From assembly GCA_039189765.1 (NCBI GenBank), contig JBCCYL010000001.1, positions 32,001 to 96,000 on the forward strand: a stretch of DNA of 64,000 nucleotides. The letters run 5' to 3'. Made by a program: the position numbers and the translations under genes. A model generated the notes under the pieces. The model had not been told where the DNA came from. It saw only the letters and a program-made list of their open reading frames with translations, and made no database searches. Every line of letters starts with the position of its first letter. The stretch's first letter is position 1. This DNA comes from Cyanobacteria bacterium P01_F01_bin.150 (GTDB lineage: Bacteria; Cyanobacteriota; Cyanobacteriia; CAKZMO01). Of this stretch, positions 1-64,000 are shown one piece after another.

Positions 1-116
1 CACCACCCCTCAGCTGTTAACAAGGACCCGTTGGTGACATAGAGCATTTCCAACGGCTCAATGGCTGGCAGGGGGGCTAGGGGATTAGGTGGGTGGATCA
101 TGGATGCGGTGGTCAT
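1..116 (-). CDS. 5' end of a gene running off the left edge; probably the next contractile injection system gene (DUF4159-like N-terminus)
   Basis: Manual translation from ATG at 116 is open to the edge: MTTASMIHPPNPLAPLPAIEPLEMLYVTNGSLLTAEGW. It resembles the P(F/L)ERLxxxDGLLxxAExW starts I recall for genes after the tail-I gene in cyanobacterial CIS loci. Only 38 codons are visible. Confidence 0.45.
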   Translation of the reverse strand, partial: MTTASMIHPPNPLAPLPAIEPLEMLYVTNGSLLTAEGW

Positions 117-167
117 GGGTGGATGAGTGGGTGAGTGGGTAAGTACCGCTTGTAGCTTGTAGGATGG

Positions 168-206
168 GTTAGCTTGTAGGATGGGTTAGCGCCAGCGTAA
201 CCCATC
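168..206. repeat. GTAG-footed REP-like palindrome (GTAGGATGGGTTAGCGCCAGCGTAACCCATC) with a partial tandem duplicate, flanked by GGGT(G/T)AGT-type 8-mer repeats
   Basis: Inverted repeat GATGGGTTA...TAACCCATC preceded by GTAG, read directly. Related 8-mer repeats at ~125-141 and ~243-320. Confidence 0.7.
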
Positions 207-288
207 ATCGTCGGTATATTTATTTCGAGAAATCGCCTTAGTGGGTTAATGGGTGGTGAGTGGGTTAGTAGGTTAGTGGGTTAATGGG

Positions 289-1395
289 TTAGTGGGTGGG
301 CGAGTGGGCGAGTGGGCGCTCAAGCGCTCGGGCGTTATAAGAGGACATCGGAGTAATCCGTAAATCGTAGGTACAGAAGGCTGGACGTTCTTGGTCAATA
401 ATGGAGTGGACCAGGGCTTCATCAACGGTCAAAGCTTCGGGGACTCGCAAGATCACGACAAAGTGGAAGTCTTGGCCTCGACCGAAGACGGTGGTGGAGC
501 TAAAAGAGGCACCACCAAATACAGCTCCCTGGCGAGACGGTTCCACGATGCTGATATGTTTTTGGTCTTCTGGTGTATCGTCGTTGTCCAGGGGTAGCCC
601 CGTTGCCAGGTGCAAATAGAGCCGTAGCCCATAGGCTGTCCCTCGCCAGGTATAGAGTTCGATGGCACGGGACATTAGGCGTCGCTGTTGGGGCCACGAT
701 AACTGGGGCAGGCGACGCCACCCCACCCAATGGGCCAAAAACGGTAGCATGGCTTCCGGTGCTAATTTGGGGTCTAAATAGGCCCATAAACTAGACCAGG
801 TTTCCACATCGGGGCGAAAGGTTCGCTCCACAATGGCCATCAAGCGTCCCACAAAGTCAATGTCCTGATAGACCTGGGGTAATAACCGTACGTAAGGACT
901 ATGGGGTCTGACCACCAGGGTCAGCGGTTCGGAGAGAATGGTGTCTACCACCCCATCTGGGTTAGCCCCGTAAAGATCAATGCGGCCTGAATAGTTAAGG
1001 GGTCGTCGTTCCCCTGGTGCTGCATCGGTGAGGGTTTCAAAAAAGTCGGCGGGCACTTGAAAGGCGATCGCCATTTCTTTTCTTCCCCGCGCTGCCACCT
1101 CACAGGTCACTGTGTCAGTCCCACTTTCTGCTCCCAGTAGAGTCAGGCACCATTTGTCTGGAATATTGCCCTCTAAATGCAGCGTAAAAGTTATGGGACG
1201 ATCCGTCGGGTTATTTAATCGCAGCAATACCTCGCTAGCTTCCCCCGGCAGCAGCAGCAAACTGGCCGTTTCTAGTCCTGCTGTCCCATCATCCGTTGCC
1301 GCAGATAACGCTATCCCATCGGCCAAATTCACGTCAGGAATTCGGCCTGGGATTAAATCAAGGGAAGCAGTGGGTGACGCAAGGGCTTGAACCAT
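289..1395 (-). CDS. Phage tail protein I-like baseplate wedge protein of a contractile injection system
   Basis: 368 aa. C-terminal LLPQVYQ..DFVGRL..YLDPKLAPEAMLPFLAHWVGW..AIELYTWRGTAYGLRLYL..IIDQERPAFCTY is typical of the P2 gpI-like tail domain. Lies directly after a baseplate J-like gene. Confidence 0.85.
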   Translation of the reverse strand: MVQALASPTASLDLIPGRIPDVNLADGIALSAATDDGTAGLETASLLLLPGEASEVLLRLNNPTDRPITFTLHLEGNIPDKWCLTLLGAESGTDTVTCEVAARGRKEMAIAFQVPADFFETLTDAAPGERRPLNYSGRIDLYGANPDGVVDTILSEPLTLVVRPHSPYVRLLPQVYQDIDFVGRLMAIVERTFRPDVETWSSLWAYLDPKLAPEAMLPFLAHWVGWRRLPQLSWPQQRRLMSRAIELYTWRGTAYGLRLYLHLATGLPLDNDDTPEDQKHISIVEPSRQGAVFGGASFSSTTVFGRGQDFHFVVILRVPEALTVDEALVHSIIDQERPAFCTYDLRITPMSSYNARALERPLAHSPTH

Positions 1396-1424
1396 AGTTC
1401 TAATTTTTAACCATTATTTGGAAC

Positions 1425-3749
1425 TTAATCGTTAACGACACTGACTGAATGCCCTGAATGAATAGTTGGGTCGGCCCAGCTACAAATCATCCCTAGGGGG
1501 CCGGGATCGATGCGAGGAGAAGGAGGCTGTCGAATCCAGCGATTGCCCTCCCTCTCCAGCTTAAATAACTGCACGGCACCCAGATACCGAATTCCTGGAC
1601 TGGCCTGGAGTAGGGAAACAATATCCGACTGATACAGAACCTGGCCAATGGGCCACCCCCGCCGATATCGTCCACCGGTTAATGGATTTAAGAAGTAATA
1701 GAGCAGGGTGCGCAATCGTTCCACTACTTGGGTCTGACCCTCAGCGGAACGCCAGGCCGGATCGAGGGACACTTCTGTTTGCACGGTAACCCCGATGTAC
1801 TCGGGTTCGCGACACTGGATCTGACAGCCCAATAGGCGACGACGGTCAAGATAGGCTGTGACCTGTTGTTCCAATTCAGGACGGAGAGCAAGCTGCTGGG
1901 GTGAGATGCCCTGGTCCTGTTCGACCGATATGCCATCGACCCTAGGCACCAGCATAAGCTGCACAATGCCAGGGGTGTCTGGCGGTAAACAATGGGCACG
2001 AGCGATCGCCCCTTGACCTCCTTGACGCGCCAACTGTTCAAAATCCTCCGGCGTCACTGCCCGGTTATGGGTTCGTAATAGCTGAGGGACTCGAATCGCT
2101 GCCTGTTCCAGAGACTCAGCATTTGAGCCTTGGCGGGCGGGCTGGTAGTTTGTGACCCGAGCCACATAGGGGATGGCAGACTTGAGTACCGTAAGGGATT
2201 GGGCCTGCACATTGCCTTGTTCTCCGCCGCCCGTGCGGTACTGTCCCATGCGAATAACTGCGCCCTTGGGGGGAATGGCACCATACTGGCGCTCCTGCTG
2301 ATGGAGCGATCGCAGTTCCGTTTGCAGCGAGTTGAGGCTGAGTTCCCGTCGCCCCGCCTCTGGAGATACCATCATTTCTGCACTTATTTCTGTGCTTATT
2401 TCTGTGCTCATTTCTGCGCTTAACAAAGTTCCTTCGACTTCATCGGCGAAGCCCTGGTTCAAGCGTTGCCCCAGTCCGTGGGTCAAGAACCGAGTTTGAA
2501 GTTCGCTGCGCTGGCGAAGCTGGGACGGCTCCCGCACCCGAGGTCCAAACTGCACCATCCCCGTAATCGAATCAATGACATAGTGGCGATCGCCTGGCCC
2601 AGATGCGGCAAAGTCAGGCACCTCCTGCCACACTTCCACCTCGCGATTGGGCAGGGTAACGGTAATCGTTTCATCCGGCTTTCGCGTCAGTACCGGAACC
2701 CCCCGCAGTTGAAAAACTTGCCCCGGACTGCCATTACTTTCCCCCAGCACTTCTTCCGTAATCATTTCACATTGACTCCCCGAAACGGTTCCACCAATGG
2801 ACCGCACCGATATCCCGGTAATGCGGGGAGACTGACGATAGGGTGCTTGTCCCTCCTCCGGTGAATCACAGACGCACCGCAGCCAATGGCCCCGATAGGA
2901 GGCAAACTGAGTGACGGGTAATGACAACGGCAAATGCAGAACGATATCGGCACCTTGGATGGGATTCCCCCCCTGTGCGACCAGGGCCGCAAAGCTAAAG
3001 CCCTGGGTTTGATCGTCGGCTTCACTCAGCAAGACCGATCGCCACTGGACGCCATCCCAGGCTTGCCAACGTCGGGGGGGCTGGAAGGGGTTGATGCCTG
3101 CGGGGGTAGCGGCTTGTCCATTGATAGTTAAGGCTAAAACGTTACCGTTTAAGGATGTACTGCCCTCTTCTAAAACCAGATAAAAACAGTTGTTGGCACT
3201 AGGCTGTTCATTAAACAAATTGATTTCGGGACCATTCCACTGGCCTTCTTGACTGCGGTTCCACACATTGCTGAAGCGATCGCGTAATACCGTCGGTTGC
3301 TCTTCCACAGAGGCCGCCGTTAGCAGATGGCGCACTAGGGGCCGACCAATTGTTAATGCTTGGTTTGTGCTAAAAATAATTGCCGCTTCACTGGCCGATC
3401 GTTCCGTTGCCACTTGGGTGCCAGCGGGAATGCGGTATGGCTCCGGCAGTTCGGAAACCAGATAAAAAGTGAGGTGGGCGATCGCGGCCTGGGGTGGCTG
3501 TAGACGAATCCCCAGCAGTTCCAGAAATGCCACGTAGTGACGACGGGGCACCTGATTAAACCGCATCAGCATTTGATCGGTTAACCAAGCAAAGGACTCC
3601 AGCAGCGTTACCCCCGGTTCACTGGGGTTATAGTTGGTCCACTCCGGGCAATACCGGGGAATGCGCTGTAAACACTCTTGTAGCAGGTCATCATAGCGGC
3701 GATCGTCCAGCTCCGCCTTGGGCAAGTTGGGTAAAAAATCCAGGGCCAT
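1425..3749 (-). CDS. Putative baseplate assembly protein (baseplate J / gp6-like) of a contractile injection system
   Basis: 774 aa. N-terminal LDDRRYDDL..RIPRYCPEWTNYNPSEPGVTLLE, then YRTGGGEQGNV, RAVTPEDFE and LNPLTGG..GWPIG, as in eCIS baseplate proteins. Start overlaps the gp25 stop (TGATG at 3747-3751). Confidence 0.9.
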   Translation of the reverse strand: MALDFLPNLPKAELDDRRYDDLLQECLQRIPRYCPEWTNYNPSEPGVTLLESFAWLTDQMLMRFNQVPRRHYVAFLELLGIRLQPPQAAIAHLTFYLVSELPEPYRIPAGTQVATERSASEAAIIFSTNQALTIGRPLVRHLLTAASVEEQPTVLRDRFSNVWNRSQEGQWNGPEINLFNEQPSANNCFYLVLEEGSTSLNGNVLALTINGQAATPAGINPFQPPRRWQAWDGVQWRSVLLSEADDQTQGFSFAALVAQGGNPIQGADIVLHLPLSLPVTQFASYRGHWLRCVCDSPEEGQAPYRQSPRITGISVRSIGGTVSGSQCEMITEEVLGESNGSPGQVFQLRGVPVLTRKPDETITVTLPNREVEVWQEVPDFAASGPGDRHYVIDSITGMVQFGPRVREPSQLRQRSELQTRFLTHGLGQRLNQGFADEVEGTLLSAEMSTEISTEISAEMMVSPEAGRRELSLNSLQTELRSLHQQERQYGAIPPKGAVIRMGQYRTGGGEQGNVQAQSLTVLKSAIPYVARVTNYQPARQGSNAESLEQAAIRVPQLLRTHNRAVTPEDFEQLARQGGQGAIARAHCLPPDTPGIVQLMLVPRVDGISVEQDQGISPQQLALRPELEQQVTAYLDRRRLLGCQIQCREPEYIGVTVQTEVSLDPAWRSAEGQTQVVERLRTLLYYFLNPLTGGRYRRGWPIGQVLYQSDIVSLLQASPGIRYLGAVQLFKLEREGNRWIRQPPSPRIDPGPLGMICSWADPTIHSGHSVSVVND

Positions 3750-4285
3750 CAGCGTCCCCTCCCGCCAGGGCGCACCGTCACTGGTGCTTTAGCTTGAATA
3801 ATGGGTTGCCCCGTCGCCTTCGTTTGCCTTATACCTGGAATCGCCTTCGTTTCCCTCCCGCCTGTTTGATTAAATTCGCCTTTGAGATAGAAGGGGTACA
3901 CCAGACTCTGTCGTTCGTAAGTGGTGCGGAGTCGATAGTTAATCACGATAAACACAGCCCCCTGATCCGTGCGGGGACGGGCCAGCACTTCAGCTACTTC
4001 AATGCGAGGTTCCCATTGTTCCAGGGCTTCCTGCACCCAAATTCGCATCAACATCAGGGTTTCAGAGTTGATGGGGGCAAACGCCAGTTCTGATAATCGG
4101 CAACCAAAGGTGGGGCGATATAATCGCTCCCCCGGCTCGGTAAGTAAAATCAGCCAAATGGATTCCCGAACGCTCTGCTGTTCGGTGCTAAGGGATAATC
4201 TTCCCTGCTGACTGATGGTTAGAGGAAACGAAAATCCTTGACCCAGATGGGCCATCCGTCTTCGCTGAGTTACACGATTAACCAT
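3749..4285 (-). CDS. GPW/gp25 family baseplate protein
   Basis: 178 aa. LGQGFSFP..SVRESIWLILLTEPGERLYRPTFGCRL..ALEQWEPRIEV..LVYPFYL is the gp25 signature. It carries a ~45 aa low-complexity C-terminal tail. The true start may be the second Met (MAHLGQG). Confidence 0.9.
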   Translation of the reverse strand: MVNRVTQRRRMAHLGQGFSFPLTISQQGRLSLSTEQQSVRESIWLILLTEPGERLYRPTFGCRLSELAFAPINSETLMLMRIWVQEALEQWEPRIEVAEVLARPRTDQGAVFIVINYRLRTTYERQSLVYPFYLKGEFNQTGGRETKAIPGIRQTKATGQPIIQAKAPVTVRPGGRGR

Positions 4286-4389
4286 TTGCCCTCGCTATAC
4301 GCTGGAGTGCCTTTGGTTATAGAGCAGCCTTAGATCACATTCCATCCGACCAAAGTCGGGTTCGTTATACTGCCAACAGCTGAGGTTTA

Positions 4390-4420
4390 GAGGTGTGTCC
4401 CCGCTGCGTGGGGACACCTC
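4390..4420. other. GC-rich hairpin in the gap between the biosynthetic cluster and the CIS genes
   Basis: GAGGTG(TG)TCCCC-gctgcgt-GGGGACACCTC. There is no U-tract on the minus strand, so it is not a clear intrinsic terminator. Confidence 0.4.
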
Positions 4421-4461
4421 ATGAAAAGTCCAGCACCTAGCTGTACAAAGTATATTTGAAC

Positions 4462-5043
4462 TCAATGAAACGGACAGCGATCGCCCTCTTTACTGCCAAA
4501 CCGTCCCTCCACCCGATGATTTGGATCAAGGGTTTGAGTGCGAACGCGACCAAATTTTTCTAGGGTATCCGTTGCCGTGCTGCGTTCAAAGCGAATGCTA
4601 CCGCCTTCGTCTCCCACAAACTTTTTACACACTGCCTTATGGGAGCGGGCCAGTTCAGCATAGGCTTCTACAAAGCGATCGTGGTAGGAATGGAGGGCTG
4701 GGGGTAGCGTAGCAAAGGTCGGCGACAGACGTTTCCAGAGCTGCACCAGCACCGCGTGTTCCCAAGACATAAGCCCGCTAAAGTTATCGGACTGCACATG
4801 GGGAGGAGTCATACTAGGACGGACGACAGTTTCGTAGTCCTGGGTGCTAAAGCTTCCAGCCAACTCCATCGATGCGGCTGATGCCAGCATTAGGGTGGTG
4901 GCGGTATCGAGTTCGACCTGGGCCGAAGGGATGTCGTTAAGGGCGATCGCCTCTTCAAATCGACGCAAACACATTAGCAACCCTTGGACGTTAACAAAGA
5001 AAGACCAGTGAAACCCTTGCCAGGTTTGTTGAACAGAAGTCAT
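4462..5043 (-). CDS. SfmD/TyrH-like heme-dependent aromatic oxygenase (putative tyrosine ring hydroxylase)
   Basis: 193 aa. WQGFHWSF, AGS..Y...VRPSM..FSGLMSWEH, then exactly 38 residues to HKAVC (H-x38-H-xxx-C, the SfmD heme motif). C-terminal CPFH. Confidence 0.65.
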   Translation of the reverse strand: MTSVQQTWQGFHWSFFVNVQGLLMCLRRFEEAIALNDIPSAQVELDTATTLMLASAASMELAGSFSTQDYETVVRPSMTPPHVQSDNFSGLMSWEHAVLVQLWKRLSPTFATLPPALHSYHDRFVEAYAELARSHKAVCKKFVGDEGGSIRFERSTATDTLEKFGRVRTQTLDPNHRVEGRFGSKEGDRCPFH

Positions 5044-5292
5044 GGGAGTTAGGGAGTTAGGGAGTTAGGGAGTTGGGGAGTTAGGGAGTTAGGGAGTTGG
5101 GGAGTTGGGGAGTTGGGGAGTTGGGGAGTTAGGGAGTTGGGGAGTTGGGGAGTTGGGGGATAGCGTACTCCGGTTCCCCTCCTGGGAGGGGCTAGGGGTG
5201 GGTCTGTTGGATTTTGGCCCCTGGTTCCCAGACTCCGGCTGGGAGCCTAATAGGGAGACTCCGGCTCGGTGTAGGAGCCAGAGTCTCGGGTG
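5044..5292. repeat. Intergenic repeat patch: (GGGGAGTT/AGGGAGTT)n array, hairpin core element and CCCAGACTCCGGCTGGGA palindromic element
   Basis: 8-mer array ~5044-5160. GGTTCCCCTCCTGGGAGGGGCTAGGGGTGGGT at ~5171-5203. Element at ~5220-5290 also occurs at ~23777-23820 and ~42490-42565. Confidence 0.9.
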
Positions 5293-5293
5293 T

Positions 5294-5782
5294 TTATTCA
5301 AGATTAAAAATACGGGTAAGGAGAAGGGCGATTGCCTCAAATCCTTGTCGTTGTCGGATGACATTATTCGGGTCTAAATTGGGATTTTGATTACACAAAT
5401 AAAGAAATTGACGATAGGTTAGTAGGACACTGCGGACAATGCAGATGGCAGGGGTTTCGGACTCAATATGCTGAATATTAAAGTAGCGATCGTAATCGAT
5501 TATTTCCCATTGCTTAAGGGAGATTTTTTCTTTGGTTGTATTGGGAATAGACTGATGGCCTGTGCCTAGGGTGGCGATCGCCTGATTAATCAGAGCAATA
5601 CTCTCCTTAAAAGGACACTTCACCATCGTTTCTTCTTTTATTTTTTCCTGCTCTAAGGATGTTATTAACTGAGCTAATGCATGGGTAACAACCTCTTTTT
5701 CTTGAATAGATAAAGTAAGGTCAGTTGGCAAATCCCACGGCACCAGCAAGTCAAGATTCAAGTTAGATAAATCATCGGTCAT
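5294..5782 (-). CDS. Hypothetical protein in the tailoring cassette
   Basis: 162 aa, AT-rich ORF with AGG just upstream of the ATG, co-oriented between mbtH and the heme enzyme. No motif recognised. Confidence 0.6.
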   Translation of the reverse strand: MTDDLSNLNLDLLVPWDLPTDLTLSIQEKEVVTHALAQLITSLEQEKIKEETMVKCPFKESIALINQAIATLGTGHQSIPNTTKEKISLKQWEIIDYDRYFNIQHIESETPAICIVRSVLLTYRQFLYLCNQNPNLDPNNVIRQRQGFEAIALLLTRIFNLE

Positions 5783-5914
5783 CCTATAAAAATACCCATC
5801 TGCCTGGGATAACTTACTGGAGTCCCTGTTAGCGAAGCCATGCCCGATAGGGTTATAGAGTACAGCCGCAGTTTTAACTGCCAGGTTACGGCCAACTTAC
5901 TCACCGACATATGT

Positions 5915-6127
5915 CTACTTAGCATTTTCAGCTTCAGCCATCGCCTTTCGCAAACTCAGAGGACGCATATCGGTCCACACTTCATTAATATAGTCCAAAC
6001 ATTCTTGCTTGGTTCCAGTTTTCCCTTCCGCTCTCCAGCCATAGGGAATTTCCCGATAGGTGGGCCACACCGAATACTGTTCTTCAATACTAACAACAAC
6101 ATTGTAAATCATATTATCTTCACTCAT
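5915..6127 (-). CDS. mbtH: MbtH-like protein
   Basis: 70 aa. [49 protein letters not shown] ribosome-binding site upstream. Confidence 0.97.
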
Positions 6128-6316
6128 CTTTTGTTCTCCTTTTAAGTGTCTATCTTCAAATGTAATTTTTAAGGTAATAAATTAACCCACCCCTAGCCCC
6201 TCCTAGGAGGGAATCGATCTGTCCAAAATCCAAAACTTGTGCTGAGCATGTCAAATGCGCCAATTGTTTTACGCAAAGATTCTTTGCTCAATGACGACCC
6301 AGAATATTCACCTGTA

Positions 6317-7792
6317 TTAACCATTTAAAACACCTCCAATTTTTAATTCTGCAAAGCTGTCTTTAAAGGCTTGTAAGATAGCATCAATATCCTCCGAACT
6401 ATGGGCCGTGGAGATAAAGCCGCCTTTGTCTCCCTGACGCAGGTGAATGCCTTTGATTAGGAGATGGTAGGACAATAGGGTTAAAGCCATGGGTGATACT
6501 GCTGTTTTGGAACCATCCACGGAGAAGAAAGAGCCAAATTGAACAAACTGTACGGGTATTTCTGCGGCTTGCAGATAGGTATTGAGCTGGGTTACCAAGT
6601 TGCCCGTCTTCTGGTTTAAATCCTCCTGGAGACTAGGGCCAGCCTCTTTCAAATGGGTTAAGACCGCACGGGCAGCGGCAAGGGAGAGGGGATGCTTACA
6701 AAAGGTGCCCGCAAAGAAGGTGGTTTTGACCGTAGGCGCTGAATCGTCGCCAAAGGACCACTGGCCACCATCGATACGATCCATGTACCGGGACTTTCCT
6801 GCAATCACCGATAGGGGTAAACCACCACCCACAATTTTGCTGTAGGTGACTAAGTCCGCCTCCACATCAAACCAGGCTTGCGAACCACCCGGATGAATCC
6901 GAAAGCCTGTGACCATTTCGTCAAAAATGAGCACCGTGTCTGTGGCCTGGGTAATTTGCTGTAGTTCTTGAAGAAATTCCCTGGGCTGGATTTCAGGACA
7001 GCGGCTCTGCACCGGCTCCACCAGCACTGCCGCCAGATCACCGCCCTCGTTTCGCAGAATCTCCAGCGATCGCGGATTCCCATAGTCCAACACAATAACG
7101 TTAGCCGCCGCTTCAGCCGGAATGCCGGGGGCAGCAGGAACGGCTTTGGGATTGATATTGCTGCTGAGCAGGGATTGAATCGGGCTAAGCAGGGTTCTTA
7201 AAAAACTATCGGGGCGAGTCTTTTTGTTGATCACCCGCAGCGCTGCCTTTTTGGCGTACTCGCTGATGGGAGCGCGCACTAGGGTATTATCGGAATGACC
7301 GTGGTAAGAGTTGGTAAATACCGCAATTTTGGAACAGCCAGTAGCGGCCCGAGCAATGCGGATGGCAGTCATAATCGCTTCAGTGCCCGTATTGCTAAAG
7401 GTGACTCGTTCGGCTCCGGTGACCTCATGCACAAGCTGGGCCACTTCTCCTGCCAGTTCGGCCTGCGCCCCTAGCTGGATGCCCTTTTCTAACTGGGTGG
7501 CGATCGCCTCTTTTACAAAGCCTGGATTATGCCCAAATAAATTGGTGCCCAACCCCATCAAAATATCGATATATTCATTGCCATCCACATCCCACATGCG
7601 CGACCCAGCCGACCGTTCCGCCACGATAGGATAGCAAATTTCCTTTAGCTCTGGTGAGAACCCTAGCCCCAATGAGGTTTTATCCGCCATCACCCCACGG
7701 GCATTTTGGGCAGACTGTTTGGAGCCTGGGGTTTTCTGGATATAACGCTGAATTAGGGTTTCGAGATGGGGAGGAGAGGCGGTGGTGGTCAT
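6317..7792 (-). CDS. Class III PLP-dependent aminotransferase (GSA-aminomutase-like; stand-alone homolog of PKS/NRPS AMT domains)
   Basis: 491 aa. WDVDGNEYID, NTGTEA, SYHG, VLVEPVQSR, FDEMVTGFR, YSKIVGGGLP (PLP lysine), AGTF. Confidence 0.92.
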   Translation of the reverse strand: MTTTASPPHLETLIQRYIQKTPGSKQSAQNARGVMADKTSLGLGFSPELKEICYPIVAERSAGSRMWDVDGNEYIDILMGLGTNLFGHNPGFVKEAIATQLEKGIQLGAQAELAGEVAQLVHEVTGAERVTFSNTGTEAIMTAIRIARAATGCSKIAVFTNSYHGHSDNTLVRAPISEYAKKAALRVINKKTRPDSFLRTLLSPIQSLLSSNINPKAVPAAPGIPAEAAANVIVLDYGNPRSLEILRNEGGDLAAVLVEPVQSRCPEIQPREFLQELQQITQATDTVLIFDEMVTGFRIHPGGSQAWFDVEADLVTYSKIVGGGLPLSVIAGKSRYMDRIDGGQWSFGDDSAPTVKTTFFAGTFCKHPLSLAAARAVLTHLKEAGPSLQEDLNQKTGNLVTQLNTYLQAAEIPVQFVQFGSFFSVDGSKTAVSPMALTLLSYHLLIKGIHLRQGDKGGFISTAHSSEDIDAILQAFKDSFAELKIGGVLNG

Positions 7793-7850
7793 TTTAGGTT
7801 AGGGAGTTAGAGGGTTGGGAGGTTAGGGCGTTAGGGCGTTAAGAATATTG

Positions 7851-7883
7851 TGTAGGGTGCATTAGCGATAGCGTAATGCACCG
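7851..7883. repeat. GTAG-footed REP-like palindrome (GTAGGGTGCATTAGCGATAGCGTAATGCACC) next to GGG(A/C)GTTA 8-mer repeats
   Basis: Inverted arms GGTGCATTA / TAATGCACC read directly. Confidence 0.75.
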
Positions 7884-7900
7884 TTTGATTTGCTCATGGG

Positions 7901-8797
7901 TTAGCTGGATTTTTGACAAATAAAGTGGGCGGAGTGATTGCTGTCTACTCGGGGGGAGCCATCGACAGTACAGAGTTTGATATTGGTAAAACCTGTGTCT
8001 TGGAGGGCGGTGATGATTTCTTGGGTGGTGTAACCTTTAACGGGGTAGGTCATTTGCGATCGCGTCCATTGTTTTTCCCATTTATGAAATTTAGCCAGCA
8101 GCTTGAGTCGAAATCGGGTTAAGCGTCTTACTTTGAGGATTGAATAGATAATGCGTCGCATAAAAGAGGGGAGAGATGACGCTTCTTTTTCGGCAACTGG
8201 CTTAATGGCAGGGGATTGAAATAACGTCACTTTAAAGTGGCCTTCCATGCGTTCAGTATTATAGGTTGGCACTAAAAACCAGGCATACTTGGACTCAATT
8301 TCTCCTTCAACAATTTTGCCTTGCCACCATTTCTCCATTTGGTCGGCATGGTTCACGTCAAAAGTAAACCTGCCGCCATCCTTAAGGGCGTTGTAAACGC
8401 ATCGAAAGACCTGCCTTAAATCGTCCAAGTCCATCATATGGTTAAGGGATGCGCTCGTGGAAATCACGGCATCAAACTGGGTATTGGTGGTTAATGAACG
8501 GGTAAATGAGCGAGCATCAGCCTGAATAATTTCGGCTGAGCGGGCGTTTCTGGAGGCATAGTCCAGCATTGATTGAGAGCCATCAATGCCTGTAACTCGA
8601 TAGCCATGCTGAATTAGCACATTCATGACGTGACCAGTGCCGCAGCAGAGGTCTAGGATTTCTGCATTGTCTGGCAGTTGGTTTAAGAGGATGGTTTGAA
8701 GCGATCGCATCTGATTTTGGGCATAGTCTGGTCCCATCGTCTGGTTATACAGCCATGCCCAAGTGTCATATTCAGCGTGTGTGTTGGTTACCGTCAT
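7901..8797 (-). CDS. Class I SAM-dependent methyltransferase (possible N-methyltransferase)
   Basis: 298 aa. ILDLCCGTG motif I, VTGIDGSQSML, IIQADAR, FDAVISTSASLNH, ALKDGGRFTFD. Confidence 0.9.
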   Translation of the reverse strand: MTVTNTHAEYDTWAWLYNQTMGPDYAQNQMRSLQTILLNQLPDNAEILDLCCGTGHVMNVLIQHGYRVTGIDGSQSMLDYASRNARSAEIIQADARSFTRSLTTNTQFDAVISTSASLNHMMDLDDLRQVFRCVYNALKDGGRFTFDVNHADQMEKWWQGKIVEGEIESKYAWFLVPTYNTERMEGHFKVTLFQSPAIKPVAEKEASSLPSFMRRIIYSILKVRRLTRFRLKLLAKFHKWEKQWTRSQMTYPVKGYTTQEIITALQDTGFTNIKLCTVDGSPRVDSNHSAHFICQKSS

Positions 8798-8822
8798 TTG
8801 TAATATCGTGAATGATTTTTAC

Positions 8823-8932
8823 GTAGGTTGGGTTGAAGAACGTTCGCATGGCGTCTCCAGAGGAGAAAACCCAACCATTCGAGCATTTGGGTGTACATCT
8901 GTGTTGGGTTTCCTATCGTCAATCCAAACTAC
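8823..8932. repeat. Inverted pair of GTAG-footed REP-like elements; the right copy supplies the stop codon of the reductase gene
   Basis: GTAGGTTGGGTTGAAGAAC[GTTCGCATGGCGTCTCCAGAGGAG]AAAACCCAAC ... GTTGGGTTTCCTATCGTCAATCCAAACTAC. The TGA at 8919-8921 lies inside the second copy. Confidence 0.8.
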
Positions 8933-11900
8933 AGGGTGATTGATTGGGCGGTTGAATTTGGTTTGATTTAATTAAATAGGATAGATAGATATCAATTAAT
9001 TCTTCATCGATGGGAGGGCAGGATAGACTACTATTCTTTAATCCTAGAATCGCATTTTGACAATCAAATTCTACGATTGTTGGCTTATCTTTAGAATTGA
9101 AATTAGAAGATGCATTTGTCTGTTCCGTGGGAGTTTGTTCGGTTGGGAATAAAGCAACTAATGGATAGAGATGATGTTCGGGAGATGATTGGGCAATTTT
9201 TAATAGTTTCTTACGCCATTTATCGTAAGGCATTCGCTGAATATCGTAGCCTTTATTTTGAATGCAGCTAAACAAAATCTCTGAAGTAACAGGAGCAGCA
9301 TGCAGTAAGTGAAATACGTTGCACCCCTCCCCAGCCCTCCCCTTGTTTTCAGCTTGCCTCTCCAAAGGATTTAGGGGAAGGAGTTCCGGTCTCCCCTCTT
9401 TTGAAGGGGAGATTAAGGGGGGTGAATTAATCGATAAATAAACTAGCGCTTGGCTCGCGTAGTCAACGGGTAACACATCAAGCATTACCTGACCGTCGGG
9501 AGCGCTGCCAAGCTGGATATAGCCCATCATTAGGCGATAGAGAAAATCATTAGCGTTAAATACGCCTGTCTGACTATGACCTGAGATGGGGCCAAGGCGA
9601 TAGATGCTGACGGGTAGCCCTCGTTCACGGGCGATCGCCATCATCGATTCCGCTACCCATTTTGTTTGGGCATAGCCTTTAGTGGGAATGGCATATTTAG
9701 TTAGGGAATCCTGCTCGTAAATAGTGGGTTCTTCAGCCTGGAGTGGAAATACACTGATGGTGGAAACGAAGTGAACGGGCTTAAGTTTTTCAGTACAGGC
9801 TAAACGCAGTATTTCTTCAGTGCCTAATACGTTGGTCGGTTTTAACAACGAGTAGGGGGAACCATGGTGGACCCAGGCTCCGTTGTGATAGATAACGTCA
9901 ACCTCTTGGGCTAGTTTAGACAATTTATCGTCAGATAATCTAAATTGTGGTTCAGATAAATCACCCGCAATAGGAACAATACGGCTCTTAAAACTATTCG
10001 CCTGAACCGCCTCCCAGAGATAATAGGATGCCAAGCTAGAGCGAATTCTCTCAAAGGCTGCTTCGTTGGTTTTAGCGCGAACCAGACAGTAGATACGAGC
10101 GTTAGTTTGCTTGAGCAGTTCAAATAAAATAAAGCTGCCCATAAATCCATTGGCCCCGGTTAATAAAACAGTTGTGGATGGATTATTTAGATCAATAGAT
10201 CTAGATAAATCACCTCGGCAGTTTTGAGGGTTTATAGACGGATCGAGTTTGACTTCCGAAGATAGATCTAAGGTTTTGGTTTGGGTAAGCTGCCCTTTCT
10301 GGCGCTTAAGGAAGGCAATAATCTCGGGCTTCTGCTCTTTGATTTGAAGCTGTAAATCTTTGGTTAGCACACCTTTAGGCGCATTGCACCGCAGCTTGTA
10401 ATCCTGGCCGTCTTCCTCAATCCATAGTCGAATATCTTTTTTGGCGATGGTGGTCAGAAACGTGGCGATCGCCCGTCTCTGTTCCTGTTCAGGGGTCAGC
10501 TCATCATTGTGAATAGATCTCTGGGAATTGGCCTGGGAATTGGCCTGGGAATTTGTCTCGGCTTCTCCATGCTGCTGCTCTTTTTGCTGCTGGAGAAACG
10601 CGATAATGTCAGGCTTTTGATTTTTAATTTGGAGCTGCAAATCTTTTGTTAATACTCCTTTGGGTGCATTACACCGTAGTTTGGCCTCTTGCTTATCCTC
10701 TTCAACACCGTCTTCTTCTATCCATAGCCGAATATCTTGCTTTGCCAGAGTAGAAAGGAACGCCGCAATTACCCGTTTTTTCTCCTGCTCCGCCTTCGAA
10801 ATATGATGTCCGTTTTGCGGACTGTTCTGCTGGGCATGGGTTGCAAGAGCTGCCGTTTGCGATCGCATATTGCCCTTCTTCTTTTGAGGAACAGCCAAGG
10901 GTAAACCGTTTGCTCCCACTTTAGCCTCCTCTAGCTTTCGGGTCCGCCCCCTACCCATCACCTTTGGAGAGTCAGCCCCCATGTCTAAATGGATTTCCTT
11001 ACAGCCATAAAGTCGCTCGGTATCAATGCCAAGCTGTTTGCAATACTTGACAAATTTATTGGATTCAATGATTGGAGGAGAGTCATCCGTATAAACAATT
11101 GAGGTGATAAAGTTTAGCCACGGTTCCTGTCCCATCGCATAAACATATACATGTTGGGGATGTAGCTGATCTACAAGTTCAGTTGCTCGTTCGGCATTAG
11201 ATCCGTCTAACCGTCTAGTCGCAGCAACTCGGCGACTAATGGTTTGCCCCAGAAGCGAATCATAGGCCCAAGTAAACGGTGCCCCTTCACATTCCATACC
11301 GATAAAGAGTACATCTAAGTCGCCAAAAATATCGTGTAGGTTATCATACAGCGCTGGGTCAATATTATTTGAATCAGCAGCACAGATAATGGAGCGATCG
11401 CCAATTCGTATCATATAGGCATTTTTTGCACCAATATTTAAATCACCATGCTCACCAAATACAGGTAAACTAACAATCTCACCCTGGGGAAATGGAACAT
11501 TCTCTAACTCATCAATCTCACGAACATTATCAAAACCAAGAATATTTAAGATGGTTTTTAACGACGGATCAATTAACGACCCTTTGTGACTTTTAGGCAC
11601 AATAATATTCTTGACCTTATGCCGCAATTGCAGCATGGACTCAAACATAATATGGTCCTGATGATTATGGGTAATCATCGCATAGTCAATCGTTTCGGGC
11701 AGATCGCTAAAGCTAAACCGAGGGCAGCTAGAGGACTGGTGATGATAGCTAATAATCGGATCGCACAGGATGCTAACGTGACGAGTTTCAATCAGCACAC
11801 AAGCATGGCCCAAATAGCGAATTCGAATACCGTCACCACTGTAGTTTTCACACTTGGGCTGAGGTTCCGTCGTAAATAGGGTGGACCAAAAGTCAATTTT

Positions 11901-12578
11901 ATCAGGGGGAATAACGTCCTTAAATAGCTCCTGAATTTCGCTGAGCGATCGCCCCTGCTGTCGCATTCTAAACAGATCATTCCAGCGAGGATCGGCAAAC
12001 GGCAGGGCTACCTGCATCGAGTCGTCGGTATCTAAGCGGGGGGTACTAAGTACAAAGGCGCGATCGTCTTCATCTCCGACGTAAAGCACAACTGACTGTG
12101 AATCCGTATGGTAATATTCGCTGCGATACAGCAGTCCCTCCAGCAACCGAAAAGAGGGTCGGTGGTAGCGATCGTATACCAGCTCCACATATCCCTTAAG
12201 GGGACCAGGGATGTCTTTATAAAATGGCTCTAGGGACTCGCCTCTAAAGTCCTCCAGCATCGCATCCAACTGCTGAATCGCCTGATAGAGTTCCAGCAGC
12301 TTCGACTCTCTGGCCACGGTAAGGTCATACAGGGCCTTAATGTCATCCACCTTGGAGACATCGTAATCAATAAACGGTCCCCCTCGCATTTCCGGATCTT
12401 GGAGCGCCGTTACGTGAACTTGGGGTGCCCGAATAAAGGACTCCATCACCTTGAGGTGGGACTCAGTGATGTAACAGGCCGCAGTGGCAGGGGGGATCAG
12501 GTAAGACCATGCATACCACTGGTTAATCAGCGGCTCGGCGATCGCGTTCGGTTTGAGATAAACAATGGGATCGGACAT
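8919..12578 (-). CDS. Fusion protein: CmlA-like metallo-beta-lactamase-fold diiron beta-hydroxylase + two TubC-N-like docking domains + NRPS thioester reductase (R), with no carrier domain
   Basis: 1219 aa. YLGHACVLIE, THNHQDH, GEHGDL, AADS and YAMGQEPW match the CmlA family. Two LWIEED..KLRCNAPKGVLT..IIAFL units. R domain: LLTGANGFMG, IYHNGAWV, NVLGT, YAQTKWVAE. No GGxS carrier motif. Confidence 0.88.
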   Translation of the reverse strand: MSDPIVYLKPNAIAEPLINQWYAWSYLIPPATAACYITESHLKVMESFIRAPQVHVTALQDPEMRGGPFIDYDVSKVDDIKALYDLTVARESKLLELYQAIQQLDAMLEDFRGESLEPFYKDIPGPLKGYVELVYDRYHRPSFRLLEGLLYRSEYYHTDSQSVVLYVGDEDDRAFVLSTPRLDTDDSMQVALPFADPRWNDLFRMRQQGRSLSEIQELFKDVIPPDKIDFWSTLFTTEPQPKCENYSGDGIRIRYLGHACVLIETRHVSILCDPIISYHHQSSSCPRFSFSDLPETIDYAMITHNHQDHIMFESMLQLRHKVKNIIVPKSHKGSLIDPSLKTILNILGFDNVREIDELENVPFPQGEIVSLPVFGEHGDLNIGAKNAYMIRIGDRSIICAADSNNIDPALYDNLHDIFGDLDVLFIGMECEGAPFTWAYDSLLGQTISRRVAATRRLDGSNAERATELVDQLHPQHVYVYAMGQEPWLNFITSIVYTDDSPPIIESNKFVKYCKQLGIDTERLYGCKEIHLDMGADSPKVMGRGRTRKLEEAKVGANGLPLAVPQKKKGNMRSQTAALATHAQQNSPQNGHHISKAEQEKKRVIAAFLSTLAKQDIRLWIEEDGVEEDKQEAKLRCNAPKGVLTKDLQLQIKNQKPDIIAFLQQQKEQQHGEAETNSQANSQANSQRSIHNDELTPEQEQRRAIATFLTTIAKKDIRLWIEEDGQDYKLRCNAPKGVLTKDLQLQIKEQKPEIIAFLKRQKGQLTQTKTLDLSSEVKLDPSINPQNCRGDLSRSIDLNNPSTTVLLTGANGFMGSFILFELLKQTNARIYCLVRAKTNEAAFERIRSSLASYYLWEAVQANSFKSRIVPIAGDLSEPQFRLSDDKLSKLAQEVDVIYHNGAWVHHGSPYSLLKPTNVLGTEEILRLACTEKLKPVHFVSTISVFPLQAEEPTIYEQDSLTKYAIPTKGYAQTKWVAESMMAIARERGLPVSIYRLGPISGHSQTGVFNANDFLYRLMMGYIQLGSAPDGQVMLDVLPVDYASQALVYLSINSPPLISPSKEGRPELLPLNPLERQAENKGRAGEGCNVFHLLHAAPVTSEILFSCIQNKGYDIQRMPYDKWRKKLLKIAQSSPEHHLYPLVALFPTEQTPTEQTNASSNFNSKDKPTIVEFDCQNAILGLKNSSLSCPPIDEELIDIYLSYLIKSNQIQPPNQSPCSLD

Positions 12579-12836
12579 GGAGGATTTTGGATTTTGGATT
12601 TTGGATTGGGCGTTAGGGAGTTAGGGCGTTGGGGAGTTAGGGCGTTGGGGCGTTAGGGCGTTGGGGAGTTGGAGCCATTTTAGATTTTGGATTTTGGACA
12701 GAGAGTTGGGGCGGTTCGGTCCCCCTCTTGGGAGGGGTTAGGGGTGGGTTGACTTTAGTGGGAGAGTTAGGGAGTTAGGAAGTTAGGGAGTTAGGAGATT
12801 TTAAATTCTGCCTTCTGCCTTCTGCCTTCTGCCTTT
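12579..12836. repeat. Intergenic region built almost entirely from repeats: TTTTGGA, GGG(C/A)GTT(A/G), hairpin core, TCTGCCT
   Basis: Read directly. Hairpin core GGTCCCCCTCTTGGGAGGGGTTAGGGGTGGGTT at ~12718-12750. Confidence 0.9.
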
Positions 12837-15800
12837 TTAAAACTCCATTTCTTCGCGATCGTCGTCGTCCAATTCGTCGGGAAGGGCGGCTTGGAGCTGT
12901 TGGATAGTTTGATGCTGTTCGATTCGTTCGGCAAGGCCGATGACGGTGGGGGCTTCAAATAGATCGGCGACGGTCAGTTCAATGCCAAAACGATCGAGGG
13001 ATTGGGCAACCAGTTGGGTGGCTAGCAGTGAGTGACCGCCTAACTCGAAGAAGTCGTCCTGAATACCAATGGGTTCGACCTCAAGCAGGGTTGAGAAAAT
13101 TTCAGCTAAAACCTTTTCGGTATCGCTGCGGGGAGCCAGAATCGTGTCGGCAGACTGATTGCTGCTGCGATCGGGTACAGGAAGTGCCTCTGTATCCACC
13201 TTGCCGTTGGGAGTCAACGGCAGTTGATCCAGCACCACCACATCCGACGGCACCATATATTCCGGTAGCTTAGTTTTAAGCAAGCGCCGCAGATCCTTTC
13301 CATCCTGGACTTGAGCACCATCAGATTCAAGCACAACATAAGCTGCCAGCCGCTTATCGCCAGGATTATCCTCCCGCACAATCACTACGCAAGCCTGCAC
13401 CGTTTCCTGATCTGCCAGCACTGCTTCAATTTCCCCTGGCTCAATTCGGAAGCCCCGGATTTTCACCTGCTGGTCAATCCTACCCAATAGCTTAATGCGA
13501 CCATCGGGTAGGTAGGCAGCGAGATCTCCGGTTTTATATAGAGCCAGGGAATTTTGGATTTTAGATTTTGGATTTTGGACGGATCGGTCCCCCTCCTCGG
13601 AGGGACTAGGGGTGGGTTCTGCCTTCTGCCTTCTGCCTTCTGCCTTTTCAACAAACGGATTCGGCACAAAAACATCTGCGGTTTTATCCGGTCGGTTAAA
13701 GTAGCCACGGGCGAGACCGACACCGCCGATATGGAGTTCACCGAGAACGCCAATGGGGACGGGTTGGAGGCTAGCGTCCAATACGTATAGCTGTTTGTTG
13801 GCGCTGGGAGCAATGGTGGGTGAAATTGGATGGCCGTTGCCGCATTGAACCATGCTGGCATTGACAGTAACTTCGGTGGGACCGTAGGCGTTGATAAATC
13901 GACGGTTTTCGGACCACTGTTCGATTAGGTCGGGGGAAGGTGCTTCGCCGCCCACTAGCACCATTTTTAAGTCAGGTAGTTCGGTTACAGGCAGAACCGC
14001 AAGAGCGGAGGGTGTGATAGTAATGTGGGTAACCTGATGACGACGCAGCAGGGCCAATAGTTCCGGCCCGGGGATAAGAGAACCACGAGGAGCTAGGCAG
14101 AGCTTGGCCCCACAGCCCAAAGACATCACTAGCTCAGGGATAGATGCATCAAAGCTTAGGGAGAAAAATTGAAGGACGCAGCTATCAGGGTGGACGTCAC
14201 AGGCGCGGATCTTGTGTTCCGTTAGATTTACTAAGCCAGCATGGGGTACCAGGACGCCCTTTGGAGTCCCTGTAGAGCCGGAAGTGTAGATTTGATAGGC
14301 CAGATTAGCAGGGGTAACGCTGCTGGTTGGATTGGTGTCGGAGTGAGCGGCGATCGCATCCGCATCCGCAGTCAAGTTAACAATTTTGGGGAGTTGGGGA
14401 GTTGGGGAGTTGGGGAGTTGAGGAGTTGAGGAGGTTCGGTCCCCCTCTTGGGAGGGGTTAGGGGTGGGTTGGCCTTCTGCCTTCTGCCTTCTGCCTTCTG
14501 CCTTTAAATCCGGTGAATCGCTTGTAACCAGAAGAATCTCTGCTTGAGAGTCTTCCATCATAAACTCAAGTCTAGGAGCTGGGTAGGCAGGATCCAAGGG
14601 AACATAGGCCCCACCAGCCTTCAGCACCGCCATCACTGCAATCATCATCTCAAAGGAGCGATCGATACATATGGCAACCTTTACCTCTGGTCCTACACCT
14701 AGGGACTGGAGGTGGTGGGCAAGCTGATTGCTGTGGCGATTGAACTGATCGTAGGTAAGAGAGTCGTCTTGGTAGAGGAGAGCGATCGCCTCTGGTGTCT
14801 CTTTAACCCGCTCCTCAAATACCTGATGGAAGCATTGATCGGCAGCATAGCCTATTTGAGTTTGGTTCCAGTCTTCAAGCACCTGCTGGCGTTCAGTCGG
14901 AGTCAGCAAAGGCAATAGGCCGACGGGAATATCGGGCTGCTCCACAATACTTTCTAGCAAAATACAAAAATGACTGACCATTCGCTGGATGGTGTCAGGA
15001 TTGAATAGATCCTGATTGTATTCAAAACCGCCGACGATTCCATTAGGCGTATCGTAAAGGTCCACGCTTAAATCTAGCTTGGCAGTTGAGGTGGCCTGCT
15101 TCAACACTTCCAAAGTCAGGTCAGGCACCTCAAATTTTTCTGCGGGGGGCTGCTCCAGACGGAACTTGACTTGGAACAGCGGATTGTAGCTTAAATCCCG
15201 CTCTGGGTGGAGGGCTTCTACTAACTTTTCAAAAGGTAGATCTTGATGGTCGTAGGCATCCCAGGTGGTTTGCCGGACTTGAGACAGCACCTCTTTAAAA
15301 GAAGGATTGCCAGATAGGTCAGTGCGTAGCACCAGAGTATTAACGAAAAAGCCGATTAGACCCTCAAATTCCTTGCGGTTACGATTGGCGATAGGAGAGC
15401 CAACCACAATATCAGACTGCCCTGTGTAGCGATGGAGCAGAATATTAAAGGCCGCCAGCAGTGCCATAAACAGGGTTGCACCAGAGGCAGTGGCAAATGA
15501 TTTGAGGCGATCGCTTACTTCACTACCCAGCTCAAAAGTCTCCACCCCAGCTTTAAATCCTTGGATCCGCGATCGCCCCCGATCTGTCGGTAGTTGCAAT
15601 ACGGGCAGGTCGGGCTTGCCGCCGCCATCGGTACCGCCGAGCTGCTGTTTCCAATAGTCTAGCTGCTCGTCGAGGACATCACCTTGGAGCCACTGGCGCT
15701 GCCACACCGACACATCGGCATACTGCACGGGCAGGTCTGGTAAATTGGCAGGCTGGCCGGACTGATGGCCCCGGTACAGAGCCACCAGCTCTCGAATCAA

Positions 15801-16508
15801 CACTTCCATGGACCAGCCATCGGAGACCAAATGATGCATGGTAAACAGCATTACATGGTCTTGCTCATCCAGCTTTAGCAATGTGACCCGTAGTAGAGGC
15901 GCTTCGGCAATATCAAACGGTGTTTGCGCCTCGGTAACTGCTCTGTCACGAATATCTGCTTCCGTGACATCGATAACGGGAATATCAAGGGTCAAATCAG
16001 CGGGCGCGATAACCTGGCTGGGCTGACCATCCACTAACTGAACGCCAGTTCTAAGACTTTCGTGACGACGCAGCAGGTCATTAAAGCTGGCGGTTAGACT
16101 CTCCAAATCAAGAGTGCCTTTAAGCCGTACCGCTGATGGAATATTGTAGGTGGCAGTACCGGGCTGTAGCTGCTCCAGGAACCAGAGTCGCTGCTGAGCA
16201 AAGGAGAGGGGAATAGGCTGACTTCGATCCACTGGCACAATATTAGGTGCCGCCGTAGCAGATGCTGCCTTGGCCGCGCGATGAAGGAAGGCGATAATTT
16301 CCGCTTTGCGATCGCGTAGCGTAACCGTTAGCTCATCAGTTAATACCTCTTCCGGAGCATTACACCGCAGCTTAGCCAAAGATATGGCATCTCCATTACT
16401 GCCGCCATTACTACCGCCATTATCGGCAGAGTCGCCATCACCATACTCTAACCAGAGCTGCACATCTTGCTGGTACAGGTCTGAAAGTAATGCTTCAACC
16501 GTCTTCAT
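12837..16508 (-). CDS. NRPS: TubC-N docking - C - A (aromatic, Tyr-like) - PCP; last module
   Basis: 1223 aa. HHLVSDGWS, YTSGSTG, GGHSLL. Manual code DAPTLGAVNK, nearest to Tyr/beta-OH-Tyr codes but atypical. Acidic C-terminal SLiM DDDDREEMEF. No TE domain. Confidence 0.93.
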   Translation of the reverse strand: MKTVEALLSDLYQQDVQLWLEYGDGDSADNGGSNGGSNGDAISLAKLRCNAPEEVLTDELTVTLRDRKAEIIAFLHRAAKAASATAAPNIVPVDRSQPIPLSFAQQRLWFLEQLQPGTATYNIPSAVRLKGTLDLESLTASFNDLLRRHESLRTGVQLVDGQPSQVIAPADLTLDIPVIDVTEADIRDRAVTEAQTPFDIAEAPLLRVTLLKLDEQDHVMLFTMHHLVSDGWSMEVLIRELVALYRGHQSGQPANLPDLPVQYADVSVWQRQWLQGDVLDEQLDYWKQQLGGTDGGGKPDLPVLQLPTDRGRSRIQGFKAGVETFELGSEVSDRLKSFATASGATLFMALLAAFNILLHRYTGQSDIVVGSPIANRNRKEFEGLIGFFVNTLVLRTDLSGNPSFKEVLSQVRQTTWDAYDHQDLPFEKLVEALHPERDLSYNPLFQVKFRLEQPPAEKFEVPDLTLEVLKQATSTAKLDLSVDLYDTPNGIVGGFEYNQDLFNPDTIQRMVSHFCILLESIVEQPDIPVGLLPLLTPTERQQVLEDWNQTQIGYAADQCFHQVFEERVKETPEAIALLYQDDSLTYDQFNRHSNQLAHHLQSLGVGPEVKVAICIDRSFEMMIAVMAVLKAGGAYVPLDPAYPAPRLEFMMEDSQAEILLVTSDSPDLKAEGRRQKAEGQPTPNPSQEGDRTSSTPQLPNSPTPQLPKIVNLTADADAIAAHSDTNPTSSVTPANLAYQIYTSGSTGTPKGVLVPHAGLVNLTEHKIRACDVHPDSCVLQFFSLSFDASIPELVMSLGCGAKLCLAPRGSLIPGPELLALLRRHQVTHITITPSALAVLPVTELPDLKMVLVGGEAPSPDLIEQWSENRRFINAYGPTEVTVNASMVQCGNGHPISPTIAPSANKQLYVLDASLQPVPIGVLGELHIGGVGLARGYFNRPDKTADVFVPNPFVEKAEGRRQKAEPTPSPSEEGDRSVQNPKSKIQNSLALYKTGDLAAYLPDGRIKLLGRIDQQVKIRGFRIEPGEIEAVLADQETVQACVVIVREDNPGDKRLAAYVVLESDGAQVQDGKDLRRLLKTKLPEYMVPSDVVVLDQLPLTPNGKVDTEALPVPDRSSNQSADTILAPRSDTEKVLAEIFSTLLEVEPIGIQDDFFELGGHSLLATQLVAQSLDRFGIELTVADLFEAPTVIGLAERIEQHQTIQQLQAALPDELDDDDREEMEF

Positions 16509-19500
16509 AGTTCAATCTCCTTCCGACCTTTGGATGTTGCTAATGGTTTACCTGTTGGAGAATTGCCGTTCTCCACTGAATCCGATGCCAAGGGCTTGCC
16601 CACTGGCCGCTTTAATGCCATTTGAGTCGCGTCCACATATTGCGAGAGGGCGGCGACCGTTTGCTTTTCAAACAGACTCCGCAGGGGCACCTCCAGATCA
16701 AAAACTTCTCGCAATCGGGAATTAATCCGCGTTGCTAGTAGGGAATTACCGCCCAAGTCAAAAAAATTATCCTCAACGCTAAATCGATCCACCTTTAGCA
16801 CCGAACTCCAAATTTCCTTAATCACCTGTTCGGTTGCCGTACGGGGAGCCACCATCTCCGCCGATCCCTTGGGCTGCCATTGAGGAAGCGATCGCCGATC
16901 CAGCTTGCCATTAACCGTCAATGGAATCTTTTTAATCGGAATAAACGCAGTTGGAATCATATATGGAGGTAAGCGATCGCCCAAAAACTCTTTCAGTGCT
17001 GATGAATCATCAAGAGTCGAAGCTGGAGACACCAGGTAGGCAATCAAATACTGCTGATCATTGCGCTTGGTCACCGTAACAATTGCCTGATGCACCGTTG
17101 GATAATCCGCCAGCGCCGCCTCAATTTCCCCTAGCTCTATTCGTAGCCCCCGCAGCTTGACCTGAGTATCAATTCGCTCAAGGAATTCAATTGTGCCATC
17201 GGGGAGGTAGCGGACGCGATCGCCAGTTTTATACAGAGTTAGGGAGTTGAGGAGTTTGGGAGTTTGGGAGGTTCGGTTCCCCGCCTGGGAGGGGCTAGGG
17301 GTGGGTCTGCCTTCTGCCTTCTGCCTTCTGCCTTCTGCCTTTTCTCCATCTTCTGCCTTTTCTCTGCCTTCTGCCTTTAGAAACGGATTGGGAATAAACC
17401 GCTCGGCAGTCAGCGCAGGGTTGTTGAGGTAGCCTCGTGCTAGGCCGTCTCCCGCAATATAAAGTTCTCCTGAAACCCCAGTGGGAGTGGGGTGGAGATT
17501 GGAATCCAGAATATAAAGTTGGGTATTGTGGATGGGTTTACCAATGGGAATAGAGGATGTGGAGTAGCGGGAGTTGTAGTGGGTGTGGGCAGTAACGTCA
17601 ATGGCGGCTTCGGTGGGTCCGTAGAGGTTGTGGAGGTCGGCGTTAAAGTGGATATGAATGCGATCGCCCAATATACAGGGCAATGCTTCACCGCTACAGA
17701 TAATACATTTAATCGAGTAAAGGTCTCTATCTTCCACTTCATCCAAAAATATTTGAAGCATGGAGGGCACAAAGTGCAGGGTAGTAATTTGCTCCTCATG
17801 GATAATTTGGCGCAGGTAGGCGCTGTCTCGATGACCTCCTGGCCTGGCGATTACCAGCCTAGCTCCTGTGATTAAGGGCCAGAAAAATTCCCATACCGAT
17901 ACGTCAAAACTAAAGGGAGTCTTTTGGAGAACGCGATCGCTACTATCCAGGCCATATTCTGACTGCATCCAATGCAGCCGATTCACCAGCGCTCGATGGA
18001 TATTAACAACGCCTTTAGGTTCTCCAGTAGAGCCAGAAGTATAGAGAACGTAGATGGCATTATCAGGCGTAACTGTTGTGCTGGGGTTTGTCGTCGGGAA
18101 AGACGCAATTTTTTCATCCCGAACATCCTCAGCCGTTAGCACAACAGAAACATTAGCGTGAGCTTGAATATAGTCCAAACGGTTCTGAGGATAGTCTGGG
18201 TCAAGAGGGACGTAAGCTGCACCAGCCTTCAAACTTCCAAGAATAGCTACTACCATTTCTACACAACGTTCCATATGGATGCCCACACGATGTTCGGGTA
18301 GAACTCCGATGGATTGTAGATGGTGCGCTAGCTGATTAGCCTGATGATTGAGGTCAGCGTAGGTGAGGTGCTGGTCTTGAAAGGTAACCGCTACCGCATC
18401 AGGAGTTCGATCAACCTGCTGCTCTACCCACTGATGCAAGCAGAGAGTCTGGGGATAGTCTTGATGAGTATGATTCCAATCCGTTAGAAGCGTTTGTTTC
18501 TCCGCCTTAGTGAGTATGGATAGATCCCCGACAAGACACTCTGAATTGGCCAGCATATTGTCCAGTATCGTTTGCCAATGGGAAATAAACTGGTTAACCG
18601 CCTTGGCGGTGATGCGATCGCCATCGTATTTCACGGTAATGTTTAGCGTGGTACCGGGAGCCACCAAAATTGTCAGAGGGAAGTGAGTCCATTCCAGCGA
18701 TCGCACCTCTTTAAGCTGTAAGTCCTGATCGCCAGACCCTGAAGATGGCTCAATGGGATAGTTTTCAACAACCAAAATGGTGTCAAACAGCGCCGTATTT
18801 TGGGGCAGTTCACTCCAGCCCTGGATATCCATCAGCGAGGCATATTCATAAGGTAGCGCCTCCGCTTGATTTTGCTGGAGCTGCTGAAGCCAGGATATTA
18901 ACGACTGTTCCTCCGCAACCTGAACTCGCACGGGTAGGGTATTGATAAATAATCCTACCATTGCCGCCGAGCCAGGCAAATCCACAGGCCGCCCTGAGCG
19001 GGTGGAGCCAAACACCACGTCATCCGCGTCACAGTAGCGACTGAGGACGATCGCCAGCGATCCCTGAAGCAGCGTATTGAGGGTTAGCTGATGCTGTTGG
19101 GCCAGGGTCTTGAGGGATTTTGTTATTGTCTCCTCGATTTCATACTCCCGTTCCTGCCAATGCTGAGCCGAATATGCCTGAAGGGAGTTTGATGGGGAAT
19201 TTGGGGCTAAACCAGATTGAGAAGAGTCAGATGGGAAAAAGATAGATCCAGAAGAATTAACTTGAGAAGACTTGGTCTTAAGAGCCACATTGCCCAGCGT
19301 TTCCAACACATCAGACAACCGTGAGGGGCTTTTAAATCCCTTGAGTTGTTGTTGCCAAAAGTGCTGGGCCTCTTGTTGATCCTGCTGGCGTAGCCAAGAG
19401 ATATAGTCACGATATGGCTGACGAGTAAGCGTTGCTATTGCCTTGTCGGTCTCACAAAGTTGGGCATAAACATCAAAGACATCTTTAACCACAATGGCCG

Positions 19501-19966
19501 CAGACCAGCCATCTATAATCAGATGGTGCTGAGTCCATATCATCTGATATTGGGTATCAGCTAGCTGAACTAGAGTAATTCTCATTAAAGGCGGAGACTT
19601 GAGATTAAATCCCTGCTGGCGATCGCCCTCCAGAAATGCCTCTAATTTCGCCTGCTGGTCTTCAGATGGCACGGACCGCCAGTCTTCAAACTGCCATGGC
19701 AACAACAGGCGATGATACACCACCTGAAACGGATCGTCTCGCTTTTCCCAATGAAAGCTGCTGCGGAGAGCGGGATGTTGGAGCAGCACCTGTTGCCATG
19801 ATTGCTGGAGGCGATCGCTATCTAGCGCTCCCTCAAACGTTAGGCATACCTGGGGTACATATACTCCTGTTTCAGGCGTTAGTAACTCATGAAACAACAT
19901 TCCCTTCTGCATCGGGGACAGGGGATAAATATCAGCAATGTTTTTCTTATCCATTGTTTGGCTCAT
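16505..19966 (-). CDS. NRPS: C (DCL-type) - A (Ser) - PCP
   Basis: 1153 aa. IADIYPLSPMQ, HHLIIDGWS, code DVWHISLIDK (Ser), GGNSLL. C-terminal RKEIEL. ATGA overlap with the next gene. Confidence 0.95.
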   Translation of the reverse strand: MSQTMDKKNIADIYPLSPMQKGMLFHELLTPETGVYVPQVCLTFEGALDSDRLQQSWQQVLLQHPALRSSFHWEKRDDPFQVVYHRLLLPWQFEDWRSVPSEDQQAKLEAFLEGDRQQGFNLKSPPLMRITLVQLADTQYQMIWTQHHLIIDGWSAAIVVKDVFDVYAQLCETDKAIATLTRQPYRDYISWLRQQDQQEAQHFWQQQLKGFKSPSRLSDVLETLGNVALKTKSSQVNSSGSIFFPSDSSQSGLAPNSPSNSLQAYSAQHWQEREYEIEETITKSLKTLAQQHQLTLNTLLQGSLAIVLSRYCDADDVVFGSTRSGRPVDLPGSAAMVGLFINTLPVRVQVAEEQSLISWLQQLQQNQAEALPYEYASLMDIQGWSELPQNTALFDTILVVENYPIEPSSGSGDQDLQLKEVRSLEWTHFPLTILVAPGTTLNITVKYDGDRITAKAVNQFISHWQTILDNMLANSECLVGDLSILTKAEKQTLLTDWNHTHQDYPQTLCLHQWVEQQVDRTPDAVAVTFQDQHLTYADLNHQANQLAHHLQSIGVLPEHRVGIHMERCVEMVVAILGSLKAGAAYVPLDPDYPQNRLDYIQAHANVSVVLTAEDVRDEKIASFPTTNPSTTVTPDNAIYVLYTSGSTGEPKGVVNIHRALVNRLHWMQSEYGLDSSDRVLQKTPFSFDVSVWEFFWPLITGARLVIARPGGHRDSAYLRQIIHEEQITTLHFVPSMLQIFLDEVEDRDLYSIKCIICSGEALPCILGDRIHIHFNADLHNLYGPTEAAIDVTAHTHYNSRYSTSSIPIGKPIHNTQLYILDSNLHPTPTGVSGELYIAGDGLARGYLNNPALTAERFIPNPFLKAEGREKAEDGEKAEGRRQKAEGRPTPSPSQAGNRTSQTPKLLNSLTLYKTGDRVRYLPDGTIEFLERIDTQVKLRGLRIELGEIEAALADYPTVHQAIVTVTKRNDQQYLIAYLVSPASTLDDSSALKEFLGDRLPPYMIPTAFIPIKKIPLTVNGKLDRRSLPQWQPKGSAEMVAPRTATEQVIKEIWSSVLKVDRFSVEDNFFDLGGNSLLATRINSRLREVFDLEVPLRSLFEKQTVAALSQYVDATQMALKRPVGKPLASDSVENGNSPTGKPLATSKGRKEIEL

Positions 19967-19981
19967 CCACTTAACATCCCC

Positions 19982-22900
19982 CTACAAATCCGCTAGCAGA
20001 TCATCTAATTCGCCCTGGCTAAGCGACATTTCCGGGAAGTCAGAGGGGGTATAGCCTCCCGCATCTGGATCGCAACAGTGGTCAATCAGTCGCCTTAGGT
20101 AGTCCATAACCGACTCTGCCACTTGATAAACGGTTTCTTTTCGATGCAACCCATTGCTATAGGACCAATCCAATCGCAAGCGCCCTCCTGTGACTAAACC
20201 ATTGATTTCCAGAATTACGCCGCGATCGCCCCTAGGACTTCGCAATGATCCTGCTGACAGTTGAGAGGGCTTTAGAAGCACATCATCAGACCACAATGCG
20301 TCTGTCTGTCCCAAGTAGTTAAACCGCACAGGCGACAACGACTTAGAACCGCTTAACCCGATACCATCTGTATTGAAGGCCATCAAATCCTGCCCCGCAT
20401 CCAGATAGCGCCAAAGCCCATATCCAATCCCCTGATTAGGAATTTCACGGAGTTGCTCCTTAACACTCTTGAGAATTATTCCCAATTCTTTCGACTGTAA
20501 TCGATTTAACACCACTGGAAATAGGCTTGTCAACCACCCTACAGTACGAGACAAATCAACACTATCTGTCAACAATTCACGCCCATGGCCCTCCATTTCG
20601 ATGACCAGCGCCTCTGATTGGCTCCAATCAGTTAATCCCATCATTAGCGCCGTTAACAATGCATCATTAATCTGAGTTTGATAGGCACCAGGGACCTTAT
20701 GCAGTAGGGCATTAGTCTCCTCCTGCGTCAGTGTCAAAGATATAGTTGAACTATCCATAACTCGATTTGAGCCATCTTGCATGTCCAGCGGCAGCGTTCG
20801 AGAATAATCCGTCAACTGACGATGAATTTCAGTCCAGTACTGTCGTTCTTGAACAAACTGATTCGATTGAATATAGTCTTGAAGCGTCTGAGACCACTGG
20901 GGTAACGACATCGATTTAGGCGGTAAGACCCCCTCTAGCTCCCCCTTGGTAAGGGGTAGGATCGGAGTCTCTCCCCTTGGCAAGGGGGGATTAAGGGGGG
21001 GGGATTGCCCCTGAGCCAGATCTCGATAAATCTGCTGAAGATCGCCCAGAATAATGCGCCACGACAGCCCATCCACCAGTAAATGATGCAAAGCAATAAG
21101 GATTTGATCCGTATTTTGCCCTGTCTCAAATACCGCCACACGCATTAATTCGCCAGTCGCCAAGCTAAAGCCTGATTGTAAAGTCGCACTCGTTTGCTCA
21201 ATAACTACAGCCTGCTGCTCTGGCAACACCGTCGTTAGGTCAATATGGGTAACAACATCAGGAACCTTCTCCACAATCACCTGCTGCCAACCATTACTTC
21301 CTCTAATAAACTGCGATCGCAACCCGTCATGGTACTGCAACAACTGATAAACCGCCTGCCGCAATATCTGAGGCTCTATCGGCTCCAGACTTTCAAACAT
21401 AATCGCCTGATTCCAATGATGGGCCTCGGCAAACTCTTGCTCAAAGAACCAGCGCTGAATCGGGTTCAAAGGCACAGATCCAACAACCAGCCCCTGCTCT
21501 GCCTGCAACATTAGCTCAGAAGACTCCAACGCCGCCAGCTCCGCAATCGTCTGATACTGGAATAGCTGCTTGGGAGCCAAATGAATGCCCACCTGACGAG
21601 CTTTAGCGATCGCCTGAATCGCTAAAATTGAATCTCCACCCAGCGCAAAAAAATTATCGTGGATGCCAACCTGCTCCAGCCCCAGCAAACTACGCCAAAT
21701 CTCAGCTAGCTGTCCCTCTCTTTCAGTCTGAGGCTGAACGCTTTCACTGCTCTCCCCAGCAATATTTGCCTCTCGTTCAGGAGCCGGAAGCGATCGCCGA
21801 TCAATCTTGCCATTCGGCGTTAACGGCAGCGCATCTAATATCATAACCGTAGAAGGCACCATATAGTCCGGTATGCAACGTTGGAGATGCTTCTTCAATG
21901 CAGAAGGCGTTGCATCCTCTGCGTTCTTGACAACAACATACGCTACCAACTGCTGATGCTGATTTTCTTTATCCATCCAGGGATTAACCACCGCTTGGGC
22001 GACTCCTGGATGCTGACGTAGTACTGCCTCAATTTCGCCTAGCTCAATCCGGAAGCCCCGAATCTTCACCTGATGGTCCAGTCGCCGCAAATATTCGATA
22101 TCGCCATTAGGACGATAGAGGACGCGATCGCCCGTTTTATATAGGGTCAGGGAACCAGATGCGCCCAGATCCCGGGGTTCTTTGCGTAACGTTTGCCCAG
22201 TAGCAGAGATTTGATCAGAACCCCGGGATCTTTGCATGAACGGATTGGGGATAAAGCGATCGCCCGTCAAATCAGGACGATTTAAATACCCCCGAGCAAC
22301 CCCCGCCCCTGCCAAGTAAAGCTCTCCCGGAACTCCTACAGGCACGGGCTGAAGATGTCGATCAAGAATATAAGCTTGGGTTCCAGTAATAGGCTGCCCA
22401 ATCGGAGGAGTTGCTGATTTTGGATTTTGGATTTTGGATTTTGGTTGAGGAGTTGGCGCACTCCGGTCCCCCTCTTGAGAGGGGCTAGGCTTCGACGTGA
22501 GCGAAGCCGAACGGGTGGGTTCATCCTTCTGCCTTCTGCCTTCTGCCTTTACTTCTGCCTTCTGCCTTCTGCCTTCTGCCTTTTTAGCGCCTTCCGCCTT
22601 TACTTGTGCTCCCGTTGAATAGGTCGTATCTTCTGATGGCCCGTAGAGGTTATAAACCGCTTGAATATGGGGCTGTTCATAAAGCTGATTGACCAAGGTT
22701 TGGGGCAGTGGTTCTCCTGCTAGATTGACCGTTGTCACTGTTGAGGGGATGCCGTTGATGGCCAGTAGTGCCCTTGCCGCTGAGGGAACAGTATTGATAA
22801 GGGTAAGGCCAGCATCTTCGCCTAGCTCCGGCAATTGCAGGACATCCTCAACCAACACCACCGTTCCACCTACGCTCAGGGGAACAAACATTTCAAATAC

Positions 22901-25900
22901 TGACAAATCAAAGCAAATAGACGTAGACGCCAGAACGCCTGCTAATTGTTCTGCTCTAAATGCGTTTCTGGCCCAGTTAACAAGAGCGATCGCATTTTGG
23001 TGGGCGATCGCCACCCCCTTCGGCCTTCCCGTCGAACCCGATGTGTAGATAACGTAAGCCAGAGAAGAATTTTGGATATTGGATATTGGATATTGGCCAG
23101 AAAGTTGGGGAGTTGGGGAGTTGGGGAGTTGGGGAGTTGGGGAGGTTCGGTCCCCCTCCTGGGAGGGGTTAGGGGTGGGTTTTTCTGCCTTCTGCCTTCT
23201 GCCTTCTGCCTTTATCTCTGCCTTCTGCCCTTGAATATCCCAATCACCGTCAATCTCAAGGATAATCGGAGCATCAGCCGTAGGGTGGGCACTGCCCACC
23301 GACGCAGCATTACTCTTTTGATCACTTTGAAGCAGCGCTGTAGTTCTTGCATCATCCGAACGGCGAATTAACGCAGACAGTTGGGCATCATCAATAATCC
23401 AGCTCAAGCGCTCTGTAGGATAATTGGGGTCGAGAGGCACATAGGCCGCTCCGGCTTTAAGAATGGCAAGGATCGCAACTATCATTTCGATAGAGCGATC
23501 GACACAGACTCCTACCAAATTTTCAGGCTGAATACCAAGCTGTTGTAGATAAATCGCCAGTTGATTTGCCCGTTGATTAAGCGCCTGGTAGGTCACCTGC
23601 TGACGGTCAAAGGTGAGGGCGATCGCCTCCGGCGTCCGCTCAACCTGAGTCTCAAAATACCCATGTAATTCGACGCCCCTTAGTCCCTCCTTGGTAAGGG
23701 GGGAGACCAGAACGCCCTCCCCTTGTTTTTCGCGTAGCGTGTTCGGAGAACGCAGGGAGGGCTGGGGTGGGGTCAATTCCCAGTCTCCGGCTGGGAATTG
23801 ACCAAGGAGACTCTGGCTCCTCTTCGGCCCTAGATGCAATCGATTCCACTCAAACAAAATCCGCTGCTGTTCTTCAACAGTAAGAATCGAAAGAGTGCTA
23901 ATAGGTTGATTAGAATCAGCGATCGCCCTTTCCAGCAAAACCTGCCAGTGCATCGCCATCCGCTGAATCATATCCGCCGCAAATAAATCTCGATTGTATT
24001 CCCATCGAGTCACCAAGCCAATTGATGGTTGGCCGTCGCCCCCCTGCACCGATGTCGAGTCTTCCTTGACCTCTGTAACCGATAGCGTTAAATCAAACTT
24101 GGCGGTACCACTATCGCGATCGAGGATCTGCCAGCTCAGCCCATCAAGCTCCATCGTTCCCATCGACGCATTTTGTAGCAAAAACATTACTTGGAACAGT
24201 GGGCTATGGCTAAGCGATCGCTCCGGCTGCAGCGCATCCACAATTTGCTCAAACGGCATATCCTGATGATTATAGCCATCTAAAGTCGTCTGCTTTACCC
24301 GCTCCACCAGTTCAGCAAAACTCGGATGACCCGACAAGTCCGTTCGCAACGCCAAAGTATTAGCAAAACAGCCCACCATCCGCTCCACCTCAGCATGATG
24401 ACGATTGGCAACAGGAGACCCCACCACAATATCGTCACTGTCACTGTAGCGCTGTAACAGCAGATTGAACACCGCCAGCAGCGTCATAAATACCGTTACG
24501 CCATGTTTCTGACTCCATTGCCGTACCGCTTGAGATAGTTCTGCTGGCAAATGCACCGAATGGGACGCTCCATGCCAGGTCTGTACCGCAGGTCGGGGGT
24601 AATCCGTTGGTAATTCCAGGAGTGGAGGTGAATTGTGGAGATGCGATCGCCAGTATTCTAACTGCTCTTCCAGAACTTCATCTTTAAGCCAGTTACGTTG
24701 CCACGCAGCATAGTCAAGGTATTGAATTTTAGATTTTAGATTTTGGATTTTGGATGGAGAGTCTGCTTCGTAGGATGTTTTAGGCGACAGCCGTAACGCA
24801 TCATTACCGCTTACAGCATAAAATTGAGCGATATCCTGGACAATAACCCCAATGGACCAGGCATCTGCAATTAAGTGATGTAGGGTGAGTAAAGCAATGT
24901 GTTGGGTTGGAGCAAGGTGGAGAATCGATAGGCGGAAGAGAGGACCGTGATCAAGGGCCAAAGTTTTTTGGGCGTCTTGTTGAGCGATCGCTTCCACCCT
25001 TTCCTTCTGCTCAATCTCCGAATATTCCATCAGATCAATTTCAGAAATCCCAAACGATTTCGGCACTTCCAGAATCGAAACTTGGGGTCGTCCGTCCACT
25101 GTTTCTACAGTCGTCCGCAAGCCTTCATGGCGATCAAGTAGGGCAACCATACTCTGCTGTAATCGCTCCATGTCCAGCTCACCAGAGATGTTTAATCCCA
25201 CCGGAATATTGTAAAACGGGTTATCAGGCTCCAACTGGGCCAACACCCACTGCCGCTGCTGGGCAAAAGACAGCGGTAGTTCACCATCACGATTGATAGG
25301 TTCAATATCGGGACGATAGCGCTTAGCTTGAGCTAAAGTCGCGCCTGCGTGATCATTTGATTGACCATCTGCCTGACCATATTTTTCAATCTCTTGAGCT
25401 AGCCCTGAGATCGTGGGTGCTGTAAACACCTTTTGCAGTGGGATATCCAGCTTGAAGGCTTGGCGGATTCGTGCGATCGCCCTCGCCGCCAACAGCGAAT
25501 GCCCCCCCAATTCAAAGAAATTATCGTAAATGCTTACAGCATCCCGACTTAATACCTCAGTCCAAATTTCCGCTAGCTTAACTTCAGTGTCAGTGCTCGG
25601 CTCAACATAAGACTGGGCCAGTGACATTTCAGGCTCCACAACAGGATCAGGGAGCGATTTCCGATCGACCTTGCCATTAGGCGTCAACGGCAGCGTCTCC
25701 ATCGACACAAAGACACTCGGAATCATGTAAGTAGGCAAGGATTTCTGAAGAAACTCCCGCAACTCCGACGATTTTGGATTTTGGATTTTAGATTTTGGAT
25801 TTTGGCCATTCCGGTCCCCCTCCTGGGAGGGGCTAGGGGTGGGTTCTGCCTTCTGCCTTCTGCCTTCTGCCTTTATTTCTGCCTTAGAAATAAAATATGC

Positions 25901-28900
25901 CACCAACATCGGATCGCTATCCTGCCATCGCAGCACCACAACCGCCTGCTGAATCTGAGGATGCTGCCCCAACGCCACCTCAATTTCCCCCAACTCAATC
26001 CGAAAGCCCCGCAGCTTCACCTGAAAATCCAGCCGACCCAAATATTCCAAAATGCCATCTTCGCGATAGCGAACGAAATCACCAGTTTTATAGAGAGTTG
26101 GAGAGTTAGAGAGTTGGGGAATTGGGGAGGTTCGGTTCCCCTCTTGGGAGGGGCTAGGGGTGGGTTCTTCTGCCTTCTGCCTTCTGCCTTCTGCCTTAAA
26201 TTCTGCCTTTTGAACAAATCGCTCACTCGTCAATTCCGCTCGATTTAAATACCCGATCGCCACCCCAGCACCGCCAATATACAGTTCCCCAGGAATACCC
26301 ACTGGCACAGGCTGAAGATAGGCATCAAGGACATGGAGTTCAGTGTTGGCGATCGCCCTCCCAATCGGAACCGCAGCTTTACCCTCGACATTCGTAGCCG
26401 TCACCTGATGACACAGCGACCAGATCGTAGTTTCTGTGGGACCATACATATTCCACAGAGACTGGCTTTTGGGCAGTAACTCCGCTGCCAATGGCGTATC
26501 TAGAGCCTCTCCACCACACAGCACTCGTAAATTTGATTTCCCTTGCCAACCACTCGCCAACAACAATCGCCAAGTTGCAGGAGTCGCCTGCATCACCGTA
26601 ATATCGTGCTGGTTGAGGAGGGAAAAGAGGCGATCGCCATCCCTCACATCCTCCTGTGAAGCAATCACCACCTGCCCACCACATACCAGAGGTAAAAATA
26701 GCTCCAGAGCCGCAATATCAAACGAAAAAGTCGTTACCGCCAGCAGTTTATCTTTAGCCTCAAACCCCGGAGTATCCGTCATCGATTGCAGCAGGTTAGC
26801 CAATGCCCCATGGGAAATCTGCACACCCTTGGGATTCCCTGTAGAACCAGAGGTGTAGATGGTGTAGGCGATTTTGGATTTTAGATTTTGGATTTTGGAT
26901 TTTGGATTATCGCTACTCCGATCCCCCTCTTGGGAGGGGCTAGGGGTGGGTTGATTTTGGATTTTGGATTTTAGACTCTCGCCCCTCCGATCCCCCTCTT
27001 GGGAGGGGCTAGGGGTAGGTTCTGCCTTCTGCCCTCTGCCTTCTATCTTATCAACGCCCAGAGTTATGCAATTTTGAATTTTGAACTCTGTTTGCGAAGC
27101 GTCTCCAGAGGAGAAATTTTGACTTTGGGTATTAGAATCTTGGATCAGGGTCTGAATCCCTGCATCTTTGAGAACATATTGAATACGTTCTTGAGGATAG
27201 GTTGGATCAATGGGAACATAGGCGGCTCCTGCTCTATGCGTGGCAAGAAGGGCAATTAGCATATGAAGCGATCGCTCCACACAAACCCCCACAAGGCTAT
27301 CAGGCTGCACCTCCAAGGAAATCAGATGCTGAGCAAGTTGATTAATTTCCTGATTGAGTTGTCGATAAGTGAGATTGAAATTGCCAAACCCAACCGCAAT
27401 CGCGTCAGGAGTCTCCCCCGCCCAATACTCAACCCATCCATGCACAGTTGGCAGAGCCGACGGAGTCTCTTCCCCAACCCCATAACTCCATAACTCCCCA
27501 ACTCCCCAACTCCGTAACTCCCCAACTCCATAACTCCCCAACTGCTCCTTCTCGGCAACAGTCAGCAACGGCAGATGAGCAATCGGCTGATCAAGATCCT
27601 CGACAATCGCTTCTAACAGGGTCTGAAAATGCCCCACCATTCGCTCAATCGTAGAAGCTTTAAATAAGTCGGTATTGTACTCCAGATTACCGACCAGCCC
27701 ATCTGGAGATTCCACCATATCCAAACTTAAATCAAAGCGAGCCGTTTGGTTATCTAGAGGGAGATAGTTGAGGGTCAAATCCGGCAGCTTTAGTTCAGTA
27801 GTTTCGGGAGTATTATGCAGGATAAACATCACCTGAAAAAGGGGGTTTTGATGCAGGTGCCGCTCCGGTTGCAGCACTTCTACTAGGTACTCAAAAGGCA
27901 AATCTTGGTTGGCGTAGGCATCTAGAGTAGTGTCGCGGACTTGAGTGAGGAGCGATCGCACCGTAGGATTGCCCGACAAATCACTGCGAAATACCAAGTT
28001 ATTGACAAACAGACCAATCAGATTAGCCAGCTCTGGACGATTGCGATTAGCAACGGTAGAGCCAATCAGGATATCGGTCTGCCCAGAGTAACGATGGAGC
28101 AAAATCTTCAGCCCCATCAGCAGGGTCATATATAAAGTAGTGCCCTGATGACGGCTTAGTTCATTAAGCTTCTGGGTCAGAGTCTTGGGCAATGAAAACG
28201 ACAGCATTGCCCCATTAAAGCTTTGCACCATAGGCCGTGGAAAATCCGTCGGTAACTCTACGCTGAGGGGCGGCTGAGCAAGCTTTTGTTTCCAGTAGTC
28301 GAGCTGGTGCTGGCAGCGATCGCCTTTTAGCCACTGCCTCTGCCATACGGCATAGTCAGCATACTGGATAGGTAAATCAGCAAGTCCTGCTCCCGGTTTA
28401 TCTAGTTTTATTGCCCCATAAGCCCTTCCCAACTCCTGAATCAGCGATCGCATTGACCAATAGTCGGAAATAATGTGATGCAGTGTGCATATAAGCAGAT
28501 ATTCTGGTTCACTTCCCTGTAAGGATTTCAGGCGAAAAACCCGAACTCGCAGTAGCGGTCCCTCAGCTAAGTCAAACGGTCGAGCCGCTTCAGTTTGGAT
28601 TATCGTTTGAACTGCTCGGTCTTGCTGTTGTCGACTTTCCCACTGGTCTTCTCCAGGCATTTCTTCAATGGCCAAGCTCAGATTCTGAGTCGCCATAACT
28701 TCTTGCACTGGTTGTTCATCCACCACCGTAATCCGAGTGCGAAGGATTTCGTGGCGTTGAATAAGGATATTAAAGCTCTGCTCCAGGGCCGCAATATCCA
28801 ATTGGCCCGTCACTCTAAAGGCCGCTGGTAGATGATAGGCCGCTGATCCAGGCTGGAGCTGATCCATAAACCACAGCCGCTGTTGGGCAAACGATACTGG

Positions 28901-29071
28901 AAACGTTTGAGAGGTCTTGGGCGATCGCCCATCTTGAGCGGCTTGCTTATCTGCTTGCTTTGCTTTTTGCTGCTGCCCTTGCTTTTTCTTTTCCAGCAAC
29001 TGAGCTAATAATTGACGCTTTTGATCAGCGGAGAGATTAGAGATAGATTTTTGCCCTTGTCTTGAATTCAT
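19982..29071 (-). CDS. NRPS: C - A (Gly) - PCP - C - A (Ala) - PCP - E
   Basis: 3029 aa. HHIISDYWS, code DILQLGMIWK (Gly). HHLIADAWS, code DLFNNALTYK (Ala). GGDSIL PCP, E-domain HHLLVDGLSW and EGHGRE, COM tail YTPSDFP. Confidence 0.95.
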   Translation of the reverse strand: MNSRQGQKSISNLSADQKRQLLAQLLEKKKQGQQQKAKQADKQAAQDGRSPKTSQTFPVSFAQQRLWFMDQLQPGSAAYHLPAAFRVTGQLDIAALEQSFNILIQRHEILRTRITVVDEQPVQEVMATQNLSLAIEEMPGEDQWESRQQQDRAVQTIIQTEAARPFDLAEGPLLRVRVFRLKSLQGSEPEYLLICTLHHIISDYWSMRSLIQELGRAYGAIKLDKPGAGLADLPIQYADYAVWQRQWLKGDRCQHQLDYWKQKLAQPPLSVELPTDFPRPMVQSFNGAMLSFSLPKTLTQKLNELSRHQGTTLYMTLLMGLKILLHRYSGQTDILIGSTVANRNRPELANLIGLFVNNLVFRSDLSGNPTVRSLLTQVRDTTLDAYANQDLPFEYLVEVLQPERHLHQNPLFQVMFILHNTPETTELKLPDLTLNYLPLDNQTARFDLSLDMVESPDGLVGNLEYNTDLFKASTIERMVGHFQTLLEAIVEDLDQPIAHLPLLTVAEKEQLGSYGVGELRSWGVGELWSYGVGEETPSALPTVHGWVEYWAGETPDAIAVGFGNFNLTYRQLNQEINQLAQHLISLEVQPDSLVGVCVERSLHMLIALLATHRAGAAYVPIDPTYPQERIQYVLKDAGIQTLIQDSNTQSQNFSSGDASQTEFKIQNCITLGVDKIEGRGQKAEPTPSPSQEGDRRGESLKSKIQNQPTPSPSQEGDRSSDNPKSKIQNLKSKIAYTIYTSGSTGNPKGVQISHGALANLLQSMTDTPGFEAKDKLLAVTTFSFDIAALELFLPLVCGGQVVIASQEDVRDGDRLFSLLNQHDITVMQATPATWRLLLASGWQGKSNLRVLCGGEALDTPLAAELLPKSQSLWNMYGPTETTIWSLCHQVTATNVEGKAAVPIGRAIANTELHVLDAYLQPVPVGIPGELYIGGAGVAIGYLNRAELTSERFVQKAEFKAEGRRQKAEEPTPSPSQEGNRTSPIPQLSNSPTLYKTGDFVRYREDGILEYLGRLDFQVKLRGFRIELGEIEVALGQHPQIQQAVVVLRWQDSDPMLVAYFISKAEIKAEGRRQKAEPTPSPSQEGDRNGQNPKSKIQNPKSSELREFLQKSLPTYMIPSVFVSMETLPLTPNGKVDRKSLPDPVVEPEMSLAQSYVEPSTDTEVKLAEIWTEVLSRDAVSIYDNFFELGGHSLLAARAIARIRQAFKLDIPLQKVFTAPTISGLAQEIEKYGQADGQSNDHAGATLAQAKRYRPDIEPINRDGELPLSFAQQRQWVLAQLEPDNPFYNIPVGLNISGELDMERLQQSMVALLDRHEGLRTTVETVDGRPQVSILEVPKSFGISEIDLMEYSEIEQKERVEAIAQQDAQKTLALDHGPLFRLSILHLAPTQHIALLTLHHLIADAWSIGVIVQDIAQFYAVSGNDALRLSPKTSYEADSPSKIQNLKSKIQYLDYAAWQRNWLKDEVLEEQLEYWRSHLHNSPPLLELPTDYPRPAVQTWHGASHSVHLPAELSQAVRQWSQKHGVTVFMTLLAVFNLLLQRYSDSDDIVVGSPVANRHHAEVERMVGCFANTLALRTDLSGHPSFAELVERVKQTTLDGYNHQDMPFEQIVDALQPERSLSHSPLFQVMFLLQNASMGTMELDGLSWQILDRDSGTAKFDLTLSVTEVKEDSTSVQGGDGQPSIGLVTRWEYNRDLFAADMIQRMAMHWQVLLERAIADSNQPISTLSILTVEEQQRILFEWNRLHLGPKRSQSLLGQFPAGDWELTPPQPSLRSPNTLREKQGEGVLVSPLTKEGLRGVELHGYFETQVERTPEAIALTFDRQQVTYQALNQRANQLAIYLQQLGIQPENLVGVCVDRSIEMIVAILAILKAGAAYVPLDPNYPTERLSWIIDDAQLSALIRRSDDARTTALLQSDQKSNAASVGSAHPTADAPIILEIDGDWDIQGQKAEIKAEGRRQKAEKPTPNPSQEGDRTSPTPQLPNSPTPQLSGQYPISNIQNSSLAYVIYTSGSTGRPKGVAIAHQNAIALVNWARNAFRAEQLAGVLASTSICFDLSVFEMFVPLSVGGTVVLVEDVLQLPELGEDAGLTLINTVPSAARALLAINGIPSTVTTVNLAGEPLPQTLVNQLYEQPHIQAVYNLYGPSEDTTYSTGAQVKAEGAKKAEGRRQKAEVKAEGRRQKDEPTRSASLTSKPSPSQEGDRSAPTPQPKSKIQNPKSATPPIGQPITGTQAYILDRHLQPVPVGVPGELYLAGAGVARGYLNRPDLTGDRFIPNPFMQRSRGSDQISATGQTLRKEPRDLGASGSLTLYKTGDRVLYRPNGDIEYLRRLDHQVKIRGFRIELGEIEAVLRQHPGVAQAVVNPWMDKENQHQQLVAYVVVKNAEDATPSALKKHLQRCIPDYMVPSTVMILDALPLTPNGKIDRRSLPAPEREANIAGESSESVQPQTEREGQLAEIWRSLLGLEQVGIHDNFFALGGDSILAIQAIAKARQVGIHLAPKQLFQYQTIAELAALESSELMLQAEQGLVVGSVPLNPIQRWFFEQEFAEAHHWNQAIMFESLEPIEPQILRQAVYQLLQYHDGLRSQFIRGSNGWQQVIVEKVPDVVTHIDLTTVLPEQQAVVIEQTSATLQSGFSLATGELMRVAVFETGQNTDQILIALHHLLVDGLSWRIILGDLQQIYRDLAQGQSPPLNPPLPRGETPILPLTKGELEGVLPPKSMSLPQWSQTLQDYIQSNQFVQERQYWTEIHRQLTDYSRTLPLDMQDGSNRVMDSSTISLTLTQEETNALLHKVPGAYQTQINDALLTALMMGLTDWSQSEALVIEMEGHGRELLTDSVDLSRTVGWLTSLFPVVLNRLQSKELGIILKSVKEQLREIPNQGIGYGLWRYLDAGQDLMAFNTDGIGLSGSKSLSPVRFNYLGQTDALWSDDVLLKPSQLSAGSLRSPRGDRGVILEINGLVTGGRLRLDWSYSNGLHRKETVYQVAESVMDYLRRLIDHCCDPDAGGYTPSDFPEMSLSQGELDDLLADL
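22167..22231. mobile_element. 65-bp inverted-repeat element (15-bp arms, 35-nt interior) inside the Ala A domain
   Basis: AGATCCCGGGGTTCT-N35-AGAACCCCGGGATCT, translated as RSRGS...EPRDL. Confidence 0.75.
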
Positions 29072-32000
29072 GATTCTCCTTCCTGACTTGATGCTTCATC
29101 CGCTAGCAACTGTTGCAACATGGCATTCATATCCTGCTCAGATAGCTCATCAAGATTGATATCCGCAGGCAATGGCTCGGACAGAGGTTCAGACAATGAC
29201 GTATCTGAGATCTCTGACCGTTGAGGGGCACGGCCAATGGGTTCCAGAGTAGCCTCCGCTGACTCGCTTTCGCTCTGAGCAGGAGATGTATCCAAAAGAT
29301 GCTGAATCATCTCGGCATGGTCAGCAATGGTGGCTCGCTCAAAGAACTGACGAATGGATAGCTCCACCGGAAATACCTGTCGTAGCTGGGCCAAGACCTG
29401 AGTTGCCGATAGGGAATTTCCACCCAAGTTAAAGAAATTCTCATGGACGCTAACGGGGCCATCAAGCTGGAGGGACTGCTGCCATATTTGGGCGATCGCC
29501 TCCTCCATCTCCGTTCGCGGAGCCACCATTTCAACGCTCTGCTGCCCCATTAAGTGCGTCGGATCGGGCAATGCGTTACGATCCACTTTGCCATTGGCTG
29601 TTAACGGCAAGCTTTCCATGGGGACAAAGTGCGTCGGCACCATATAGCTGGGCAATGTCTGCTGAAGAAATTCCCTTAGCTGCTCTTGTACGGCAGCAAG
29701 TGGGTCACCCCCTCCAACTCCGCCTTGCGAAGAAGGAAGACCTGAGCCTCCCCCTTTATTAACGGACGACTGGGAAACCTGAGGTTGCCATTGTTGACTC
29801 CATTCTGGGTCGATCGCACCGCCCACAAAGCTATGAAGCAAACAGTGGCTTTCAGACAGCTCAAAGCCCTGTTGGAACGGTGCAAATTCCAATGCTCCGA
29901 TAGGACATAATCCCAAGTCAAAATCAGGAGCGGTTTCCATTAGCAGTTGACTGATATAACCAGCCTCTAATAAACATAGGTCGCGGGATTTATCATCGTA
30001 GATGGGGGCGATCGCATCCAGTTCTCCCACTAAAAATACAGCAAAGGCCCCTTGGTCAAATACCTCCTGGTTGGTACCATAGCCCTTAACGGGCTGCTGG
30101 CTATCCTCGCTCACCTGAATTAAACAATGCTCCACAGGATGATAGTAGTAATAACCTGGAGCCAGATCCGTCATTCGTCCCGGTTTCACGTATACATAGG
30201 CTTGAACCGGGTATAAACTTCCTGCTGAGGCATAGCGATATTTGGGCAGAGGCGATTGAGGAAGAGGACGAGACATTAAACTGCCCAACCACTGGCTAAA
30301 GGGTTCCAAGCCAACGGCTGTATCTAAAAATCGACGATGGCTTTGACGCCTGATGTAGACATCTGTCTCCACCGCTGGTTTATGAAGCTGTACTTTGGTG
30401 GCGTTGGATGACGAAAACTGCCGCACTCCAGCTTGCTGAAGCTTAAACTCCAGTTTGGAGGCGGTATCTGCTGACGAATTCTTTTGAAGATTGACCTCTT
30501 CTTCCGGAACCACGTAAGCCACCAGCCGCTGCTGTTGCGGATTATCACCCACGGCAGTCACCACCACATCTTTAATCATAGGATGATGGTTAAGGGCCGT
30601 TTCAATTTCTCCCAGCTCAATCCGGTAGCCATTAACTTTTACCTGGAAATCATCCCGTCCCAAGAACTCAATAGTGCCATCCGGTAGATAGCGCCCCAGA
30701 TCTCCTGTGCGGTAGAGGCGATCGCCCGTCTCAGGATGCCTAATAAAGCTAGTGCTAGTTTTCTCTTCATTCTGCCAGTAGCCCTGGGCTAGACCAATAC
30801 CGCCAATATAAATATGTCCCGATACCCACACCGGACAAGATTCCAGCGCCTGATTCAACACATACATTTGCTGATTCCCTAAAGGCCGACCGTAAGGAAT
30901 ACTGGTCCACGCCGGATCAACAGCGTCAATCGGATGGAAAATTGACCAAATCGACGCTTCAGTTGCCCCCCCAAGGCTGATCACATTAGCATTGGGGAAC
31001 GTCGTTGTAATTTGCTCAGGCAGGGATAGGGGAATCCAGTCGCCGCTGAGGAGGACAAGACGGAGAGAATTCGGGATTTTAGATTTTAGATTTTGGATTT
31101 TGGATTCTCGTTGGAGAGTCAGGGAGTTGGGGAGTTGGGGAGTTGACGCACTCCGGTCCCCCTCTTGGGAGGGGTTAGGAGTGGGTTTCTCAGCAGAATT
31201 TTGAACCAGCAAATGCATCAAAGCAGGAACAGTATTCCAAACCGTAACGCCATGAGTCTGAATCAGATCGGCCCAATGAATCGGGTCGCGATCGCTCCCA
31301 GCATCCGGCAACACAATCGCTCCACCTGCCGCTAGTAGACCAAAGATATCGTAAACGGATAGATCAAAACTCAGGGAGGAAAGGGCCAGAACGCGATCGC
31401 GCACTCCCACCCCAAACCGCTGATTTATATCCAAGATCGTATTCACTGCACCTCGGTGGTCAATCATTACCCCTTTAGGCGTTCCGGTAGAGCCGGAGGT
31501 GTAGAGGATGTATGCAAGATCTGAATTTTGGATTTTAGATGTTGAATTTTGGCCCGTAGGTTGGGTTGACGCAAGGAAACCCAACGCCGCAATCTCTGCT
31601 ACATTCGGCAGATTCTTCCCAACGCTGTCATCTACAGGAATTGGTACAATATTATCGGGCCAATCTATCGCTGCCATTAACTGGGGCTGGGTCAGGACAT
31701 ATTTAATTTGGGTTTGTTGAAATAGTTGATGGATTCGCTCAATGGGCAAGTCTGGAGCAATGGGGACATAAGCTGCGCCGACGGTGAGAATAGCGATCGC
31801 CCCTACAATTTGCTCCCATCCTTTCTCCATCACAATGGCAACGCGTTTGGCTTCTCTTCGAGACACTTCGTGAACGCCATGCCTTCGGCAATCGCCCACT
31901 TGAATATCCTGGGATAGAAGACGTTGGGCAATGGTGAGGGCGCGATCGCTTACATCTTGATAGGTGAGAGTGCCATCAGAGGTAATGATCGCTGGGGTGT

Positions 32001-35000
32001 TGGGCTGCTGGACCGCACGGTTGAAAAATAGGCCGTGCAGTAGATTGGAGAGGTCGTTGGGTGTTGATCGTTGGGTAGAGTCAACATCTCCATCCGCCGC
32101 TGGCAGAAGGGCTACAGTGGTAGCGTTTAGATCTTGTAGACACTGGCGCTGATGTTGGGGGAGGCGATCGGGGAGCAGTTGATTGGAACGAGGGTTGTCC
32201 CAAAGAAGGGATTCAGGTGCAGCAAGTACGTGGAGTAAGTCCTTGTAGGCTGCAAACATATCGTCAAGGAGACAATCTGGGAAAAGATCTTCAATGGCAT
32301 CCCAGTTAAAATGCAGTGCTCCGCCAATTTCTGAAACCTGATGATCGAGATAAACTTGGGATGTTTGACTGAGGCTGTAGACAATCTCGGACTGCCAGGG
32401 GCGATCGCCCTTTGCCTCGCCTAAATCCTGGGTCAAAACGCTGGTGAAGACCACAGGCATTAGTGCCCCAGTGCGCTGTTGCTGACGCTGGGCTAGTTCC
32501 CGCAGCACCTGCACACCGCTAACATAGCGATGTTCTAAATCTTGCCAAAGCTGATCTTGAATTCCTTGGGCTAAATCACCAAAAGACTGGTTCGCCTTTG
32601 TATGAATTGCCAACAGCACCGATGAGGTAAAGTCACCCACTAATCGATTCACGTCAGGATGAAAGGGAAGACGGTTAAATAGAGTCAGGTTTAGCGTAAA
32701 GCTAGACGGCTGGCTCCAAGTATTAAGAATATCCGCAAATGCCGCCAGCAATACACCAGAAGGCGTCACACCAAACTTTGCTGCCCGTTGCTTAATAGCC
32801 TGCCAAGCTTCCGGAGCTAACGTACCCGATCGCCGCACAAATCGCGGATTTTCAATCCGGTCAGGGCGCTGGGCCAAGGGCAACTGAGGCGCTGGTGGCA
32901 ATGTATCCAACCGCTGCTGCCAATAGTCCCAGGATTGACGATAGGTTTCGGAATCTCGAAATGCCTCTTCTGCTAGCACATAATCGCGGAAGGTTACATC
33001 AATAGGAACCTGAGGTAGCTTGGGCTGAAGCAGATTCTGGGCCAGCTCCTGAGCAATGAGTTGAGCACTCCAGGCATCTCCCATCAGCACGTCAAAGCTA
33101 ACGTGGAATCGAATACGGTCGCCCAATTCTCCATTTTGCGAGGGTAAAAGTGACGCTTGGATATCAAACAGAGGATATCGATCCGTGGGAATAATTTGAT
33201 GGGAGAGGCGATCGCGCATTGCCATCAGCTCTGTCTCGACTTGTGATGGAGGAAGCGATCGCAAATCCGTTGTCTGGATTTTATACGGCGGCACCTCAGC
33301 TAACACCCGCTGTTGCCCATCCGCCTGCACCACCACCCGCAACATATCGTGGCGATCGATTAAGCGCTGAAATGCAGATTCTAGCTGAGCCACCGTTAAT
33401 CCTACTGTCTCAATTTCTCGATAGCCGTGGGTGGAAATATTGCCCAGCTCAAAGGCCTCATTTCGCCCAATCCAGTAGGCATGCTGGATATCCGTTAAGG
33501 GGAATGGTTCGTGGCGACTGGCACGAACCGGAGTAATTTCGGGCAGCTCAACAGCAACTATATTTCTTGCTTCAAGAGATGCAGCCCCATCATTAAGGAA
33601 TTGGAGACCGTTAATTTGTTCCGTAAGTTGAGCCACCGTCGGGTACTGAAACAACAGCCGCAGAGGAATCGACTGATTAACTTGCCGACTGACCTGGCCC
33701 ATTAGCTGTAGTCCGAGCAGGGAATGGCCTCCCAGCTCAAAGAAATTATCGTAAATTCCGACCGCGTCAACTTGGAGGGTGGTTTGCCAGATATGGGCGA
33801 TCGCCTCCTCTAACTCAGTCCTCGGTGCAATGTAATCATTTTCGCTCATCCGCTCAGTCGAGGGAGACGGCAGCGCCCGCCGATTAATCTTGCCGTTAGG
33901 CAATCGTGGGAATTCCTCTAGCAGCATCACTATCCCAGGCACCATAAAGGAAGGCAGCTGTTTAGAAAGAAATCCCTGTACCTCAGCAGTAGAAGGCTCC
34001 TCCCCATCCGTTGGAATCACATAGGCAATCAGACGCTGAGACTGCAACACTTGCGCTTGCTCAGAATTGTCTTGTGGATTGGATAAAACTCGATCGACCT
34101 GAACAATGTCATCCTGAACTTGGGGATGCTGCCGCAACACCGCCTCAATTTCTCCCAGCTCAATGCGATAGCCCCGCACCTTCACCTGCTGATCTAACCG
34201 CCCAAGAAACTCAAGCTGACCGTCTGGGCGATAGCGTACGAGATCGCCAGTTTTGTAAAGCTTTTGGTCGTAGCTTAGATCCCAGGGTTCTAGGTAACCA
34301 TTTGTGGATTGCTCAGATAACTTTAAAGAACCCTGGGATCTGGCGTCTGGGCGATCCACAAATGGGTTTTGAATAAATCGCTCTTGGGTCAGTTCAGGAC
34401 GATTGAGATAGCCACGGGCTACTCCTGCTCCACCTAAATACAGCTCCCCTGGAATACCAACAGGGACGGGCTGTAAATAGCGATCGAGCACGTAGGCTTG
34501 AGAATTGGCAATGGGACGACCTATCGAGGGACTTTGGGTTTTCCGGTCCCCCTCTTGGGAGGGGCTAGGGGTGGGTTGATTTTGGATTTTGGATTTTGGA
34601 TTTTGGATTTCAGATGCATAGGATGTGTTAGACGATAGCCGTAATGCATCATTCGGGATTTTTGCAAACGTTGAATACGTTGTATCCTCTGAAGGGCCGT
34701 AGAGGTTATAAACGCTTTGAATATGAGGGCGTTCATATAGCGCTTGCACTAGTGACGCAGGCAGGGGTTCACCGGCTAGGTTGACGGTGCGGATACTGAT
34801 GGGGAGAGTATGGTGCTGAATAAGCTGGGCGATCGCACTTGGCACCGTATTAACCAACGTCACCTGATCGGCAGCAGAGAGTTCCGGCAGATCTAGAACA
34901 TTTTCGGCCAAAATAACCGAGCCGCCTGTGGTGAGGGGAAGAAAAATTTCAAATACGGATAAGTCAAAGCAAATAGAAGTTGAGGCCAAAACGCCAGCGG

Positions 35001-37365
35001 TAGACTCTGGGTCAAATGTCTCCTGTGCCCATTGCAACATGGCCACCGTATTACGATGCTCGATTGCCACCCCTTTGGGTTTGCCTGTGGAGCCAGAAGT
35101 GTAAATAACGTAGGCCAGATCGGAAGAATTATTGGTGGGTAGTAGAGAACTGGAGCGAGACTGCATGGAAATAAGTTCTTGCTCTTCGCTGTCGCTAAGG
35201 TCAATAAATGACCCCTGCCAGTTTTCAAAATTAGGTTTGGCTCCGCTGCCGATAATCATGGTCATATCAGCATCAGCAACCATAAATGCAATTCGCTCCT
35301 GGGGATAGGCTGGGTCCATTGGGACGTAGGCACCACCTGCCTTGAGGATTGCCAGAAGAGCAACAATCATTTGGGGCGTTTGGCTTTGCCATGCCTTCGG
35401 CAAACGCTCCAAATAAACCCCCACCGTCAGCTCTTCGCCGCGATTCGATGGAGAATCAATCGTTTGAATATAGTGAGCAAGTTGATTTGCCGATTGATCA
35501 AGCTGACGGTAAGTGTAAGGAATATCTTGATAAATCACAGCGATCGCATCTGGCGTACGCTGAACCTGCTGCTCAAACAACCCATGAATGGTCAGCTTAT
35601 CAGCGCTGACCTCGTTATCATAAACACGCTGGGTCTGATTCCAGTCCACCAGCAACTGCTGTCGTTCGGTTGGGGTCAATAACGATAGTAGGCCAATAGG
35701 CTGATCGGGGTTTGTGGCGATCGCCTCCAACAACTGCTGAAAATGCTCGATTAAGCGAGCAATCGTCGTCGCATCAAACAGGTCGGTGCTGTACTCTATC
35801 TGACCGCTAATTCCGGCCTCTGAATCCTGTAAATTAAGCCGCAGTTCGTATTTAACCGTGTGATTGTCCAGCGGTAGGCGCTCCACCGTCATATCTTTCA
35901 ATGCCAACGGTTTTACGGTGGCAAGCTGGAGATCAAACTTAGCTTGGAACAGCGGCGACATCTGGCTAATATTCCGCTCTGGATTTAGCACTTCCACGAG
36001 CTTTTCAAAGGGCAATGCCTGATAGGTAAAAGCCCCTGCCACGGTTTGCTTCACACGCTGGAGATAATCCCGAAAGCTGGGATTGCCAGTGCCATCTAGC
36101 CGCAACACTAGCGTATTGACCAGCAGCCCAATCAATCCTTGGGTTTCGGTACGATCGCGATTAGCAATATCCGTACCAATTGTCACATCATCCTGCTGGC
36201 TGTATCGATGCAGCAAAATGCCAAAGGCTGCTAGCAGCAGAATAAACAACGTTACCCCTTCCTTTGCCGCCAGCTTTTTCAACGCTTGAGACTGGACTGG
36301 GGAGATGGCGATCGCCCTCTGGTCACCCCGATAGGTAGGCACAGGGGGATAGGGCCGATCCGTTGGCAGTTGAAGCATTGGCACATCGGCAAGCTGCTTA
36401 GTCCAATAGGCAATATGGTCCTCCAGCACCTTCCCCTGTAACCACTGCCGCTGCCACACGGCCCAATCACCATATTGAATTGCCAGTTCAGGGAGGGGCG
36501 ATTGCCGTGCACCACTCCCGTTAGCGTCATCATCCAAATAGGCGTTATACAGCAGGGTCATTTCCCTCAGAAATACCCCCACTGACCACCGATCTGAAAT
36601 AATATGATGCACCGTAATCAACAGCACATGGTCTTGTTCACTGACCCGCAAAAGCTCCAGCCGCAGCAGAGATTGGGTTAAATCAAACGGCTTTTGGGCA
36701 GCGGCGATCGCTAAACACTCAAGGGAATTTTGGATTTTAGATTTTGGATTTTGGATAGAGGGTTGGGGTGTTAGATCCCAGGGTTCTTGGTGATGATTTG
36801 GCGATTCTAAAGAGATTTGGCTAGAACCCTGGGATCTGCGCGTCAGATCGACTTCCGTAATTTTTAATGTAATAGGTTCGGCTGGCAACACCACCTGAAT
36901 CGCCTGTTGCCCTCGAAGTCCCGAAGCATCCAGGGCAACCCCATCACTCCCCAACTCCCCAACTCCATCACTCCCCAACTCCCCAACCTTCACCACCGTC
37001 CGCAATGTCTCATGACGTTGCACAAGCTCCGTCAACGTCTGCTCCAACACGGCAATATCCAACGCTCCCTTTAACCGCAGCGCACTAAAAACGTTGTAGG
37101 CAAAGCTGTCAGGCTCTAGCTGTTGGATAAACCAAAGCCGCTGCTGGGCAAACGATAGGGGAGTGGGGCGATCGCCCGATCGCCGTTTAATCTTGCGAGA
37201 TGCCTGAGCCTTATTACTCGTCTTGTTACTTGTTTGGCGTTTAGCTTGACGCTGCTGTAAGCGCTTTTCAAACAGCGCCCGCTGTTCCGGAGATAGATTT
37301 GCTAGCTGCTTTTCAAGCTCGGCAGATGCTAGATTTGTGGACACGTTACCCTTTTGCTTGGTCAT
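29068..37365 (-). CDS. NRPS: C - A (Ala) - PCP - Cy - A (Cys, interrupted by Ox) - PCP; thiazole-forming
   Basis: 2765 aa. HHIISDRWS, code DLFNNALTYK. Cy domain FPLTDIQHAYW, DVLMGDAWS and PVVFTS. Code DLYNLSLIWK (Cys). FMN oxidase PKYRYASAGSLYPVQ inserted in the A C-terminal subdomain. Confidence 0.95.
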   Translation of the reverse strand: MTKQKGNVSTNLASAELEKQLANLSPEQRALFEKRLQQRQAKRQTSNKTSNKAQASRKIKRRSGDRPTPLSFAQQRLWFIQQLEPDSFAYNVFSALRLKGALDIAVLEQTLTELVQRHETLRTVVKVGELGSDGVGELGSDGVALDASGLRGQQAIQVVLPAEPITLKITEVDLTRRSQGSSQISLESPNHHQEPWDLTPQPSIQNPKSKIQNSLECLAIAAAQKPFDLTQSLLRLELLRVSEQDHVLLITVHHIISDRWSVGVFLREMTLLYNAYLDDDANGSGARQSPLPELAIQYGDWAVWQRQWLQGKVLEDHIAYWTKQLADVPMLQLPTDRPYPPVPTYRGDQRAIAISPVQSQALKKLAAKEGVTLFILLLAAFGILLHRYSQQDDVTIGTDIANRDRTETQGLIGLLVNTLVLRLDGTGNPSFRDYLQRVKQTVAGAFTYQALPFEKLVEVLNPERNISQMSPLFQAKFDLQLATVKPLALKDMTVERLPLDNHTVKYELRLNLQDSEAGISGQIEYSTDLFDATTIARLIEHFQQLLEAIATNPDQPIGLLSLLTPTERQQLLVDWNQTQRVYDNEVSADKLTIHGLFEQQVQRTPDAIAVIYQDIPYTYRQLDQSANQLAHYIQTIDSPSNRGEELTVGVYLERLPKAWQSQTPQMIVALLAILKAGGAYVPMDPAYPQERIAFMVADADMTMIIGSGAKPNFENWQGSFIDLSDSEEQELISMQSRSSSLLPTNNSSDLAYVIYTSGSTGKPKGVAIEHRNTVAMLQWAQETFDPESTAGVLASTSICFDLSVFEIFLPLTTGGSVILAENVLDLPELSAADQVTLVNTVPSAIAQLIQHHTLPISIRTVNLAGEPLPASLVQALYERPHIQSVYNLYGPSEDTTYSTFAKIPNDALRLSSNTSYASEIQNPKSKIQNQPTPSPSQEGDRKTQSPSIGRPIANSQAYVLDRYLQPVPVGIPGELYLGGAGVARGYLNRPELTQERFIQNPFVDRPDARSQGSLKLSEQSTNGYLEPWDLSYDQKLYKTGDLVRYRPDGQLEFLGRLDQQVKVRGYRIELGEIEAVLRQHPQVQDDIVQVDRVLSNPQDNSEQAQVLQSQRLIAYVIPTDGEEPSTAEVQGFLSKQLPSFMVPGIVMLLEEFPRLPNGKINRRALPSPSTERMSENDYIAPRTELEEAIAHIWQTTLQVDAVGIYDNFFELGGHSLLGLQLMGQVSRQVNQSIPLRLLFQYPTVAQLTEQINGLQFLNDGAASLEARNIVAVELPEITPVRASRHEPFPLTDIQHAYWIGRNEAFELGNISTHGYREIETVGLTVAQLESAFQRLIDRHDMLRVVVQADGQQRVLAEVPPYKIQTTDLRSLPPSQVETELMAMRDRLSHQIIPTDRYPLFDIQASLLPSQNGELGDRIRFHVSFDVLMGDAWSAQLIAQELAQNLLQPKLPQVPIDVTFRDYVLAEEAFRDSETYRQSWDYWQQRLDTLPPAPQLPLAQRPDRIENPRFVRRSGTLAPEAWQAIKQRAAKFGVTPSGVLLAAFADILNTWSQPSSFTLNLTLFNRLPFHPDVNRLVGDFTSSVLLAIHTKANQSFGDLAQGIQDQLWQDLEHRYVSGVQVLRELAQRQQQRTGALMPVVFTSVLTQDLGEAKGDRPWQSEIVYSLSQTSQVYLDHQVSEIGGALHFNWDAIEDLFPDCLLDDMFAAYKDLLHVLAAPESLLWDNPRSNQLLPDRLPQHQRQCLQDLNATTVALLPAADGDVDSTQRSTPNDLSNLLHGLFFNRAVQQPNTPAIITSDGTLTYQDVSDRALTIAQRLLSQDIQVGDCRRHGVHEVSRREAKRVAIVMEKGWEQIVGAIAILTVGAAYVPIAPDLPIERIHQLFQQTQIKYVLTQPQLMAAIDWPDNIVPIPVDDSVGKNLPNVAEIAALGFLASTQPTGQNSTSKIQNSDLAYILYTSGSTGTPKGVMIDHRGAVNTILDINQRFGVGVRDRVLALSSLSFDLSVYDIFGLLAAGGAIVLPDAGSDRDPIHWADLIQTHGVTVWNTVPALMHLLVQNSAEKPTPNPSQEGDRSASTPQLPNSLTLQRESKIQNLKSKIPNSLRLVLLSGDWIPLSLPEQITTTFPNANVISLGGATEASIWSIFHPIDAVDPAWTSIPYGRPLGNQQMYVLNQALESCPVWVSGHIYIGGIGLAQGYWQNEEKTSTSFIRHPETGDRLYRTGDLGRYLPDGTIEFLGRDDFQVKVNGYRIELGEIETALNHHPMIKDVVVTAVGDNPQQQRLVAYVVPEEEVNLQKNSSADTASKLEFKLQQAGVRQFSSSNATKVQLHKPAVETDVYIRRQSHRRFLDTAVGLEPFSQWLGSLMSRPLPQSPLPKYRYASAGSLYPVQAYVYVKPGRMTDLAPGYYYYHPVEHCLIQVSEDSQQPVKGYGTNQEVFDQGAFAVFLVGELDAIAPIYDDKSRDLCLLEAGYISQLLMETAPDFDLGLCPIGALEFAPFQQGFELSESHCLLHSFVGGAIDPEWSQQWQPQVSQSSVNKGGGSGLPSSQGGVGGGDPLAAVQEQLREFLQQTLPSYMVPTHFVPMESLPLTANGKVDRNALPDPTHLMGQQSVEMVAPRTEMEEAIAQIWQQSLQLDGPVSVHENFFNLGGNSLSATQVLAQLRQVFPVELSIRQFFERATIADHAEMIQHLLDTSPAQSESESAEATLEPIGRAPQRSEISDTSLSEPLSEPLPADINLDELSEQDMNAMLQQLLADEASSQEGES
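31846..31890. mobile_element. 45-nt nested short dispersed repeat inserted in a HIP1 site, in frame
   Basis: Flanks GCG (31843-45) and ATCGC (31891-95) rejoin to GCGATCGC. The insert encodes CRRHGVHEVSRREAK. Confidence 0.75.
34277..34341. mobile_element. 65-bp inverted-repeat element inside the Ala A domain
   Basis: AGATCCCAGGGTTCT-N35-AGAACCCTGGGATCT. Confidence 0.75.
35379..35402. mobile_element. 24-nt short dispersed repeat in a degenerate HIP1 site, in frame
   Basis: Coding strand GCGTT^TGCCGAAGGCATGGCAAAGCCAAA^CGC. Same outer sequence as the 31846-31890 insert. Confidence 0.7.
36773..36837. mobile_element. 65-bp inverted-repeat element inside a C domain
   Basis: AGATCCCAGGGTTCT-N35-AGAACCCTGGGATCT. 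Confidence 0.75.
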
Positions 37366-37368
37366 GGT

Positions 37369-40300
37369 CTACTTCTCCCCCAACTCTGCCGCTACTTCAT
37401 CCGGTGATAGGGCTTGAATTTCCGCTAGTAATGCTGCCATATCTTCAGCATCTTCACCGCCTTCATCGTTGTCCGCCCCCTCATTATCCGTTGCCATTTG
37501 CGTTTCCACGAGTTGTGCAATCCCAGCAATAGTAGGTGCTTCAAATAGAAGGCTCTGCATTGGTAGCTCCACCCCAAACTGTTCTCGCAGCCGTGCGATC
37601 GCCTGAATAGCCAACAGCGAGTGACCACCTAACTCAAAAAAGCTGTCCTCGATTCCCACCTGTTCAATGCCCAGAAGTTCTTGCCAGATGGTGGCGATCG
37701 CCCCCTCCATCTCAGTACGCGGTGCCATATAGGCCGCTGATAGCTGAGGACGCTGGTGCTGGCTCTGCTTTTTCAATGTGCCCGGCGGTGCAGTATCTTT
37801 AGCGATTAGCCCTTCTGGCTGAACTCGAATCCACTGTCGTAACCGCGCATCCAAATCCCCTTTGGAAACAACCACTTGAGCCGTATTTCCCAATGCTAAA
37901 ACCCGTTGAGTAGCTTTCCAGACTTCTTCAGCCGTCAAGGTAAATGGGGCAAGCTGCTGTTCCAATCGACCAGACATTTTGCTCTGTAACTCTGCCTGAT
38001 CGCCTACACTTTCTGCCAAGGTTGCATTATCCATACTATGAAACCCATCCCAATTAACGCTAATCCAAGGAACAGATTGGGACGCAGATTGATCATGGGC
38101 GATCGCATCAATCACATGATTCGCTGAACTGTAGGTACCTAGCCCTAGTCCCCCAACAATGGACGATAGAGACGATTGCAGCAAACAAAAATCGGGACGA
38201 CGCTCGGCCAACACTTGAGTGAGAACTTCTAAGCCATAAATTTTAGTTCTTAAACTGTACTCCCATGAAGCTTTATCTCGCTGTTGCAGCAGTGACATAG
38301 ACTGTTCATTGCTCATCGGAGTCGAGTAAAACACCCCATGAATTTCGCCATGCTTAGCCTCAGCCTGGGTGATCGCCTCCTGCATCTGTTGCAAATCAGT
38401 GATGTTAGTCTCGATAAATACCCCCCTTAGTCCCCCCTTAGTAAAGGGGGAGACCGGAGGCTCGGCCCCCTCCCCTTGATTTTCGCGTAGCGTGTCCGTA
38501 GGACGTAGGGAGGGATGGGGTGGGGTGGTTCCAGGACAAATAATCGAAAGCTTGGCATCCAAGGATTCAATCAAAAACGGAGCGATCGCTTCCCCTAACC
38601 CCTGCTCCATTTGCCCCACAACTAAATAGTGCCCCTGGGGACGAAGGGCAATCGCAGGCTGGACCTGGTCGTCCACTTTTATAGACGTGTATATCTGCTG
38701 CCATCGATGTCGTCCTCTGTAGGCTACCAGGGCATCGACAGGAGGCTGGATTAACTCCTGAGCTAGAGTTTGAAGCATCGCATCAGAATATTTATCACGA
38801 TCTAGATCGATACAGTTGCAGCCCAACGTGGGATACTCCTGGGGAATCACCTGACATAGCCCCAGCAGACTTGCCTGATTAGGATTTAAGGATTCCGTTC
38901 CCGTTACGTCGTGGACATTTTCTGTCACAACAGTAATTTGTACTGGCTGCTGCTTCAGAAATGCCGTTAGAGCTTGGGGAAGCGATCGCAGTCCGTAAAA
39001 CCCAAACCAGTCTTCCATCCCGTGCCACAGGTATAGAATGCGATTGGGCAATAGCTCCCGCAACTCCAGATCATCCAGTAGCTCTCGATAACCATCAGGC
39101 GACTCAGGATTAACGGAAAAAGTACGATACTCAACCTGATCAAACGGTTCTCGCCCTGGAATCACCGTTACCACTTCGTGACCTAGCCCCTGAATCCGTT
39201 GGCCCAACTGAATTCCTAAATCACTACTGTCTGCACTATTTGTTACAACCAGCCAAATCTGTCGATCCACTTGACCCGGAACTGAACGAGGCGATACCCG
39301 CTGCCAGCTAGGAGAGTACAGCCAATCTGCACTGTCGGCCTGAATTTTAACTTGCGATTGCTGCATAGTCGCCGTTACTGCACCTGTATCCTGTGATGTT
39401 GACCCAGGCAGCAGCGACTCATCAGGTTCAATCCAGTAACGCTGCCGTTCAAAGGGATAGGTGGGTAAAGGGACACGCGATCGCCGCTCATTCTTGTAAA
39501 ATCCATCCCAATTTACAGATACACCTTCCAACCAAAGCTGTCCCAACGTCCTCATCAAGTGGAAAATATCAGATTGTTTTTCTTTGGGATGGCGAAGAGA
39601 AGTAAGAATTGGGGAGTTGGGGAGTTGGGGAGTTGGGGAGTTGGGGAGTTGGGGAGTTGCGCCACTCCGGTCCCCCTCTTGGGAGGAGTTAGGGGTGGGT
39701 TCTTCTGCCTTCTGCCTTCTGCCTTCTGCCTTCTGAACACCTTCCACCTTTTGGCTCTGGACAAACGTTGTAAGTGTTCTGCTGGGGCCAACTTCGAGGA
39801 AAAGATGGGAGACATCTTGTTGGAGAAGGTTAATCCCATCGGCAAAACGAACAGGGGAACGGAGCTGTTGCCCCCAGAAACTAGGGTTAGTGGCGTCCTC
39901 ATCTGATAACAAGGTTCCGGTAATGTTGGAAAGCAGAGGAATGGTGGGGGCTTGCAGAGCAACACCTTTGATGACATCGGTAAAGGGTTGAACTGCGTCC
40001 TCCATTAAATGGGAATGGAAGGCATGAGAAGTGTGTAGAAGACGGTGGGAGATATTGTCTTTTTCCAAACGTGTCTGGAGTTTGGCGATCGCTTTTTCAC
40101 TCCCTGACACCACACACAGCTTCGGTGCATTTACCGCCGCTAAATTTAGTCCGTCTGTCAGATATGCTTCAATTTCGTCGGCTGCCACCGAAACTGCGAC
40201 CATACTTCCAGTAGGCTGAGCCTGCATTAGCTGCCCCCGTTTGGCAACAATTTTTAGAGCATCATCAAAGGTGAACACGTTGGCGATCGCCCCTGCAACA

Positions 40301-42426
40301 TATTCGCCAATGCTATGCCCAATCACCACATCAGGCTTAATTCCCCAGGATATCCAAAGCTGAGCCAACGCATATTCAATGGTAAATAGGGCAGGCTGAG
40401 CGTATTGAGTCTCGGTGATTTTAGATTTTAGATTTTGGATTTTGGATTTTGGAGGGAGTTGGGAAGTTGGGGAGGTTCGGTCCCCCTCTTGGGAGGGGCT
40501 AGGGGTGGGTTCTTCCGCCTTCTGCCTTTCATTGTCGGGATAAATTAGCGCTTTCAAATCAATATATAAATACTGATTAAATCCTTCGCAGCAGCGATCG
40601 ACCCACTGACGGAAAACAGACTCAGTGTCGTACAGTTCACGGCCCATATTTTCATATTGGCTGCCTTGGCCAGGGAACATAAAGACAATCGGTCGGTGGG
40701 TTTGAGGCGTGGACGTTCCATCATTGCTGCTGTTGCCAGTTAGGACTTTGGTAAGAGCAGGATTTTCAGAGATAGAGACGGGTTTATCAGCAGTTAGGGT
40801 GGCGATCGCATCCTCAACCGTTTGGCACAAAATCGTCCGACGATAGTCAAATCCTCGACGACCTTTTTGAAGTGTGTAGGCGATATCAGCAAGGGCTTGG
40901 CTTGAAGAATTAGCTAGATTTAGATCCCAGGGTTCTTTGAGAACCCTGGGATCTGGGTCGCCAGGATCTTTGCATTGTTGCAGATAATCTATCAAGCGCT
41001 GCGTCTGAGCTTCCAGAGCCGTCTCTGTTTTTGCCGAAAGAATCAGCAGTTGCCAAGGACGAGAGGGTGATGGTTGCTCTTTAGATTCAAGCGCTTCTTC
41101 CAAAATCACATGGGCATTGGTGCCGCCGATGCCAAAGGAGCTAACGCCTGCCCGTCGTGGGGTGCCGTTGACTTGCCAGTCTTGCAGGGTATGGTTAATT
41201 CGAAAGGGACTGGAGTCTAGCTGCAATTGAGGATTGGGCTGCTGAAAATGCAGGCTCGGGGGAATTTGGCGATGGGTTAGGGATAAAATCGTCTTGAGGA
41301 GGCTAGCAATCCCCGCCGCCGTATCCAGATGGCCAAGGTTAGACTTTACCGATCCCAATGCACAGTAGCCGTTCTCACTTTTATTTTCTCCATCACGTTG
41401 AAACGCTTGGGTCAATGCCGCCACCTCAATCGGATCACCTAAAGGAGTCCCCGTACCGTGGGTTTCCACATAGGTAATCGAACTAGGGTCTACCTCCGCA
41501 ACCGTCTGAGCCGTACGAATCACCTGGGCCTGAGCCTCTACACTAGGTGCTGTATAGCTAACTTTAGAATCTCCATCATTGTTGATGGCCGATCCCTTAA
41601 TCACCGCATAAATCGTATCCTGATCGGCCTGAGCATCTTCTAACCGCTTTAGCACGACTAATCCCAACCCTTTACCCGGAACGGTCCCCTGGGCCTCAGC
41701 ATCAAATGCTCGACAGTGGCCATCGGGCGAATAAATGCCCCCAGGCTGATAAACATATCCCACCTGCTGGGCTGCTGCCACTCCTCCCGTCAAAGCCATA
41801 TCGCACTCACCGCTGAGCAAGCTTTGGCAAGCCATATGCACCGCCACCAGAGACGTAGAGCAGGCCGTCTGCACATCCACGCTAGGCCCGGTGAGATTTA
41901 GCTTGTAGGACGCACGGGTCGTTAGAAAATCCTTATCGCTGGATAGAAAAATTTGGTACGGACTGACCGTTGAGCGGGTTTGGGCATTGCGATACAAATT
42001 CAGCAGATAGCCATTCATCGCCGCTCCTGCATATACGGCGATCGCCCCCTCATACTGCTCCGCATCATAGCCCGCATGCTCCAGCGCTTCCCATGCCACC
42101 TCTAAAAACAAGCGCTGCTGCGGATCCAGAACTTCCGCTTCCCGTGGACTATAGCCAAAAAACTCCGCATCAAACTGATCGATATCCTCCAGCAACGCCC
42201 CCGCCTTAACAAAATTAGGCTGGTTTAGAGTCGCCTCATCCACCCCCAGCGATCGCAATTCCTCATCACTGTAAAAACGCACCGACTCAACCCCCTGCTG
42301 GAGATTTTGCCAAAACTCATCCAGAGTCCGCGCCTGGGGAAATCGTCCTGCCATTCCAACGATGGCGATTTCCAGACCCGTTAAGGGAGTTGAGGAGTGA
42401 GAGAGTTGGGGAGTTGCGGTGGACAT
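37369..42426 (-). CDS. Type I PKS module: KS - AT (malonyl) - KR (degenerate) - ACP
   Basis: 1685 aa. KS triad VQTACSTS, HGTGT, NLGHLD. AT GHSIG and HAFHS (malonyl). KR with GQMEQGLG and YSSAN. ACP GGHSLL. Confidence 0.95.
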   Translation of the reverse strand: MSTATPQLSHSSTPLTGLEIAIVGMAGRFPQARTLDEFWQNLQQGVESVRFYSDEELRSLGVDEATLNQPNFVKAGALLEDIDQFDAEFFGYSPREAEVLDPQQRLFLEVAWEALEHAGYDAEQYEGAIAVYAGAAMNGYLLNLYRNAQTRSTVSPYQIFLSSDKDFLTTRASYKLNLTGPSVDVQTACSTSLVAVHMACQSLLSGECDMALTGGVAAAQQVGYVYQPGGIYSPDGHCRAFDAEAQGTVPGKGLGLVVLKRLEDAQADQDTIYAVIKGSAINNDGDSKVSYTAPSVEAQAQVIRTAQTVAEVDPSSITYVETHGTGTPLGDPIEVAALTQAFQRDGENKSENGYCALGSVKSNLGHLDTAAGIASLLKTILSLTHRQIPPSLHFQQPNPQLQLDSSPFRINHTLQDWQVNGTPRRAGVSSFGIGGTNAHVILEEALESKEQPSPSRPWQLLILSAKTETALEAQTQRLIDYLQQCKDPGDPDPRVLKEPWDLNLANSSSQALADIAYTLQKGRRGFDYRRTILCQTVEDAIATLTADKPVSISENPALTKVLTGNSSNDGTSTPQTHRPIVFMFPGQGSQYENMGRELYDTESVFRQWVDRCCEGFNQYLYIDLKALIYPDNERQKAEEPTPSPSQEGDRTSPTSQLPPKSKIQNLKSKITETQYAQPALFTIEYALAQLWISWGIKPDVVIGHSIGEYVAGAIANVFTFDDALKIVAKRGQLMQAQPTGSMVAVSVAADEIEAYLTDGLNLAAVNAPKLCVVSGSEKAIAKLQTRLEKDNISHRLLHTSHAFHSHLMEDAVQPFTDVIKGVALQAPTIPLLSNITGTLLSDEDATNPSFWGQQLRSPVRFADGINLLQQDVSHLFLEVGPSRTLTTFVQSQKVEGVQKAEGRRQKAEEPTPNSSQEGDRSGATPQLPNSPTPQLPNSPILTSLRHPKEKQSDIFHLMRTLGQLWLEGVSVNWDGFYKNERRSRVPLPTYPFERQRYWIEPDESLLPGSTSQDTGAVTATMQQSQVKIQADSADWLYSPSWQRVSPRSVPGQVDRQIWLVVTNSADSSDLGIQLGQRIQGLGHEVVTVIPGREPFDQVEYRTFSVNPESPDGYRELLDDLELRELLPNRILYLWHGMEDWFGFYGLRSLPQALTAFLKQQPVQITVVTENVHDVTGTESLNPNQASLLGLCQVIPQEYPTLGCNCIDLDRDKYSDAMLQTLAQELIQPPVDALVAYRGRHRWQQIYTSIKVDDQVQPAIALRPQGHYLVVGQMEQGLGEAIAPFLIESLDAKLSIICPGTTPPHPSLRPTDTLRENQGEGAEPPVSPFTKGGLRGVFIETNITDLQQMQEAITQAEAKHGEIHGVFYSTPMSNEQSMSLLQQRDKASWEYSLRTKIYGLEVLTQVLAERRPDFCLLQSSLSSIVGGLGLGTYSSANHVIDAIAHDQSASQSVPWISVNWDGFHSMDNATLAESVGDQAELQSKMSGRLEQQLAPFTLTAEEVWKATQRVLALGNTAQVVVSKGDLDARLRQWIRVQPEGLIAKDTAPPGTLKKQSQHQRPQLSAAYMAPRTEMEGAIATIWQELLGIEQVGIEDSFFELGGHSLLAIQAIARLREQFGVELPMQSLLFEAPTIAGIAQLVETQMATDNEGADNDEGGEDAEDMAALLAEIQALSPDEVAAELGEK
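40922..40954. mobile_element. 33-bp short form of the inverted-repeat element (3-nt interior)
   Basis: AGATCCCAGGGTTCT-TTG-AGAACCCTGGGATCT, translated DPRVLKEPWDL. Further short forms at 46693-46725 and 48214-48246. Confidence 0.75.
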
Positions 42427-42698
42427 ATAGGTGAATTTTAGATTTTGGATTTTAGATTTTGGATTTTAGATTTTAGTTAGGGAGTTTTACCTGGTTCCGA
42501 GACTCTGGCTGGGAGTCCAAACGGGAGACTCTGGCTCCCTAGCACCTCTGGCATTGAGACAGAGCTTTTGGTGAATATTTTCAAACGAAGTCTGAGAAAA
42601 AGGGGAGATTTTGTCTTCTGCCCTCACTGGATTGTTGGGTTTCCTATCGTCAACCCAACCTACGCGGCCTTCTTCCTTCTTCCTTCTTCCTTCTTCCT
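42427..42698. repeat. Intergenic repeat patch: TTTT(A/G)GA array, GAGACTCTGGCT element, GTAG REP-like palindrome, CTTCCTT array
   Basis: Read directly. REP-like GTTGGGTTTCCTATCGTCAACCCAACCTAC at ~42634-42663. Confidence 0.85.
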
Positions 42699-45600
42699 TC
42701 ATTCCCTTCCTCCCGATCGCTTTTGACGACGCTGCTTAAGGCGATCGCGTCCCGCTACCATTTTCTCAACCCGACGGTCCACCTGTTCCTCCAAAGTAGG
42801 TCCATCTTCCCGACTTAAATAATTCGCTAAATCACTAATGGTCGGATATTGGAACAAATCCACCAGAGTTAAACTCGCCCCAAAGTCTTCCTGCTTTAAT
42901 TGATTATGAACGTTAACCACCAGCAGGGAATGCCCACCCAAATCAAAGAAATTATCGTGAATCCCCACAGTCTCCACCTTAAGCACCGTCTGCCAAACCT
43001 GGGCGATCGCCTGTTCAATAGACGTTTTCGGCGCAACATAAGCGGTAGAGACAGCCAATCCACCATCAGGAGCCGGAAGCCGCTTGCGATCGACTTTGCC
43101 GTTAGGTGTTAAAGGCAGCGCATCCAGAACCATATAGCGACTGGGCACTAGATGCTGGGGCAGTTTATCGGTAAGGAACTGCCGTAAGGAATTTTGGATT
43201 TTGGATTTTGGATTTTTGTTGGGGAGTTGGGGAGTTGGGGAGTCAAGGAGTTGGGGAGTTGGTGCACTCCAGTTCCCCTCTTGGGAGGGGCTAGGGGTGG
43301 GTCCTCCAGATTTTGGAGCTTGATGGTCATCTGCTTTGAGGATAACGTACGCTACTAGAATTGAATTTGCCTCTTGAGAGTAAACCGTGACGATCGTCTG
43401 CTGAACATCAGGATGTTGGCTCAAAGCAGCTTCGATTTCGCCTAGCTCAATTCGGAAGCCCCGCAGCTTGACTTGGAAGTCTAAACGACCTAGATATTCC
43501 AGAGTTCCGTCTTCCTGATATCGAACGCGATCGCCCGTTTTGTAAAGCTTAGGGACACTAGCGCTAAGATCCCAGGGTTCTCTATAATCCCCTTTGCTAC
43601 TATCTAATGTTTGGATAGAACCCCGGGATCTGGGGACGAGATGCTCAACAAATCGTTCGCTTGTCAAATCTGGCCGATTCAAATACCCGAGTGCGACTCC
43701 TTCCCCGCCAATATAGAGTTCCCCTGGAATACCCACCGGGACAGGCCGTAGTTGAGTATCCAGAACATAGAAGGTCGTATTGGCGATCGCCTGCCCAATA
43801 GACATCACTCCGGTCTTATCTACTACATCGTCCCGCTCAATCTTGTGAGCAGCAGACCAAATAGTGGTCTCAGTGGGACCATATAAATTCCATAGTTCCT
43901 GGCCATAATCCAGTAGTTGCCGCGCTAACTCACTATCAAGGGCTTCTCCACCCGATAAAATTCGCAGGTCTGATTTACCTTGCCATCCACTTGCCAGCAA
44001 CAATCGCCAGGTCATAGGCGTTGCTTGCATTACCGTAACCTGATGTTGGTCCAACGCCTCGGCTAGCTGTGCCCCATTTCGGGTCATATCACGGGGAGCG
44101 ATCGCCACAGTTCCACCTACCATTAGCGGTAAAAATAGCTCCAGGGCCGCAATATCGAACGACAGAGTCGTTACCGCTAACAGTGTATCCCGTTCGCTTA
44201 GCTGGAGTTTATCCTGCATCGCGTGCAGGAAGTTTGCCAAGGAACGATGAGAAATTTGCACGCCTTTGGGATTGCCTGTGGAGCCGGAAGTGTAGATGGT
44301 GTAGGCGATTTCTGATTTTGGATTTTGGATTTTGGATTTTGGAGAAGGCGTGATTGGGTGATGGGAAATGGTGTCTTGGTCGGTGTCGAGAGTAATTGAA
44401 TTTTGAATTGTGAGTTTTGAATTTTGAATTTGGGTTGTTGACTGCTGAATAATTGTTCTAATGCCAGCATCTTCAACCATGTAGCGGATGCGATCGCCCG
44501 GATAGGTCGGGTCAATGGGTAAGTAAGCGGCTCCCGCTTTATGAATTGCAAGGAGAGCAATTACCATCTCAGCAGATCGCTCCACACAAACACCTACTAG
44601 CTCTCCAGGCTGAATATCCAAGGACTGAAGATAATGGGCTAACTGATTAGCCCGCTGGTCAACTTCTCTGTAGGTTAGGGATTGGGATTGACTGGATAAG
44701 GGATTGATGGTGGTGAGGGCGATCGCCTCTGGAGCCTTATTGACTTGTGCTTCAAATCGCTGGTTAACATAAGCCGTAGGCGATAGGTCAACATCAAGCT
44801 GAGTCTGATTCCAGTCCTCCAAAAGCTGACGCTCTACAGCAGTTAATAACTCGATATCATGAATCGAGACTTCCGTATCAGTCGCACTTTCTGCGAAGCT
44901 TTCCAAGATTGTCTGTAAATGGCCCAACAAACGAGCAATAAACGGCGGAGTCGTTTCACTATCATCATGACCAAACCAGCTCGGATCAAACAAAGCATTT
45001 AAAGTTAGCTGTGCCTCAGCAACGACATAGAGAGACAAAGGCAGGTTTGTTTGTTCGCTAATTTGAACATTCTCAACCGTTAACGTAGAGCGATTGTCCT
45101 TTAGAGTCGCTTCAACTGGATAGTTCTCAAATACCACCACGCTCTCAAACAGCGGCGTGCCGCGAGGCACCTCACTCCATCGCTGAATATCAATTAGAGA
45201 ACTAAATTCATACTGCTGTAGCTCTATGTGCTGAGCCTGAAGCGCTTGCAGCCAGGAAATCACATCCTGATGTTCATTCACCGCCACTCGCAATGGCAGT
45301 GTATTCATCATTAGTCCCACCATCGACTCACTGCCCGCCAATTCAGGTGATCGACCGGAACTGGTTGCCCCAAAGACAACATCGGTTTCTCCACTGTAGC
45401 GGCTAAGCAGTAGCGCAAATGCCCCTTGAACCACAGTGTTTAGGGTCAGTTGCTGCTGCTGACATAAATCTCGAAGCTGCTGAGTCAGGGTTTCACTTAA
45501 GCAAAGCTGCTGACTTTGATTGGCGATCGGCACTCGCCCTTGTTTTGCTTTCGCTCCCGACGCCTCAAATCGAAACGCTGTAGGCGCAGTAAATCCAGCC

Positions 45601-48600
45601 AAATACTCCCGCCAAAACTCTTCAGCCCGACACTGATCTTGCCGCATCAGCCAAGAAATGTAGGCAGCGTAGGGATTTTGGATTTTAGATTTTAGATTTT
45701 GGAAAGCCAGTTGAGGAGTTGAGGAGTTAGGGAGTTGGAGAGTTCCATCTTCTGCCTTCTGCCTTCTGCCTTCTGCCTTTTCCTGATATGCCGTTAGCAC
45801 TTCTTTTAAGACAAGCGGCATTGACCAGCCATCCAATAGAAGGTGGTGATAGGTCCAGATGATGTGATGGTGCTTAGGAGACTGTTGAATTACGACTAGG
45901 CGCATCAGTGGAGGCTGGATAAGGGGGAAATCGCGCGATCGCTCCTCCTTCTCTAAATCAACTAACCGCTGCTGTTGCTCTGCGACAGACATCGCACTCC
46001 AATCCAACGCCTGAACTGGAATCCTCGCATCTTTAGCAACGACCTGTAACGGCTGTTCTAAACCATCCCATACAAAAACAGTTCGAAAACTGTTGTAGCA
46101 ATGCACCGTCTGCTGCCATGCCTGCTCAAACGCAGCACTATCGAAAGTATCTTGATCGGATGCACTGTAAATATCGAAGGCAACCTGAATAGCATACATC
46201 CCAGCCTGGGGTGTAAACAGGCTGTGGAATAGCATGCCCTGCTGCATGGGGGATAACGGATAGATATTAGCGACTTGCTTAAGGTTCAAACGAGTAAGCA
46301 TAGTATCTAACGTAGGTTGCGTTAATGGCGCTAGGGGAAAGTCCGAAGGGGTGTGTCCGCCTGCATCTGGAGAACAGCAGTGTTCGATTAGATCCACCAG
46401 CGCTACCTTGAAGGTTTCAGTCAGAGATTCAATGGCTTCAGTCGAAATTTGTTGAGGGTTATAGGTCCAGGAGAGAGTGAGTTGGGGAGTTGAGGCGTTG
46501 GGGAGTTGAGGCGTTGAGGAGTTGAGGCGTTGGGGAGTTGACGTAATTGATCCTACAATTTCTAGGGCGTAGGGTCTTGGTGCATCACTACTGATGGCTT
46601 GACCACTGGATTCGAGGGCGCGACTCAATAGTTTGGATTCACCTGCGATCGTTAGCTGACCTAAATAGTTAAAGCTTATATCTGCGGGATTGAGATCCCA
46701 GGGTTCTTCAAGAACCCTGGGATCTGAGGCATCGGTAGCTTGCTTCTGCTGGCGAATCTGCTCTTTGATTGACTTGAGAGCATCGACTATTTTGCTAGAA
46801 ATAGAAGTATTCGATTGGTGGGCAGTGCCTACCCTACAGTGGTATGTATTGAGAATTAATGGGGTGATTGTTGTAAACCATCCGACCGTGCGAGATACAT
46901 CTACCTCACTTTCACGGCCATAGCCTTCCAAGGCTACTTTGAAATCAGGTACGTCAAGTGATTCGGCAATCGCCCCTGCCAACGCCGTCAATAACACATC
47001 ATCCATACCCGTGCCGTAAGCCAAAGGCACGTCCGTCAGCAGTGCCTGAGTCTGCTCAGCGCTTAGGGCAACAGATGCCTGTTGTGCAGTTCCCACCGTT
47101 CCATTATCAGCGCTATCCCACAGGCTTTGAATTTCCTTCGTTTCTGATTTGGCAACGACTTGGTCCTTATCAACCTGAACGTCAACACGACTAATCTGAC
47201 CCTGTAAAGACGTTGCCCATGCCTGAATCGAAGTCGTTTTGGGCGGTAATTGAACAGGTTGACCTAAGCAAAGCTGTTGGTAAACTGTCTGCAAATCCTC
47301 TAGCAAAATGCGCCAGGAGACTCCATCAATAACCAAATGATGAACTACTATTAGAAGCCGATGGGATGCCTGATTATCATCTTGATCAGAATCACCTCGA
47401 TCAAACCAAACAACCCGCAAAAGCTCACCCGTGCTGAGCTTTAAGCTTTGATGAACGTTATCAACCGTTGCAGAAAGCAGTGCCTGCCACTGGTCTTCAG
47501 GCATACCCGCTGCATCGATCGCCTTCAGCGATACATTTACTTGCTCTGGAGATAGCAATTCGTGTTGCCATACGCCGTCTTCAGCAGACTGGATAAAACG
47601 CGATCGCAAATTATCGTGATGAGTTAGAAGGTGGGCGATCGCCTCCTCTAGTTTCACTACATTAAGATGTTCTTTAACGGCCAACAATACCGCCTGATTA
47701 AAGTGATTGGGTTGGGGATGCTGTTGAGCAAAGAACCAGTTTTGAATTGGGGTAAGCGGTACAAGTCCGGTCACGATTCCTTGGTCGGCGATCGTTACGG
47801 AATCATTAGAAGGAGGAATAGTGGCAAACGCCGTCAGCTCAGCAATGGTTTGATACTGAAAAATCTGTTTGGGCTTTAGCGATAGCCCAGCCTGATGGGC
47901 ACGACTAACAATCTGAATGGCCAGAATCGAATCCCCGCCCAACGCAAAGAAATTATCGTCAATACCAATATCAGACTGGTGCAGCACCTCCTGCCAGATT
48001 TTCACCAACTGGACTTCTGCATCAGTTTGGGGCTGAGCTTTAGTTTCTCCTGCACGCTGGTCCCCGCCATCTGACCAGTCCACCACAGGTAACGCCCGTC
48101 GATCTACTTTTCCATTTCCAGTCAGCGGCAGATATTCCAGCCACACCACCCGTGCAGGCACCAAATAATCCGGCACCCGTTCACCTAAAAACGCTCGTAT
48201 TTCTGGGGTGAGAAGATCCCAGGGTTCTTTAAGAACCCTGGGATCTGGGCGCTCTGAGCTATCACCAACAACATAGGCGACTAGACGATCCACTCCATAA
48301 TCATCCGTCTGCATGATCACTACTGCATCTCGAATCATGCCATGCTGACACAACAGCGCCTCCACCTCACCCAGCTCCACCCGGAACCCACGAATCTTAA
48401 CCTGTCGATCCAGCCGTCCCAAATACTCGATCGCCCCATCAGGACAGAAACGAACGCGATCGCCCGTCTTGTAGAGAGTTAGGGAATTTGCGCCCAGATC
48501 CCGGGGTTCTTCTAGTAACTTTTGCCCATTACCAGAGACTAGGGTAGAACCCCGGGATCTTTTGAGAGCTTCTGCCTTCTGCCTTCTGCCTTCTGCCTTT

Positions 48601-51600
48601 AAGAATGGATTTGGAATAAACCGATCGCCTGTCAACCCTGGACGATTTAAATACCCCCGTGCCAGTCCGTCTCCCGCAATATAGAGTTCTCCTGGTAAAC
48701 CAGCGGGAACAGGCTGGAGGTACTCGTCCAGAATATACACTTGGGTATTGGAGATTGGCTGACCAATAGGTGGGGACGGATTGCAATCCTCTAAAGCGAT
48801 CGCATGACAGCACGTAAAGGTTGTGCCTTCTGTAGGACCATAGCCATTGATCACTCGGCAGTTGGGATAGGTCTTGAGCAGTTTCTCAAGGTGAGGACCA
48901 GAGAGAACGTCGCCTCCTGCTAGGACTTGTTGAACTGAAGCAAAATTGGCGATCGCCTCATCCACCATCACATGAAATAGCCCTGCGGTAAGCCACACTG
49001 TCGTCACGTTGTAACGAGTAATCACCTCACCAAAGTCCTGAAGCGATGGCTGTGCCTGGGGCATCATAACCACTTGACCACCGTTTAGAAATGCCCCCCA
49101 AAGCTCAAACGTAGATGCATCAAAGGCCAGCGGCGCTGCCTGTAAAATGACTTGTCGATTATCCAGCTTTACATAGTTTGTATTTTTGACCAGCCGCACC
49201 ACTGCCCGATGAGTAACGCAAACCCCCTTAGGAGTGCCAGTGGAACCCGAGGTGTACATCACATAAGCCAAATTGTCAGGCGTAGTCGTCCTGAACGGAG
49301 GGGTGATGGGGTAATGGGAAATTTCGTTTTGGACAGCGTTGAGATTTAGATGAACAAGTTTTGAATTTTGTTCGCTTAGCGTCTCTGTAGGAGAAATTTT
49401 GAGTTTTGAATTTTGATTGGCGCTAATGATCAAAGAAAGGCGAGCGTCTTCTACCATTAAATGAAGCCGTTCAAACGGATAGTCTGGCTCTAGAGGAACG
49501 TAAGCGCCTCCGGCTTTAAGAATGGCTAAAATGGCAATGATCGTTTGGGGCGATCGCTCAGCCCAAACGCCTACTAAAACATCTGGGCCAACTCCCTGAT
49601 ATTGAAAATAGTGCGCTAATTGATTCGCCTGTTTATTAAGTTCTTCATATGTCCATTGATCTGCACCAGACTCTGATGGAAACGTTAGCGCAATGTCATC
49701 ACACTGTTGGTTAGCCTGAGCGTCGAACAGTTCATAAATACAAGCAGTGCGAGGATAATCGGTTGCCGTTTGAGTGCCCCAATCCATAACCATCTGCTGT
49801 TGGTCAGAGGGTAACCACAATAGATCTGAAATAGGACGTTCTAATCCCGATGGCATAGTATCTAATAGCGTTTGAAAGCATGCCACCATCTGCTTAACCG
49901 TGGCAACATCAAACAAGTCCAGGCTGTATTCCCATGTTCCCTCCAGCCCTTCATCCGTCTCGGTCATGACCACCGTTAGATCGAACTTAGCCGTGCCGCT
50001 GTGCTGTTCCATCGGAGTCCACTGGAGATCCTGCTGCTGAGCCATCGACACACGGTTTTCCAAGGAGAACATCACTTGAAAAAGAGGGGTGTAGGCCAGC
50101 GATCGCTCCACATCTAAAGCATCCAATACCTGCTCAAATGGCAAGTCCTGGTAGGCATAGCCGTCCAGAGTAATATCTCGCACCTGCCCCAGAAGATCTG
50201 CCAGGGTAGGATTGCCCGATAGATCCGTACGCAGAGCCAGGGTATTTACAAAAAAGCCGATTAGGGGTTCCACCTCTGCGCGATGGCGGTTTGCAATGGG
50301 AGTCCCCACCACAATATCCGCGTTGCCGCTGTAGCGATGCAAAAATAGATTAAATGCGGCAAATACCGTCATAAACAGTGTGCAGCCTGCCTGCTGACTC
50401 AAAGCTTTCAGGGCTTGAGTTTGAGAATCTGAAAGCTGGAATGAATAGATATCACCGTGTTCACTGCGAACGGCAGGACGAGGATAGGTTGTAGGTAAAT
50501 CTAACGTGGGAGCCTGGTCGAGGTGCGATCGCCAATAGTCAAGCTGCTGCTCTAACGCATCGTTCTCGCTATCGTCCTCATTTTGAGTCGCCTTATCCTG
50601 ATTATCGCTACCCTGACTATCACCATCAAGCCACTGCCGCTGCCATCGGGCAAAATCTCCGTACTGAATCGGCAGCTCCGATAATACCGCTTCTAAATTT
50701 GTATCCTCAGCATTAGCCAGTTGTGCCCTATAAAATGCCGTTAGCTCATGCACCAACACACCCATCGACCAGCCATCAGCAATAATATGGTGCAGAGTTA
50801 ACAGTAAAACCTGCTCAGACTCTGATAGATAAGCTACCTTAACGCGGAATAAAGGAGGCGTAGTCAGATCAAATGGCTGATTGGCTTCCTCACGGGCGAT
50901 CGCTAACAGCCGCTCTTCAATCGACTCTTCTAAACTTTCCTGCAAATCGGTCTGAGAAGAGACGCTCAAATCCACAGTGGCGATATCGATAGCAAGATCC
51001 GGCAGCACTAGTTGGATGGGCTGATTAGTATTTGGATCAATGTCGAAACGCGATCGCAACACCTGATGGCGCATCACCACTTGTTCCAGACTTTTTTGCA
51101 GCAGCGTTAGATCCAAGTCTCCCGTAATTTTGACCGCCAGCGGGATATTGTAGGTCGCTGATTCAGGTTCTAATTGCCATAGCATCCACTGCCGTTGCTG
51201 AGCAAAAGACAACGGCTGCGGAGTCAACGGTTCAAGTCGCTCAGGAGTAATATTCTGAAGTGATGCTGGATCAACTTCCGAGCGGATCAACTCATCGATC
51301 ACGTTAGCTAATGTCCCAAAAGTCGGCTGTTCAAACACCTGCCGTAAGGGCAACTCAACTTGAAACGCCTGTCGCACCTGGGATGCAAATCGAGTTGCAG
51401 ATAGAGAATGTCCCCCCAAGTCAAAGAAGTTATCCTGGGGTCCTATGCCTTCTGTTGTTTGGTTTAGGGCGATCGCCGCCAATGCAATCACCACTTCCTG
51501 AGTCGGCGTTTTTGTCCCCGTATTTTTCTCCGCTACACTCGCAGGAGTTGGAACAGGAAGCGCCCGTCTATTCACCTTGCCATTAGGAGTCAAAGGCAGT

Positions 51601-54600
51601 GCATCCAAGTGCATAAATATGCTGGGAATCATATACGCTGGCAAAGATTCTGCCAGAAACTCACGCAACTCTGTGGGTTTTAGATTTTGGACTTTAGATT
51701 TTGGAGTTTTGGGAGAGGATCGGGGAGTTGGGGAGTTAGAGAGTTGGGGAGTTGAGGAGTTAGAGAGTTGTGGAGTTGAGGAGTTAGAGAGTTGAAGCGA
51801 TTCTGCTTCTGCCTTCTGCCTTCTGCCTTCTGCCTTAAATTCTGCCTTCTGCCTTCTGCCTTCTGCCTTAAATTCTGCCTTTACTTCTCCTTCTGGTACA
51901 AAATACGCCACCAGCATCGGATCGGTATCCTGCGATTGCACGACCACCACCGCTTGCTGCACTTGGGGATGATGGCTGAGAGCTACCTCAATTTCACCCA
52001 GCTCAATTCGAAATCCTCGCAGCTTTATTTGAAAATCGAGCCGTTCGAGGTATTCTAGGGTGCCATCTGGACGATAACGAACGCGATCGCCCGTTTTGTA
52101 AAATCTGGAGATACTAGCGTCAAGAGAACGGGATTCCGCGATCAGATCCCGGGGTTCTTTATAATCATCTTTGCTACGAGCTAATGTTTGGATAGAACCC
52201 CGGGATCTCTGCCCCCCGGGATCCAATACAAAGCGATCGACCGTCAGCTCCGGTCGATTCAAGTACCCGATCGCCACTCCCGCACCGCCGATATATAGCT
52301 CTCCAGGAACTCCCACTGGAACAGGCTGTTGATACTGATTAAGGACTTTTATATCCGTGTTAGCGATCGCTCTCCCAATCGGCACCGCCGTTCCTTCCAC
52401 ATCCGCTGCCGTAACTTGGTGACATAGCGACCAAACAGTAGTTTCCGTGGGTCCATACATATTCCAGAGCGATTGACTCTTACCCAATAGTTCCGCAGCC
52501 AAGGGTGTATCCAAGGCTTCACCACCGCACAGTATTCGCAGGTTTGATTTTCCGTTCCAGGCGTTTGCCAACAGCAGTCGCCAAGTGGCTGGGGTTGCCT
52601 GCATTACGGTGATGTCATGGTCATTTAGCAATGTTTTGAGGCGATTGCCATCCCGCACATCATTCTGGGAGGCAATTACTATCTGACCACCGCATACTAG
52701 CGGTAAGAAAAGCTCTAATCCTGCAATATCAAAGGAAGGAGTTGTTACCGCAAGAAGGCGATCGCCCGCATCAAATCCCGGTACCTCTGCCATTGATTGT
52801 AGAAAATTAATCAGAGCATGGTGGGGAATTTGCACTCCTTTTGGTTTGCCTGTTGAACCGGAGGTGTAGATGGTGTAGGCGATTTTGGATTTTGGAGGGG
52901 GAGTTGGGGAGTTGGAGAGTTGGAGAGTTAGAGAGTTAGAGAGTTGGGGAGTGGATGTCGGATAACGGCGAATTACATCTGTATCAATATTAATACATTG
53001 CAACGCACCCTTAAACTCCTGAACTCCTAAACCCCCAAACTCCTGAACCCTTGAACTCTTAAACTCCTGAACAAGGGTTTTGATACCCGCATCCTCGATC
53101 ACATAGTTAATTCGATCTTGAGGGTAGGTTGGATCGATGGGAACGTAAGCAGCTCCAGCTTTATGAACCGCCAATAGGGCAATAAGCATATGGGAGGAAC
53201 GTTCCAAACATACACCCACTAGCTCATTAAGCTGCACGTCCACAGATAATAGATGATGAGCAAGTTGATTGGCCTGCTGATTTAGTTCCTGATAGGTTAG
53301 CGATTGGCTATCAAACACGATCGCAACTGCATCCGGCGTTTCCTCCGCCCATTTCTCCACCCACTCATGCACCAGACGCATATACTGAGCATCTTCCGTC
53401 GCATTTTGAAAAAACTGGGCACTGTCCACCATTGCCCATTCCTGCTGCTGCCGTTGCTCTGTATCCGTCAGCAACGAGATATTTGCCAGGGTGTGGGAGG
53501 ATTGATCACTCGTCAATGCCTCAGCAAATCCAGTCAGAATGGTCTGAAGATGGCCCCAAAGCAGAGAAATAGGGAATCCGGAATCATTATTTTCACTAAA
53601 CCATTGCCCATCATAGGTTATGCGAAACGATAAACTCTCTCCTGGAATAATGGAAAGAGTAAGCGGATAGTTTGTTCGCTCAAATCCTTTTAAATCCCTA
53701 ATGGCTAGCTGACTATCCCACCCTTTCAGCACAGTCTCAATGGACATGGGATAGTTTTCAAAGACGATTAGACTATCAAATAGAGACACACCTCGGAGTA
53801 CATCACTACAGGCTTGAATATCCACCAAAGAACTGTAGGAATATTGCTCCCGTTCCCGCTGTTCAATTTGCAGCGTTTGCAGCCAGGGCACCAGTTCCGC
53901 CTCTGGAGATAGATTTACCCGTACGGGCAGTGTGTTGATAAATAGGCCAATAATTGATTCCACTTGGGGTAACGTGGGCGGACGCCCCGATACCGTTGCC
54001 CCAAATACCACCTGATTGTCACCGCTGTAGTGACTCATCAACAAACTCCATGCCCCTTGCACAAGAGTATTTAGGGTCAAGTGGTGGTGCTTGCATCCCT
54101 CCTGTAGCGTTTGGGTAATGGATGGTGAAAGACTGGCGTGATATTCAAAGTAATCTACCCCCCTTCGTCCCCCCTTGGTATTGGCGGAGCCTGTTCGTAG
54201 AACGTAGGGGGAGACTGGGGGACGGAACTGAGTTGGAGCAATAATCCCATTAAGCTGCTGTTGCCAAAAGGTTTGGGCCTGATCAACATTCTGCTGCTGG
54301 AGCCAAAGAATATAGTTTCGATAATCAGGAGAGGGAGTTAACGTAACCTGTCGTCCTTGCAAAAGGCCATCATAAACCGCCATCACGTCTCGTAAAAGCT
54401 GGGCGTTACACCATCCATCCATTAGGGCATGATGATGACTCCAAACAAATATAAAGTCTTCTTCTGCTAGTTGAATTAGCGTACAGCGCATCAGGGGCGC
54501 TTGGTCTAGGACAAATCCTTGGGCGCGATCGCCTTCCAAGTAATTTTCTAGCCTTGTCTCTAAATTTGCCTCTACTTTTGCTATTAAATCCTTATTTGAC

Positions 54601-54977
54601 TGTCTTTCTGCCCCTAATTCTCGCCAGTCCAAATAAGTCCACGGCAACACAACATCAGACAGTACTGCCTGAAGAGGCTTTTCAAATTCCTCCAGGAAAA
54701 ACGCAGTTCTTAACACCGGATAGTGATTTACTACCGCCTGCCACGCTTGCTGAAAATATGAGGGTTCAAGTGGCCCTTGTAACCGACAATAGCGCTGCTC
54801 AAAATAGACGCTAGACTCAGGTGCATAAAGAGTATGAAACACCATCCCTTGCTGCATCGGGGATAGCTCATACAAATCGGCAATACCATTACCGCTGTTG
54901 TTTTCTGCCGCATCACTGCCAAAACTATTCGGGCCAGCGCTATTTGGGAATGAGGCACTTACTGAAGTTGTCACCAT
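42699..54977 (-). CDS. NRPS: C (DCL) - A (Gly) - PCP - C - A (Val) - PCP - E - C (DCL) - A (Gly) - PCP
   Basis: 4092 aa. Codes DILQLGMVWK (Gly), DAFWLGGTFK (Val), DILQLGLIWK (Gly). C motifs HHALMDGWC, HHIIADGWS, HHLLLDGWS. E domain HHLVIDGVSW. Three GG(H/D)S carrier motifs. Confidence 0.95.
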   Translation of the reverse strand: MVTTSVSASFPNSAGPNSFGSDAAENNSGNGIADLYELSPMQQGMVFHTLYAPESSVYFEQRYCRLQGPLEPSYFQQAWQAVVNHYPVLRTAFFLEEFEKPLQAVLSDVVLPWTYLDWRELGAERQSNKDLIAKVEANLETRLENYLEGDRAQGFVLDQAPLMRCTLIQLAEEDFIFVWSHHHALMDGWCNAQLLRDVMAVYDGLLQGRQVTLTPSPDYRNYILWLQQQNVDQAQTFWQQQLNGIIAPTQFRPPVSPYVLRTGSANTKGGRRGVDYFEYHASLSPSITQTLQEGCKHHHLTLNTLVQGAWSLLMSHYSGDNQVVFGATVSGRPPTLPQVESIIGLFINTLPVRVNLSPEAELVPWLQTLQIEQREREQYSYSSLVDIQACSDVLRGVSLFDSLIVFENYPMSIETVLKGWDSQLAIRDLKGFERTNYPLTLSIIPGESLSFRITYDGQWFSENNDSGFPISLLWGHLQTILTGFAEALTSDQSSHTLANISLLTDTEQRQQQEWAMVDSAQFFQNATEDAQYMRLVHEWVEKWAEETPDAVAIVFDSQSLTYQELNQQANQLAHHLLSVDVQLNELVGVCLERSSHMLIALLAVHKAGAAYVPIDPTYPQDRINYVIEDAGIKTLVQEFKSSRVQEFGGLGVQEFKGALQCINIDTDVIRRYPTSTPQLSNSLTLQLSNSPTPPPKSKIAYTIYTSGSTGKPKGVQIPHHALINFLQSMAEVPGFDAGDRLLAVTTPSFDIAGLELFLPLVCGGQIVIASQNDVRDGNRLKTLLNDHDITVMQATPATWRLLLANAWNGKSNLRILCGGEALDTPLAAELLGKSQSLWNMYGPTETTVWSLCHQVTAADVEGTAVPIGRAIANTDIKVLNQYQQPVPVGVPGELYIGGAGVAIGYLNRPELTVDRFVLDPGGQRSRGSIQTLARSKDDYKEPRDLIAESRSLDASISRFYKTGDRVRYRPDGTLEYLERLDFQIKLRGFRIELGEIEVALSHHPQVQQAVVVVQSQDTDPMLVAYFVPEGEVKAEFKAEGRRQKAEFKAEGRRQKAEAESLQLSNSSTPQLSNSSTPQLSNSPTPRSSPKTPKSKVQNLKPTELREFLAESLPAYMIPSIFMHLDALPLTPNGKVNRRALPVPTPASVAEKNTGTKTPTQEVVIALAAIALNQTTEGIGPQDNFFDLGGHSLSATRFASQVRQAFQVELPLRQVFEQPTFGTLANVIDELIRSEVDPASLQNITPERLEPLTPQPLSFAQQRQWMLWQLEPESATYNIPLAVKITGDLDLTLLQKSLEQVVMRHQVLRSRFDIDPNTNQPIQLVLPDLAIDIATVDLSVSSQTDLQESLEESIEERLLAIAREEANQPFDLTTPPLFRVKVAYLSESEQVLLLTLHHIIADGWSMGVLVHELTAFYRAQLANAEDTNLEAVLSELPIQYGDFARWQRQWLDGDSQGSDNQDKATQNEDDSENDALEQQLDYWRSHLDQAPTLDLPTTYPRPAVRSEHGDIYSFQLSDSQTQALKALSQQAGCTLFMTVFAAFNLFLHRYSGNADIVVGTPIANRHRAEVEPLIGFFVNTLALRTDLSGNPTLADLLGQVRDITLDGYAYQDLPFEQVLDALDVERSLAYTPLFQVMFSLENRVSMAQQQDLQWTPMEQHSGTAKFDLTVVMTETDEGLEGTWEYSLDLFDVATVKQMVACFQTLLDTMPSGLERPISDLLWLPSDQQQMVMDWGTQTATDYPRTACIYELFDAQANQQCDDIALTFPSESGADQWTYEELNKQANQLAHYFQYQGVGPDVLVGVWAERSPQTIIAILAILKAGGAYVPLEPDYPFERLHLMVEDARLSLIISANQNSKLKISPTETLSEQNSKLVHLNLNAVQNEISHYPITPPFRTTTPDNLAYVMYTSGSTGTPKGVCVTHRAVVRLVKNTNYVKLDNRQVILQAAPLAFDASTFELWGAFLNGGQVVMMPQAQPSLQDFGEVITRYNVTTVWLTAGLFHVMVDEAIANFASVQQVLAGGDVLSGPHLEKLLKTYPNCRVINGYGPTEGTTFTCCHAIALEDCNPSPPIGQPISNTQVYILDEYLQPVPAGLPGELYIAGDGLARGYLNRPGLTGDRFIPNPFLKAEGRRQKAEALKRSRGSTLVSGNGQKLLEEPRDLGANSLTLYKTGDRVRFCPDGAIEYLGRLDRQVKIRGFRVELGEVEALLCQHGMIRDAVVIMQTDDYGVDRLVAYVVGDSSERPDPRVLKEPWDLLTPEIRAFLGERVPDYLVPARVVWLEYLPLTGNGKVDRRALPVVDWSDGGDQRAGETKAQPQTDAEVQLVKIWQEVLHQSDIGIDDNFFALGGDSILAIQIVSRAHQAGLSLKPKQIFQYQTIAELTAFATIPPSNDSVTIADQGIVTGLVPLTPIQNWFFAQQHPQPNHFNQAVLLAVKEHLNVVKLEEAIAHLLTHHDNLRSRFIQSAEDGVWQHELLSPEQVNVSLKAIDAAGMPEDQWQALLSATVDNVHQSLKLSTGELLRVVWFDRGDSDQDDNQASHRLLIVVHHLVIDGVSWRILLEDLQTVYQQLCLGQPVQLPPKTTSIQAWATSLQGQISRVDVQVDKDQVVAKSETKEIQSLWDSADNGTVGTAQQASVALSAEQTQALLTDVPLAYGTGMDDVLLTALAGAIAESLDVPDFKVALEGYGRESEVDVSRTVGWFTTITPLILNTYHCRVGTAHQSNTSISSKIVDALKSIKEQIRQQKQATDASDPRVLEEPWDLNPADISFNYLGQLTIAGESKLLSRALESSGQAISSDAPRPYALEIVGSITSTPQRLNSSTPQLPNASTPQLTLSWTYNPQQISTEAIESLTETFKVALVDLIEHCCSPDAGGHTPSDFPLAPLTQPTLDTMLTRLNLKQVANIYPLSPMQQGMLFHSLFTPQAGMYAIQVAFDIYSASDQDTFDSAAFEQAWQQTVHCYNSFRTVFVWDGLEQPLQVVAKDARIPVQALDWSAMSVAEQQQRLVDLEKEERSRDFPLIQPPLMRLVVIQQSPKHHHIIWTYHHLLLDGWSMPLVLKEVLTAYQEKAEGRRQKAEDGTLQLPNSSTPQLAFQNLKSKIQNPYAAYISWLMRQDQCRAEEFWREYLAGFTAPTAFRFEASGAKAKQGRVPIANQSQQLCLSETLTQQLRDLCQQQQLTLNTVVQGAFALLLSRYSGETDVVFGATSSGRSPELAGSESMVGLMMNTLPLRVAVNEHQDVISWLQALQAQHIELQQYEFSSLIDIQRWSEVPRGTPLFESVVVFENYPVEATLKDNRSTLTVENVQISEQTNLPLSLYVVAEAQLTLNALFDPSWFGHDDSETTPPFIARLLGHLQTILESFAESATDTEVSIHDIELLTAVERQLLEDWNQTQLDVDLSPTAYVNQRFEAQVNKAPEAIALTTINPLSSQSQSLTYREVDQRANQLAHYLQSLDIQPGELVGVCVERSAEMVIALLAIHKAGAAYLPIDPTYPGDRIRYMVEDAGIRTIIQQSTTQIQNSKLTIQNSITLDTDQDTISHHPITPSPKSKIQNPKSEIAYTIYTSGSTGNPKGVQISHRSLANFLHAMQDKLQLSERDTLLAVTTLSFDIAALELFLPLMVGGTVAIAPRDMTRNGAQLAEALDQHQVTVMQATPMTWRLLLASGWQGKSDLRILSGGEALDSELARQLLDYGQELWNLYGPTETTIWSAAHKIERDDVVDKTGVMSIGQAIANTTFYVLDTQLRPVPVGIPGELYIGGEGVALGYLNRPDLTSERFVEHLVPRSRGSIQTLDSSKGDYREPWDLSASVPKLYKTGDRVRYQEDGTLEYLGRLDFQVKLRGFRIELGEIEAALSQHPDVQQTIVTVYSQEANSILVAYVILKADDHQAPKSGGPTPSPSQEGNWSAPTPQLLDSPTPQLPNKNPKSKIQNSLRQFLTDKLPQHLVPSRYMVLDALPLTPNGKVDRKRLPAPDGGLAVSTAYVAPKTSIEQAIAQVWQTVLKVETVGIHDNFFDLGGHSLLVVNVHNQLKQEDFGASLTLVDLFQYPTISDLANYLSREDGPTLEEQVDRRVEKMVAGRDRLKQRRQKRSGGRE
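43567..43631. mobile_element. 65-bp inverted-repeat element inside the third A domain
   Basis: AGATCCCAGGGTTCT-N35-AGAACCCCGGGATCT. Confidence 0.75.
48496..48560. mobile_element. 65-bp inverted-repeat element inside the Val A domain
   Basis: AGATCCCGGGGTTCT-N35-AGAACCCCGGGATCT. Confidence 0.75.
52144..52208. mobile_element. 65-bp inverted-repeat element inside the first A domain
   Basis: AGATCCCGGGGTTCT-N35-AGAACCCCGGGATCT. Confidence 0.75.
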
Positions 54978-57900
54978 TTATCGTCGCCTCCTTCTCTGTC
55001 GTCCTGAAGTCTGGTTAGAACTCTGGGGAACAGAAGAGCGAGACGGTAAGCTTTGATTTGTCCCTTGGTTTGCCCCTGAGTTTGCCCCTTGGTTTGCCCC
55101 TTGGGCACTACTTTTCTGCTGATTTACTCGATTTAACACCTGGTCTAACTGCTGCTGATTTAACCGAGCAGCTTCAAAATCAGAAGGCGTGTACTCTTTT
55201 GCAGTTGCGCTATCGTTCTGCTCTAGTCGAGTCTGGCCATATCGCAGCAGCGATCGCAGCACAGACATATACCGCTGCACAAGCGGCTCAATATCCTGTT
55301 GGGCATACTGTTCTCTGCTGTAATTCCATTGTGTTTGCAATTGACCGTCCCGCACAAAGCTGTTGATTTCCAGCGCATATAGGCGGGGCATATTCGGGTC
55401 CACGGTAGTCCCTGGCGAGATATTTGAAATCCCCTTCACCATAGAGTCCGCCGCAGAACGCAAATCTAACTGGCCCAAATAATTGAACTTAATCTTGGGA
55501 GGTCGAGGCAACGTCACCGACTGACGCACATTAGTGTCAGGATGAAGATAGCGAAGCAACCCGTACCCTGTACCATTTTTAGGAATCTGACGGAGCTGTT
55601 CCTTAACTGACTTTAAAGCGTCTCCGGGTTGTCCTCCTCGATTTAGCGTCAGCATCACTGGAAATATGGACGTAAACCATCCCACCGTCCGCGATACATC
55701 CAGCCCTAAATTATGACTGTCATTGATGTGATCGAAAACATCACGTCCGTATCCTTCCAAATCAATAACTAAAGAATCCGATTGCCCTAGGCCTATCGTC
55801 TGACTCCATTCCATCGAACGTCCTAACGTCTGTACTAAAGCTGTCAGCATCACCTCGTCCACACGGGTATTAAATACAGACGGCATTTGGGTCAAAAGAT
55901 TCTGAGTCTCGACGTTATCCAATGTGGCGGTTACTTGCTCCGCTGTGGATTGTAGAGGCTGCACCATTGGACTTTGAAGACTTGCATTCTGATAGGTTTG
56001 AGAAATTTCCTCCGCTAATTGCTGCCAATAGCTTCTTTGCTCAAGGATTTGTGATGATTGAGCGTGATGAACTAGCGCCTCTCCCCATGCTTGGAACGAT
56101 GTGGTTTTAGGAGGGAGAGCAATAGTCTCTGCCCCGTCTTTGCCTATCTCACTTTGATCTTTGCGATTATCCTGCTGCTGCCGATAAGCCAACTCCAAAT
56201 CCGCCAGCAATACTCGCCACGACAGTCCATCTACAACTAAATGATGAACAATAATCAATAAACAAGGCTTCTGATTTGCTCCCCTCTGGAACAATACACA
56301 GCGACACAGGCAAGCAGATAAATCGAGGCTAGCTTGGAGATCGTTAGAGAGGGCGGCGATCGCTTCCTCCTGCCCCGCCAATGGAAGCCCCGTCAAATCC
56401 TCTACCAAGAACGTATCTTCACCAGACCCAACCGTTCCGTAGGTTGGATTAGCGACAGCGTAACCCAACAGAGTGTCTTGCGCTGTAGATAGCTTTGTTG
56501 GGTTTCCTTCGTCAACCCAACCTACGTGGCTGAATCGTAATCGCAATGCATCATGGTGCTCAACCATTTCAGTCCATGCCTTAGCAAGATACTCTGTCTC
56601 AATTTCAGACTGTAGTTCCAGTAATAATGATTGGTTGTAATGATGGGGATTAGGTAGATTTTGCTCAAAGAACCAGTGATAGATCGGTAGCCACTCTTGA
56701 ACCCCTGCGATCGCCCCCTGCTCCGGCATAGCCATTTGAGACGGACCCGATTCTGCTGCCACTGCCGCCAATTCTGCCACCGTTTGATGCTGGAATAGCT
56801 GGCGCGGCGTAATCGTCAAACCCGCTTGCTTTGCTCTAGCAATAATTTGAATACTCAGGATGGAGTCTCCACCAAGTTCAAAGAAATTATCGCAAGTGCC
56901 AACTTTAACCCCTAATACCTCTGACCAGATATCAACCAATACCTTTTCAGTATCGGTCTGAGCTTCTTGTCTACTCTGGCCTGAATTGCGACTTTGAGCC
57001 TCCCAATCAGGCGTTGGTAGAGCCGTACGATCGATCTTGCCATTTGCCGTCAGTGGAAATGACTCAACAGGAACGATCGCCGCAGGAATCATGTAGGAAG
57101 GAAGACAATCCTTAAGGAAGGATTTTAGATTTTGGATTTTGGTGGAGGAGTTGGGGAGTTGGGGAGTTGGGGAGTTGGGGAGTTGGGCGTTGAGCGGTGG
57201 GACATGCCGGTCCCTCTCTTGGGATGGGTTAGGGGTGGATGGATTTTGGATGGTCTTTTGCTGAGACGCAAACGTAATGTGGGCGACCAGATGGGAACCA
57301 CGTTGATCATCGTGCTGAAGTGTGGCGATCGCCCCCTCCACCTCAGGATGACGCACCAGCGTTGCTTCAATCTCACCCAGCTCAATCCGGAAACCGCGCA
57401 GCTTAACCTGATTGTCGATTCGTCCCAGGTACTCAATCGTGCCATCTGGACGGTAAAAAGCGCGATCGCCTGTCCTGTATAAAGTTAAGGAGTTGGAGGG
57501 TTGGGGAGTTGGAGAGTTTAAATTTTGGATTTTAGATTTTGGATTCTGGACATTTTGTCCCTCTGCTCCCTTGCTCCCTTGCTCCCTTGCTCCCCTGCTC
57601 CCTTGCTCCCTTGCTCCTTCTGCCTTCTGCCTTCTGCCTTCTGCCTTTAAAAACGGATTCGGAATAAAGCGATCGCCCGTTAAATCAGGTCGATTATGAT
57701 ACCCTCGCGCCACCCCCGCGCCACCGATATAGAGTTCGCCTGGAATACCAACCGGAACTGGATTAAGGTAGCGATCAAGAATATAAAGCTGAGCATTCGC
57801 TATCGGGCGACCAATCGGTACATTGCCTGACGAACTGCTCGCTGATGAAGCCGCAGACGCATCATATACGCAGCATCCCACCACCGTTTCCGTCGGCCCA

Positions 57901-60761
57901 TACTCATTTATCAACCGAGTGTTGGGGGCATGCGATCGCCAATAGGCCAAATGCGCCTCAGTTAATGCTTCTCCACCCAAAACAAACGCATTTGCTCCGA
58001 CGTAGGATGTGTTAGGCGACAGCCGTAACGCATCATCAGATTTAGTGCTGCCCAATAACTCCAGAACCTTCAAATGAGCCGGAGTCAATTTTGCCAAACT
58101 AAACGATTGCCCAGTAGGCTGGGCGATGCCTACCATTTGTCCAATTTTTGAAGTTTCAGAAATTCCGACCAAGAGAGCTTCGGATAAGGCTTCAATTTCA
58201 TCTTCTTCCGGCAACATCGTTACCGTCTGACCCGAGACCAATGGCAACAGCAAACTTGTAATCGTTGCATCAAAGCCAATGGAAGACTGCACTGGAGCAC
58301 CCGTTCCCTCTGTTACTCGATATTCCTCTCGACTCCATCTCAGATAATTCACCAACCCGCGATGGGTAATCATCGTCCCCTTAGGCGTCCCGGTAGAACC
58401 AGATGTGTACATCACATACGCTAAATGCTGACTTATAAGATGACAGCCTAAATTTGTAGATGGAAATTTACGAATAACATCTTGTTCAACATCCAATCGC
58501 GTCTGAGAAATGTCGCCCCACACTTTAGAAGGACTGGCGGAATCCACAATCACGCGGCAACACTCCGCATCCGTCACCATAAACCGGAGGCGATCGTCCG
58601 GCAATGTTGGGTCCAACGGCAAATAGGCCGCTCCAGTTTTCAGTACAGCTAAGATCGCAACTAACAGATTAGGAGTACGTCCCAGACAAATCCCCACAAT
58701 ATCTCCAGAACCAATCTTGTGATAACGGAGATAATGAGAAAGCTGATTAGCTTTGATGTTCAGCTCTTGGTAAGTCATCCCCTCTAACCCCTCTTTAACA
58801 AGAGGGAGAACCGGACTTCCACTTCTCTCCTTGGTAAGGGGGGAGGGAGGGAGGGGAGACGAGGCGATCACATCCACTTGCATCATCCTTACCGCCATAG
58901 CCCCAGGATTTTGTTCAACCTGTTCCTCAAATAACGAACAAATGGAATGGGGTAAATACTCAGGCACCGACGTTTGATTCCACTCCACCACAAGGTGATG
59001 CTGTTCATCTGCGGTTAAAATATCAACTTCAGATAATCGCTGGTCTGGATTGGTAACAATGGATTCCAGCAAGACTTTAAAGTGGCCCAACATGCGCTGG
59101 ATGCGATCGCCATCAAACAGCTCAGTGCAATATTCCACCACTGCCAGCAGACCATCATCCCGCTCAATCGTATGCCAGGTGAGGTCAAACTTTGTTACCT
59201 TGGGCGCTAACCACTGCTGCTCTAGCGTCAATCCTGGTAGCTGTAGTTCCGGTCGAGCCGCATTTTGCATCTGATAGGCAGCGTTCTGGAACTGGAACAT
59301 CACCTGAAATAGAGGATTATGGCTTAAACTGCGCTCAGGCTGAAGCTCCTCTACCAGTTGAGCAAAGGGTAAATCTTGATGCTGAAAGGCCGATGACGCA
59401 GCCGATCGCACCAGCCGCACTACCTCGCGAATAGTCGGAGGTGCGCTTTTGGATAGGTCTTGAAGCCGTGAACGGACCACTACGGAATTTACGAAAAAGC
59501 CGATTAAGCCCTCTAGTTCAGTCCAGTTGCGATTGGCTGTGGGCACTCCAACCACAATGTCATCTTGATCGGTGTAGCGATGCAGCAAAATTTTGAACGC
59601 CGCCAGCAGCGTTATAAAGACCGTAGTCCCTTCCTGCTGACTTAGTTCTTTGATTTGATTGAGCAAATCCAGGGGCAACATTAGTGATGCAGTAGCGCTG
59701 TCAAAGGTTTGAGCCGGAGGCCGGGGGTGATCGGTGGGCAACTCCAGCATGGGGATATCGTGGAGTTGCGATCGCCAGTATTCCAACTGCTGCTCTCGCT
59801 CATGCCCCTGCAACCACTGCCGCTGCCATGCCGCAAAGTCAGCATACTGGATAGGCAATAGACCTAACGGAGATGGTTGTTCTTGACTGAAGGTACGATA
59901 CAAGGCTGACAATTCTTTTAGCAAGATGCCACGGGACCAGCCATCGCCGACGATGTGGTGGAGAGTGAGAAGGATAGTGTGTTGGGGAGTTGGGGAGTTG
60001 GGGAGTTGGGGAGTTGGGGAGTTGGAGAGTCGGGGAGTTAGAGAGGTTCGGTCCCCCTCTTGGGAGGGGTTAGGGGTGGGTTCCTCCGATTTTAGATTTT
60101 GGATGTTGGATTTTGGAGAGGTGGCCTGGCTACCTTCTGCTCCTTCTGCTCCCTCTGCCTTCTGCCTTCTGCCTTCTGCCTTTTGGACGGATCGAATAAC
60201 GCTAACTCGTAAAAGAGGCGGTTGGGTGAGGTCGAAGGGTCGGTTGATTTCCGCTTGGGTGAGGCGATCGATTTCTTGAGCTTGAGCTTCAAGGGAGAGC
60301 GGTCGGATATCCACCACGGGCATAGAAAAAGCTGTGGGTTGAACCGTGAGTTTGGGCTGACCCTTTTCTTCTCCAAATGAGGTCCGCAATACTTCATGAC
60401 GCTGGACAATTTCAGTAAAACTTTTTTGCAGAATCGTAAGATCTAAATCCCCAAAAAGATGCCACTGCATGCCAATGTTGTAGGCAGGATTGTTGGGGTC
60501 AAGCTGATAAAGAAACCATAGGCGCTCTTGGGCGTAAGATAGGGGATAATCGTCTAAATTCTGCCGTTTTTGAATAAAATTCTTACGAGCTTGAGGATGC
60601 TCATCAGTATCAGGCTTATCAGCATCAGACAGGTTAGATATCAAACCAGAAACAGACAGCCCCTTTTGCTTGAGCTGCTGGATAAAAAAGGTCCGCTTTT
60701 CCGGTGGCAACGAATTGATTCGCCGCCGTAGCATCTCTAATTGTTGCCCCTGATCACTCAT
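54978..60761 (-). CDS. NRPS: C - A (Asn) - PCP - E
   Basis: 1927 aa. HHIVGDGWS, code DATKVGEVGK (Asn-type), GGDSIL, E domain HHLVVDGLSW and EGYGRD, COM tail YTPSDF. Stop abuts the next ATG (TAAATG). Confidence 0.95.
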   Translation of the reverse strand: MSDQGQQLEMLRRRINSLPPEKRTFFIQQLKQKGLSVSGLISNLSDADKPDTDEHPQARKNFIQKRQNLDDYPLSYAQERLWFLYQLDPNNPAYNIGMQWHLFGDLDLTILQKSFTEIVQRHEVLRTSFGEEKGQPKLTVQPTAFSMPVVDIRPLSLEAQAQEIDRLTQAEINRPFDLTQPPLLRVSVIRSVQKAEGRRQKAEGAEGAEGSQATSPKSNIQNLKSEEPTPNPSQEGDRTSLTPRLSNSPTPQLPNSPTPQHTILLTLHHIVGDGWSRGILLKELSALYRTFSQEQPSPLGLLPIQYADFAAWQRQWLQGHEREQQLEYWRSQLHDIPMLELPTDHPRPPAQTFDSATASLMLPLDLLNQIKELSQQEGTTVFITLLAAFKILLHRYTDQDDIVVGVPTANRNWTELEGLIGFFVNSVVVRSRLQDLSKSAPPTIREVVRLVRSAASSAFQHQDLPFAQLVEELQPERSLSHNPLFQVMFQFQNAAYQMQNAARPELQLPGLTLEQQWLAPKVTKFDLTWHTIERDDGLLAVVEYCTELFDGDRIQRMLGHFKVLLESIVTNPDQRLSEVDILTADEQHHLVVEWNQTSVPEYLPHSICSLFEEQVEQNPGAMAVRMMQVDVIASSPLPPSPLTKERSGSPVLPLVKEGLEGMTYQELNIKANQLSHYLRYHKIGSGDIVGICLGRTPNLLVAILAVLKTGAAYLPLDPTLPDDRLRFMVTDAECCRVIVDSASPSKVWGDISQTRLDVEQDVIRKFPSTNLGCHLISQHLAYVMYTSGSTGTPKGTMITHRGLVNYLRWSREEYRVTEGTGAPVQSSIGFDATITSLLLPLVSGQTVTMLPEEDEIEALSEALLVGISETSKIGQMVGIAQPTGQSFSLAKLTPAHLKVLELLGSTKSDDALRLSPNTSYVGANAFVLGGEALTEAHLAYWRSHAPNTRLINEYGPTETVVGCCVYDASAASSASSSSGNVPIGRPIANAQLYILDRYLNPVPVGIPGELYIGGAGVARGYHNRPDLTGDRFIPNPFLKAEGRRQKAEGAREQGSRGAREQGSKGAEGQNVQNPKSKIQNLNSPTPQPSNSLTLYRTGDRAFYRPDGTIEYLGRIDNQVKLRGFRIELGEIEATLVRHPEVEGAIATLQHDDQRGSHLVAHITFASQQKTIQNPSTPNPSQERDRHVPPLNAQLPNSPTPQLPNSSTKIQNLKSFLKDCLPSYMIPAAIVPVESFPLTANGKIDRTALPTPDWEAQSRNSGQSRQEAQTDTEKVLVDIWSEVLGVKVGTCDNFFELGGDSILSIQIIARAKQAGLTITPRQLFQHQTVAELAAVAAESGPSQMAMPEQGAIAGVQEWLPIYHWFFEQNLPNPHHYNQSLLLELQSEIETEYLAKAWTEMVEHHDALRLRFSHVGWVDEGNPTKLSTAQDTLLGYAVANPTYGTVGSGEDTFLVEDLTGLPLAGQEEAIAALSNDLQASLDLSACLCRCVLFQRGANQKPCLLIIVHHLVVDGLSWRVLLADLELAYRQQQDNRKDQSEIGKDGAETIALPPKTTSFQAWGEALVHHAQSSQILEQRSYWQQLAEEISQTYQNASLQSPMVQPLQSTAEQVTATLDNVETQNLLTQMPSVFNTRVDEVMLTALVQTLGRSMEWSQTIGLGQSDSLVIDLEGYGRDVFDHINDSHNLGLDVSRTVGWFTSIFPVMLTLNRGGQPGDALKSVKEQLRQIPKNGTGYGLLRYLHPDTNVRQSVTLPRPPKIKFNYLGQLDLRSAADSMVKGISNISPGTTVDPNMPRLYALEINSFVRDGQLQTQWNYSREQYAQQDIEPLVQRYMSVLRSLLRYGQTRLEQNDSATAKEYTPSDFEAARLNQQQLDQVLNRVNQQKSSAQGANQGANSGANQGTNQSLPSRSSVPQSSNQTSGRQRRRRR
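56439..56525. repeat. 87-bp inverted doublet of GTAG-footed REP-like elements, in frame inside the E domain
   Basis: GTAGGTTGGATTAGCGACAGCGTAACCCAAC ... GTTGGGTTTCCTTCGTCAACCCAACCTAC. 87 nt = 29 codons. Confidence 0.8.
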
Positions 60762-60887
60762 TTCCTACCCTGTAATTCCACAACGTATTATGCGATCGCG
60801 CCATGTCCCCTTCCTAATTCTTGGTAACGGATTACACTATCTTTAATCCGCTCTGCAAGATGCTTACAAAAATCTCATTAAATTTAC

Positions 60888-61949
60888 TTAAGCGACTACC
60901 ACCGGCTTTTGGGCACAGTTGTCCTGTAGCTGCTTCAGATAGGGCAAACTCTCCATCACGTAGTCAAAATCCTGAACAAAATCGATAAGACAGGCAACTT
61001 CCGTAATCCCAGTCTGACTCAATTCATCCACAAAAGGTAGACAGCTTTCGGGAGTCCCGATGAGCGATCGCCCCTGCATAAATCCTTCCACCCCGAACAA
61101 TAATAAACTATCAATATCATCCTCAGAAAAATCTTTCAAGCTAATAGTCATTCCCATGCCCTTAGCTAGATTTTCTAACAAATCATAGTGAGTTTTTAAG
61201 TAATCACAAAAGGGTCTTCTCACTTTTTCCTTAACAGTTTCAATGTCTGCTCCCAAAAAAGTATGGAGCATTAGTGAAACCGTCTTTGTTTTTGGATCAT
61301 GCCCATATTTTTCCAAACACTTATGATAGAGCTTTATCTTTGGTTTAATGCTGTCCAAATCTCCGGTTAAAAGTGAGGTCAAAACATTGGCTCCCATCTT
61401 CCCTGCTTCCATAAAGGTTTCATTGGATTGGCAGGTAATCCATAGCGGCAGCGTTGACTGAATGGGATTGGGCAAGGTTTTGACAGTAAAGGACTTACCC
61501 GTAGCGTCCTGCTGACTAATCGCTTCGCCAGACCAAAGTCGCTGGAGCGTATCAATCCCTCTCCACATGGTGGCTTTACGGCTAGCGTGGGGCGCACGGG
61601 ACAGAATAAAGTCATCAACGGTCCACCCTGAAGCAACCGCAACTGCCGCCCGTCCATTGGACAGATTATCGACGACTGCCCATTCCTCCGCAATCCGCAC
61701 CACATCATGCAGCGGAATCACTAAACTACCAGCCCGCAATTGAATATTTTCAGTAATCATTGCCAATGCCGTACTCGTCAATGCGGGGTTGGGGTAAAGC
61801 CCCCCAAATGCGTGAAAATGGCGCTCCGGGGTCCACACTGCAGTAAAACCATTCTGATCCGCAAACTTAGCGGTTTCCAACAGCATTTTATATTTATTAG
61901 AATCGGCAACCGACCCATCACCATCAAAATAAAATAAGCTAAATTTCAT
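60888..61949 (-). CDS. Luciferase-like (LLM) flavin-dependent monooxygenase of the natural-product biosynthesis (MupA-like) type
   Basis: MKFSLFYF..AKFADQNGFTAVWTPERHFHAFGGLYPNP..RIAEEWAVVDNLSNGR..EVACLIDF. Start moved from 62009 to the ATG at 61949, which matches the family N-terminus and has purine-rich GAAAGGG upstream. Confidence 0.92.
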   Translation of the reverse strand: MKFSLFYFDGDGSVADSNKYKMLLETAKFADQNGFTAVWTPERHFHAFGGLYPNPALTSTALAMITENIQLRAGSLVIPLHDVVRIAEEWAVVDNLSNGRAAVAVASGWTVDDFILSRAPHASRKATMWRGIDTLQRLWSGEAISQQDATGKSFTVKTLPNPIQSTLPLWITCQSNETFMEAGKMGANVLTSLLTGDLDSIKPKIKLYHKCLEKYGHDPKTKTVSLMLHTFLGADIETVKEKVRRPFCDYLKTHYDLLENLAKGMGMTISLKDFSEDDIDSLLLFGVEGFMQGRSLIGTPESCLPFVDELSQTGITEVACLIDFVQDFDYVMESLPYLKQLQDNCAQKPVVVA

Positions 61950-62117
61950 TATTTTTTCCCTTTCAATATCACTAATCTTAATTAGGTACAAACTCAACCT
62001 ATAAAACAATTTATTTAACTAATCACTCATATTCCAAAATCCAAAATTGACCCTCTCCTAGCCCCTACCAGGAGGGGAACCGAACCATCCAAAATCCAAA
62101 ATCTAAAATCCAAAATT

Positions 62118-64000
62118 CTAAGTCTGCCCTCCTTGTTCCTGAAGCTGGGCTGTGACATCATCCAAATCCATATTTTCGACTTGTGATAGAAGGTCAGCAA
62201 TTTCATTCTGTTCCTGCTCGGTTGTTAATTGTGGGGGAGGGCTGTTGGGTTTCCTATCGTCAACCCAACCTACGGAGTCGGGGTCTTCGTCAGTGCCACC
62301 TTCTACCTTCTGCCTTCTGCCTTCTGCCTTTTGAAAGTCGTCGCTGAGGTTCTCCTCAATAATCTTGGCAATCCCTGCCACTGTGGGCGACTCAAACAAA
62401 AATTCTCGCATCGGTAAGTCTACATTGAATTCGTTGCGGAGGCGAGATACCGCTTGAATCGCCAAAAGTGAATGACCGCCCAGCTCAAAGAAATTATCGT
62501 GAATTCCCACCTGCCCTATTCCCAGGAGTTCTTGCATAGCCTCGGACACCGCCGTTTCAATGGAATTGCGAGGGGCAACATAGGTGGTGGAAAGCTGAGG
62601 TCGCTGGTGAGCATTGGCCGTGCCGTTATTGTTAAAACCATCTGGATCCAAATCCTTGGTAACGGCTAGCTTGCGAGCATCAATAATCCGCTGAGGTAAG
62701 TCAGTGGGAGATGTGGCAATCTGCATTGGTCCAGGCAGGCCAGACGATTGAATAATCTGGGAAAAGAGGCGATCGCATACGTCATCAACTTCACTCGGCG
62801 TCATCGCCAAATCCACTAATGCCGATCCGGTTATGGCACTCTCTGAATCCACTTCATCATCCCGGCAGGCATCCCAATTAACGCTTAGCCACTGGGGACC
62901 TGTATCTAGCATTGCTGAACGATTTCGCTCTGCTGCCAACGCATCCATAAAATAGTTGGCTCCGCTATAGGCCGAGAATCCCACACCACCCACAACCGAT
63001 GATAAGGATGATTGCAGCCAAAAGAACTCTATGGCCCGATTGCCCAAAGCCTGTTCCAGACTCAACAATCCCTGCATTTTAGATTTAAACTGTTTAGCGA
63101 TCGCCTCAGGCGTTAAATCAGCAATCAGACAGCTCGACTGCCCTCCCATCACTCCAGCATGGACGACGCCCTGAATCGGGCCAAGGATCTCTTCTGCTTG
63201 GGTCAGGAGCGATCGCACCCTATCCGTATCGGTCAAATCCGCACTAAAAAACTCGTATTCTACCTCCTGAGCCGCCAACCCCTGAAGCCGACGAATACAA
63301 TTACTCACCGGATCGCGCTGCCCATGTACCCCCAACCACGGCTCCCACTGGTCCGGCATAGGCATCCCTTCGCGACCAAGCAAAATCAATTTAGCCTGGT
63401 GGGTCTGGGCAAAGTACTGGGCAAAGTACAAACCAAGACCGTCAACTAGATCGCCAGCAATCAGAAGAGTTGGGGAGTTGGGGAGTTGGGGAGTTAGGGA
63501 GTTGGAGGCGTAGGGATTTTGGATTTTAGATTTTGGATTTTGGATAGAGAGTTGGGACGTAAGATCCCAGGGTTCTTGGGAATGCTTTGGCTGCTTTAAC
63601 GAGGTTTGGGCAAAACCCTGGGATCTGGACGCGCTTTCATCTATCTTTAGTAGAAGCGGCGTGTAGCTCTGAACCCACCGACAAAACCCTCGATAGGCAA
63701 CCACGCACGTTCTATCTGCCGTATTGGAGGGTAAAGTGATGTCGGTGAGAATCGAAGCGATCAGGGCTTTTGGAATAGAGCCATTGCCCGATGGACTATT
63801 AATGTCAATCACTTGGCAGCGGATGTGGGGATATTCCTGGGGAATCACCTGGCAGGCTCCTAGAAGAGGAGCGTTGTGAGGGTTTAAGTCTTCTGTTCCT
63901 GTAACATCGTGGATTGGAGGTGTTAGAACCGTGATAGTAACTTCAGAGGGTGTGGATAAAGCTTTTTCAGCCGTTGCACCGTTGCCATTGCCGTTGGAGA
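62118..64000 (-). CDS. 3' part of a type I PKS module (KR - ACP), truncated by the right edge
   Basis: I checked that the frame stays open from 63848 to the edge (..IHDVTGTEDLNPHNAPLLGACQVIPQEYP..). KR: AGDLVDGLG, GVVHAG, SSLSSVVGG..AYSGAN. ACP GGHSLL. Paralogous to the 37369-42426 PKS. Confidence 0.93.
   Translation of the reverse strand, partial: SNGNGNGATAEKALSTPSEVTITVLTPPIHDVTGTEDLNPHNAPLLGACQVIPQEYPHIRCQVIDINSPSGNGSIPKALIASILTDITLPSNTADRTCVVAYRGFCRWVQSYTPLLLKIDESASRSQGFAQTSLKQPKHSQEPWDLTSQLSIQNPKSKIQNPYASNSLTPQLPNSPTLLIAGDLVDGLGLYFAQYFAQTHQAKLILLGREGMPMPDQWEPWLGVHGQRDPVSNCIRRLQGLAAQEVEYEFFSADLTDTDRVRSLLTQAEEILGPIQGVVHAGVMGGQSSCLIADLTPEAIAKQFKSKMQGLLSLEQALGNRAIEFFWLQSSLSSVVGGVGFSAYSGANYFMDALAAERNRSAMLDTGPQWLSVNWDACRDDEVDSESAITGSALVDLAMTPSEVDDVCDRLFSQIIQSSGLPGPMQIATSPTDLPQRIIDARKLAVTKDLDPDGFNNNGTANAHQRPQLSTTYVAPRNSIETAVSEAMQELLGIGQVGIHDNFFELGGHSLLAIQAVSRLRNEFNVDLPMREFLFESPTVAGIAKIIEENLSDDFQKAEGRRQKVEGGTDEDPDSVGWVDDRKPNSPPPQLTTEQEQNEIADLLSQVENMDLDDVTAQLQEQGGQT
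63562..63626. mobile_element. 65-bp inverted-repeat element inside the PKS KR region
   Basis: AGATCCCAGGGTTCT-N35-AAAACCCTGGGATCT (one arm mismatch). Confidence 0.7.

Follow-up and report, generated by a model that had tools for sequence, protein, structure and literature searches.

A predicted fabrubactin-type lipopeptide siderophore cluster in a cyanobacterium, with a Dmaq cassette joined to an intact CmlA-type hydroxylase

The window (the whole 64,000-nucleotide stretch of DNA that was analysed) covers positions 32001–96000 of contig JBCCYL010000001.1 (C1), and window coordinates are counted from its first letter. Every large open reading frame from 4462 to 63848 lies on the minus strand, and together they form one hybrid polyketide synthase (PKS)/non-ribosomal peptide synthetase (NRPS) line (Table 1). 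Past the window lie a third part of the PKS set and two PKS genes of DH-MT-ER-KR architecture without an AT; the other strand next to the cluster holds a TonB receptor, an MFS transporter and two ABC transporters. The first-pass annotation had advised looking beyond the 64 kb for a starter unit and TonB receptor genes, and both a FAAL starter and a TonB receptor are found there.

Table 1. Genes and modules of the cluster with predicted roles; coordinates are those of the window unless prefixed C1.
Feature	Position	Strand	Basis
FbnM-like heme-binding half, split SfmD-type tyrosine hydroxylase, 193 aa	4462..5043	-	SfmD residues 185-352, E 3e-11; motif H96-x38-H135-xxx-C139
FbnL-like partner half, 162 aa	5294..5782	-	family profile against N-half of fused SfmD-like proteins
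MbtH-like protein	5915..6127	-	PF03621; 58% to A. tumefaciens 15955 MbtH
Class III PLP aminotransferase (AmT), predicted aldehyde to amine	6317..7792	-	PF00202; Lys at about 319; 55% to A. fabrum P0407
Class I SAM methyltransferase (MT), predicted N,N-dimethylation	7901..8797	-	PF13649; 39-40% to Agrobacterium counterparts
CmlA-type diiron beta-hydroxylase (aa 1-535), two TubC_N, thioester reductase (aa ~803-1213)	8919..12578	-	Pfam, NCBIfam, PDB 8a90, CmlA 4jo0
Terminal NRPS module TubC_N-C-A-PCP, no TE, code DAPTLGAVNK (predicted L-DOPA or Tyr)	12837..16508	-	42% over 1205 aa to 15955 C-A-PCP-R protein
C-A-PCP, code DVWHISLIDK	16505..19966	-	domain and A-code reading
Two modules, codes DILQLGMIWK and DLFNNALTYK, with E domain	19982..29071	-	best match 15955 NRPS RS24695
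C-A(Ala-type)-PCP-Cy-A(Cys-type)-Ox-PCP, predicted thiazole	29068..37365	-	41% over 2753 aa to 15955 RS24700
PKS KS-AT-KR-carrier	37369..42426	-	38% to A. fabrum P0378; usual KR NADPH motif absent, likewise in Agrobacterium counterpart
Three modules: Gly-type, Val-type (+E), Gly-type codes	42699..54977	-	first two extra relative to 15955 line
C-A-PCP-E, code DATKVGEVGK	54978..60761	-	extra relative to 15955 line
FbnE-like luciferase-like flavin monooxygenase, predicted alpha-hydroxycarboxylate chelators	60888..62009	-	TIGR04020 497 bits (cut-off 244); 58% to A. fabrum P0392
3' part of 1744-aa PKS	62118..64000 (whole gene C1:94118-99352)	-	extends past window
FAAL-ACAD-ACP starter, past window	C1:115593-119915		
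TonB receptor, past window, divergent to cluster	C1:120341-122749		

The last module of the line carries no TE, as the first-pass annotation had read it, and its C-terminal end is an acidic docking-type tail. That annotation had placed a hydroxylase–reductase fusion, a methyltransferase, a class III aminotransferase, an MbtH-like protein and a heme protein downstream of this module, and all are present on the minus strand. Its description of the last A domain as 'aromatic-type' can be made firmer: the code DAPTLGAVNK is common to all Dmaq-type terminal modules examined. This code occurs in 17 of 63 extracted A domains, each from the module directly before a reductase (R) or CmlA–R protein, and in total in all 18 related loci showing a terminal module, including that of Agrobacterium tumefaciens 15955. 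An intact R stands in place of a TE after the shared-code module, here on a separate protein, and the aminotransferase, methyltransferase and MbtH genes lie within the same cassette; the top NCBIfam matches of the methyltransferase are N-methyltransferases, at scores under cut-off.

Calteau et al. assigned genes 11–15 of the Anabaena cylindrica PCC 7122 cluster (reductase, methyltransferase, aminotransferase and TyrH) to Dmaq, so that the cassette assignment in the anachelin cluster dates from 2014 (PMC4247773). Dmaq biosynthesis is reported as established for the fabrubactins, and FbnL plus FbnM in an NRPS cluster is an existing antiSMASH detection rule (PMC12971057); the two sources disagree on the hydroxyl positions of Dmaq (6,7 versus 7,8). 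Both halves are present in the window and are similar to the C58-labelled proteins P0362 and P0377, their presence being judged by protein similarity rather than with the antiSMASH HMMs. FbnG is the FAAL (PMC11837247), and we infer the L and M lettering of the 162-aa and 193-aa genes by counting from FbnE and FbnG along the 15955 order. By orthology, the cassette is the Dmaq chelator cassette (FbnH–M type) of anachelin and fabrubactin. The chemistry predicted at first pass (reductive release, transamination, N-methylation and catechol formation leading to an anachelin-type chromophore) is upheld at the level of this orthology, and the product is very probably a Dmaq-type siderophore.

An SfmD/TyrH-like heme enzyme had also been proposed, and the SfmD match itself stands: the 193-aa protein aligns with residues 185–352 of SfmD (PDB 6vdp, E 3e-11) and carries the SfmD heme motif HxnHxxxC (PMC8179489) as H96, H135 and C139 (n=38); all 53 homologues chosen for the alignment keep these residues. 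It is, however, the C-terminal half only, and the N-terminal half is probably the frame at 5294–5782, which the annotation did not list. Neither the 162-aa nor the 193-aa frame has a Pfam or NCBIfam match in local libraries. The 193-aa protein is 48% identical to P0377 of A. fabrum C58 and 57% to P0111 of Anabaena cylindrica. Among 50%-cluster representatives, 114 are related to the 162-aa protein, and a profile built from 84 members of this family aligns with the N-half of six fused SfmD-like cyanobacterial proteins (probability 99.5, E 3e-22), one of which shows similarity to SfmD through its C-half only. It matches C58 P0362 at 34% over 76 aa and the same-position Allorhizobium S4 gene at 31% over 153 aa. 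Fold searches with the 162-aa protein gave no significant PDB matches: Foldseek ranked 6vdq 46th (E 1.5, TM 0.59), with none of the matches listed reaching a higher query TM, the top 50 of a VIA structure search were generic helical bundles, and SfmD was absent from the matches of the family profile to PDB sequences. We assign the two frames from these alignments as the N-terminal (162 aa) and C-terminal (193 aa) halves of an SfmD-like enzyme, and predict from the literature that the halves bind one another. The likeness to SfmD, the saframycin 3-methyl-tyrosine hydroxylase, lies in the motif with its n=38 spacing and in the C-half, whereas the window enzyme is split into two genes and its predicted substrate is plain Tyr.

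The protein at 8919–12578 is 1219 aa long and combines CmlA_N, a metallo-beta-lactamase fold, two TubC_N domains and the reductase (TIGR01746, 331 bits against a cut-off of 213). Residues 1–535 give whole-domain matches to PDB 8a90 (E 1e-137), a non-heme diiron monooxygenase that we take to be FrsH, and to CmlA (4jo0, E 2e-123). The metal ligands H304, H306, D308, H309, E376, D402 and E429, which presumably correspond to those of CmlA, are invariant in 24 of 24 aligned homologues (picked from the 120 matches listed), and so are Y969 and K973 of R. All seven ligands are kept across the fusion family at 53–62% identity, and the same ligand motifs recur in 14 of 14 loci. A search with the CmlA domain returned 202 proteins of 670–2134 aa; among the 120 matches listed, CmlA_N, TubC_N and reductase families occur together, by eye, in all but one partial protein, and all organism-named proteins are cyanobacterial. 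Each locus showing a terminal module has the acidic docking-type tail with the fusion directly after it, and the hydroxylase is always placed between the terminal PCP and R; upstream modules vary, the terminal module alone being common to all CmlA-plus lines examined. Most simply, these arrangements would mean that R became detached from the last module, docks back through TubC_N and thereby brings the hydroxylase to the same carrier.

Enzymes of the CmlA family, including CmlA and FrsH, act on carrier-bound residues, and FrsH shows that the family also hydroxylates Leu (PMC7794379). CmlA (chloramphenicol) and FrsH (FR900359) share with the window domain the CmlA_N and metallo-beta-lactamase fold with all seven metal ligands; they are free-standing, whereas the window domain shares its chain with a docking domain and a reductase, and its predicted substrate is DOPA or Tyr. 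We consider it fairly probable that the hydroxyl ends on the catechol residue. A different target is possible because FrsH hydroxylates Leu, and ordinary Dmaq might then be made while the CmlA domain hydroxylates another carrier-bound residue, acts partly or has a non-catalytic part in R docking. That alternative draws on the dispensability of CmlA in Agrobacterium and in salicylate-type cyanobacterial clusters, on the Ser that many CmlA-plus lines have just ahead of their last module, and on an A code identical with and without CmlA, which is therefore no sign of hydroxylation. Conservation of every metal ligand at such divergence speaks against it, as do the fixed fusion to R, which must meet the last PCP, and the terminal module being the one element seen in all CmlA-plus lines; we regard it as unlikely, though of appreciable weight.

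A tblastn search with the 193-aa protein returned 25 plasmid records, 14 of them from Agrobacterium. Both Agrobacterium-group clusters examined, of A. tumefaciens 15955 (NZ_CP032919.1) and Allorhizobium S4, have the order C-A-PCP-R, MT, AmT, MbtH, L, M, which is also that of the window genes, and CmlA is absent from both. At 90%, the L and M proteins of 15955 cluster with proteins that are labelled A. fabrum C58, the fabrubactin producer (PMC13451346). Identities of window proteins to those of A. fabrum are 48% for M, 55% for AmT, 58% for the monooxygenase, 38% for the PKS and 40% for MT. With residue names presumed from the A codes (DVWHISLIDK Ser, DILQLGMIWK Gly, DLFNNALTYK Ala and DATKVGEVGK Asn), the window line reads FAAL, PKS, PKS, PKS, monooxygenase, Asn(E), Gly, Val(E), Gly, PKS, Ala, Cys(Cy, Ox), Gly, Ala(E), Ser, terminal module. 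That of 15955 reads FAAL, PKS, monooxygenase, Gly, PKS, Ala, Cys(Cy, Ox), Gly, Ala(E), A-less C-PCP, terminal module.

The fabrubactin (fbn) cluster of C58, the matching cluster in 15955 and the window have in common FAAL, a PKS with the FbnE-type luciferase-like monooxygenase, a Gly module, a second PKS, the azole module within Ala/Cys(Cy, Ox), Gly/Ala(E), the DAPTLGAVNK module, R, MT, AmT, MbtH, L, M and a TonB receptor. The module sets are not the same. Relative to 15955, R is separate from the last module and fused through TubC_N to the CmlA hydroxylase; three NRPS modules (Asn(E), Gly, Val(E)) and two methylating PKS modules that lack an AT are added, and the starter includes an ACAD; and a full Ser module takes the place of the A-less C-PCP protein of 15955. 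Neither a type II TE nor a FhuF gene was seen in the window cluster. Judged by gene content, the cluster is a relative of the fabrubactin cluster and not that cluster itself. In the window organism and in Agrobacterium alike, the two PKS modules that carry an AT are without the usual KR NADPH motif, which would fit a ketone left for the monooxygenase.

Anachelin of A. cylindrica PCC 7122 shares with the window the reductase, methyltransferase, aminotransferase and TyrH genes for Dmaq and a Ser before it. It has a salicylate starter and Thr-Ser-Ser, whereas the window has a FAAL lipid, the monooxygenase and a thiazole; C1:36001–125000 holds no salicylate-synthase match, and no Thr code was read. 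The gene list of Calteau et al., on which the comparison rests, contains no beta-hydroxylase. The first-pass annotation was right that the backbone is unlike that of anachelin, but the whole line is an extended fabrubactin-type cluster, and the backbone is therefore no new kind. Its proposal of a candidate new metallophore survives as a relative with an added hydroxylase; the novelty was overrated, the cassette being known and the backbone parallel to the Agrobacterium line. In myxochelin B release (MxcG/MxcL), R gives an aldehyde that a transaminase then converts. The window shares that logic and a weak NCBIfam match to MxcG (249 bits, far under the 2300 cut-off); myxochelin uses a Lys substrate and DHB catechols. 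Fatuamide and lusichelin were considered as matches and rejected, both being of the salicylate/thiazoline type.

Of 401 sampled cyanobacterial genomes, the source genome among them, 20 have an M-like match: 15 have the short stand-alone gene and six matches are fused L+M, with one genome having both. Twelve of the 15 stand-alone-M genomes carry CmlA–TubC–R (for G392, M lies on a separate contig), making it the commoner cassette form in the sampled genomes; two (G306 and G029) have C-A-PCP-R with a salicylate synthase and one has an orphan fragment. CmlA_N is found in 19 of the 401, and all 12 long fusion frames fall within those M-bearing genomes; seven were stand-alone frames of 534–579 aa, and one genome had fragments only. 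These figures come from a sample that includes non-independent kin and are counts, with no statistical test. Scanning genome contigs with a single protein gave four loci, of which one amounts to a weak match over 40 residues. In midpoint-rooted trees of R (from which L006 and both intended outgroups are missing) and AmT, the cyanobacterial CmlA-less sequences group with one CmlA-plus locus, L041, a placement that would fit loss of CmlA in the CmlA-less cyanobacterial loci. Tentatively, and at somewhat less than even confidence, we suggest that the usual catechol of cyanobacterial Dmaq clusters may be a hydroxy- or dehydro-Dmaq, formed via carrier-bound beta-hydroxy-DOPA (droxidopa-like) by a docked hydroxylase–reductase; anachelin, the single cyanobacterial example characterised, would be the minority form without the hydroxylase, and the present cluster a long lipopeptide member.

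For the window itself, we favour, at slightly better than even confidence, a lipopeptide siderophore with a beta-hydroxylated Dmaq, built by the Dmaq cassette of a fabrubactin-type line together with the intact CmlA-type hydroxylase. In this scheme, the 162-aa and 193-aa proteins would form the heme enzyme that converts L-Tyr to L-DOPA, as FbnL/FbnM orthology suggests, and the terminal A domain with MbtH would load L-DOPA onto the last PCP, as its identical code implies. The CmlA–dock–R protein would join the acidic tail of the terminal module through TubC_N, and the diiron domain would hydroxylate C-beta of the carrier-bound residue, the least certain step, on the precedent of CmlA and FrsH. 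Condensation with the acyl-polyketide-Asn-Gly-Val-Gly-PK-Ala-thiazole-Gly-Ala-Ser chain (residues presumed from the codes) would precede reduction by R to the aldehyde, which the aminotransferase would turn into an amine for dimethylation by the methyltransferase. Catechol oxidation and aza-annulation would then close the tetrahydroquinolinium to give 4-hydroxy-Dmaq, with the flavin monooxygenase supplying alpha-hydroxycarboxylate ligands as proposed for FbnE.

A benzylic alcohol beside a catechol may not survive. The beta-hydroxyl might be transient, water being lost via a quinone methide to leave dehydro-Dmaq, a 1,2-dihydroquinolinium enamide resembling the pyoverdine chromophore; benzylic alcohols that stand para to a phenol can react in this way, and no other cassette gene is present to act on the hydroxyl. 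A dehydratase is likewise absent, and the hydroxyl is retained in the products of CmlA and FrsH (PMC7794379), which makes such loss improbable. Less probable again is a ring that stays open to leave an N,N-dimethyl catecholamine end with a noradrenaline-like beta-hydroxyl: the cassette has no dedicated cyclase or oxidase gene and ring closure by oxidation and aza-annulation is itself a proposal for anachelin (PMC6562677), but in fabrubactin and anachelin the Dmaq that this gene set makes is cyclised (PMC12971057, PMC4247773). The favoured 4-hydroxy-Dmaq has a calculated y1 ion of m/z 225.123; because the ions calculated for plain Dmaq (y1, 209.129), the dehydrated form (207.113) and the open chain ([M+H]+ 227.139), the latter two being C-terminal ions, all differ from it, these alternatives are separable from the main reading, and 209.129, 225.123 and 207.113 are exact ions to look for. 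For fragments that also contain Ser, the calculated values are 312.155 with hydroxy-Dmaq and 296.161 with plain Dmaq.

The core cassette, its logic and its detection by antiSMASH are already known; the new part is the inserted CmlA-type hydroxylase, with the predicted beta-hydroxylation that the first-pass annotation had offered as a 'perhaps'. Neither a CmlA-bearing Dmaq cluster or product nor a cyanobacterial Dmaq product besides anachelin was found described in the literature covered, which lies outside subscription journals. Known cyanobacterial siderophores are few: a 2026 count gives 24 structures, and in that list the anachelins are the sole Dmaq type and no fabrubactin-like member appears (10.64898/2026.07.24.740629). 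On the evidence of its genes, the strain probably produces a fabrubactin relative not described before, most likely in hydroxylated form. The structure of a single product would fix the chemistry for a whole widespread family, perhaps with a chelating group that is new, and the fusion may be an enzyme that beta-hydroxylates DOPA stereoselectively on its carrier.

Fur boxes had also been suggested at first pass, and none above chance was found: with a FurA consensus from Anabaena (PMC4005646), a single one and of another genus than the host, the best FurA-like box in the FAAL–TonB spacer has 7 mismatches, a score that 92% of 500 shuffled sequences attain, and none stands out in eight other spacers. 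The two upstream PKS modules lack an AT, no free AT gene was seen near the cluster, and a motif search found neither the KS cysteine nor the KR tyrosine in the PKS at C1:107701–115596. AT-like matches in that PKS were rejected as repeat insertions. Many in-frame repeat insertions are present. A silent or damaged cluster, or a product that is no metallophore, could be argued from the missing Fur box, the state of these PKS genes and the insertions; we hold it to be very improbable, given that all cassette frames are open with catalytic residues intact, a TonB receptor adjoins, and siderophore clusters contain a counterpart of every gene in the cassette.

The CmlA-R protein, a CmlA-type diiron β-hydroxylase joined to a thioester reductase, carries its TubC_N docking domain as a tandem duplicate, the two copies sharing 72% DNA identity at a spacing of 300 bp. 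It exceeds most homologues by ~200 aa because of this duplication; its counterpart in a close relative (locus L005) has one copy. Short tandem repeats of 7–8 bp and a 54-bp GC-rich element form in-frame insertions in many NRPS and PKS genes of the cluster, leaving these genes unbroken, and resemble cyanobacterial dispersed repeats.

Two PKS genes further along the contig have DH-MT-ER-KR domains and are AT-less, and their surroundings showed no free-standing AT. A motif search of the first found neither the KS cysteine nor the KR tyrosine.

Features of the cluster, its flanks and a related plasmid (contig, contig C1 of source genome G000)
Feature	Coordinates	Basis
gp25, baseplate J, P2 tail I (contractile injection-system-like locus)	window 289-4285; contig 1-32000	Pfam
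Duplicated TubC_N	window 10363-10790	
Repeat insertions	window 12589-12854, 13571-13651, 14378-14509, 17223-17382; other NRPS/PKS genes	
AT-less PKS genes	contig 99488-115596 (first, 107701-115596)	
Surface-type proteins	contig 124297-170001	
Salicylate-type Dmaq cluster, L053	L053 1-27171	

Acaryochloris marina plasmid pREB1 (L053) bears a Dmaq cluster without CmlA, in which two transposase genes separate methyltransferase and aminotransferase. In six other loci (L044-L049), SfmD-like genes of 322–404 aa fuse the L and M halves in different surroundings, where their neighbours are either A-PCP proteins with a ~450-aa gene or other R-ended NRPS with different codes; they possibly serve other catechol pathways.

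The injection-system-like locus adjoins the cluster directly downstream on the same strand; besides its Pfam-supported genes, more large ORFs resemble, by reading, sheath and tube genes. After the TonB receptor comes a series of large surface-type proteins, both of those scanned containing RTX calcium-binding repeats. Two SbmA/BacA-like ABC transporters also follow the receptor, as does a PKHD-type 2OG-Fe(II) hydroxylase.

What the first reader, a model, noticed from the sequence alone, without database searches (positions are those of the whole stretch)
12837..63626. Megasynthases heavily colonised by in-frame micro-repeat cassettes with a fixed internal order
Seen: at least 20 low-complexity inserts in intact ORFs of up to 12 kb, with no frameshift or stop. 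In the coding direction they usually run (AAGGCAG)n = KAEGRRQ, then hairpin core CCCACCCCTAGCCCCTCCCAAGAGGGGGACCG = PTPSPSQEGDR, then (CTCCCCAA)n = TPQLPNSP and/or (TCCAAAA)n = SKIQNPK. The same parts fill the intergenic gaps. The units are 7- and 8-mers, so frame survival implies filtering by selection on a functional protein. Known: short tandem heptamer repeats (STRR) and small dispersed repeats (SDR) occur in filamentous cyanobacteria, sometimes within genes. Inference: this density and ordering suggest an actively spreading composite element whose core is linked to tandem-repeat growth at both ends. The CIS genes are almost free of these inserts.
Basis: partly seen in the sequence, partly recalled or inferred. 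Interest (0 to 1): 0.8.

Follow-up and report, generated by a model that had tools for sequence, protein, structure and literature searches.

The report
Triplex repeats lodged in megasynthase loops
Short repeat cassettes sit in frame in the flexible loops of a conserved cyanobacterial peptide-synthetase gene cluster and of many housekeeping genes, and their core is a predicted DNA-triplex repeat that also flanks a small DUF559 nuclease gene, which likely helps it spread.

Summary
In detail: 29 repeat clusters lie in frame in the intact NRPS/PKS genes, 27 in coding orientation. The cassettes are genome-wide: 110 of 177 in-gene clusters are in ordinary genes such as carB, topA, mutS and mfd. This cluster is the densest sink (505/Mb against 15/Mb). 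Other HIP1-rich, probably long-resident megasynthases come close (298/Mb), and HIP1-poor ones are mostly empty. Orthologues fill the same loops with other repeats, and a congener has the heptamer arrays without the core, so the core does not drive array growth. The core fits the class II intrastrand-triplex pattern (151 of 200 copies). It flanks the genome's stand-alone DUF559 nuclease gene and lies beside 44 of 80 relatives of that gene, against 4 of 79 distal controls. The heptamer-core fusion occurs in 1 of 251 genomes. dN/dS of 0.04-0.09, orientation bias and frame bias point to selection on protein. Mobilisation by DUF559 is inferred, not shown. This scan noted the DUF559-repeat pairing and repeat-filled NRPS loops before, on other DNA. 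Verdict: new variant of a known kind.

The parts
12837..16508 (-). NRPS (TubC_N-C-A-T), 1223 aa, host of two cassettes
   Evidence: orthologues in G001, G011, G016
13559..13646 (-). K-core-S cassette in the A6-A7 loop (between PNPF and YKTGD); predicted disordered
   Evidence: pLDDT<50 at model residues 418-446
14390..14504 (-). K-core-P cassette in the A2-A3 loop; predicted disordered
   Evidence: pLDDT<50 at model residues 140-155
16505..19966 (-). NRPS C-A-T, 1153 aa; K-core-P cassette at 17251-17341
   Evidence: G001 has K and S without core at the same loop
19982..29071 (-). NRPS, 3029 aa; clusters at 22425-22582, 23070-23212, 24734-24754, 25786-25873, 26110-26197, 26886-27042 and one antisense P array at 27486-27529
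29068..37365 (-). NRPS with nitroreductase-type oxidase domain, 2765 aa; clusters at 31084-31185, 34544-34614, 36735-36755 and one antisense P array at 36947-36966
   Evidence: contigs of run X1 match the flanks and run into the inserts
37369..42426 (-). PKS KS-AT-KR-T, 1685 aa; cassettes at 39613-39732 and 40433-40509
42699..54977 (-). NRPS, 4092 aa; clusters at 43199-43301, 44323-44343, 45683-45779, 46486-46537, 48579-48599, 51685-51869, 52908-52927
54978..60761 (-). NRPS, 1927 aa; clusters at 57123-57239, 57489-57550, 57627-57647, 59994-60182
62118..63998 (-). 3' part of a PKS that begins beyond the window; clusters at 62310-62330 and 63482-63544
25814..25843 (-). Typical core (30 nt; element about 35 nt with its tail). 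The G-rich + strand fits a class II purine-motif intrastrand triplex: pyrimidine stem, loop, purine stem, loop, mirror third strand. The same repeat flanks the DUF559 gene at G000:C206:7365-7760, outside the window
12585..12835 (-). Intergenic gap filled by the same parts (core, S, P, S, then K)
5045..5202 (-).
62051..62108 (+). Intergenic core-S in antisense orientation

Best explanation
The inserts are in-frame repeat passengers in predicted disordered loops of NRPS/PKS enzymes that are under purifying selection; their core is a predicted intrastrand-triplex repeat that also flanks the genome's DUF559 nuclease gene and is likely mobilised by it, and in this lineage it fused with older 7- and 8-base arrays into a composite that was likely copied from site to site. 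Step 1 (shown): short K, P and S arrays occur across the genus and family without the core. Step 2 (shown as a pattern; folding inferred): the core is a member of a triplex-type repeat family that sits beside one clade of DUF559 genes in several phyla. Step 3 (inferred): a founder K-core(-P/S) fusion arose in this lineage and was copied as whole or partial tracts, probably by repair of nicks or breaks that uses the short arrays as homology. This would replace native loop sequence without a target duplication. Step 4 (supported by orientation, frame and dN/dS data): selection removes copies that are antisense (hydrophobic peptides), out of frame, or outside loops. Step 5 (inferred): this cluster is the densest sink because it has been inherited in the family for a long time and offers several tolerant loops per module, so every repeat family in the genome accumulates there.
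For: Loops: the two inserts are the only segments of 3 or more residues with pLDDT<50 in an otherwise confident A-domain model (mean 85.7). The A6-A7 loop is 52-79 aa in 9 of 9 measured cluster domains against 28-34 aa in 11 of 11 measured domains of other G000 clusters; it is also long in G001, G011 and G016 orthologues with different filler. Selection: dN/dS 0.044-0.092 in four NRPS comparisons; GRAVY of sense peptides -1.2 to -2.6 against +0.2 to +1.8 antisense; with the modal 35-nt K-core spacing only one frame is free of stops, and 19 of 21 sense copies use that offset; of 87 cores in ORFs, 81 are sense and none is in the stop frame. General sink: unrelated repeat peptides are also concentrated in the cluster, 13 of 27 EP[WR]DL hits, 5 of 12 and 3 of 5 for two other motifs. 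Residence: density rises with HIP1 content; three nearly insert-free clusters have no orthologue above 51% in the relatives searched, while insert-bearing C21 has orthologues at 64-73%. Triplex: 151 of 200 cores pass stem/loop criteria like those of PMC4666352, with three-strand compensatory changes in other genomes (L176, L215). DUF559: cores lie 111 nt before and 512 and 709 nt after the start of the only stand-alone DUF559 match in G000 and flank the G002 gene. Of 80 relatives, 44 have the core within 300 bp against 4 of 79 distal controls, and 59 of 80 against 3 of 79 by the triplex test. The pattern is present in 7 of 16 genomes with this clade against 9 of 234 without (kin not independent). 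A 28-nt stretch of the DUF559 locus arm (core tail plus P seed) recurs at 9 places, 3 of them window inserts, control 0.
Against: No activity of DUF559 was shown; the only solved relative is an 'endonuclease-like protein' (3HRL). The two relatives with the most cores lack the close DUF559 clade (G082, 87 copies, 93% complete; G022, 42 copies, 99% complete), and G077 (complete) has 9 cores and no DUF559 match. 9 of the 16 clade-bearing genomes have no match to my pattern. C104 has 7 clusters but no orthologue above 53%, against the residence idea. Intergenic arrays also lean sense (102 of 148), so part of the bias is not protein-level. Seven-base stems can arise by chance, and stable folding of the E. 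coli motif in vivo was not supported (PMC4666352). No empty-site allele from a close strain was available, so the insertion step was not seen. Translation of the inserts is inferred.
Confidence: 0.6

Rival explanations
1. No dedicated mobiliser. Repeats spread by host processes alone (polymerase stalling at the triplex, template switching, ectopic gene conversion between short arrays), and the DUF559 gene is only a passenger that once arrived between two copies. Selection and residence act as in the best explanation.
For: High core counts in genomes without the close DUF559 clade. Native loops are replaced by varied mixtures of parts with no target duplication at carB, mutS and mfd. K, P, S and the 33-nt palindrome spread with no known enzyme. 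PMC4666352 reports polymerase blocking in vitro and higher variability around such motifs.
Against: The tight pairing with DUF559 across cyanobacteria, Bacteroidota and others, different repeat variants beside different DUF559 clades, and clustering of repeat subtype on the nuclease tree (15 changes against a shuffled mean of 26; kin share labels) are hard to explain for a mere passenger.
Confidence: 0.22
2. One reading: one actively spreading composite element, aimed at this cluster, whose core makes tandem arrays grow at both ends.
For: Order K<core<P<S in 103 of 129 multi-part clusters. One dominant K-core junction, 36 copies. Fusion unique to this genome among 251. Cluster density 9 times that of long HIP1-rich ordinary genes (p=2.5e-17).
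Against: Arrays without core at the same loops in G001 and G011. Cores without arrays in about 70 of 200 cases. K length mode of 4 in and out of genes. Unrelated repeat families are enriched in the same cluster, and other HIP1-rich megasynthases are not significantly lower (p=0.08).
Confidence: 0.1
3. The inserts are adaptive: charged flexible loops tune NRPS dynamics or solubility, or the arrays act as phase-variation switches or recombination handles between modules.
For: The same loops are expanded in four genomes. Non-triplet units could switch frame by slippage.
Against: Filler sequence differs at almost every orthologous site. Flanks of modules are diverged, and the only long near-identical segment within the cluster is a cassette pair, so no sign of inter-module conversion. 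Arrays are short (mostly 3-6 units), and no length variant of a K/P/S array was listed for the stretch laid (contigs only).
Confidence: 0.06
4. Assembly artefact or silent, decaying cluster.
For: The genome is a 350-contig assembly, 4.7% contaminated, and no RNA data could be examined.
Against: Independent genomes have inserts at the same loops. Contigs of run X1 match the flanks with 0-1 differences at even depth of about 45-50 and run into the inserts (possibly the source sample, so not independent). dN/dS is below 0.1.
Confidence: 0.02

Closest known systems
Class II purine-motif intrastrand triplex repeats (BoxC / PIT / TM_ECO; Holder et al. 2015, PMC4666352, passages read)
   Same: Order pyrimidine stem, loop, purine stem, 3-nt loop, mirror third strand with T opposite A; second-loop forms TTA and CCG seen; inverted doublets; the paper notes many G/C-rich motifs in cyanobacteria.
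   Different: Stems of 7 nt, not the 9-nt TM_ECO consensus. TM_ECO is always intergenic in E. coli K-12, whereas 87 of 200 cores here are in ORFs. The paper found no mobility gene near TM_ECO; here a DUF559 gene is flanked.
REP/REPIN with RAYT (Bertels and Rainey 2011, PMC3116915, passages; Di Nocera et al. 2013, PMC3733652, passages)
   Same: A single-copy nuclease gene flanked by the genome's dispersed repeat; inverted doublets; some copies inside genes.
   Different: The partner is a DUF559 endonuclease-like protein, not a Y1 transposase; none of the 9 Y1_Tnp matches in G000 has a core within 600 bp.
STRR heptamer arrays and small dispersed repeats (SDR) of cyanobacteria (Elhai et al. 2008; not held; content recalled, except the SDR5-HIP1 link seen second-hand in PMC4390886 and PMC5861425)
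   Same: Small dispersed elements embedded in heptamer arrays, sometimes within genes (recalled).
   Different: The core is longer (30-35 nt against a recalled 21-27 nt), has a triplex pattern, does not target HIP1, and sits in a fixed fusion with three different arrays.
Rickettsia palindromic elements (RPE; Ogata et al. 2000, recalled, no call)
   Same: Repeats read in frame in surface regions of housekeeping proteins.
   Different: Composite, low-complexity, variable-length and predicted disordered; replaces loop sequence.

Membership tests
Class II intrastrand triplex motif (ITxF definition) | Three stems of 6-15 nt in class II order, short loops, at most one mismatch if the stem is 7 or more | tested here: met
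   151 of 200 cores pass with a stem of 7 or more and at most 1 mismatch; 149 pass perfectly at 6 or more.
Class II intrastrand triplex motif (ITxF definition) | Third strand co-varies with the duplex stem | tested here: met
   Three-strand compensatory variants beside DUF559 genes, e.g. L176, L213, L215, L217; read by eye, no statistic.
Class II intrastrand triplex motif (ITxF definition) | Oligonucleotide folds into a triplex (CD, NMR) | not testable with these tools
   Needs experiment.
TM_ECO / BoxC | 9-nt stem consensus and intergenic location | tested here: not met
   7-nt stems; 87 of 200 cores in ORFs.
REP/REPIN-RAYT system | Repeat flanks a RAYT (Y1) gene | tested here: not met
   0 of 9 Y1_Tnp matches have a core within 600 bp.
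REP/REPIN-RAYT system | Repeats organised mainly as inverted doublets | tested here: inconclusive
   11 inverted pairs at 62-nt spacing among 200 cores; most in-gene cores are single and joined to arrays.
REP/REPIN-RAYT system | GTAG or CGTC end tag | not tested
   Not scored.
DUF559-flanking repeat family (this scan's earlier notes; no paper found) | Repeat lies directly beside a DUF559 gene, more than at distal sites | tested here: met
   G000 and G002 genes flanked; 44 of 80 near against 4 of 79 distal.
DUF559-flanking repeat family (this scan's earlier notes; no paper found) | The nuclease acts on or moves the repeat | not testable with these tools
   Genome co-occurrence is positive but has clear exceptions.
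STRR / SDR of cyanobacteria | Short 7-8 nt tandem arrays dispersed in a cyanobacterial genome, in and between genes | tested here: met
STRR / SDR of cyanobacteria | Sequence identity with a named STRR or SDR family | not testable with these tools
   The defining paper is not held.
MITE / IS-type insertion | Precise insertion with target-site duplication | tested here: inconclusive
   No duplication seen at carB, mutS or mfd, where loop sequence is replaced, but the orthologues are synonymous-saturated.
RPE-like translated repeats | Insert retained in the protein | not testable with these tools
   In frame and under orientation and frame bias; no RNA or peptide data.

The most novel reading that the evidence does not exclude
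DUF559 nucleases and triplex-forming repeats form a RAYT/REPIN-like selfish system with a different enzyme. In this lineage the repeat captured three short arrays and became a composite with a single stop-free frame and hydrophilic peptides. It now rewrites tolerant loops of housekeeping and biosynthetic enzymes, and the long-resident NRPS cluster keeps a record of successive repeat waves.
Probability: 0.35. Interest if true: 0.75.

Novelty: new variant of a known kind. Interest (0 to 1): 0.45.

Why it matters
If DUF559 moves these repeats, the origin of bacterial intrastrand-triplex repeats, left open in PMC4666352, becomes testable with one small enzyme and a 35-base substrate. The cluster also gives a natural map of insertion-tolerant loops in adenylation, condensation and PKS domains (up to about 50 extra residues under purifying selection), which is useful for NRPS engineering. 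Repeat load and HIP1 content together may date how long a biosynthetic cluster has been in a cyanobacterial lineage. In practice, these arrays break assemblies inside NRPS genes (G001 contigs end in them).

Tried and rejected
Cluster-specific targeting by the element: rejected. Core-driven array growth: rejected. HIP1 as local target: inserts are no closer to HIP1 than random points of the same gene (mean percentile 0.50 in 109 and 0.52 in 67; the script stopped before its two control motifs ran). Spread by conversion between NRPS modules: no support. RAYT or IS200 as mobiliser: 0 of 9 flanked. Plain hairpin as the conserved feature: folding not better than shuffles. Frameshifted host genes: 11 clusters touch two co-directional ORFs; none looked like a split gene by eye, a weak test. 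A true insert-length-modulo-3 table could not be made because inserts replace loop sequence and no empty allele was available. Sequencing runs: no RNA holder listed, which is no evidence on expression; one DNA run holds the stretch and may be the source sample. Reads were examined on one 11.8-kb stretch only, as contigs, so copy-number heterogeneity of K arrays is untested. The HIP1 count is doubled (palindrome); the true mean is about 1.07 per kb. Orthologue search for L048 found only G011. Literature: searches gave no paper on repeat cassettes in NRPS loops; searches gave no listed paper linking DUF559 to repeats (search listings only; 20 of 5,921 listed). Elhai 2008 could not be read. One search returned nothing and was rerun in part.
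Full report
Setting. The window is G000:C1:32001-96000 of a 10.6-Mb, 350-contig genome rich in HIP1, hence a cyanobacterium (that count is doubled, true mean about 1.07 per kb). It holds contractile-injection-system genes at 289-4285 and then a minus-strand NRPS/PKS cluster that continues to about C1:119915. A TonB-dependent receptor, an MFS transporter and two ABC transporters lie next to it, so the product is probably a siderophore-like metallophore (inference; one search was a search listing only). I call the parts K (AAGGCAG units), core, P (CTCCCCAA units) and S (TCCAAAA units).

Observation. It is confirmed. A motif scan gives 34 clusters in the window, 29 in ORFs and 5 intergenic, with 20 cores, 16 in ORFs. 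27 of the 29 in-ORF clusters are in coding orientation. 14 of 19 multi-part in-ORF clusters follow K<core<P<S, as do 103 of 129 genome-wide, but partial forms are common. The CIS region has 1 cluster in about 24 kb. Contigs of one DNA run match an 11.8-kb stretch at even depth and break at the repeats; this run may be the source sample.

Not cluster-specific, but cluster-enriched. I called ORFs with a simple longest-ORF rule and mapped 454 clusters. Among 5,091 ORFs of 600 nt or more, 177 clusters are internal, 110 of them in non-megasynthase genes. Pfam on 53 host ORFs names carB, topA, mutS, mfd, priA, uvrD, a DHH nuclease, two CobN/Mg-chelatase proteins, a LeuA-type synthase, mnmE and moeA, among others. 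Densities per Mb are 505 in this cluster (37 in 73 kb), 298 in 9 other HIP1-rich megasynthase ORFs, 47 in 31 HIP1-poor ones, 55 in long HIP1-rich ordinary genes and 15 in all ordinary genes. The cluster differs from long HIP1-rich ordinary genes (p=2.5e-17) but not clearly from other HIP1-rich megasynthases (p=0.08). In ordinary genes of 1.5 kb or more, density is about 3 per Mb below 1 HIP1 per kb and 52-69 per Mb at 1.5-4 HIP1 per kb. Inserts are not closer to HIP1 sites than random points, so I read HIP1 as a marker of residence. Three nearly insert-free clusters have no orthologue above 51% in the relatives searched and insert-bearing C21 has orthologues at 64-73%. C104, with 7 clusters and a best match of 53%, is an exception.

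The loops are the constant, the filler changes. The cluster has orthologues in G001 (81-84% identity outside divergent segments), G011 and G016. The A6-A7 loop is 52-79 aa in 9 of 9 measured domains here, against 28-34 aa in 11 of 11 measured domains of other G000 clusters, and 42-95 aa in the orthologous loci (10 and 23 A3 motifs were found, and domains where my motifs failed were not measured). G001 fills these loops with K and S/P arrays and has 0 cores in three orthologous loci; G011 uses inverted S pairs; G016 has none of these arrays. At carB, mutS and mfd each congener has its own mixture in the same loop, native residues are replaced, and I saw no target duplication. Three unrelated repeat peptides are also concentrated in the cluster. 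Module flanks are diverged, so copies were not spread by conversion between modules. An AlphaFold model of the first A domain is confident (mean pLDDT 85.7) except for the two inserts.

Selection. dN/dS against G001 is 0.044-0.092 in four NRPS comparisons and 0.019-0.039 in carB, mutS and mfd (synonymous sites near saturation). K, P and S hits in genes are 260 sense to 10 antisense, against 102 to 46 between co-directional genes (parts of one cluster are not independent). Sense peptides are hydrophilic and antisense ones hydrophobic. Of 87 cores in ORFs, 67 read PTPSPSQEGDR, 14 read PPLAPPKRGT, 6 are antisense and none is in the stop frame, although that last count is partly built into the ORF definition. 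K arrays begin after TA in most cases and have 4 units in 62 of 97 genic and 27 of 59 intergenic cases, so K behaves as a defined module more than as a freely growing microsatellite. With the modal 35-nt K-core spacing only one frame avoids both stops, and 19 of 21 sense copies use that offset. An unrelated palindrome shows a similar filter: its 33-nt form outnumbers the 64-67-nt form 21 to 8 in genes but 47 to 74 between genes (p about 0.002, where the second cell was entered as 75).

What the core is. As a plain hairpin it is unremarkable. Its G-rich strand fits a class II purine-motif intrastrand triplex in 151 of 200 copies, and variants in other genomes change all three strands together. 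The lead came from earlier notes of this scan; the definition is from passages of PMC4666352. It is not TM_ECO itself: stems are 7 nt and many copies are genic. That paper warns that 7-nt stems can arise by chance and found no support for stable folding in vivo.

The DUF559 link. I found it first in G002, where cores cluster around a DUF559 ORF. G000 has one stand-alone DUF559 match (C206) and it is flanked by cores; a second, weak match lies inside a long ORF. Among 80 relatives kept from 142 found in genome contigs, 44 have the core within 300 bp against 4 of 79 distal controls, and 59 against 3 by the triplex test. They include cyanobacteria and Bacteroidota. Other DUF559 clades carry their own repeat variants, also when fused in frame inside methyltransferase-like genes. 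Across 250 other genomes the pattern occurs in 7 of 16 with this clade and 9 of 234 without (kin not independent). Against strict dependence: G082 (87 copies) and G022 (42) lack the close clade, and G077 (9) has no DUF559 match. None of 9 Y1 transposase matches is flanked. On a tree of 55 proteins (54 of the 80 relatives, chosen by me among those with a flanking motif, plus G000), repeat subtype clusters (15 changes against 26 shuffled), which kinship alone can produce. A 28-nt piece of the DUF559 locus arm, core tail plus P seed, recurs at 9 places including 3 window inserts.

The composite. K arrays occur in G001, G003 and G011 (277, 40 and 67 overlapping matches) and not in G002 or G016. 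The core is rare in congeners (1, 7 and 4 against 164). The K-core fusion is found 30 times in G000 and in none of 250 other genomes, with one junction in 36 copies by a looser count. So the ordered cassette is a lineage-specific fusion of older parts, copied whole or in part. How it is copied is not shown. Replacement of loop sequence and junctions inside array-like sequence suggest templated repair; a nick by DUF559 is my preferred trigger.

Comparison and verdict. It works like REP/REPIN with a RAYT and like in-frame RPE or SDR-in-STRR inserts, but it fails the RAYT and TM_ECO tests and meets the triplex-pattern test. For PMC3116915, PMC3733652, PMC4390886, PMC5861425 and PMC4679880 I saw passages only; Elhai 2008 and Ogata 2000 are recalled; supplements were not opened, and those of PMC4666352 may list this cyanobacterial variant. 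Searches listed no paper linking DUF559 to repeats, but this scan holds 321 findings with those words and several on repeat-filled NRPS loops. What this window adds is the fusion of the triplex-type repeat with heptamer and octamer arrays, its entry into proteins under measured selection, and the test showing that the host loops and residence, not the element, explain the hot spot. New variant of a known kind; interest 0.45.

Noticed in passing
G000:C1:115593-133075 (L002, L107), beyond the window end: The cluster starts with an AMP-ligase/acyl-CoA-dehydrogenase/ACP protein and is flanked by a TonB-dependent receptor, an MFS and two ABC transporters, suggesting a lipopeptide siderophore conserved in the family.
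   Followed up: partly
window 8919-12578: One ORF fuses a CmlA-like diiron beta-hydroxylase, two TubC_N docking domains and a terminal reductase-type NAD-binding domain; an unusual arrangement.
   Followed up: no
window 22180-63575 (10 places) and genome-wide: A second repeat family with 15-nt inverted arms, 33 nt or 64-67 nt long (348 arm matches), reads DPRVLKEPWDL or RSRGS...EPWDL in frame; 13 of 27 peptide hits are in this cluster.
   Followed up: partly
window ORFs 19982-29071, 37369-42426, 54978-60761: A third in-frame family reads PLTKGGLRG-like peptides, 5 of 12 hits in the cluster; other class II triplex-pattern variants exist in the genome and may be the same kind.
   Followed up: no
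L089, L092, L094, L095, L100, L102, L103, L104, L106: DUF559 domains bounded by inverted repeats sit in frame inside methyltransferase or restriction-modification-like proteins of other cyanobacteria.
   Followed up: partly
G000 genome: Repeat load rises steeply with HIP1 density per gene and per 10-kb window (Spearman 0.36), without local association. HIP1 sites flank the A6-A7 loop in several modules of this cluster.
   Followed up: partly
window 289-4285 and G000:C1:12050-32116 (L056): An extracellular contractile injection system (sheath, tubes, baseplate, Pvc16) adjoins the cluster; one unannotated gene just before the window carries an S-core-S cassette.
   Followed up: partly
L067, L068, L073 (G001): G001 contigs end inside long K arrays within the orthologous NRPS genes, and G001 repeats a 33-nt higher-order K unit.
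   Followed up: partly
G000:C49, C53, C110 intergenic gaps: Cassettes fill the short gaps between co-directional genes almost exactly from stop to start, and intergenic arrays lean to the sense orientation (102 of 148); unexplained.
   Followed up: no

Follow-up and report, generated by a model that had tools for sequence, protein, structure and literature searches.

The 64-kb stretch of DNA analysed here (the window, at its full length) contains seven long and three short copies of a small inverted repeat, and five of the long ones are hosted, as the original prediction had it, by A-domain loops of an NRPS cluster, between (D/E)RF(I/V) and YKTGD (Table 1). Six of the long copies were recovered by the exact pattern, for which 100 dinucleotide-preserving shuffles of the window gave 0 matches, and the seventh was also present, its right arm carrying one mismatch (AAAACCCTGGGATCT). 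The three 33-bp forms were exact (15+3+15), and the interior measured 35 nt in 7/7 long copies, as had been counted. All window copies, long and short, were translated in frame and from the minus strand, the long ones as RS(Q/R)G(S/F)-x11-xEP(W/R)DL and the short ones as DPRVL(K/E)EPWDL. The common frame ascribed to the long copies held, but the common orientation held for six of them only (that of the coding strand): as the arms are mutual reverse complements, orientation can be read from the interior only, and the interior profile of the copy at 34277 was ambiguous.

Table 1. Positions of the element copies and of the expanded A-domain loops without the element in the window.
Feature	Position	Strand	Context
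Expanded paralogous A-domain loop without element	17219..17410	-	(GAAGGCA)n, a different small palindrome (CCCCTCCC..GGGG) and (AACTCYC)n
Long copy (15+35+15), G-C centre type	22167..22231	-	A-domain A6-A7 loop, ORF 19982-29071
Expanded paralogous A-domain loop without element	26078..26230	-	Composite structure as in 17219-17410
Long copy, A-T centre type	34277..34341	.	A-domain loop, ORF 29068-37365; interior orientation ambiguous
Long copy	36773..36837	-	Near N-terminus of ORF 29068-37365; AAAATCC-type heptamer repeats after the copy (translated QNPKSKIQN)
Short copy (15+3+15), DPRVLKEPWDL	40922..40954	.	ORF 37369-42426
Long copy, A/C centre (coding-strand G-U pair)	43567..43631	-	A-domain loop, ORF 42699-54977
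Short copy, DPRVLEEPWDL	46693..46725	.	ORF 42699-54977
Short copy, DPRVLKEPWDL	48214..48246	.	ORF 42699-54977
Long copy	48496..48560	-	A-domain loop; (GAAGGCA)n repeats before the copy, translated KAEGRRQKAE
Long copy	52144..52208	-	A-domain loop, ORF 42699-54977; interior identical to that of 43567 at 30/35 positions
Expanded paralogous A-domain loop without element	57465..57680	-	Simple repeats only
Long copy, one right-arm mismatch	63562..63626	-	5'-open ORF 62118-63998; followed by heptamer repeats

The A-domain loops of this cluster spanned 34-61 residues (8/8), whereas the genome's other 18 detected domains had loops of 9-16 residues. Among the paralogous loop copies, two pairs had similar interiors (24/35 and 30/35 positions), arms identical at 30/30 and 29/30 positions and some flank homology (0.57-0.79), and other pairs had unrelated interiors (9/35, 13/35 and 14/35).

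Structure and genomic distribution of the element

Across the genome, 173 arm pairs were detected (73 short, 95 long and 5 composite), the short and long ones giving a copy number of ~168. The element was not tied to NRPS/PKS genes: 47 of the 73 short and 80 of the 95 long copies lay outside any open frame of at least 600 nt, ORFs being defined mechanically as stop-free frames of that length without annotation, and the sizeable intragenic minority consisted of 26/73 short and about 9 long copies. Placement was inconsistent, with copies in intergenic DNA, in ORFs in several frames, within other repeats and in arrays; degenerate copies were also present, and most apparently unpaired arms corresponded to degenerate or variant pairs. 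The invariance of interior length proved to be limited to the window. With up to two mismatches allowed per arm, the long-copy interiors of this genome measured 33 nt (1 copy), 34 nt (11), 35 nt (64), 36 nt (17), 37 nt (1) or 38 nt (1), so that 35 nt was the mode (64/95) and 92/95 fell between 34 and 36 nt. In five other genomes, 62/63 long copies had interiors of 33-38 nt, evenly spread and with no favoured value. The exact 35 nt found in the window is attributed to frame preservation and to a common sub-family.

Each 15-nt arm is itself a near-palindrome (AGAWCCCNGGGWTCT), and both arms form a 15-bp stem that closes a loop of 3 nt in the short form and of 33-38 nt in the long form. This stem was present in all predicted folds, the mean RNA MFE being about -30 kcal/mol. 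Pairing between arms involved every position, and the centre of the 168 pairs was A-T (113), G-C (44) or a mismatch (11); double compensatory changes between arms were scattered, and an entire variant family (AGAACCCWGGGTTCT) had positions 4 and 12 altered together, so that pairing was kept. The proposal that arms and spacing are far more constrained than the interior sequence was corroborated: identity between contigs reached 0.94 in the arms vs 0.42 in the interiors, the per-site diversity within tandem arrays was ~8-fold lower in the arms (0.021) than in the interiors (0.160), and the arrays flanking the gene of the REP-associated tyrosine transposase (RAYT) of genome G003 contained 0/1008 differences in the arms vs 223/1260 in the interiors. 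Since the conservation was at the nucleotide level and included synonymous sites, the element is, as had been suggested, a DNA-level repeat and no protein motif. In contrast, the view of the interior as free sequence was contradicted by a weak consensus (mean pairwise identity of 0.42 vs 0.26 in shuffles). No conserved interior pairing was found on either strand, and when 40 non-redundant copies were folded to a consensus, the arms alone were paired. An Rfam covariance-model scan of the whole window (E<=1) gave no match, and four exact arm strings had no match in the literature searched.

The flanks of the unit are conserved in part, one reading GCAA/GCCA and the opposite one GGYC(CCC). GCAA or GCCA lay beside the hairpin foot in 31/64 long copies, GTAG or CTAC in 0/64 and CGTC in at most 1/64. 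Tandem clusters duplicated the element together with its flanks, the arrays reaching 7 units in contig C51, 5 in C60, 4 in C6 and 9 in G003:C314. Several observations speak for mobility as a unit: three genomes carried copies with interiors identical at 34-35/38 positions in unrelated flanks, a ~108-bp unit common to G011 and G015 occurred in different contexts, one species had an empty site at which two others carried 1.5 and 2 copies, and 11 inserted residues were absent from PPTase orthologues. Neither a clean target duplication nor an exact boundary of insertion could be obtained from the one empty site, the flank consensus, the orthologues or the paralogues, and no insertion or excision was seen to take place. 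The paralogues of this genome are only 72-77% identical, which places exact empty-site boundaries out of reach, and with same-genus orthologues (67-83% DNA identity) insertion was visible only at the protein level. Further orthologue searches produced no match, or rearranged or paralogous matches. A classical DDE-transposon MITE was considered and rejected, as no gene was bounded by the arms and neither the one empty site nor the flank consensus showed a duplication; an autonomous element bounded by left and right arms at kilobase distance was not found in the genome either. The contigs of the sequencing run (X1) broke at palindromes and contained repeat-driven joints but no skip of the element's size, being uninformative on excision.

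RAYT genes and the distribution of the arms across genomes

Exact arm pairs occurred in only 6 of the 251 sampled genomes of the class, belonging to two families, and the same arms were found in other genera. The contig scan of other genomes covered gaps of 3-33 nt, with 35-nt interiors outside this range, and describes distribution only, among the matches listed. When the short form was compared with the plasmid collection, no match was obtained.

A transposase flanked by the same arms had been anticipated, and such a gene exists in relatives: the arms adjoin a RAYT gene at 5/7 loci of L104 homologues. L104 (190 aa) scored 81.4 bits on NF047646 (cut-off 80), and its sole PDB match was E. coli TnpArep (4ER8), in an alignment spanning NHYHFLV and YIHLNPVK, the HUH and catalytic Tyr regions. 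Its homologues in relatives were 58-67% identical to it, those of G003 and G014 scoring 77.1 and 74.3 bits on NF047646, just under the cut-off. The L104 gene has 2 short copies either side, the RAYT gene of G003 has an array of 4 long copies on one side and of 5 on the other, that of G014 has arms on both sides, that of G015 has a short copy 35 bp away and that of G012, a pseudogene, has an arm about 100 bp away. At the loci without these arms (2/7), one had none and the other carried the variant AGAAACCSGGTTTCT. In the assembly of the present genome, however, no orthologue was found, the best tblastn matches of the L104-type RAYT being 25-29% identical. Its sole above-cut-off RAYT (C5:94380-94931) was flanked by a different repeat, and a distant RAYT-like gene (C3:127832-128623) had a short copy 45 bp upstream. 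The L104-type RAYT was not found in the assemblies of G041, G042, G043 or G005 either, in which 112, 61 and 35 exact arms and 2 exact copies were counted, respectively. As this assembly has no cognate RAYT, the ~168 copies may have been orphaned; alternatively, the gene may merely be unassembled. Its absence from this assembly and from three other element-rich genomes leaves the current mobility of the copies in this genome unproven.

Origin and maintenance of the family

Taken together, these results favour, with a probability of roughly 0.65, that the element is a small hairpin-forming repeat whose family is of the REP/REPIN type, spread and maintained by a RAYT; the interpretation initially given to it is partly supported. 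The RAYT (HUH/Y1) would recognise the arms once these fold in single-stranded DNA and would cut beside the hairpin foot, so that the unit would be spread and maintained. Such an enzyme would need only the arms, their complementarity and an approximate spacing, and for this reason the interior would drift within a bounded length. The copies within genes are best read as survivors, which would persist only if the frame was kept and no stop appeared, and this filter would leave 35-nt copies in one frame in tolerant loops such as A6-A7.

It seems unlikely that the arms are instead host-serving sites (protein-binding or structural, or an RNA/DNA hairpin) selected at each locus, with RAYT genes being merely one place of accumulation. 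The low diversity of the arms among in-place tandem copies, the NRPS-loop paralogues that hold their arms while interiors and flanks diverged and the absence of the RAYT from assemblies of element-rich genomes would agree with such a function, but the copies show no consistent placement, degenerate copies exist, presence and absence vary between close species at one site, exact pairs are restricted to few genomes of the class and the specific RAYT flanking is hard to attribute to chance. The arm conservation between orthologous pairs (arms 150/150, interiors 164/178) was rejected and cannot count for host sites, because both members of each pair had been found through the exact-arm pattern. 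Decidedly unlikely, in our estimation, is that the arms are actively kept without a cognate RAYT, here and in G041-G043 (35-112 exact arms), because they serve the cell or are serviced by an unrecognised enzyme; the two loop sizes of 3 or 33-38 nt would then reflect a physical ruler of this machinery, and the NRPS-loop copies would either be tolerated or be put to use, for instance as sites between modules at which recombination or pausing takes place.

The genome also contains an IS200-like gene (C51:1844-2335; NF033573, 78 bits) with 7 long copies after it in arrays of 141-143 bp, a second one (C86:26273-26674) about 730 bp from a copy and, at 4/9 Y1 genes, a copy within 800 bp, as would be the case if the element were a MITE/PATE derivative of an IS200/IS605-type or other IS of this genome, moved by that transposase and not by a RAYT. 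We regard this origin as very improbable: the inverted repeats of the C51 gene are its own and differ from the arms (GGCAATTGAAATTGCGGCTA), no gene had a left arm on one side and a right arm on the other at kilobase distance, arms lay within 1.5 kb at 0/5 Y1 loci of G041-G043 and closeness by itself says little, given that repeat-rich intergenic DNA houses both repeats and transposases anyway. A single ancestral insertion (which the original prediction had named as its own refutation) or a protein motif, spread solely by NRPS module duplication, can be almost completely discounted. Although the two loop pairs with similar interiors and the confinement of the 8/8 expanded loops to one cluster would suit it, it is contradicted by the genome-wide distribution of ~168 copies in unrelated contexts, most of them outside long open frames, by the conservation of synonymous sites, by the same arms in other genera, by the unrelated interiors of the other loop pairs and by three paralogous loops that lack the element and hold a different palindrome or simple repeats.

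The element had been taken for an unrecognised kind, but its architecture is that of the REP/REPIN class, which was already described. Bertels & Rainey 2011 (PMC3116915) describe REPINs as having ends that are invariant and whose distance is conserved, a spacer that is less so, and tandem clusters, with one cluster next to the RAYT. The family studied here likewise consists of short palindromic repeats: the two inverted ends are invariant, the distance between them is conserved and the spacer less so, changes in one end are compensated in the other, and tandem clusters take in the flanks as well. A cluster also lies by a single-copy Y1 transposase, for these arms in relatives. Most copies here lie outside long, mechanically defined frames. 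The family differs in its nearly perfect 15-bp stem, in its dimorphic loop (3 nt or 33-38 nt), the long one unpaired, in its hairpin-adjacent tag (GCAA/GCCA instead of GTAG), in its intragenic copies (26/73 short and about 9 long) and in the cognate RAYT missing from the assembly; the spacers of REPINs are said to lengthen the hairpin, whereas the interiors here show no conserved pairing. The GTAG/CGTC REP super-families described by Di Nocera et al. 2013 (PMC3733652) are similar in their dimers with spacers of similar length and differing sequence, their clusters with flanking DNA, their REPs nested in longer palindromes and the entire REPs or dimers within ORFs, where intragenic dimers encode 20-30 residues. 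Neither tag is typical here (GTAG 0/64, CGTC at most 1/64), and the 15-bp stem is longer than the 5-13 bp in Table 1 of that article. The article also names Rickettsia palindromic elements as intragenic elements (PMC3733652). These resemble the present copies in being in-frame intragenic palindromes that add a peptide segment in tolerant regions, but the family described here is far smaller and apparently mostly intergenic. Rickettsia palindromic elements, about 100-150 bp long and hosted by an obligate intracellular alphaproteobacterium, were reportedly presented by Ogata and colleagues in 2000 as palindromic selfish repeats in frame within protein genes. The cyanobacterial small dispersed repeats (SDRs) of Elhai and colleagues (2008) are reported to be very small hairpin-forming repeats of 21-27 nt, and they are not known to have a transposase. 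SDRs are often found in heptamer tandem tracts and larger mini-elements, as are copies here.

No new kind of mobile element is revealed by these results. What they add is a REP/RAYT system from thin filamentous cyanobacteria that is well defined and whose useful features include two cleanly separated loop lengths and a non-GTAG flank. For natural-product genomics they carry a caution, as loops of selfish repeats in A-domains break assemblies and might be mistaken for functional inserts. Finally, the repeat-rich genomes that apparently lack the transposase offer a natural test of orphaned-repeat decay.

Copies in the window and across the genome

A pattern search for AGATCCCRGGGTTCT-N-AGAACCCYGGGATCT returned six exact matches in the window and none in 100 shuffles of it. 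A seventh long copy, at 63562, carried one arm mismatch, the arms were exact in three 33-bp forms, whose loop is 3 nt long, and all seven long interiors measured 35 nt, so the original prediction had described these copies correctly. The genes that carry them lie on the minus strand, where the long copies are translated as RS(Q/R)G(S/F)-x11-xEP(W/R)DL and the short ones as DPRVL(K/E)EPWDL; five long copies fall within the adenylation-domain loop between (D/E)RF(I/V) and YKTGD. The contigs of the sole public run covering the window terminate inside the short palindromes at 46693-46725 and 48214-48246; the short palindrome breaks up short-read assemblies of the NRPS gene cluster.

The genome of the window (G000; 10.64 Mb in 350 contigs, HIP1-rich and cyanobacterial) contained 119 exact-arm pairs, with interiors of 3 (50), 34 (7), 35 (46), 36 (14), 37 (1) and 135 (1) nt. 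Allowing up to two mismatches per arm gave 173 pairs, of which 73 were short, 95 long and 5 composite; the long interiors were of 33 (1), 34 (11), 35 (64), 36 (17), 37 (1) and 38 (1) nt. Judged roughly, by whether a stop-free frame of 600 nt or more runs through the element, 26/73 short and 15/95 long copies lay in ORFs. On inspection, nine long copies were in convincing genes (the seven in the window, C25:38695 and C260:3588); of the other six, four belonged to a tandem array crossed by a doubtful frame and two sat at the very 5′ tip of their frames. The element is a genome-wide repeat and, by these mechanical ORF calls, appears to be mostly intergenic. All nine genic long copies had a 35-nt interior and one common frame, while the 36-nt copies without exception, and all but one of the 11 34-nt copies, lay outside frames of at least 600 nt; the exact 35 nt inside genes is due to frame preservation.

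Among 40 relatives, exact pairs occurred in G003 (14), G015 (3), G005 (2), G011 (1) and G014 (1), compared with 118 in G000, and a class-wide sample yielded them in 6 of 251 genomes, from two families only. The matches listed for the palindrome included records titled Nodosilinea, Phormidesmidales, Leptolyngbya, Leptolyngbyaceae, Shackletoniella, Tildeniella, Elainellaceae, Phormidium sp. FACHB-1136 and a "Spirulina" MAG.

Arm spacing and anatomy of the unit

The constraint on spacing that had been proposed was borne out as a bounded range, but not as a fixed 35 nt. Between contigs, interiors differed at more than half of their positions, yet 92 of the 95 long copies measured 34-36 nt. Five other genomes, searched over interiors of 10-40 nt, contained 63 long copies; apart from one nested artefact, none was of 10-32 or 39-40 nt, and the other 62 measured 33 (6), 34 (2), 35 (12), 36 (15), 37 (14) and 38 (13) nt. 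Arm spacing is bounded at about 33-38 nt.

Identity between contigs was 0.94 for arms and 0.42 for interiors (shuffles, 0.26). In tandem arrays, whose units were found by periodicity and are less subject to ascertainment bias, per-site diversity was 0.021 in arms (centre excluded) and 0.160 in interiors; the corresponding counts in the G003 arrays were 0/1008 and 223/1260. Paralogous NRPS-loop copies kept 30/30 and 29/30 arm positions, with 24/35 and 30/35 interior matches and flanks 0.57-0.79 identical. Five orthologous pairs (arms 150/150, interiors 164/178, flanks about 0.91) were discounted as evidence because exact arms had been used to find both members.

A single arm is itself a near-palindrome, self-complementary at 12/15 positions, and pairing in the consensus fold was confined to the arms. 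Across 168 arm pairs the centre was A-T in 113, G-C in 44 and mismatched in 11; by form, it was A-T in 71/73 short copies, and the long copies were divided between 42 A-T and 44 G-C. Double compensatory changes were scattered over the non-centre positions, and in the variant family AGAACCCWGGGTTCT the changes at positions 4 and 12 compensated each other. The consensus of 64 oriented 35-nt copies was asymmetric (cGCaA, left arm,.AcataAtCTTTgG..tTg.gCAA.AcacTTTtgc, right arm, GGyCcCc); this shows weak conservation of the interior and a unit that reaches beyond the arms. GCAA/GCCA stood directly beside one arm in 31/64 copies and GGTC/GGCC beside the opposite arm in 23/64; GTAG was next to the arms in 0/64. 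The loop of the short form was TAA or TTA in 46/73, and about 25/73 short forms were central in a larger imperfect palindrome (CTGACTTAAGCCTATTTGGTGGGCC, 33-bp palindrome, AAATCCGCCTTATGTCAGTGACATT), and are therefore nested in a longer mini-element.

Transposase genes beside the arms

Nine Y1-transposase-like genes were found in G000. The sole one exceeding the cut-off of NF047646, the profile for RAYTs (REP-associated tyrosine transposases), lies on C5 between copies of a different repeat, whose family has 14-mers occurring 11-31 times; this gene and its own repeat are a second REP/RAYT system in G000. Three paralogous, distant RAYT-like genes (C3, C76 and C19) scored 61-65 bits, below the cut-off. 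The start-codon region of the C76 gene resembles the right arm with two mismatches. Seven long copies, in two arrays (3 + 4 units, 141-143-bp period), come after an IS200-like gene on C51. These arrays bracket a 656-bp gap with a putative HicA/HicB-like pair on the opposite strand, named from reading its translation.

Features of the element, its relatives and the associated genes
Feature	Location	Strand	Remarks
Larger palindrome round short form, examples	G000 C52:2446-2528, C5:114557-114639, C3:127729-127811
Element-free expanded A-domain loops	window 17219-17410, 26078-26230, 57465-57680	minus
RAYT gene	G000 C5:94380-94931		189 bits
C5 RAYT with its repeat on both sides	G000:C5:94226-95052		GGTGCATTACGCT...CGTTACGCTAATGCACCCTACG
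RAYT-like gene	G000 C3:127832-128623		N-terminus MPRQPRDL; short copy 45 bp upstream of start
RAYT-like gene	G000 C76:40348-41151		N-terminus MGRQPRDL; long copy about 530 bp upstream
RAYT-like gene	G000 C19:10050-10616		N-terminus MPRKPRIL
IS200-like gene and arrays	G000:C51:1844-3969		own inverted repeats GGCAATTGAAATTGCGGCTA
L104 homologue, 65% identical	G003		an array of long copies on each side (4 and 5 copies)
L104 homologue, 67% identical	G014		arms on either side
L104 homologue, 66% identical	G015		truncated at contig end; short copy 35 bp downstream
L104 homologue, pseudogene	G012		single arm about 100 bp off
Two L104 homologues	G044		one with variant palindrome AGAAACCSGGTTTCT; other a pseudogene without arms
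Sister palindromes beside RAYT-like genes	L097 2328-2391, L105 475-507, L203 (G206:C7:34823-34855)

The decisive transposase evidence came from other genomes. A pair of short copies stands on either side of L104, a 190-aa gene of G045. This gene reaches 81.4 bits against NF047646 (cut-off 80), and TnpArep 4ER8 is its sole PDB match. Arms of the window element were found at 5/7 loci of L104 and its homologues. A RAYT flanked by the same arms, which the original prediction had proposed to look for, was present in relatives, but the G000 assembly showed no L104 orthologue (best matches, 25-29% identical). A short repeat-flanked gene could have dropped out of that assembly, since its smallest contig is 1655 bp. 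RAYT-like genes elsewhere adjoin sister palindromes of the AGAnnCCnGGnnTCT plan (AGAAACCSGGTTTCT, AGATCTCCGAGTTCT), both short and long (34-nt interior), which suggests that transposase and repeat co-diverged.

Mobility, NRPS loops and the nature of the element

A unit of about 108 bp was common to G011 and G015 in unrelated contexts (interiors 32/36 identical), and G041, G042 and G043 had copies with 34-35/38 identical interior positions and unrelated flanks. One intergenic site was empty in G045 and held 1.5 copies in G044 and two tandem copies in G206, the first with decayed arms. RSQGSQRTLGS was present in a phosphopantetheinyl-transferase gene on C137, and nothing stood there in the G002 and G003 orthologues. 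At these sites compared between genomes, no clean target duplication, as raised in the original prediction, was seen. Excision was not observed either, the sole run with the window consisting of contigs.

Of 26 A6-A7 (adenylation-domain) loops recognised by pattern in G000, 18 had 9-16 residues; all eight on the window contig had 34-61, and five contained the element. The other three bore no trace of the arms and were occupied by (GAAGGCA)n (KAEGRRQKAE), a second small palindrome ACCCACCCCTAGCCCCTCCCAAGAGGGGAAC and (AACTCYC)n. NRPS-located copies belonged to one sub-family, marked by an interior of CAAATCTCT type and regularly flanked by simple tracts. Several selfish repeats have thus found a tolerant sink in the long loops; module duplication probably accounts for some of the loop copies and independent insertion for others.

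The element is a real feature whose architecture matches that of REP/REPIN elements in the description of PMC3116915, and PMC3733652 reports REP dimers inside genes, with spacers alike in length and different in sequence. An L104-type RAYT would recognise the folded arms and cut beside them; by analogy with GTAG-tagged REPs, from which the element differs in its GCAA/GCCA tag, the cut could fall on the GCAA/GCCA side. Under this RAYT reading, constraint would be restricted to the arms and their spacing. That the arms serve a host function instead seems unlikely to us; it is kept alive by their conservation in place and by several element-rich assemblies that lack an L104-type RAYT. Exact arms numbered 112 in G041, 61 in G042 and 35 in G043, whose assemblies gave no L104-type gene with the L104 query and no arms within 1.5 kb of their Y1 loci (0/5). 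A full-text literature search, with Elhai's SDR families outside the comparison, returned no published record of the exact sequence. As a REP/REPIN-like repeat, the element is notable for its two loop states, its non-GTAG tag, its occupancy within genes and its apparent orphan populations.
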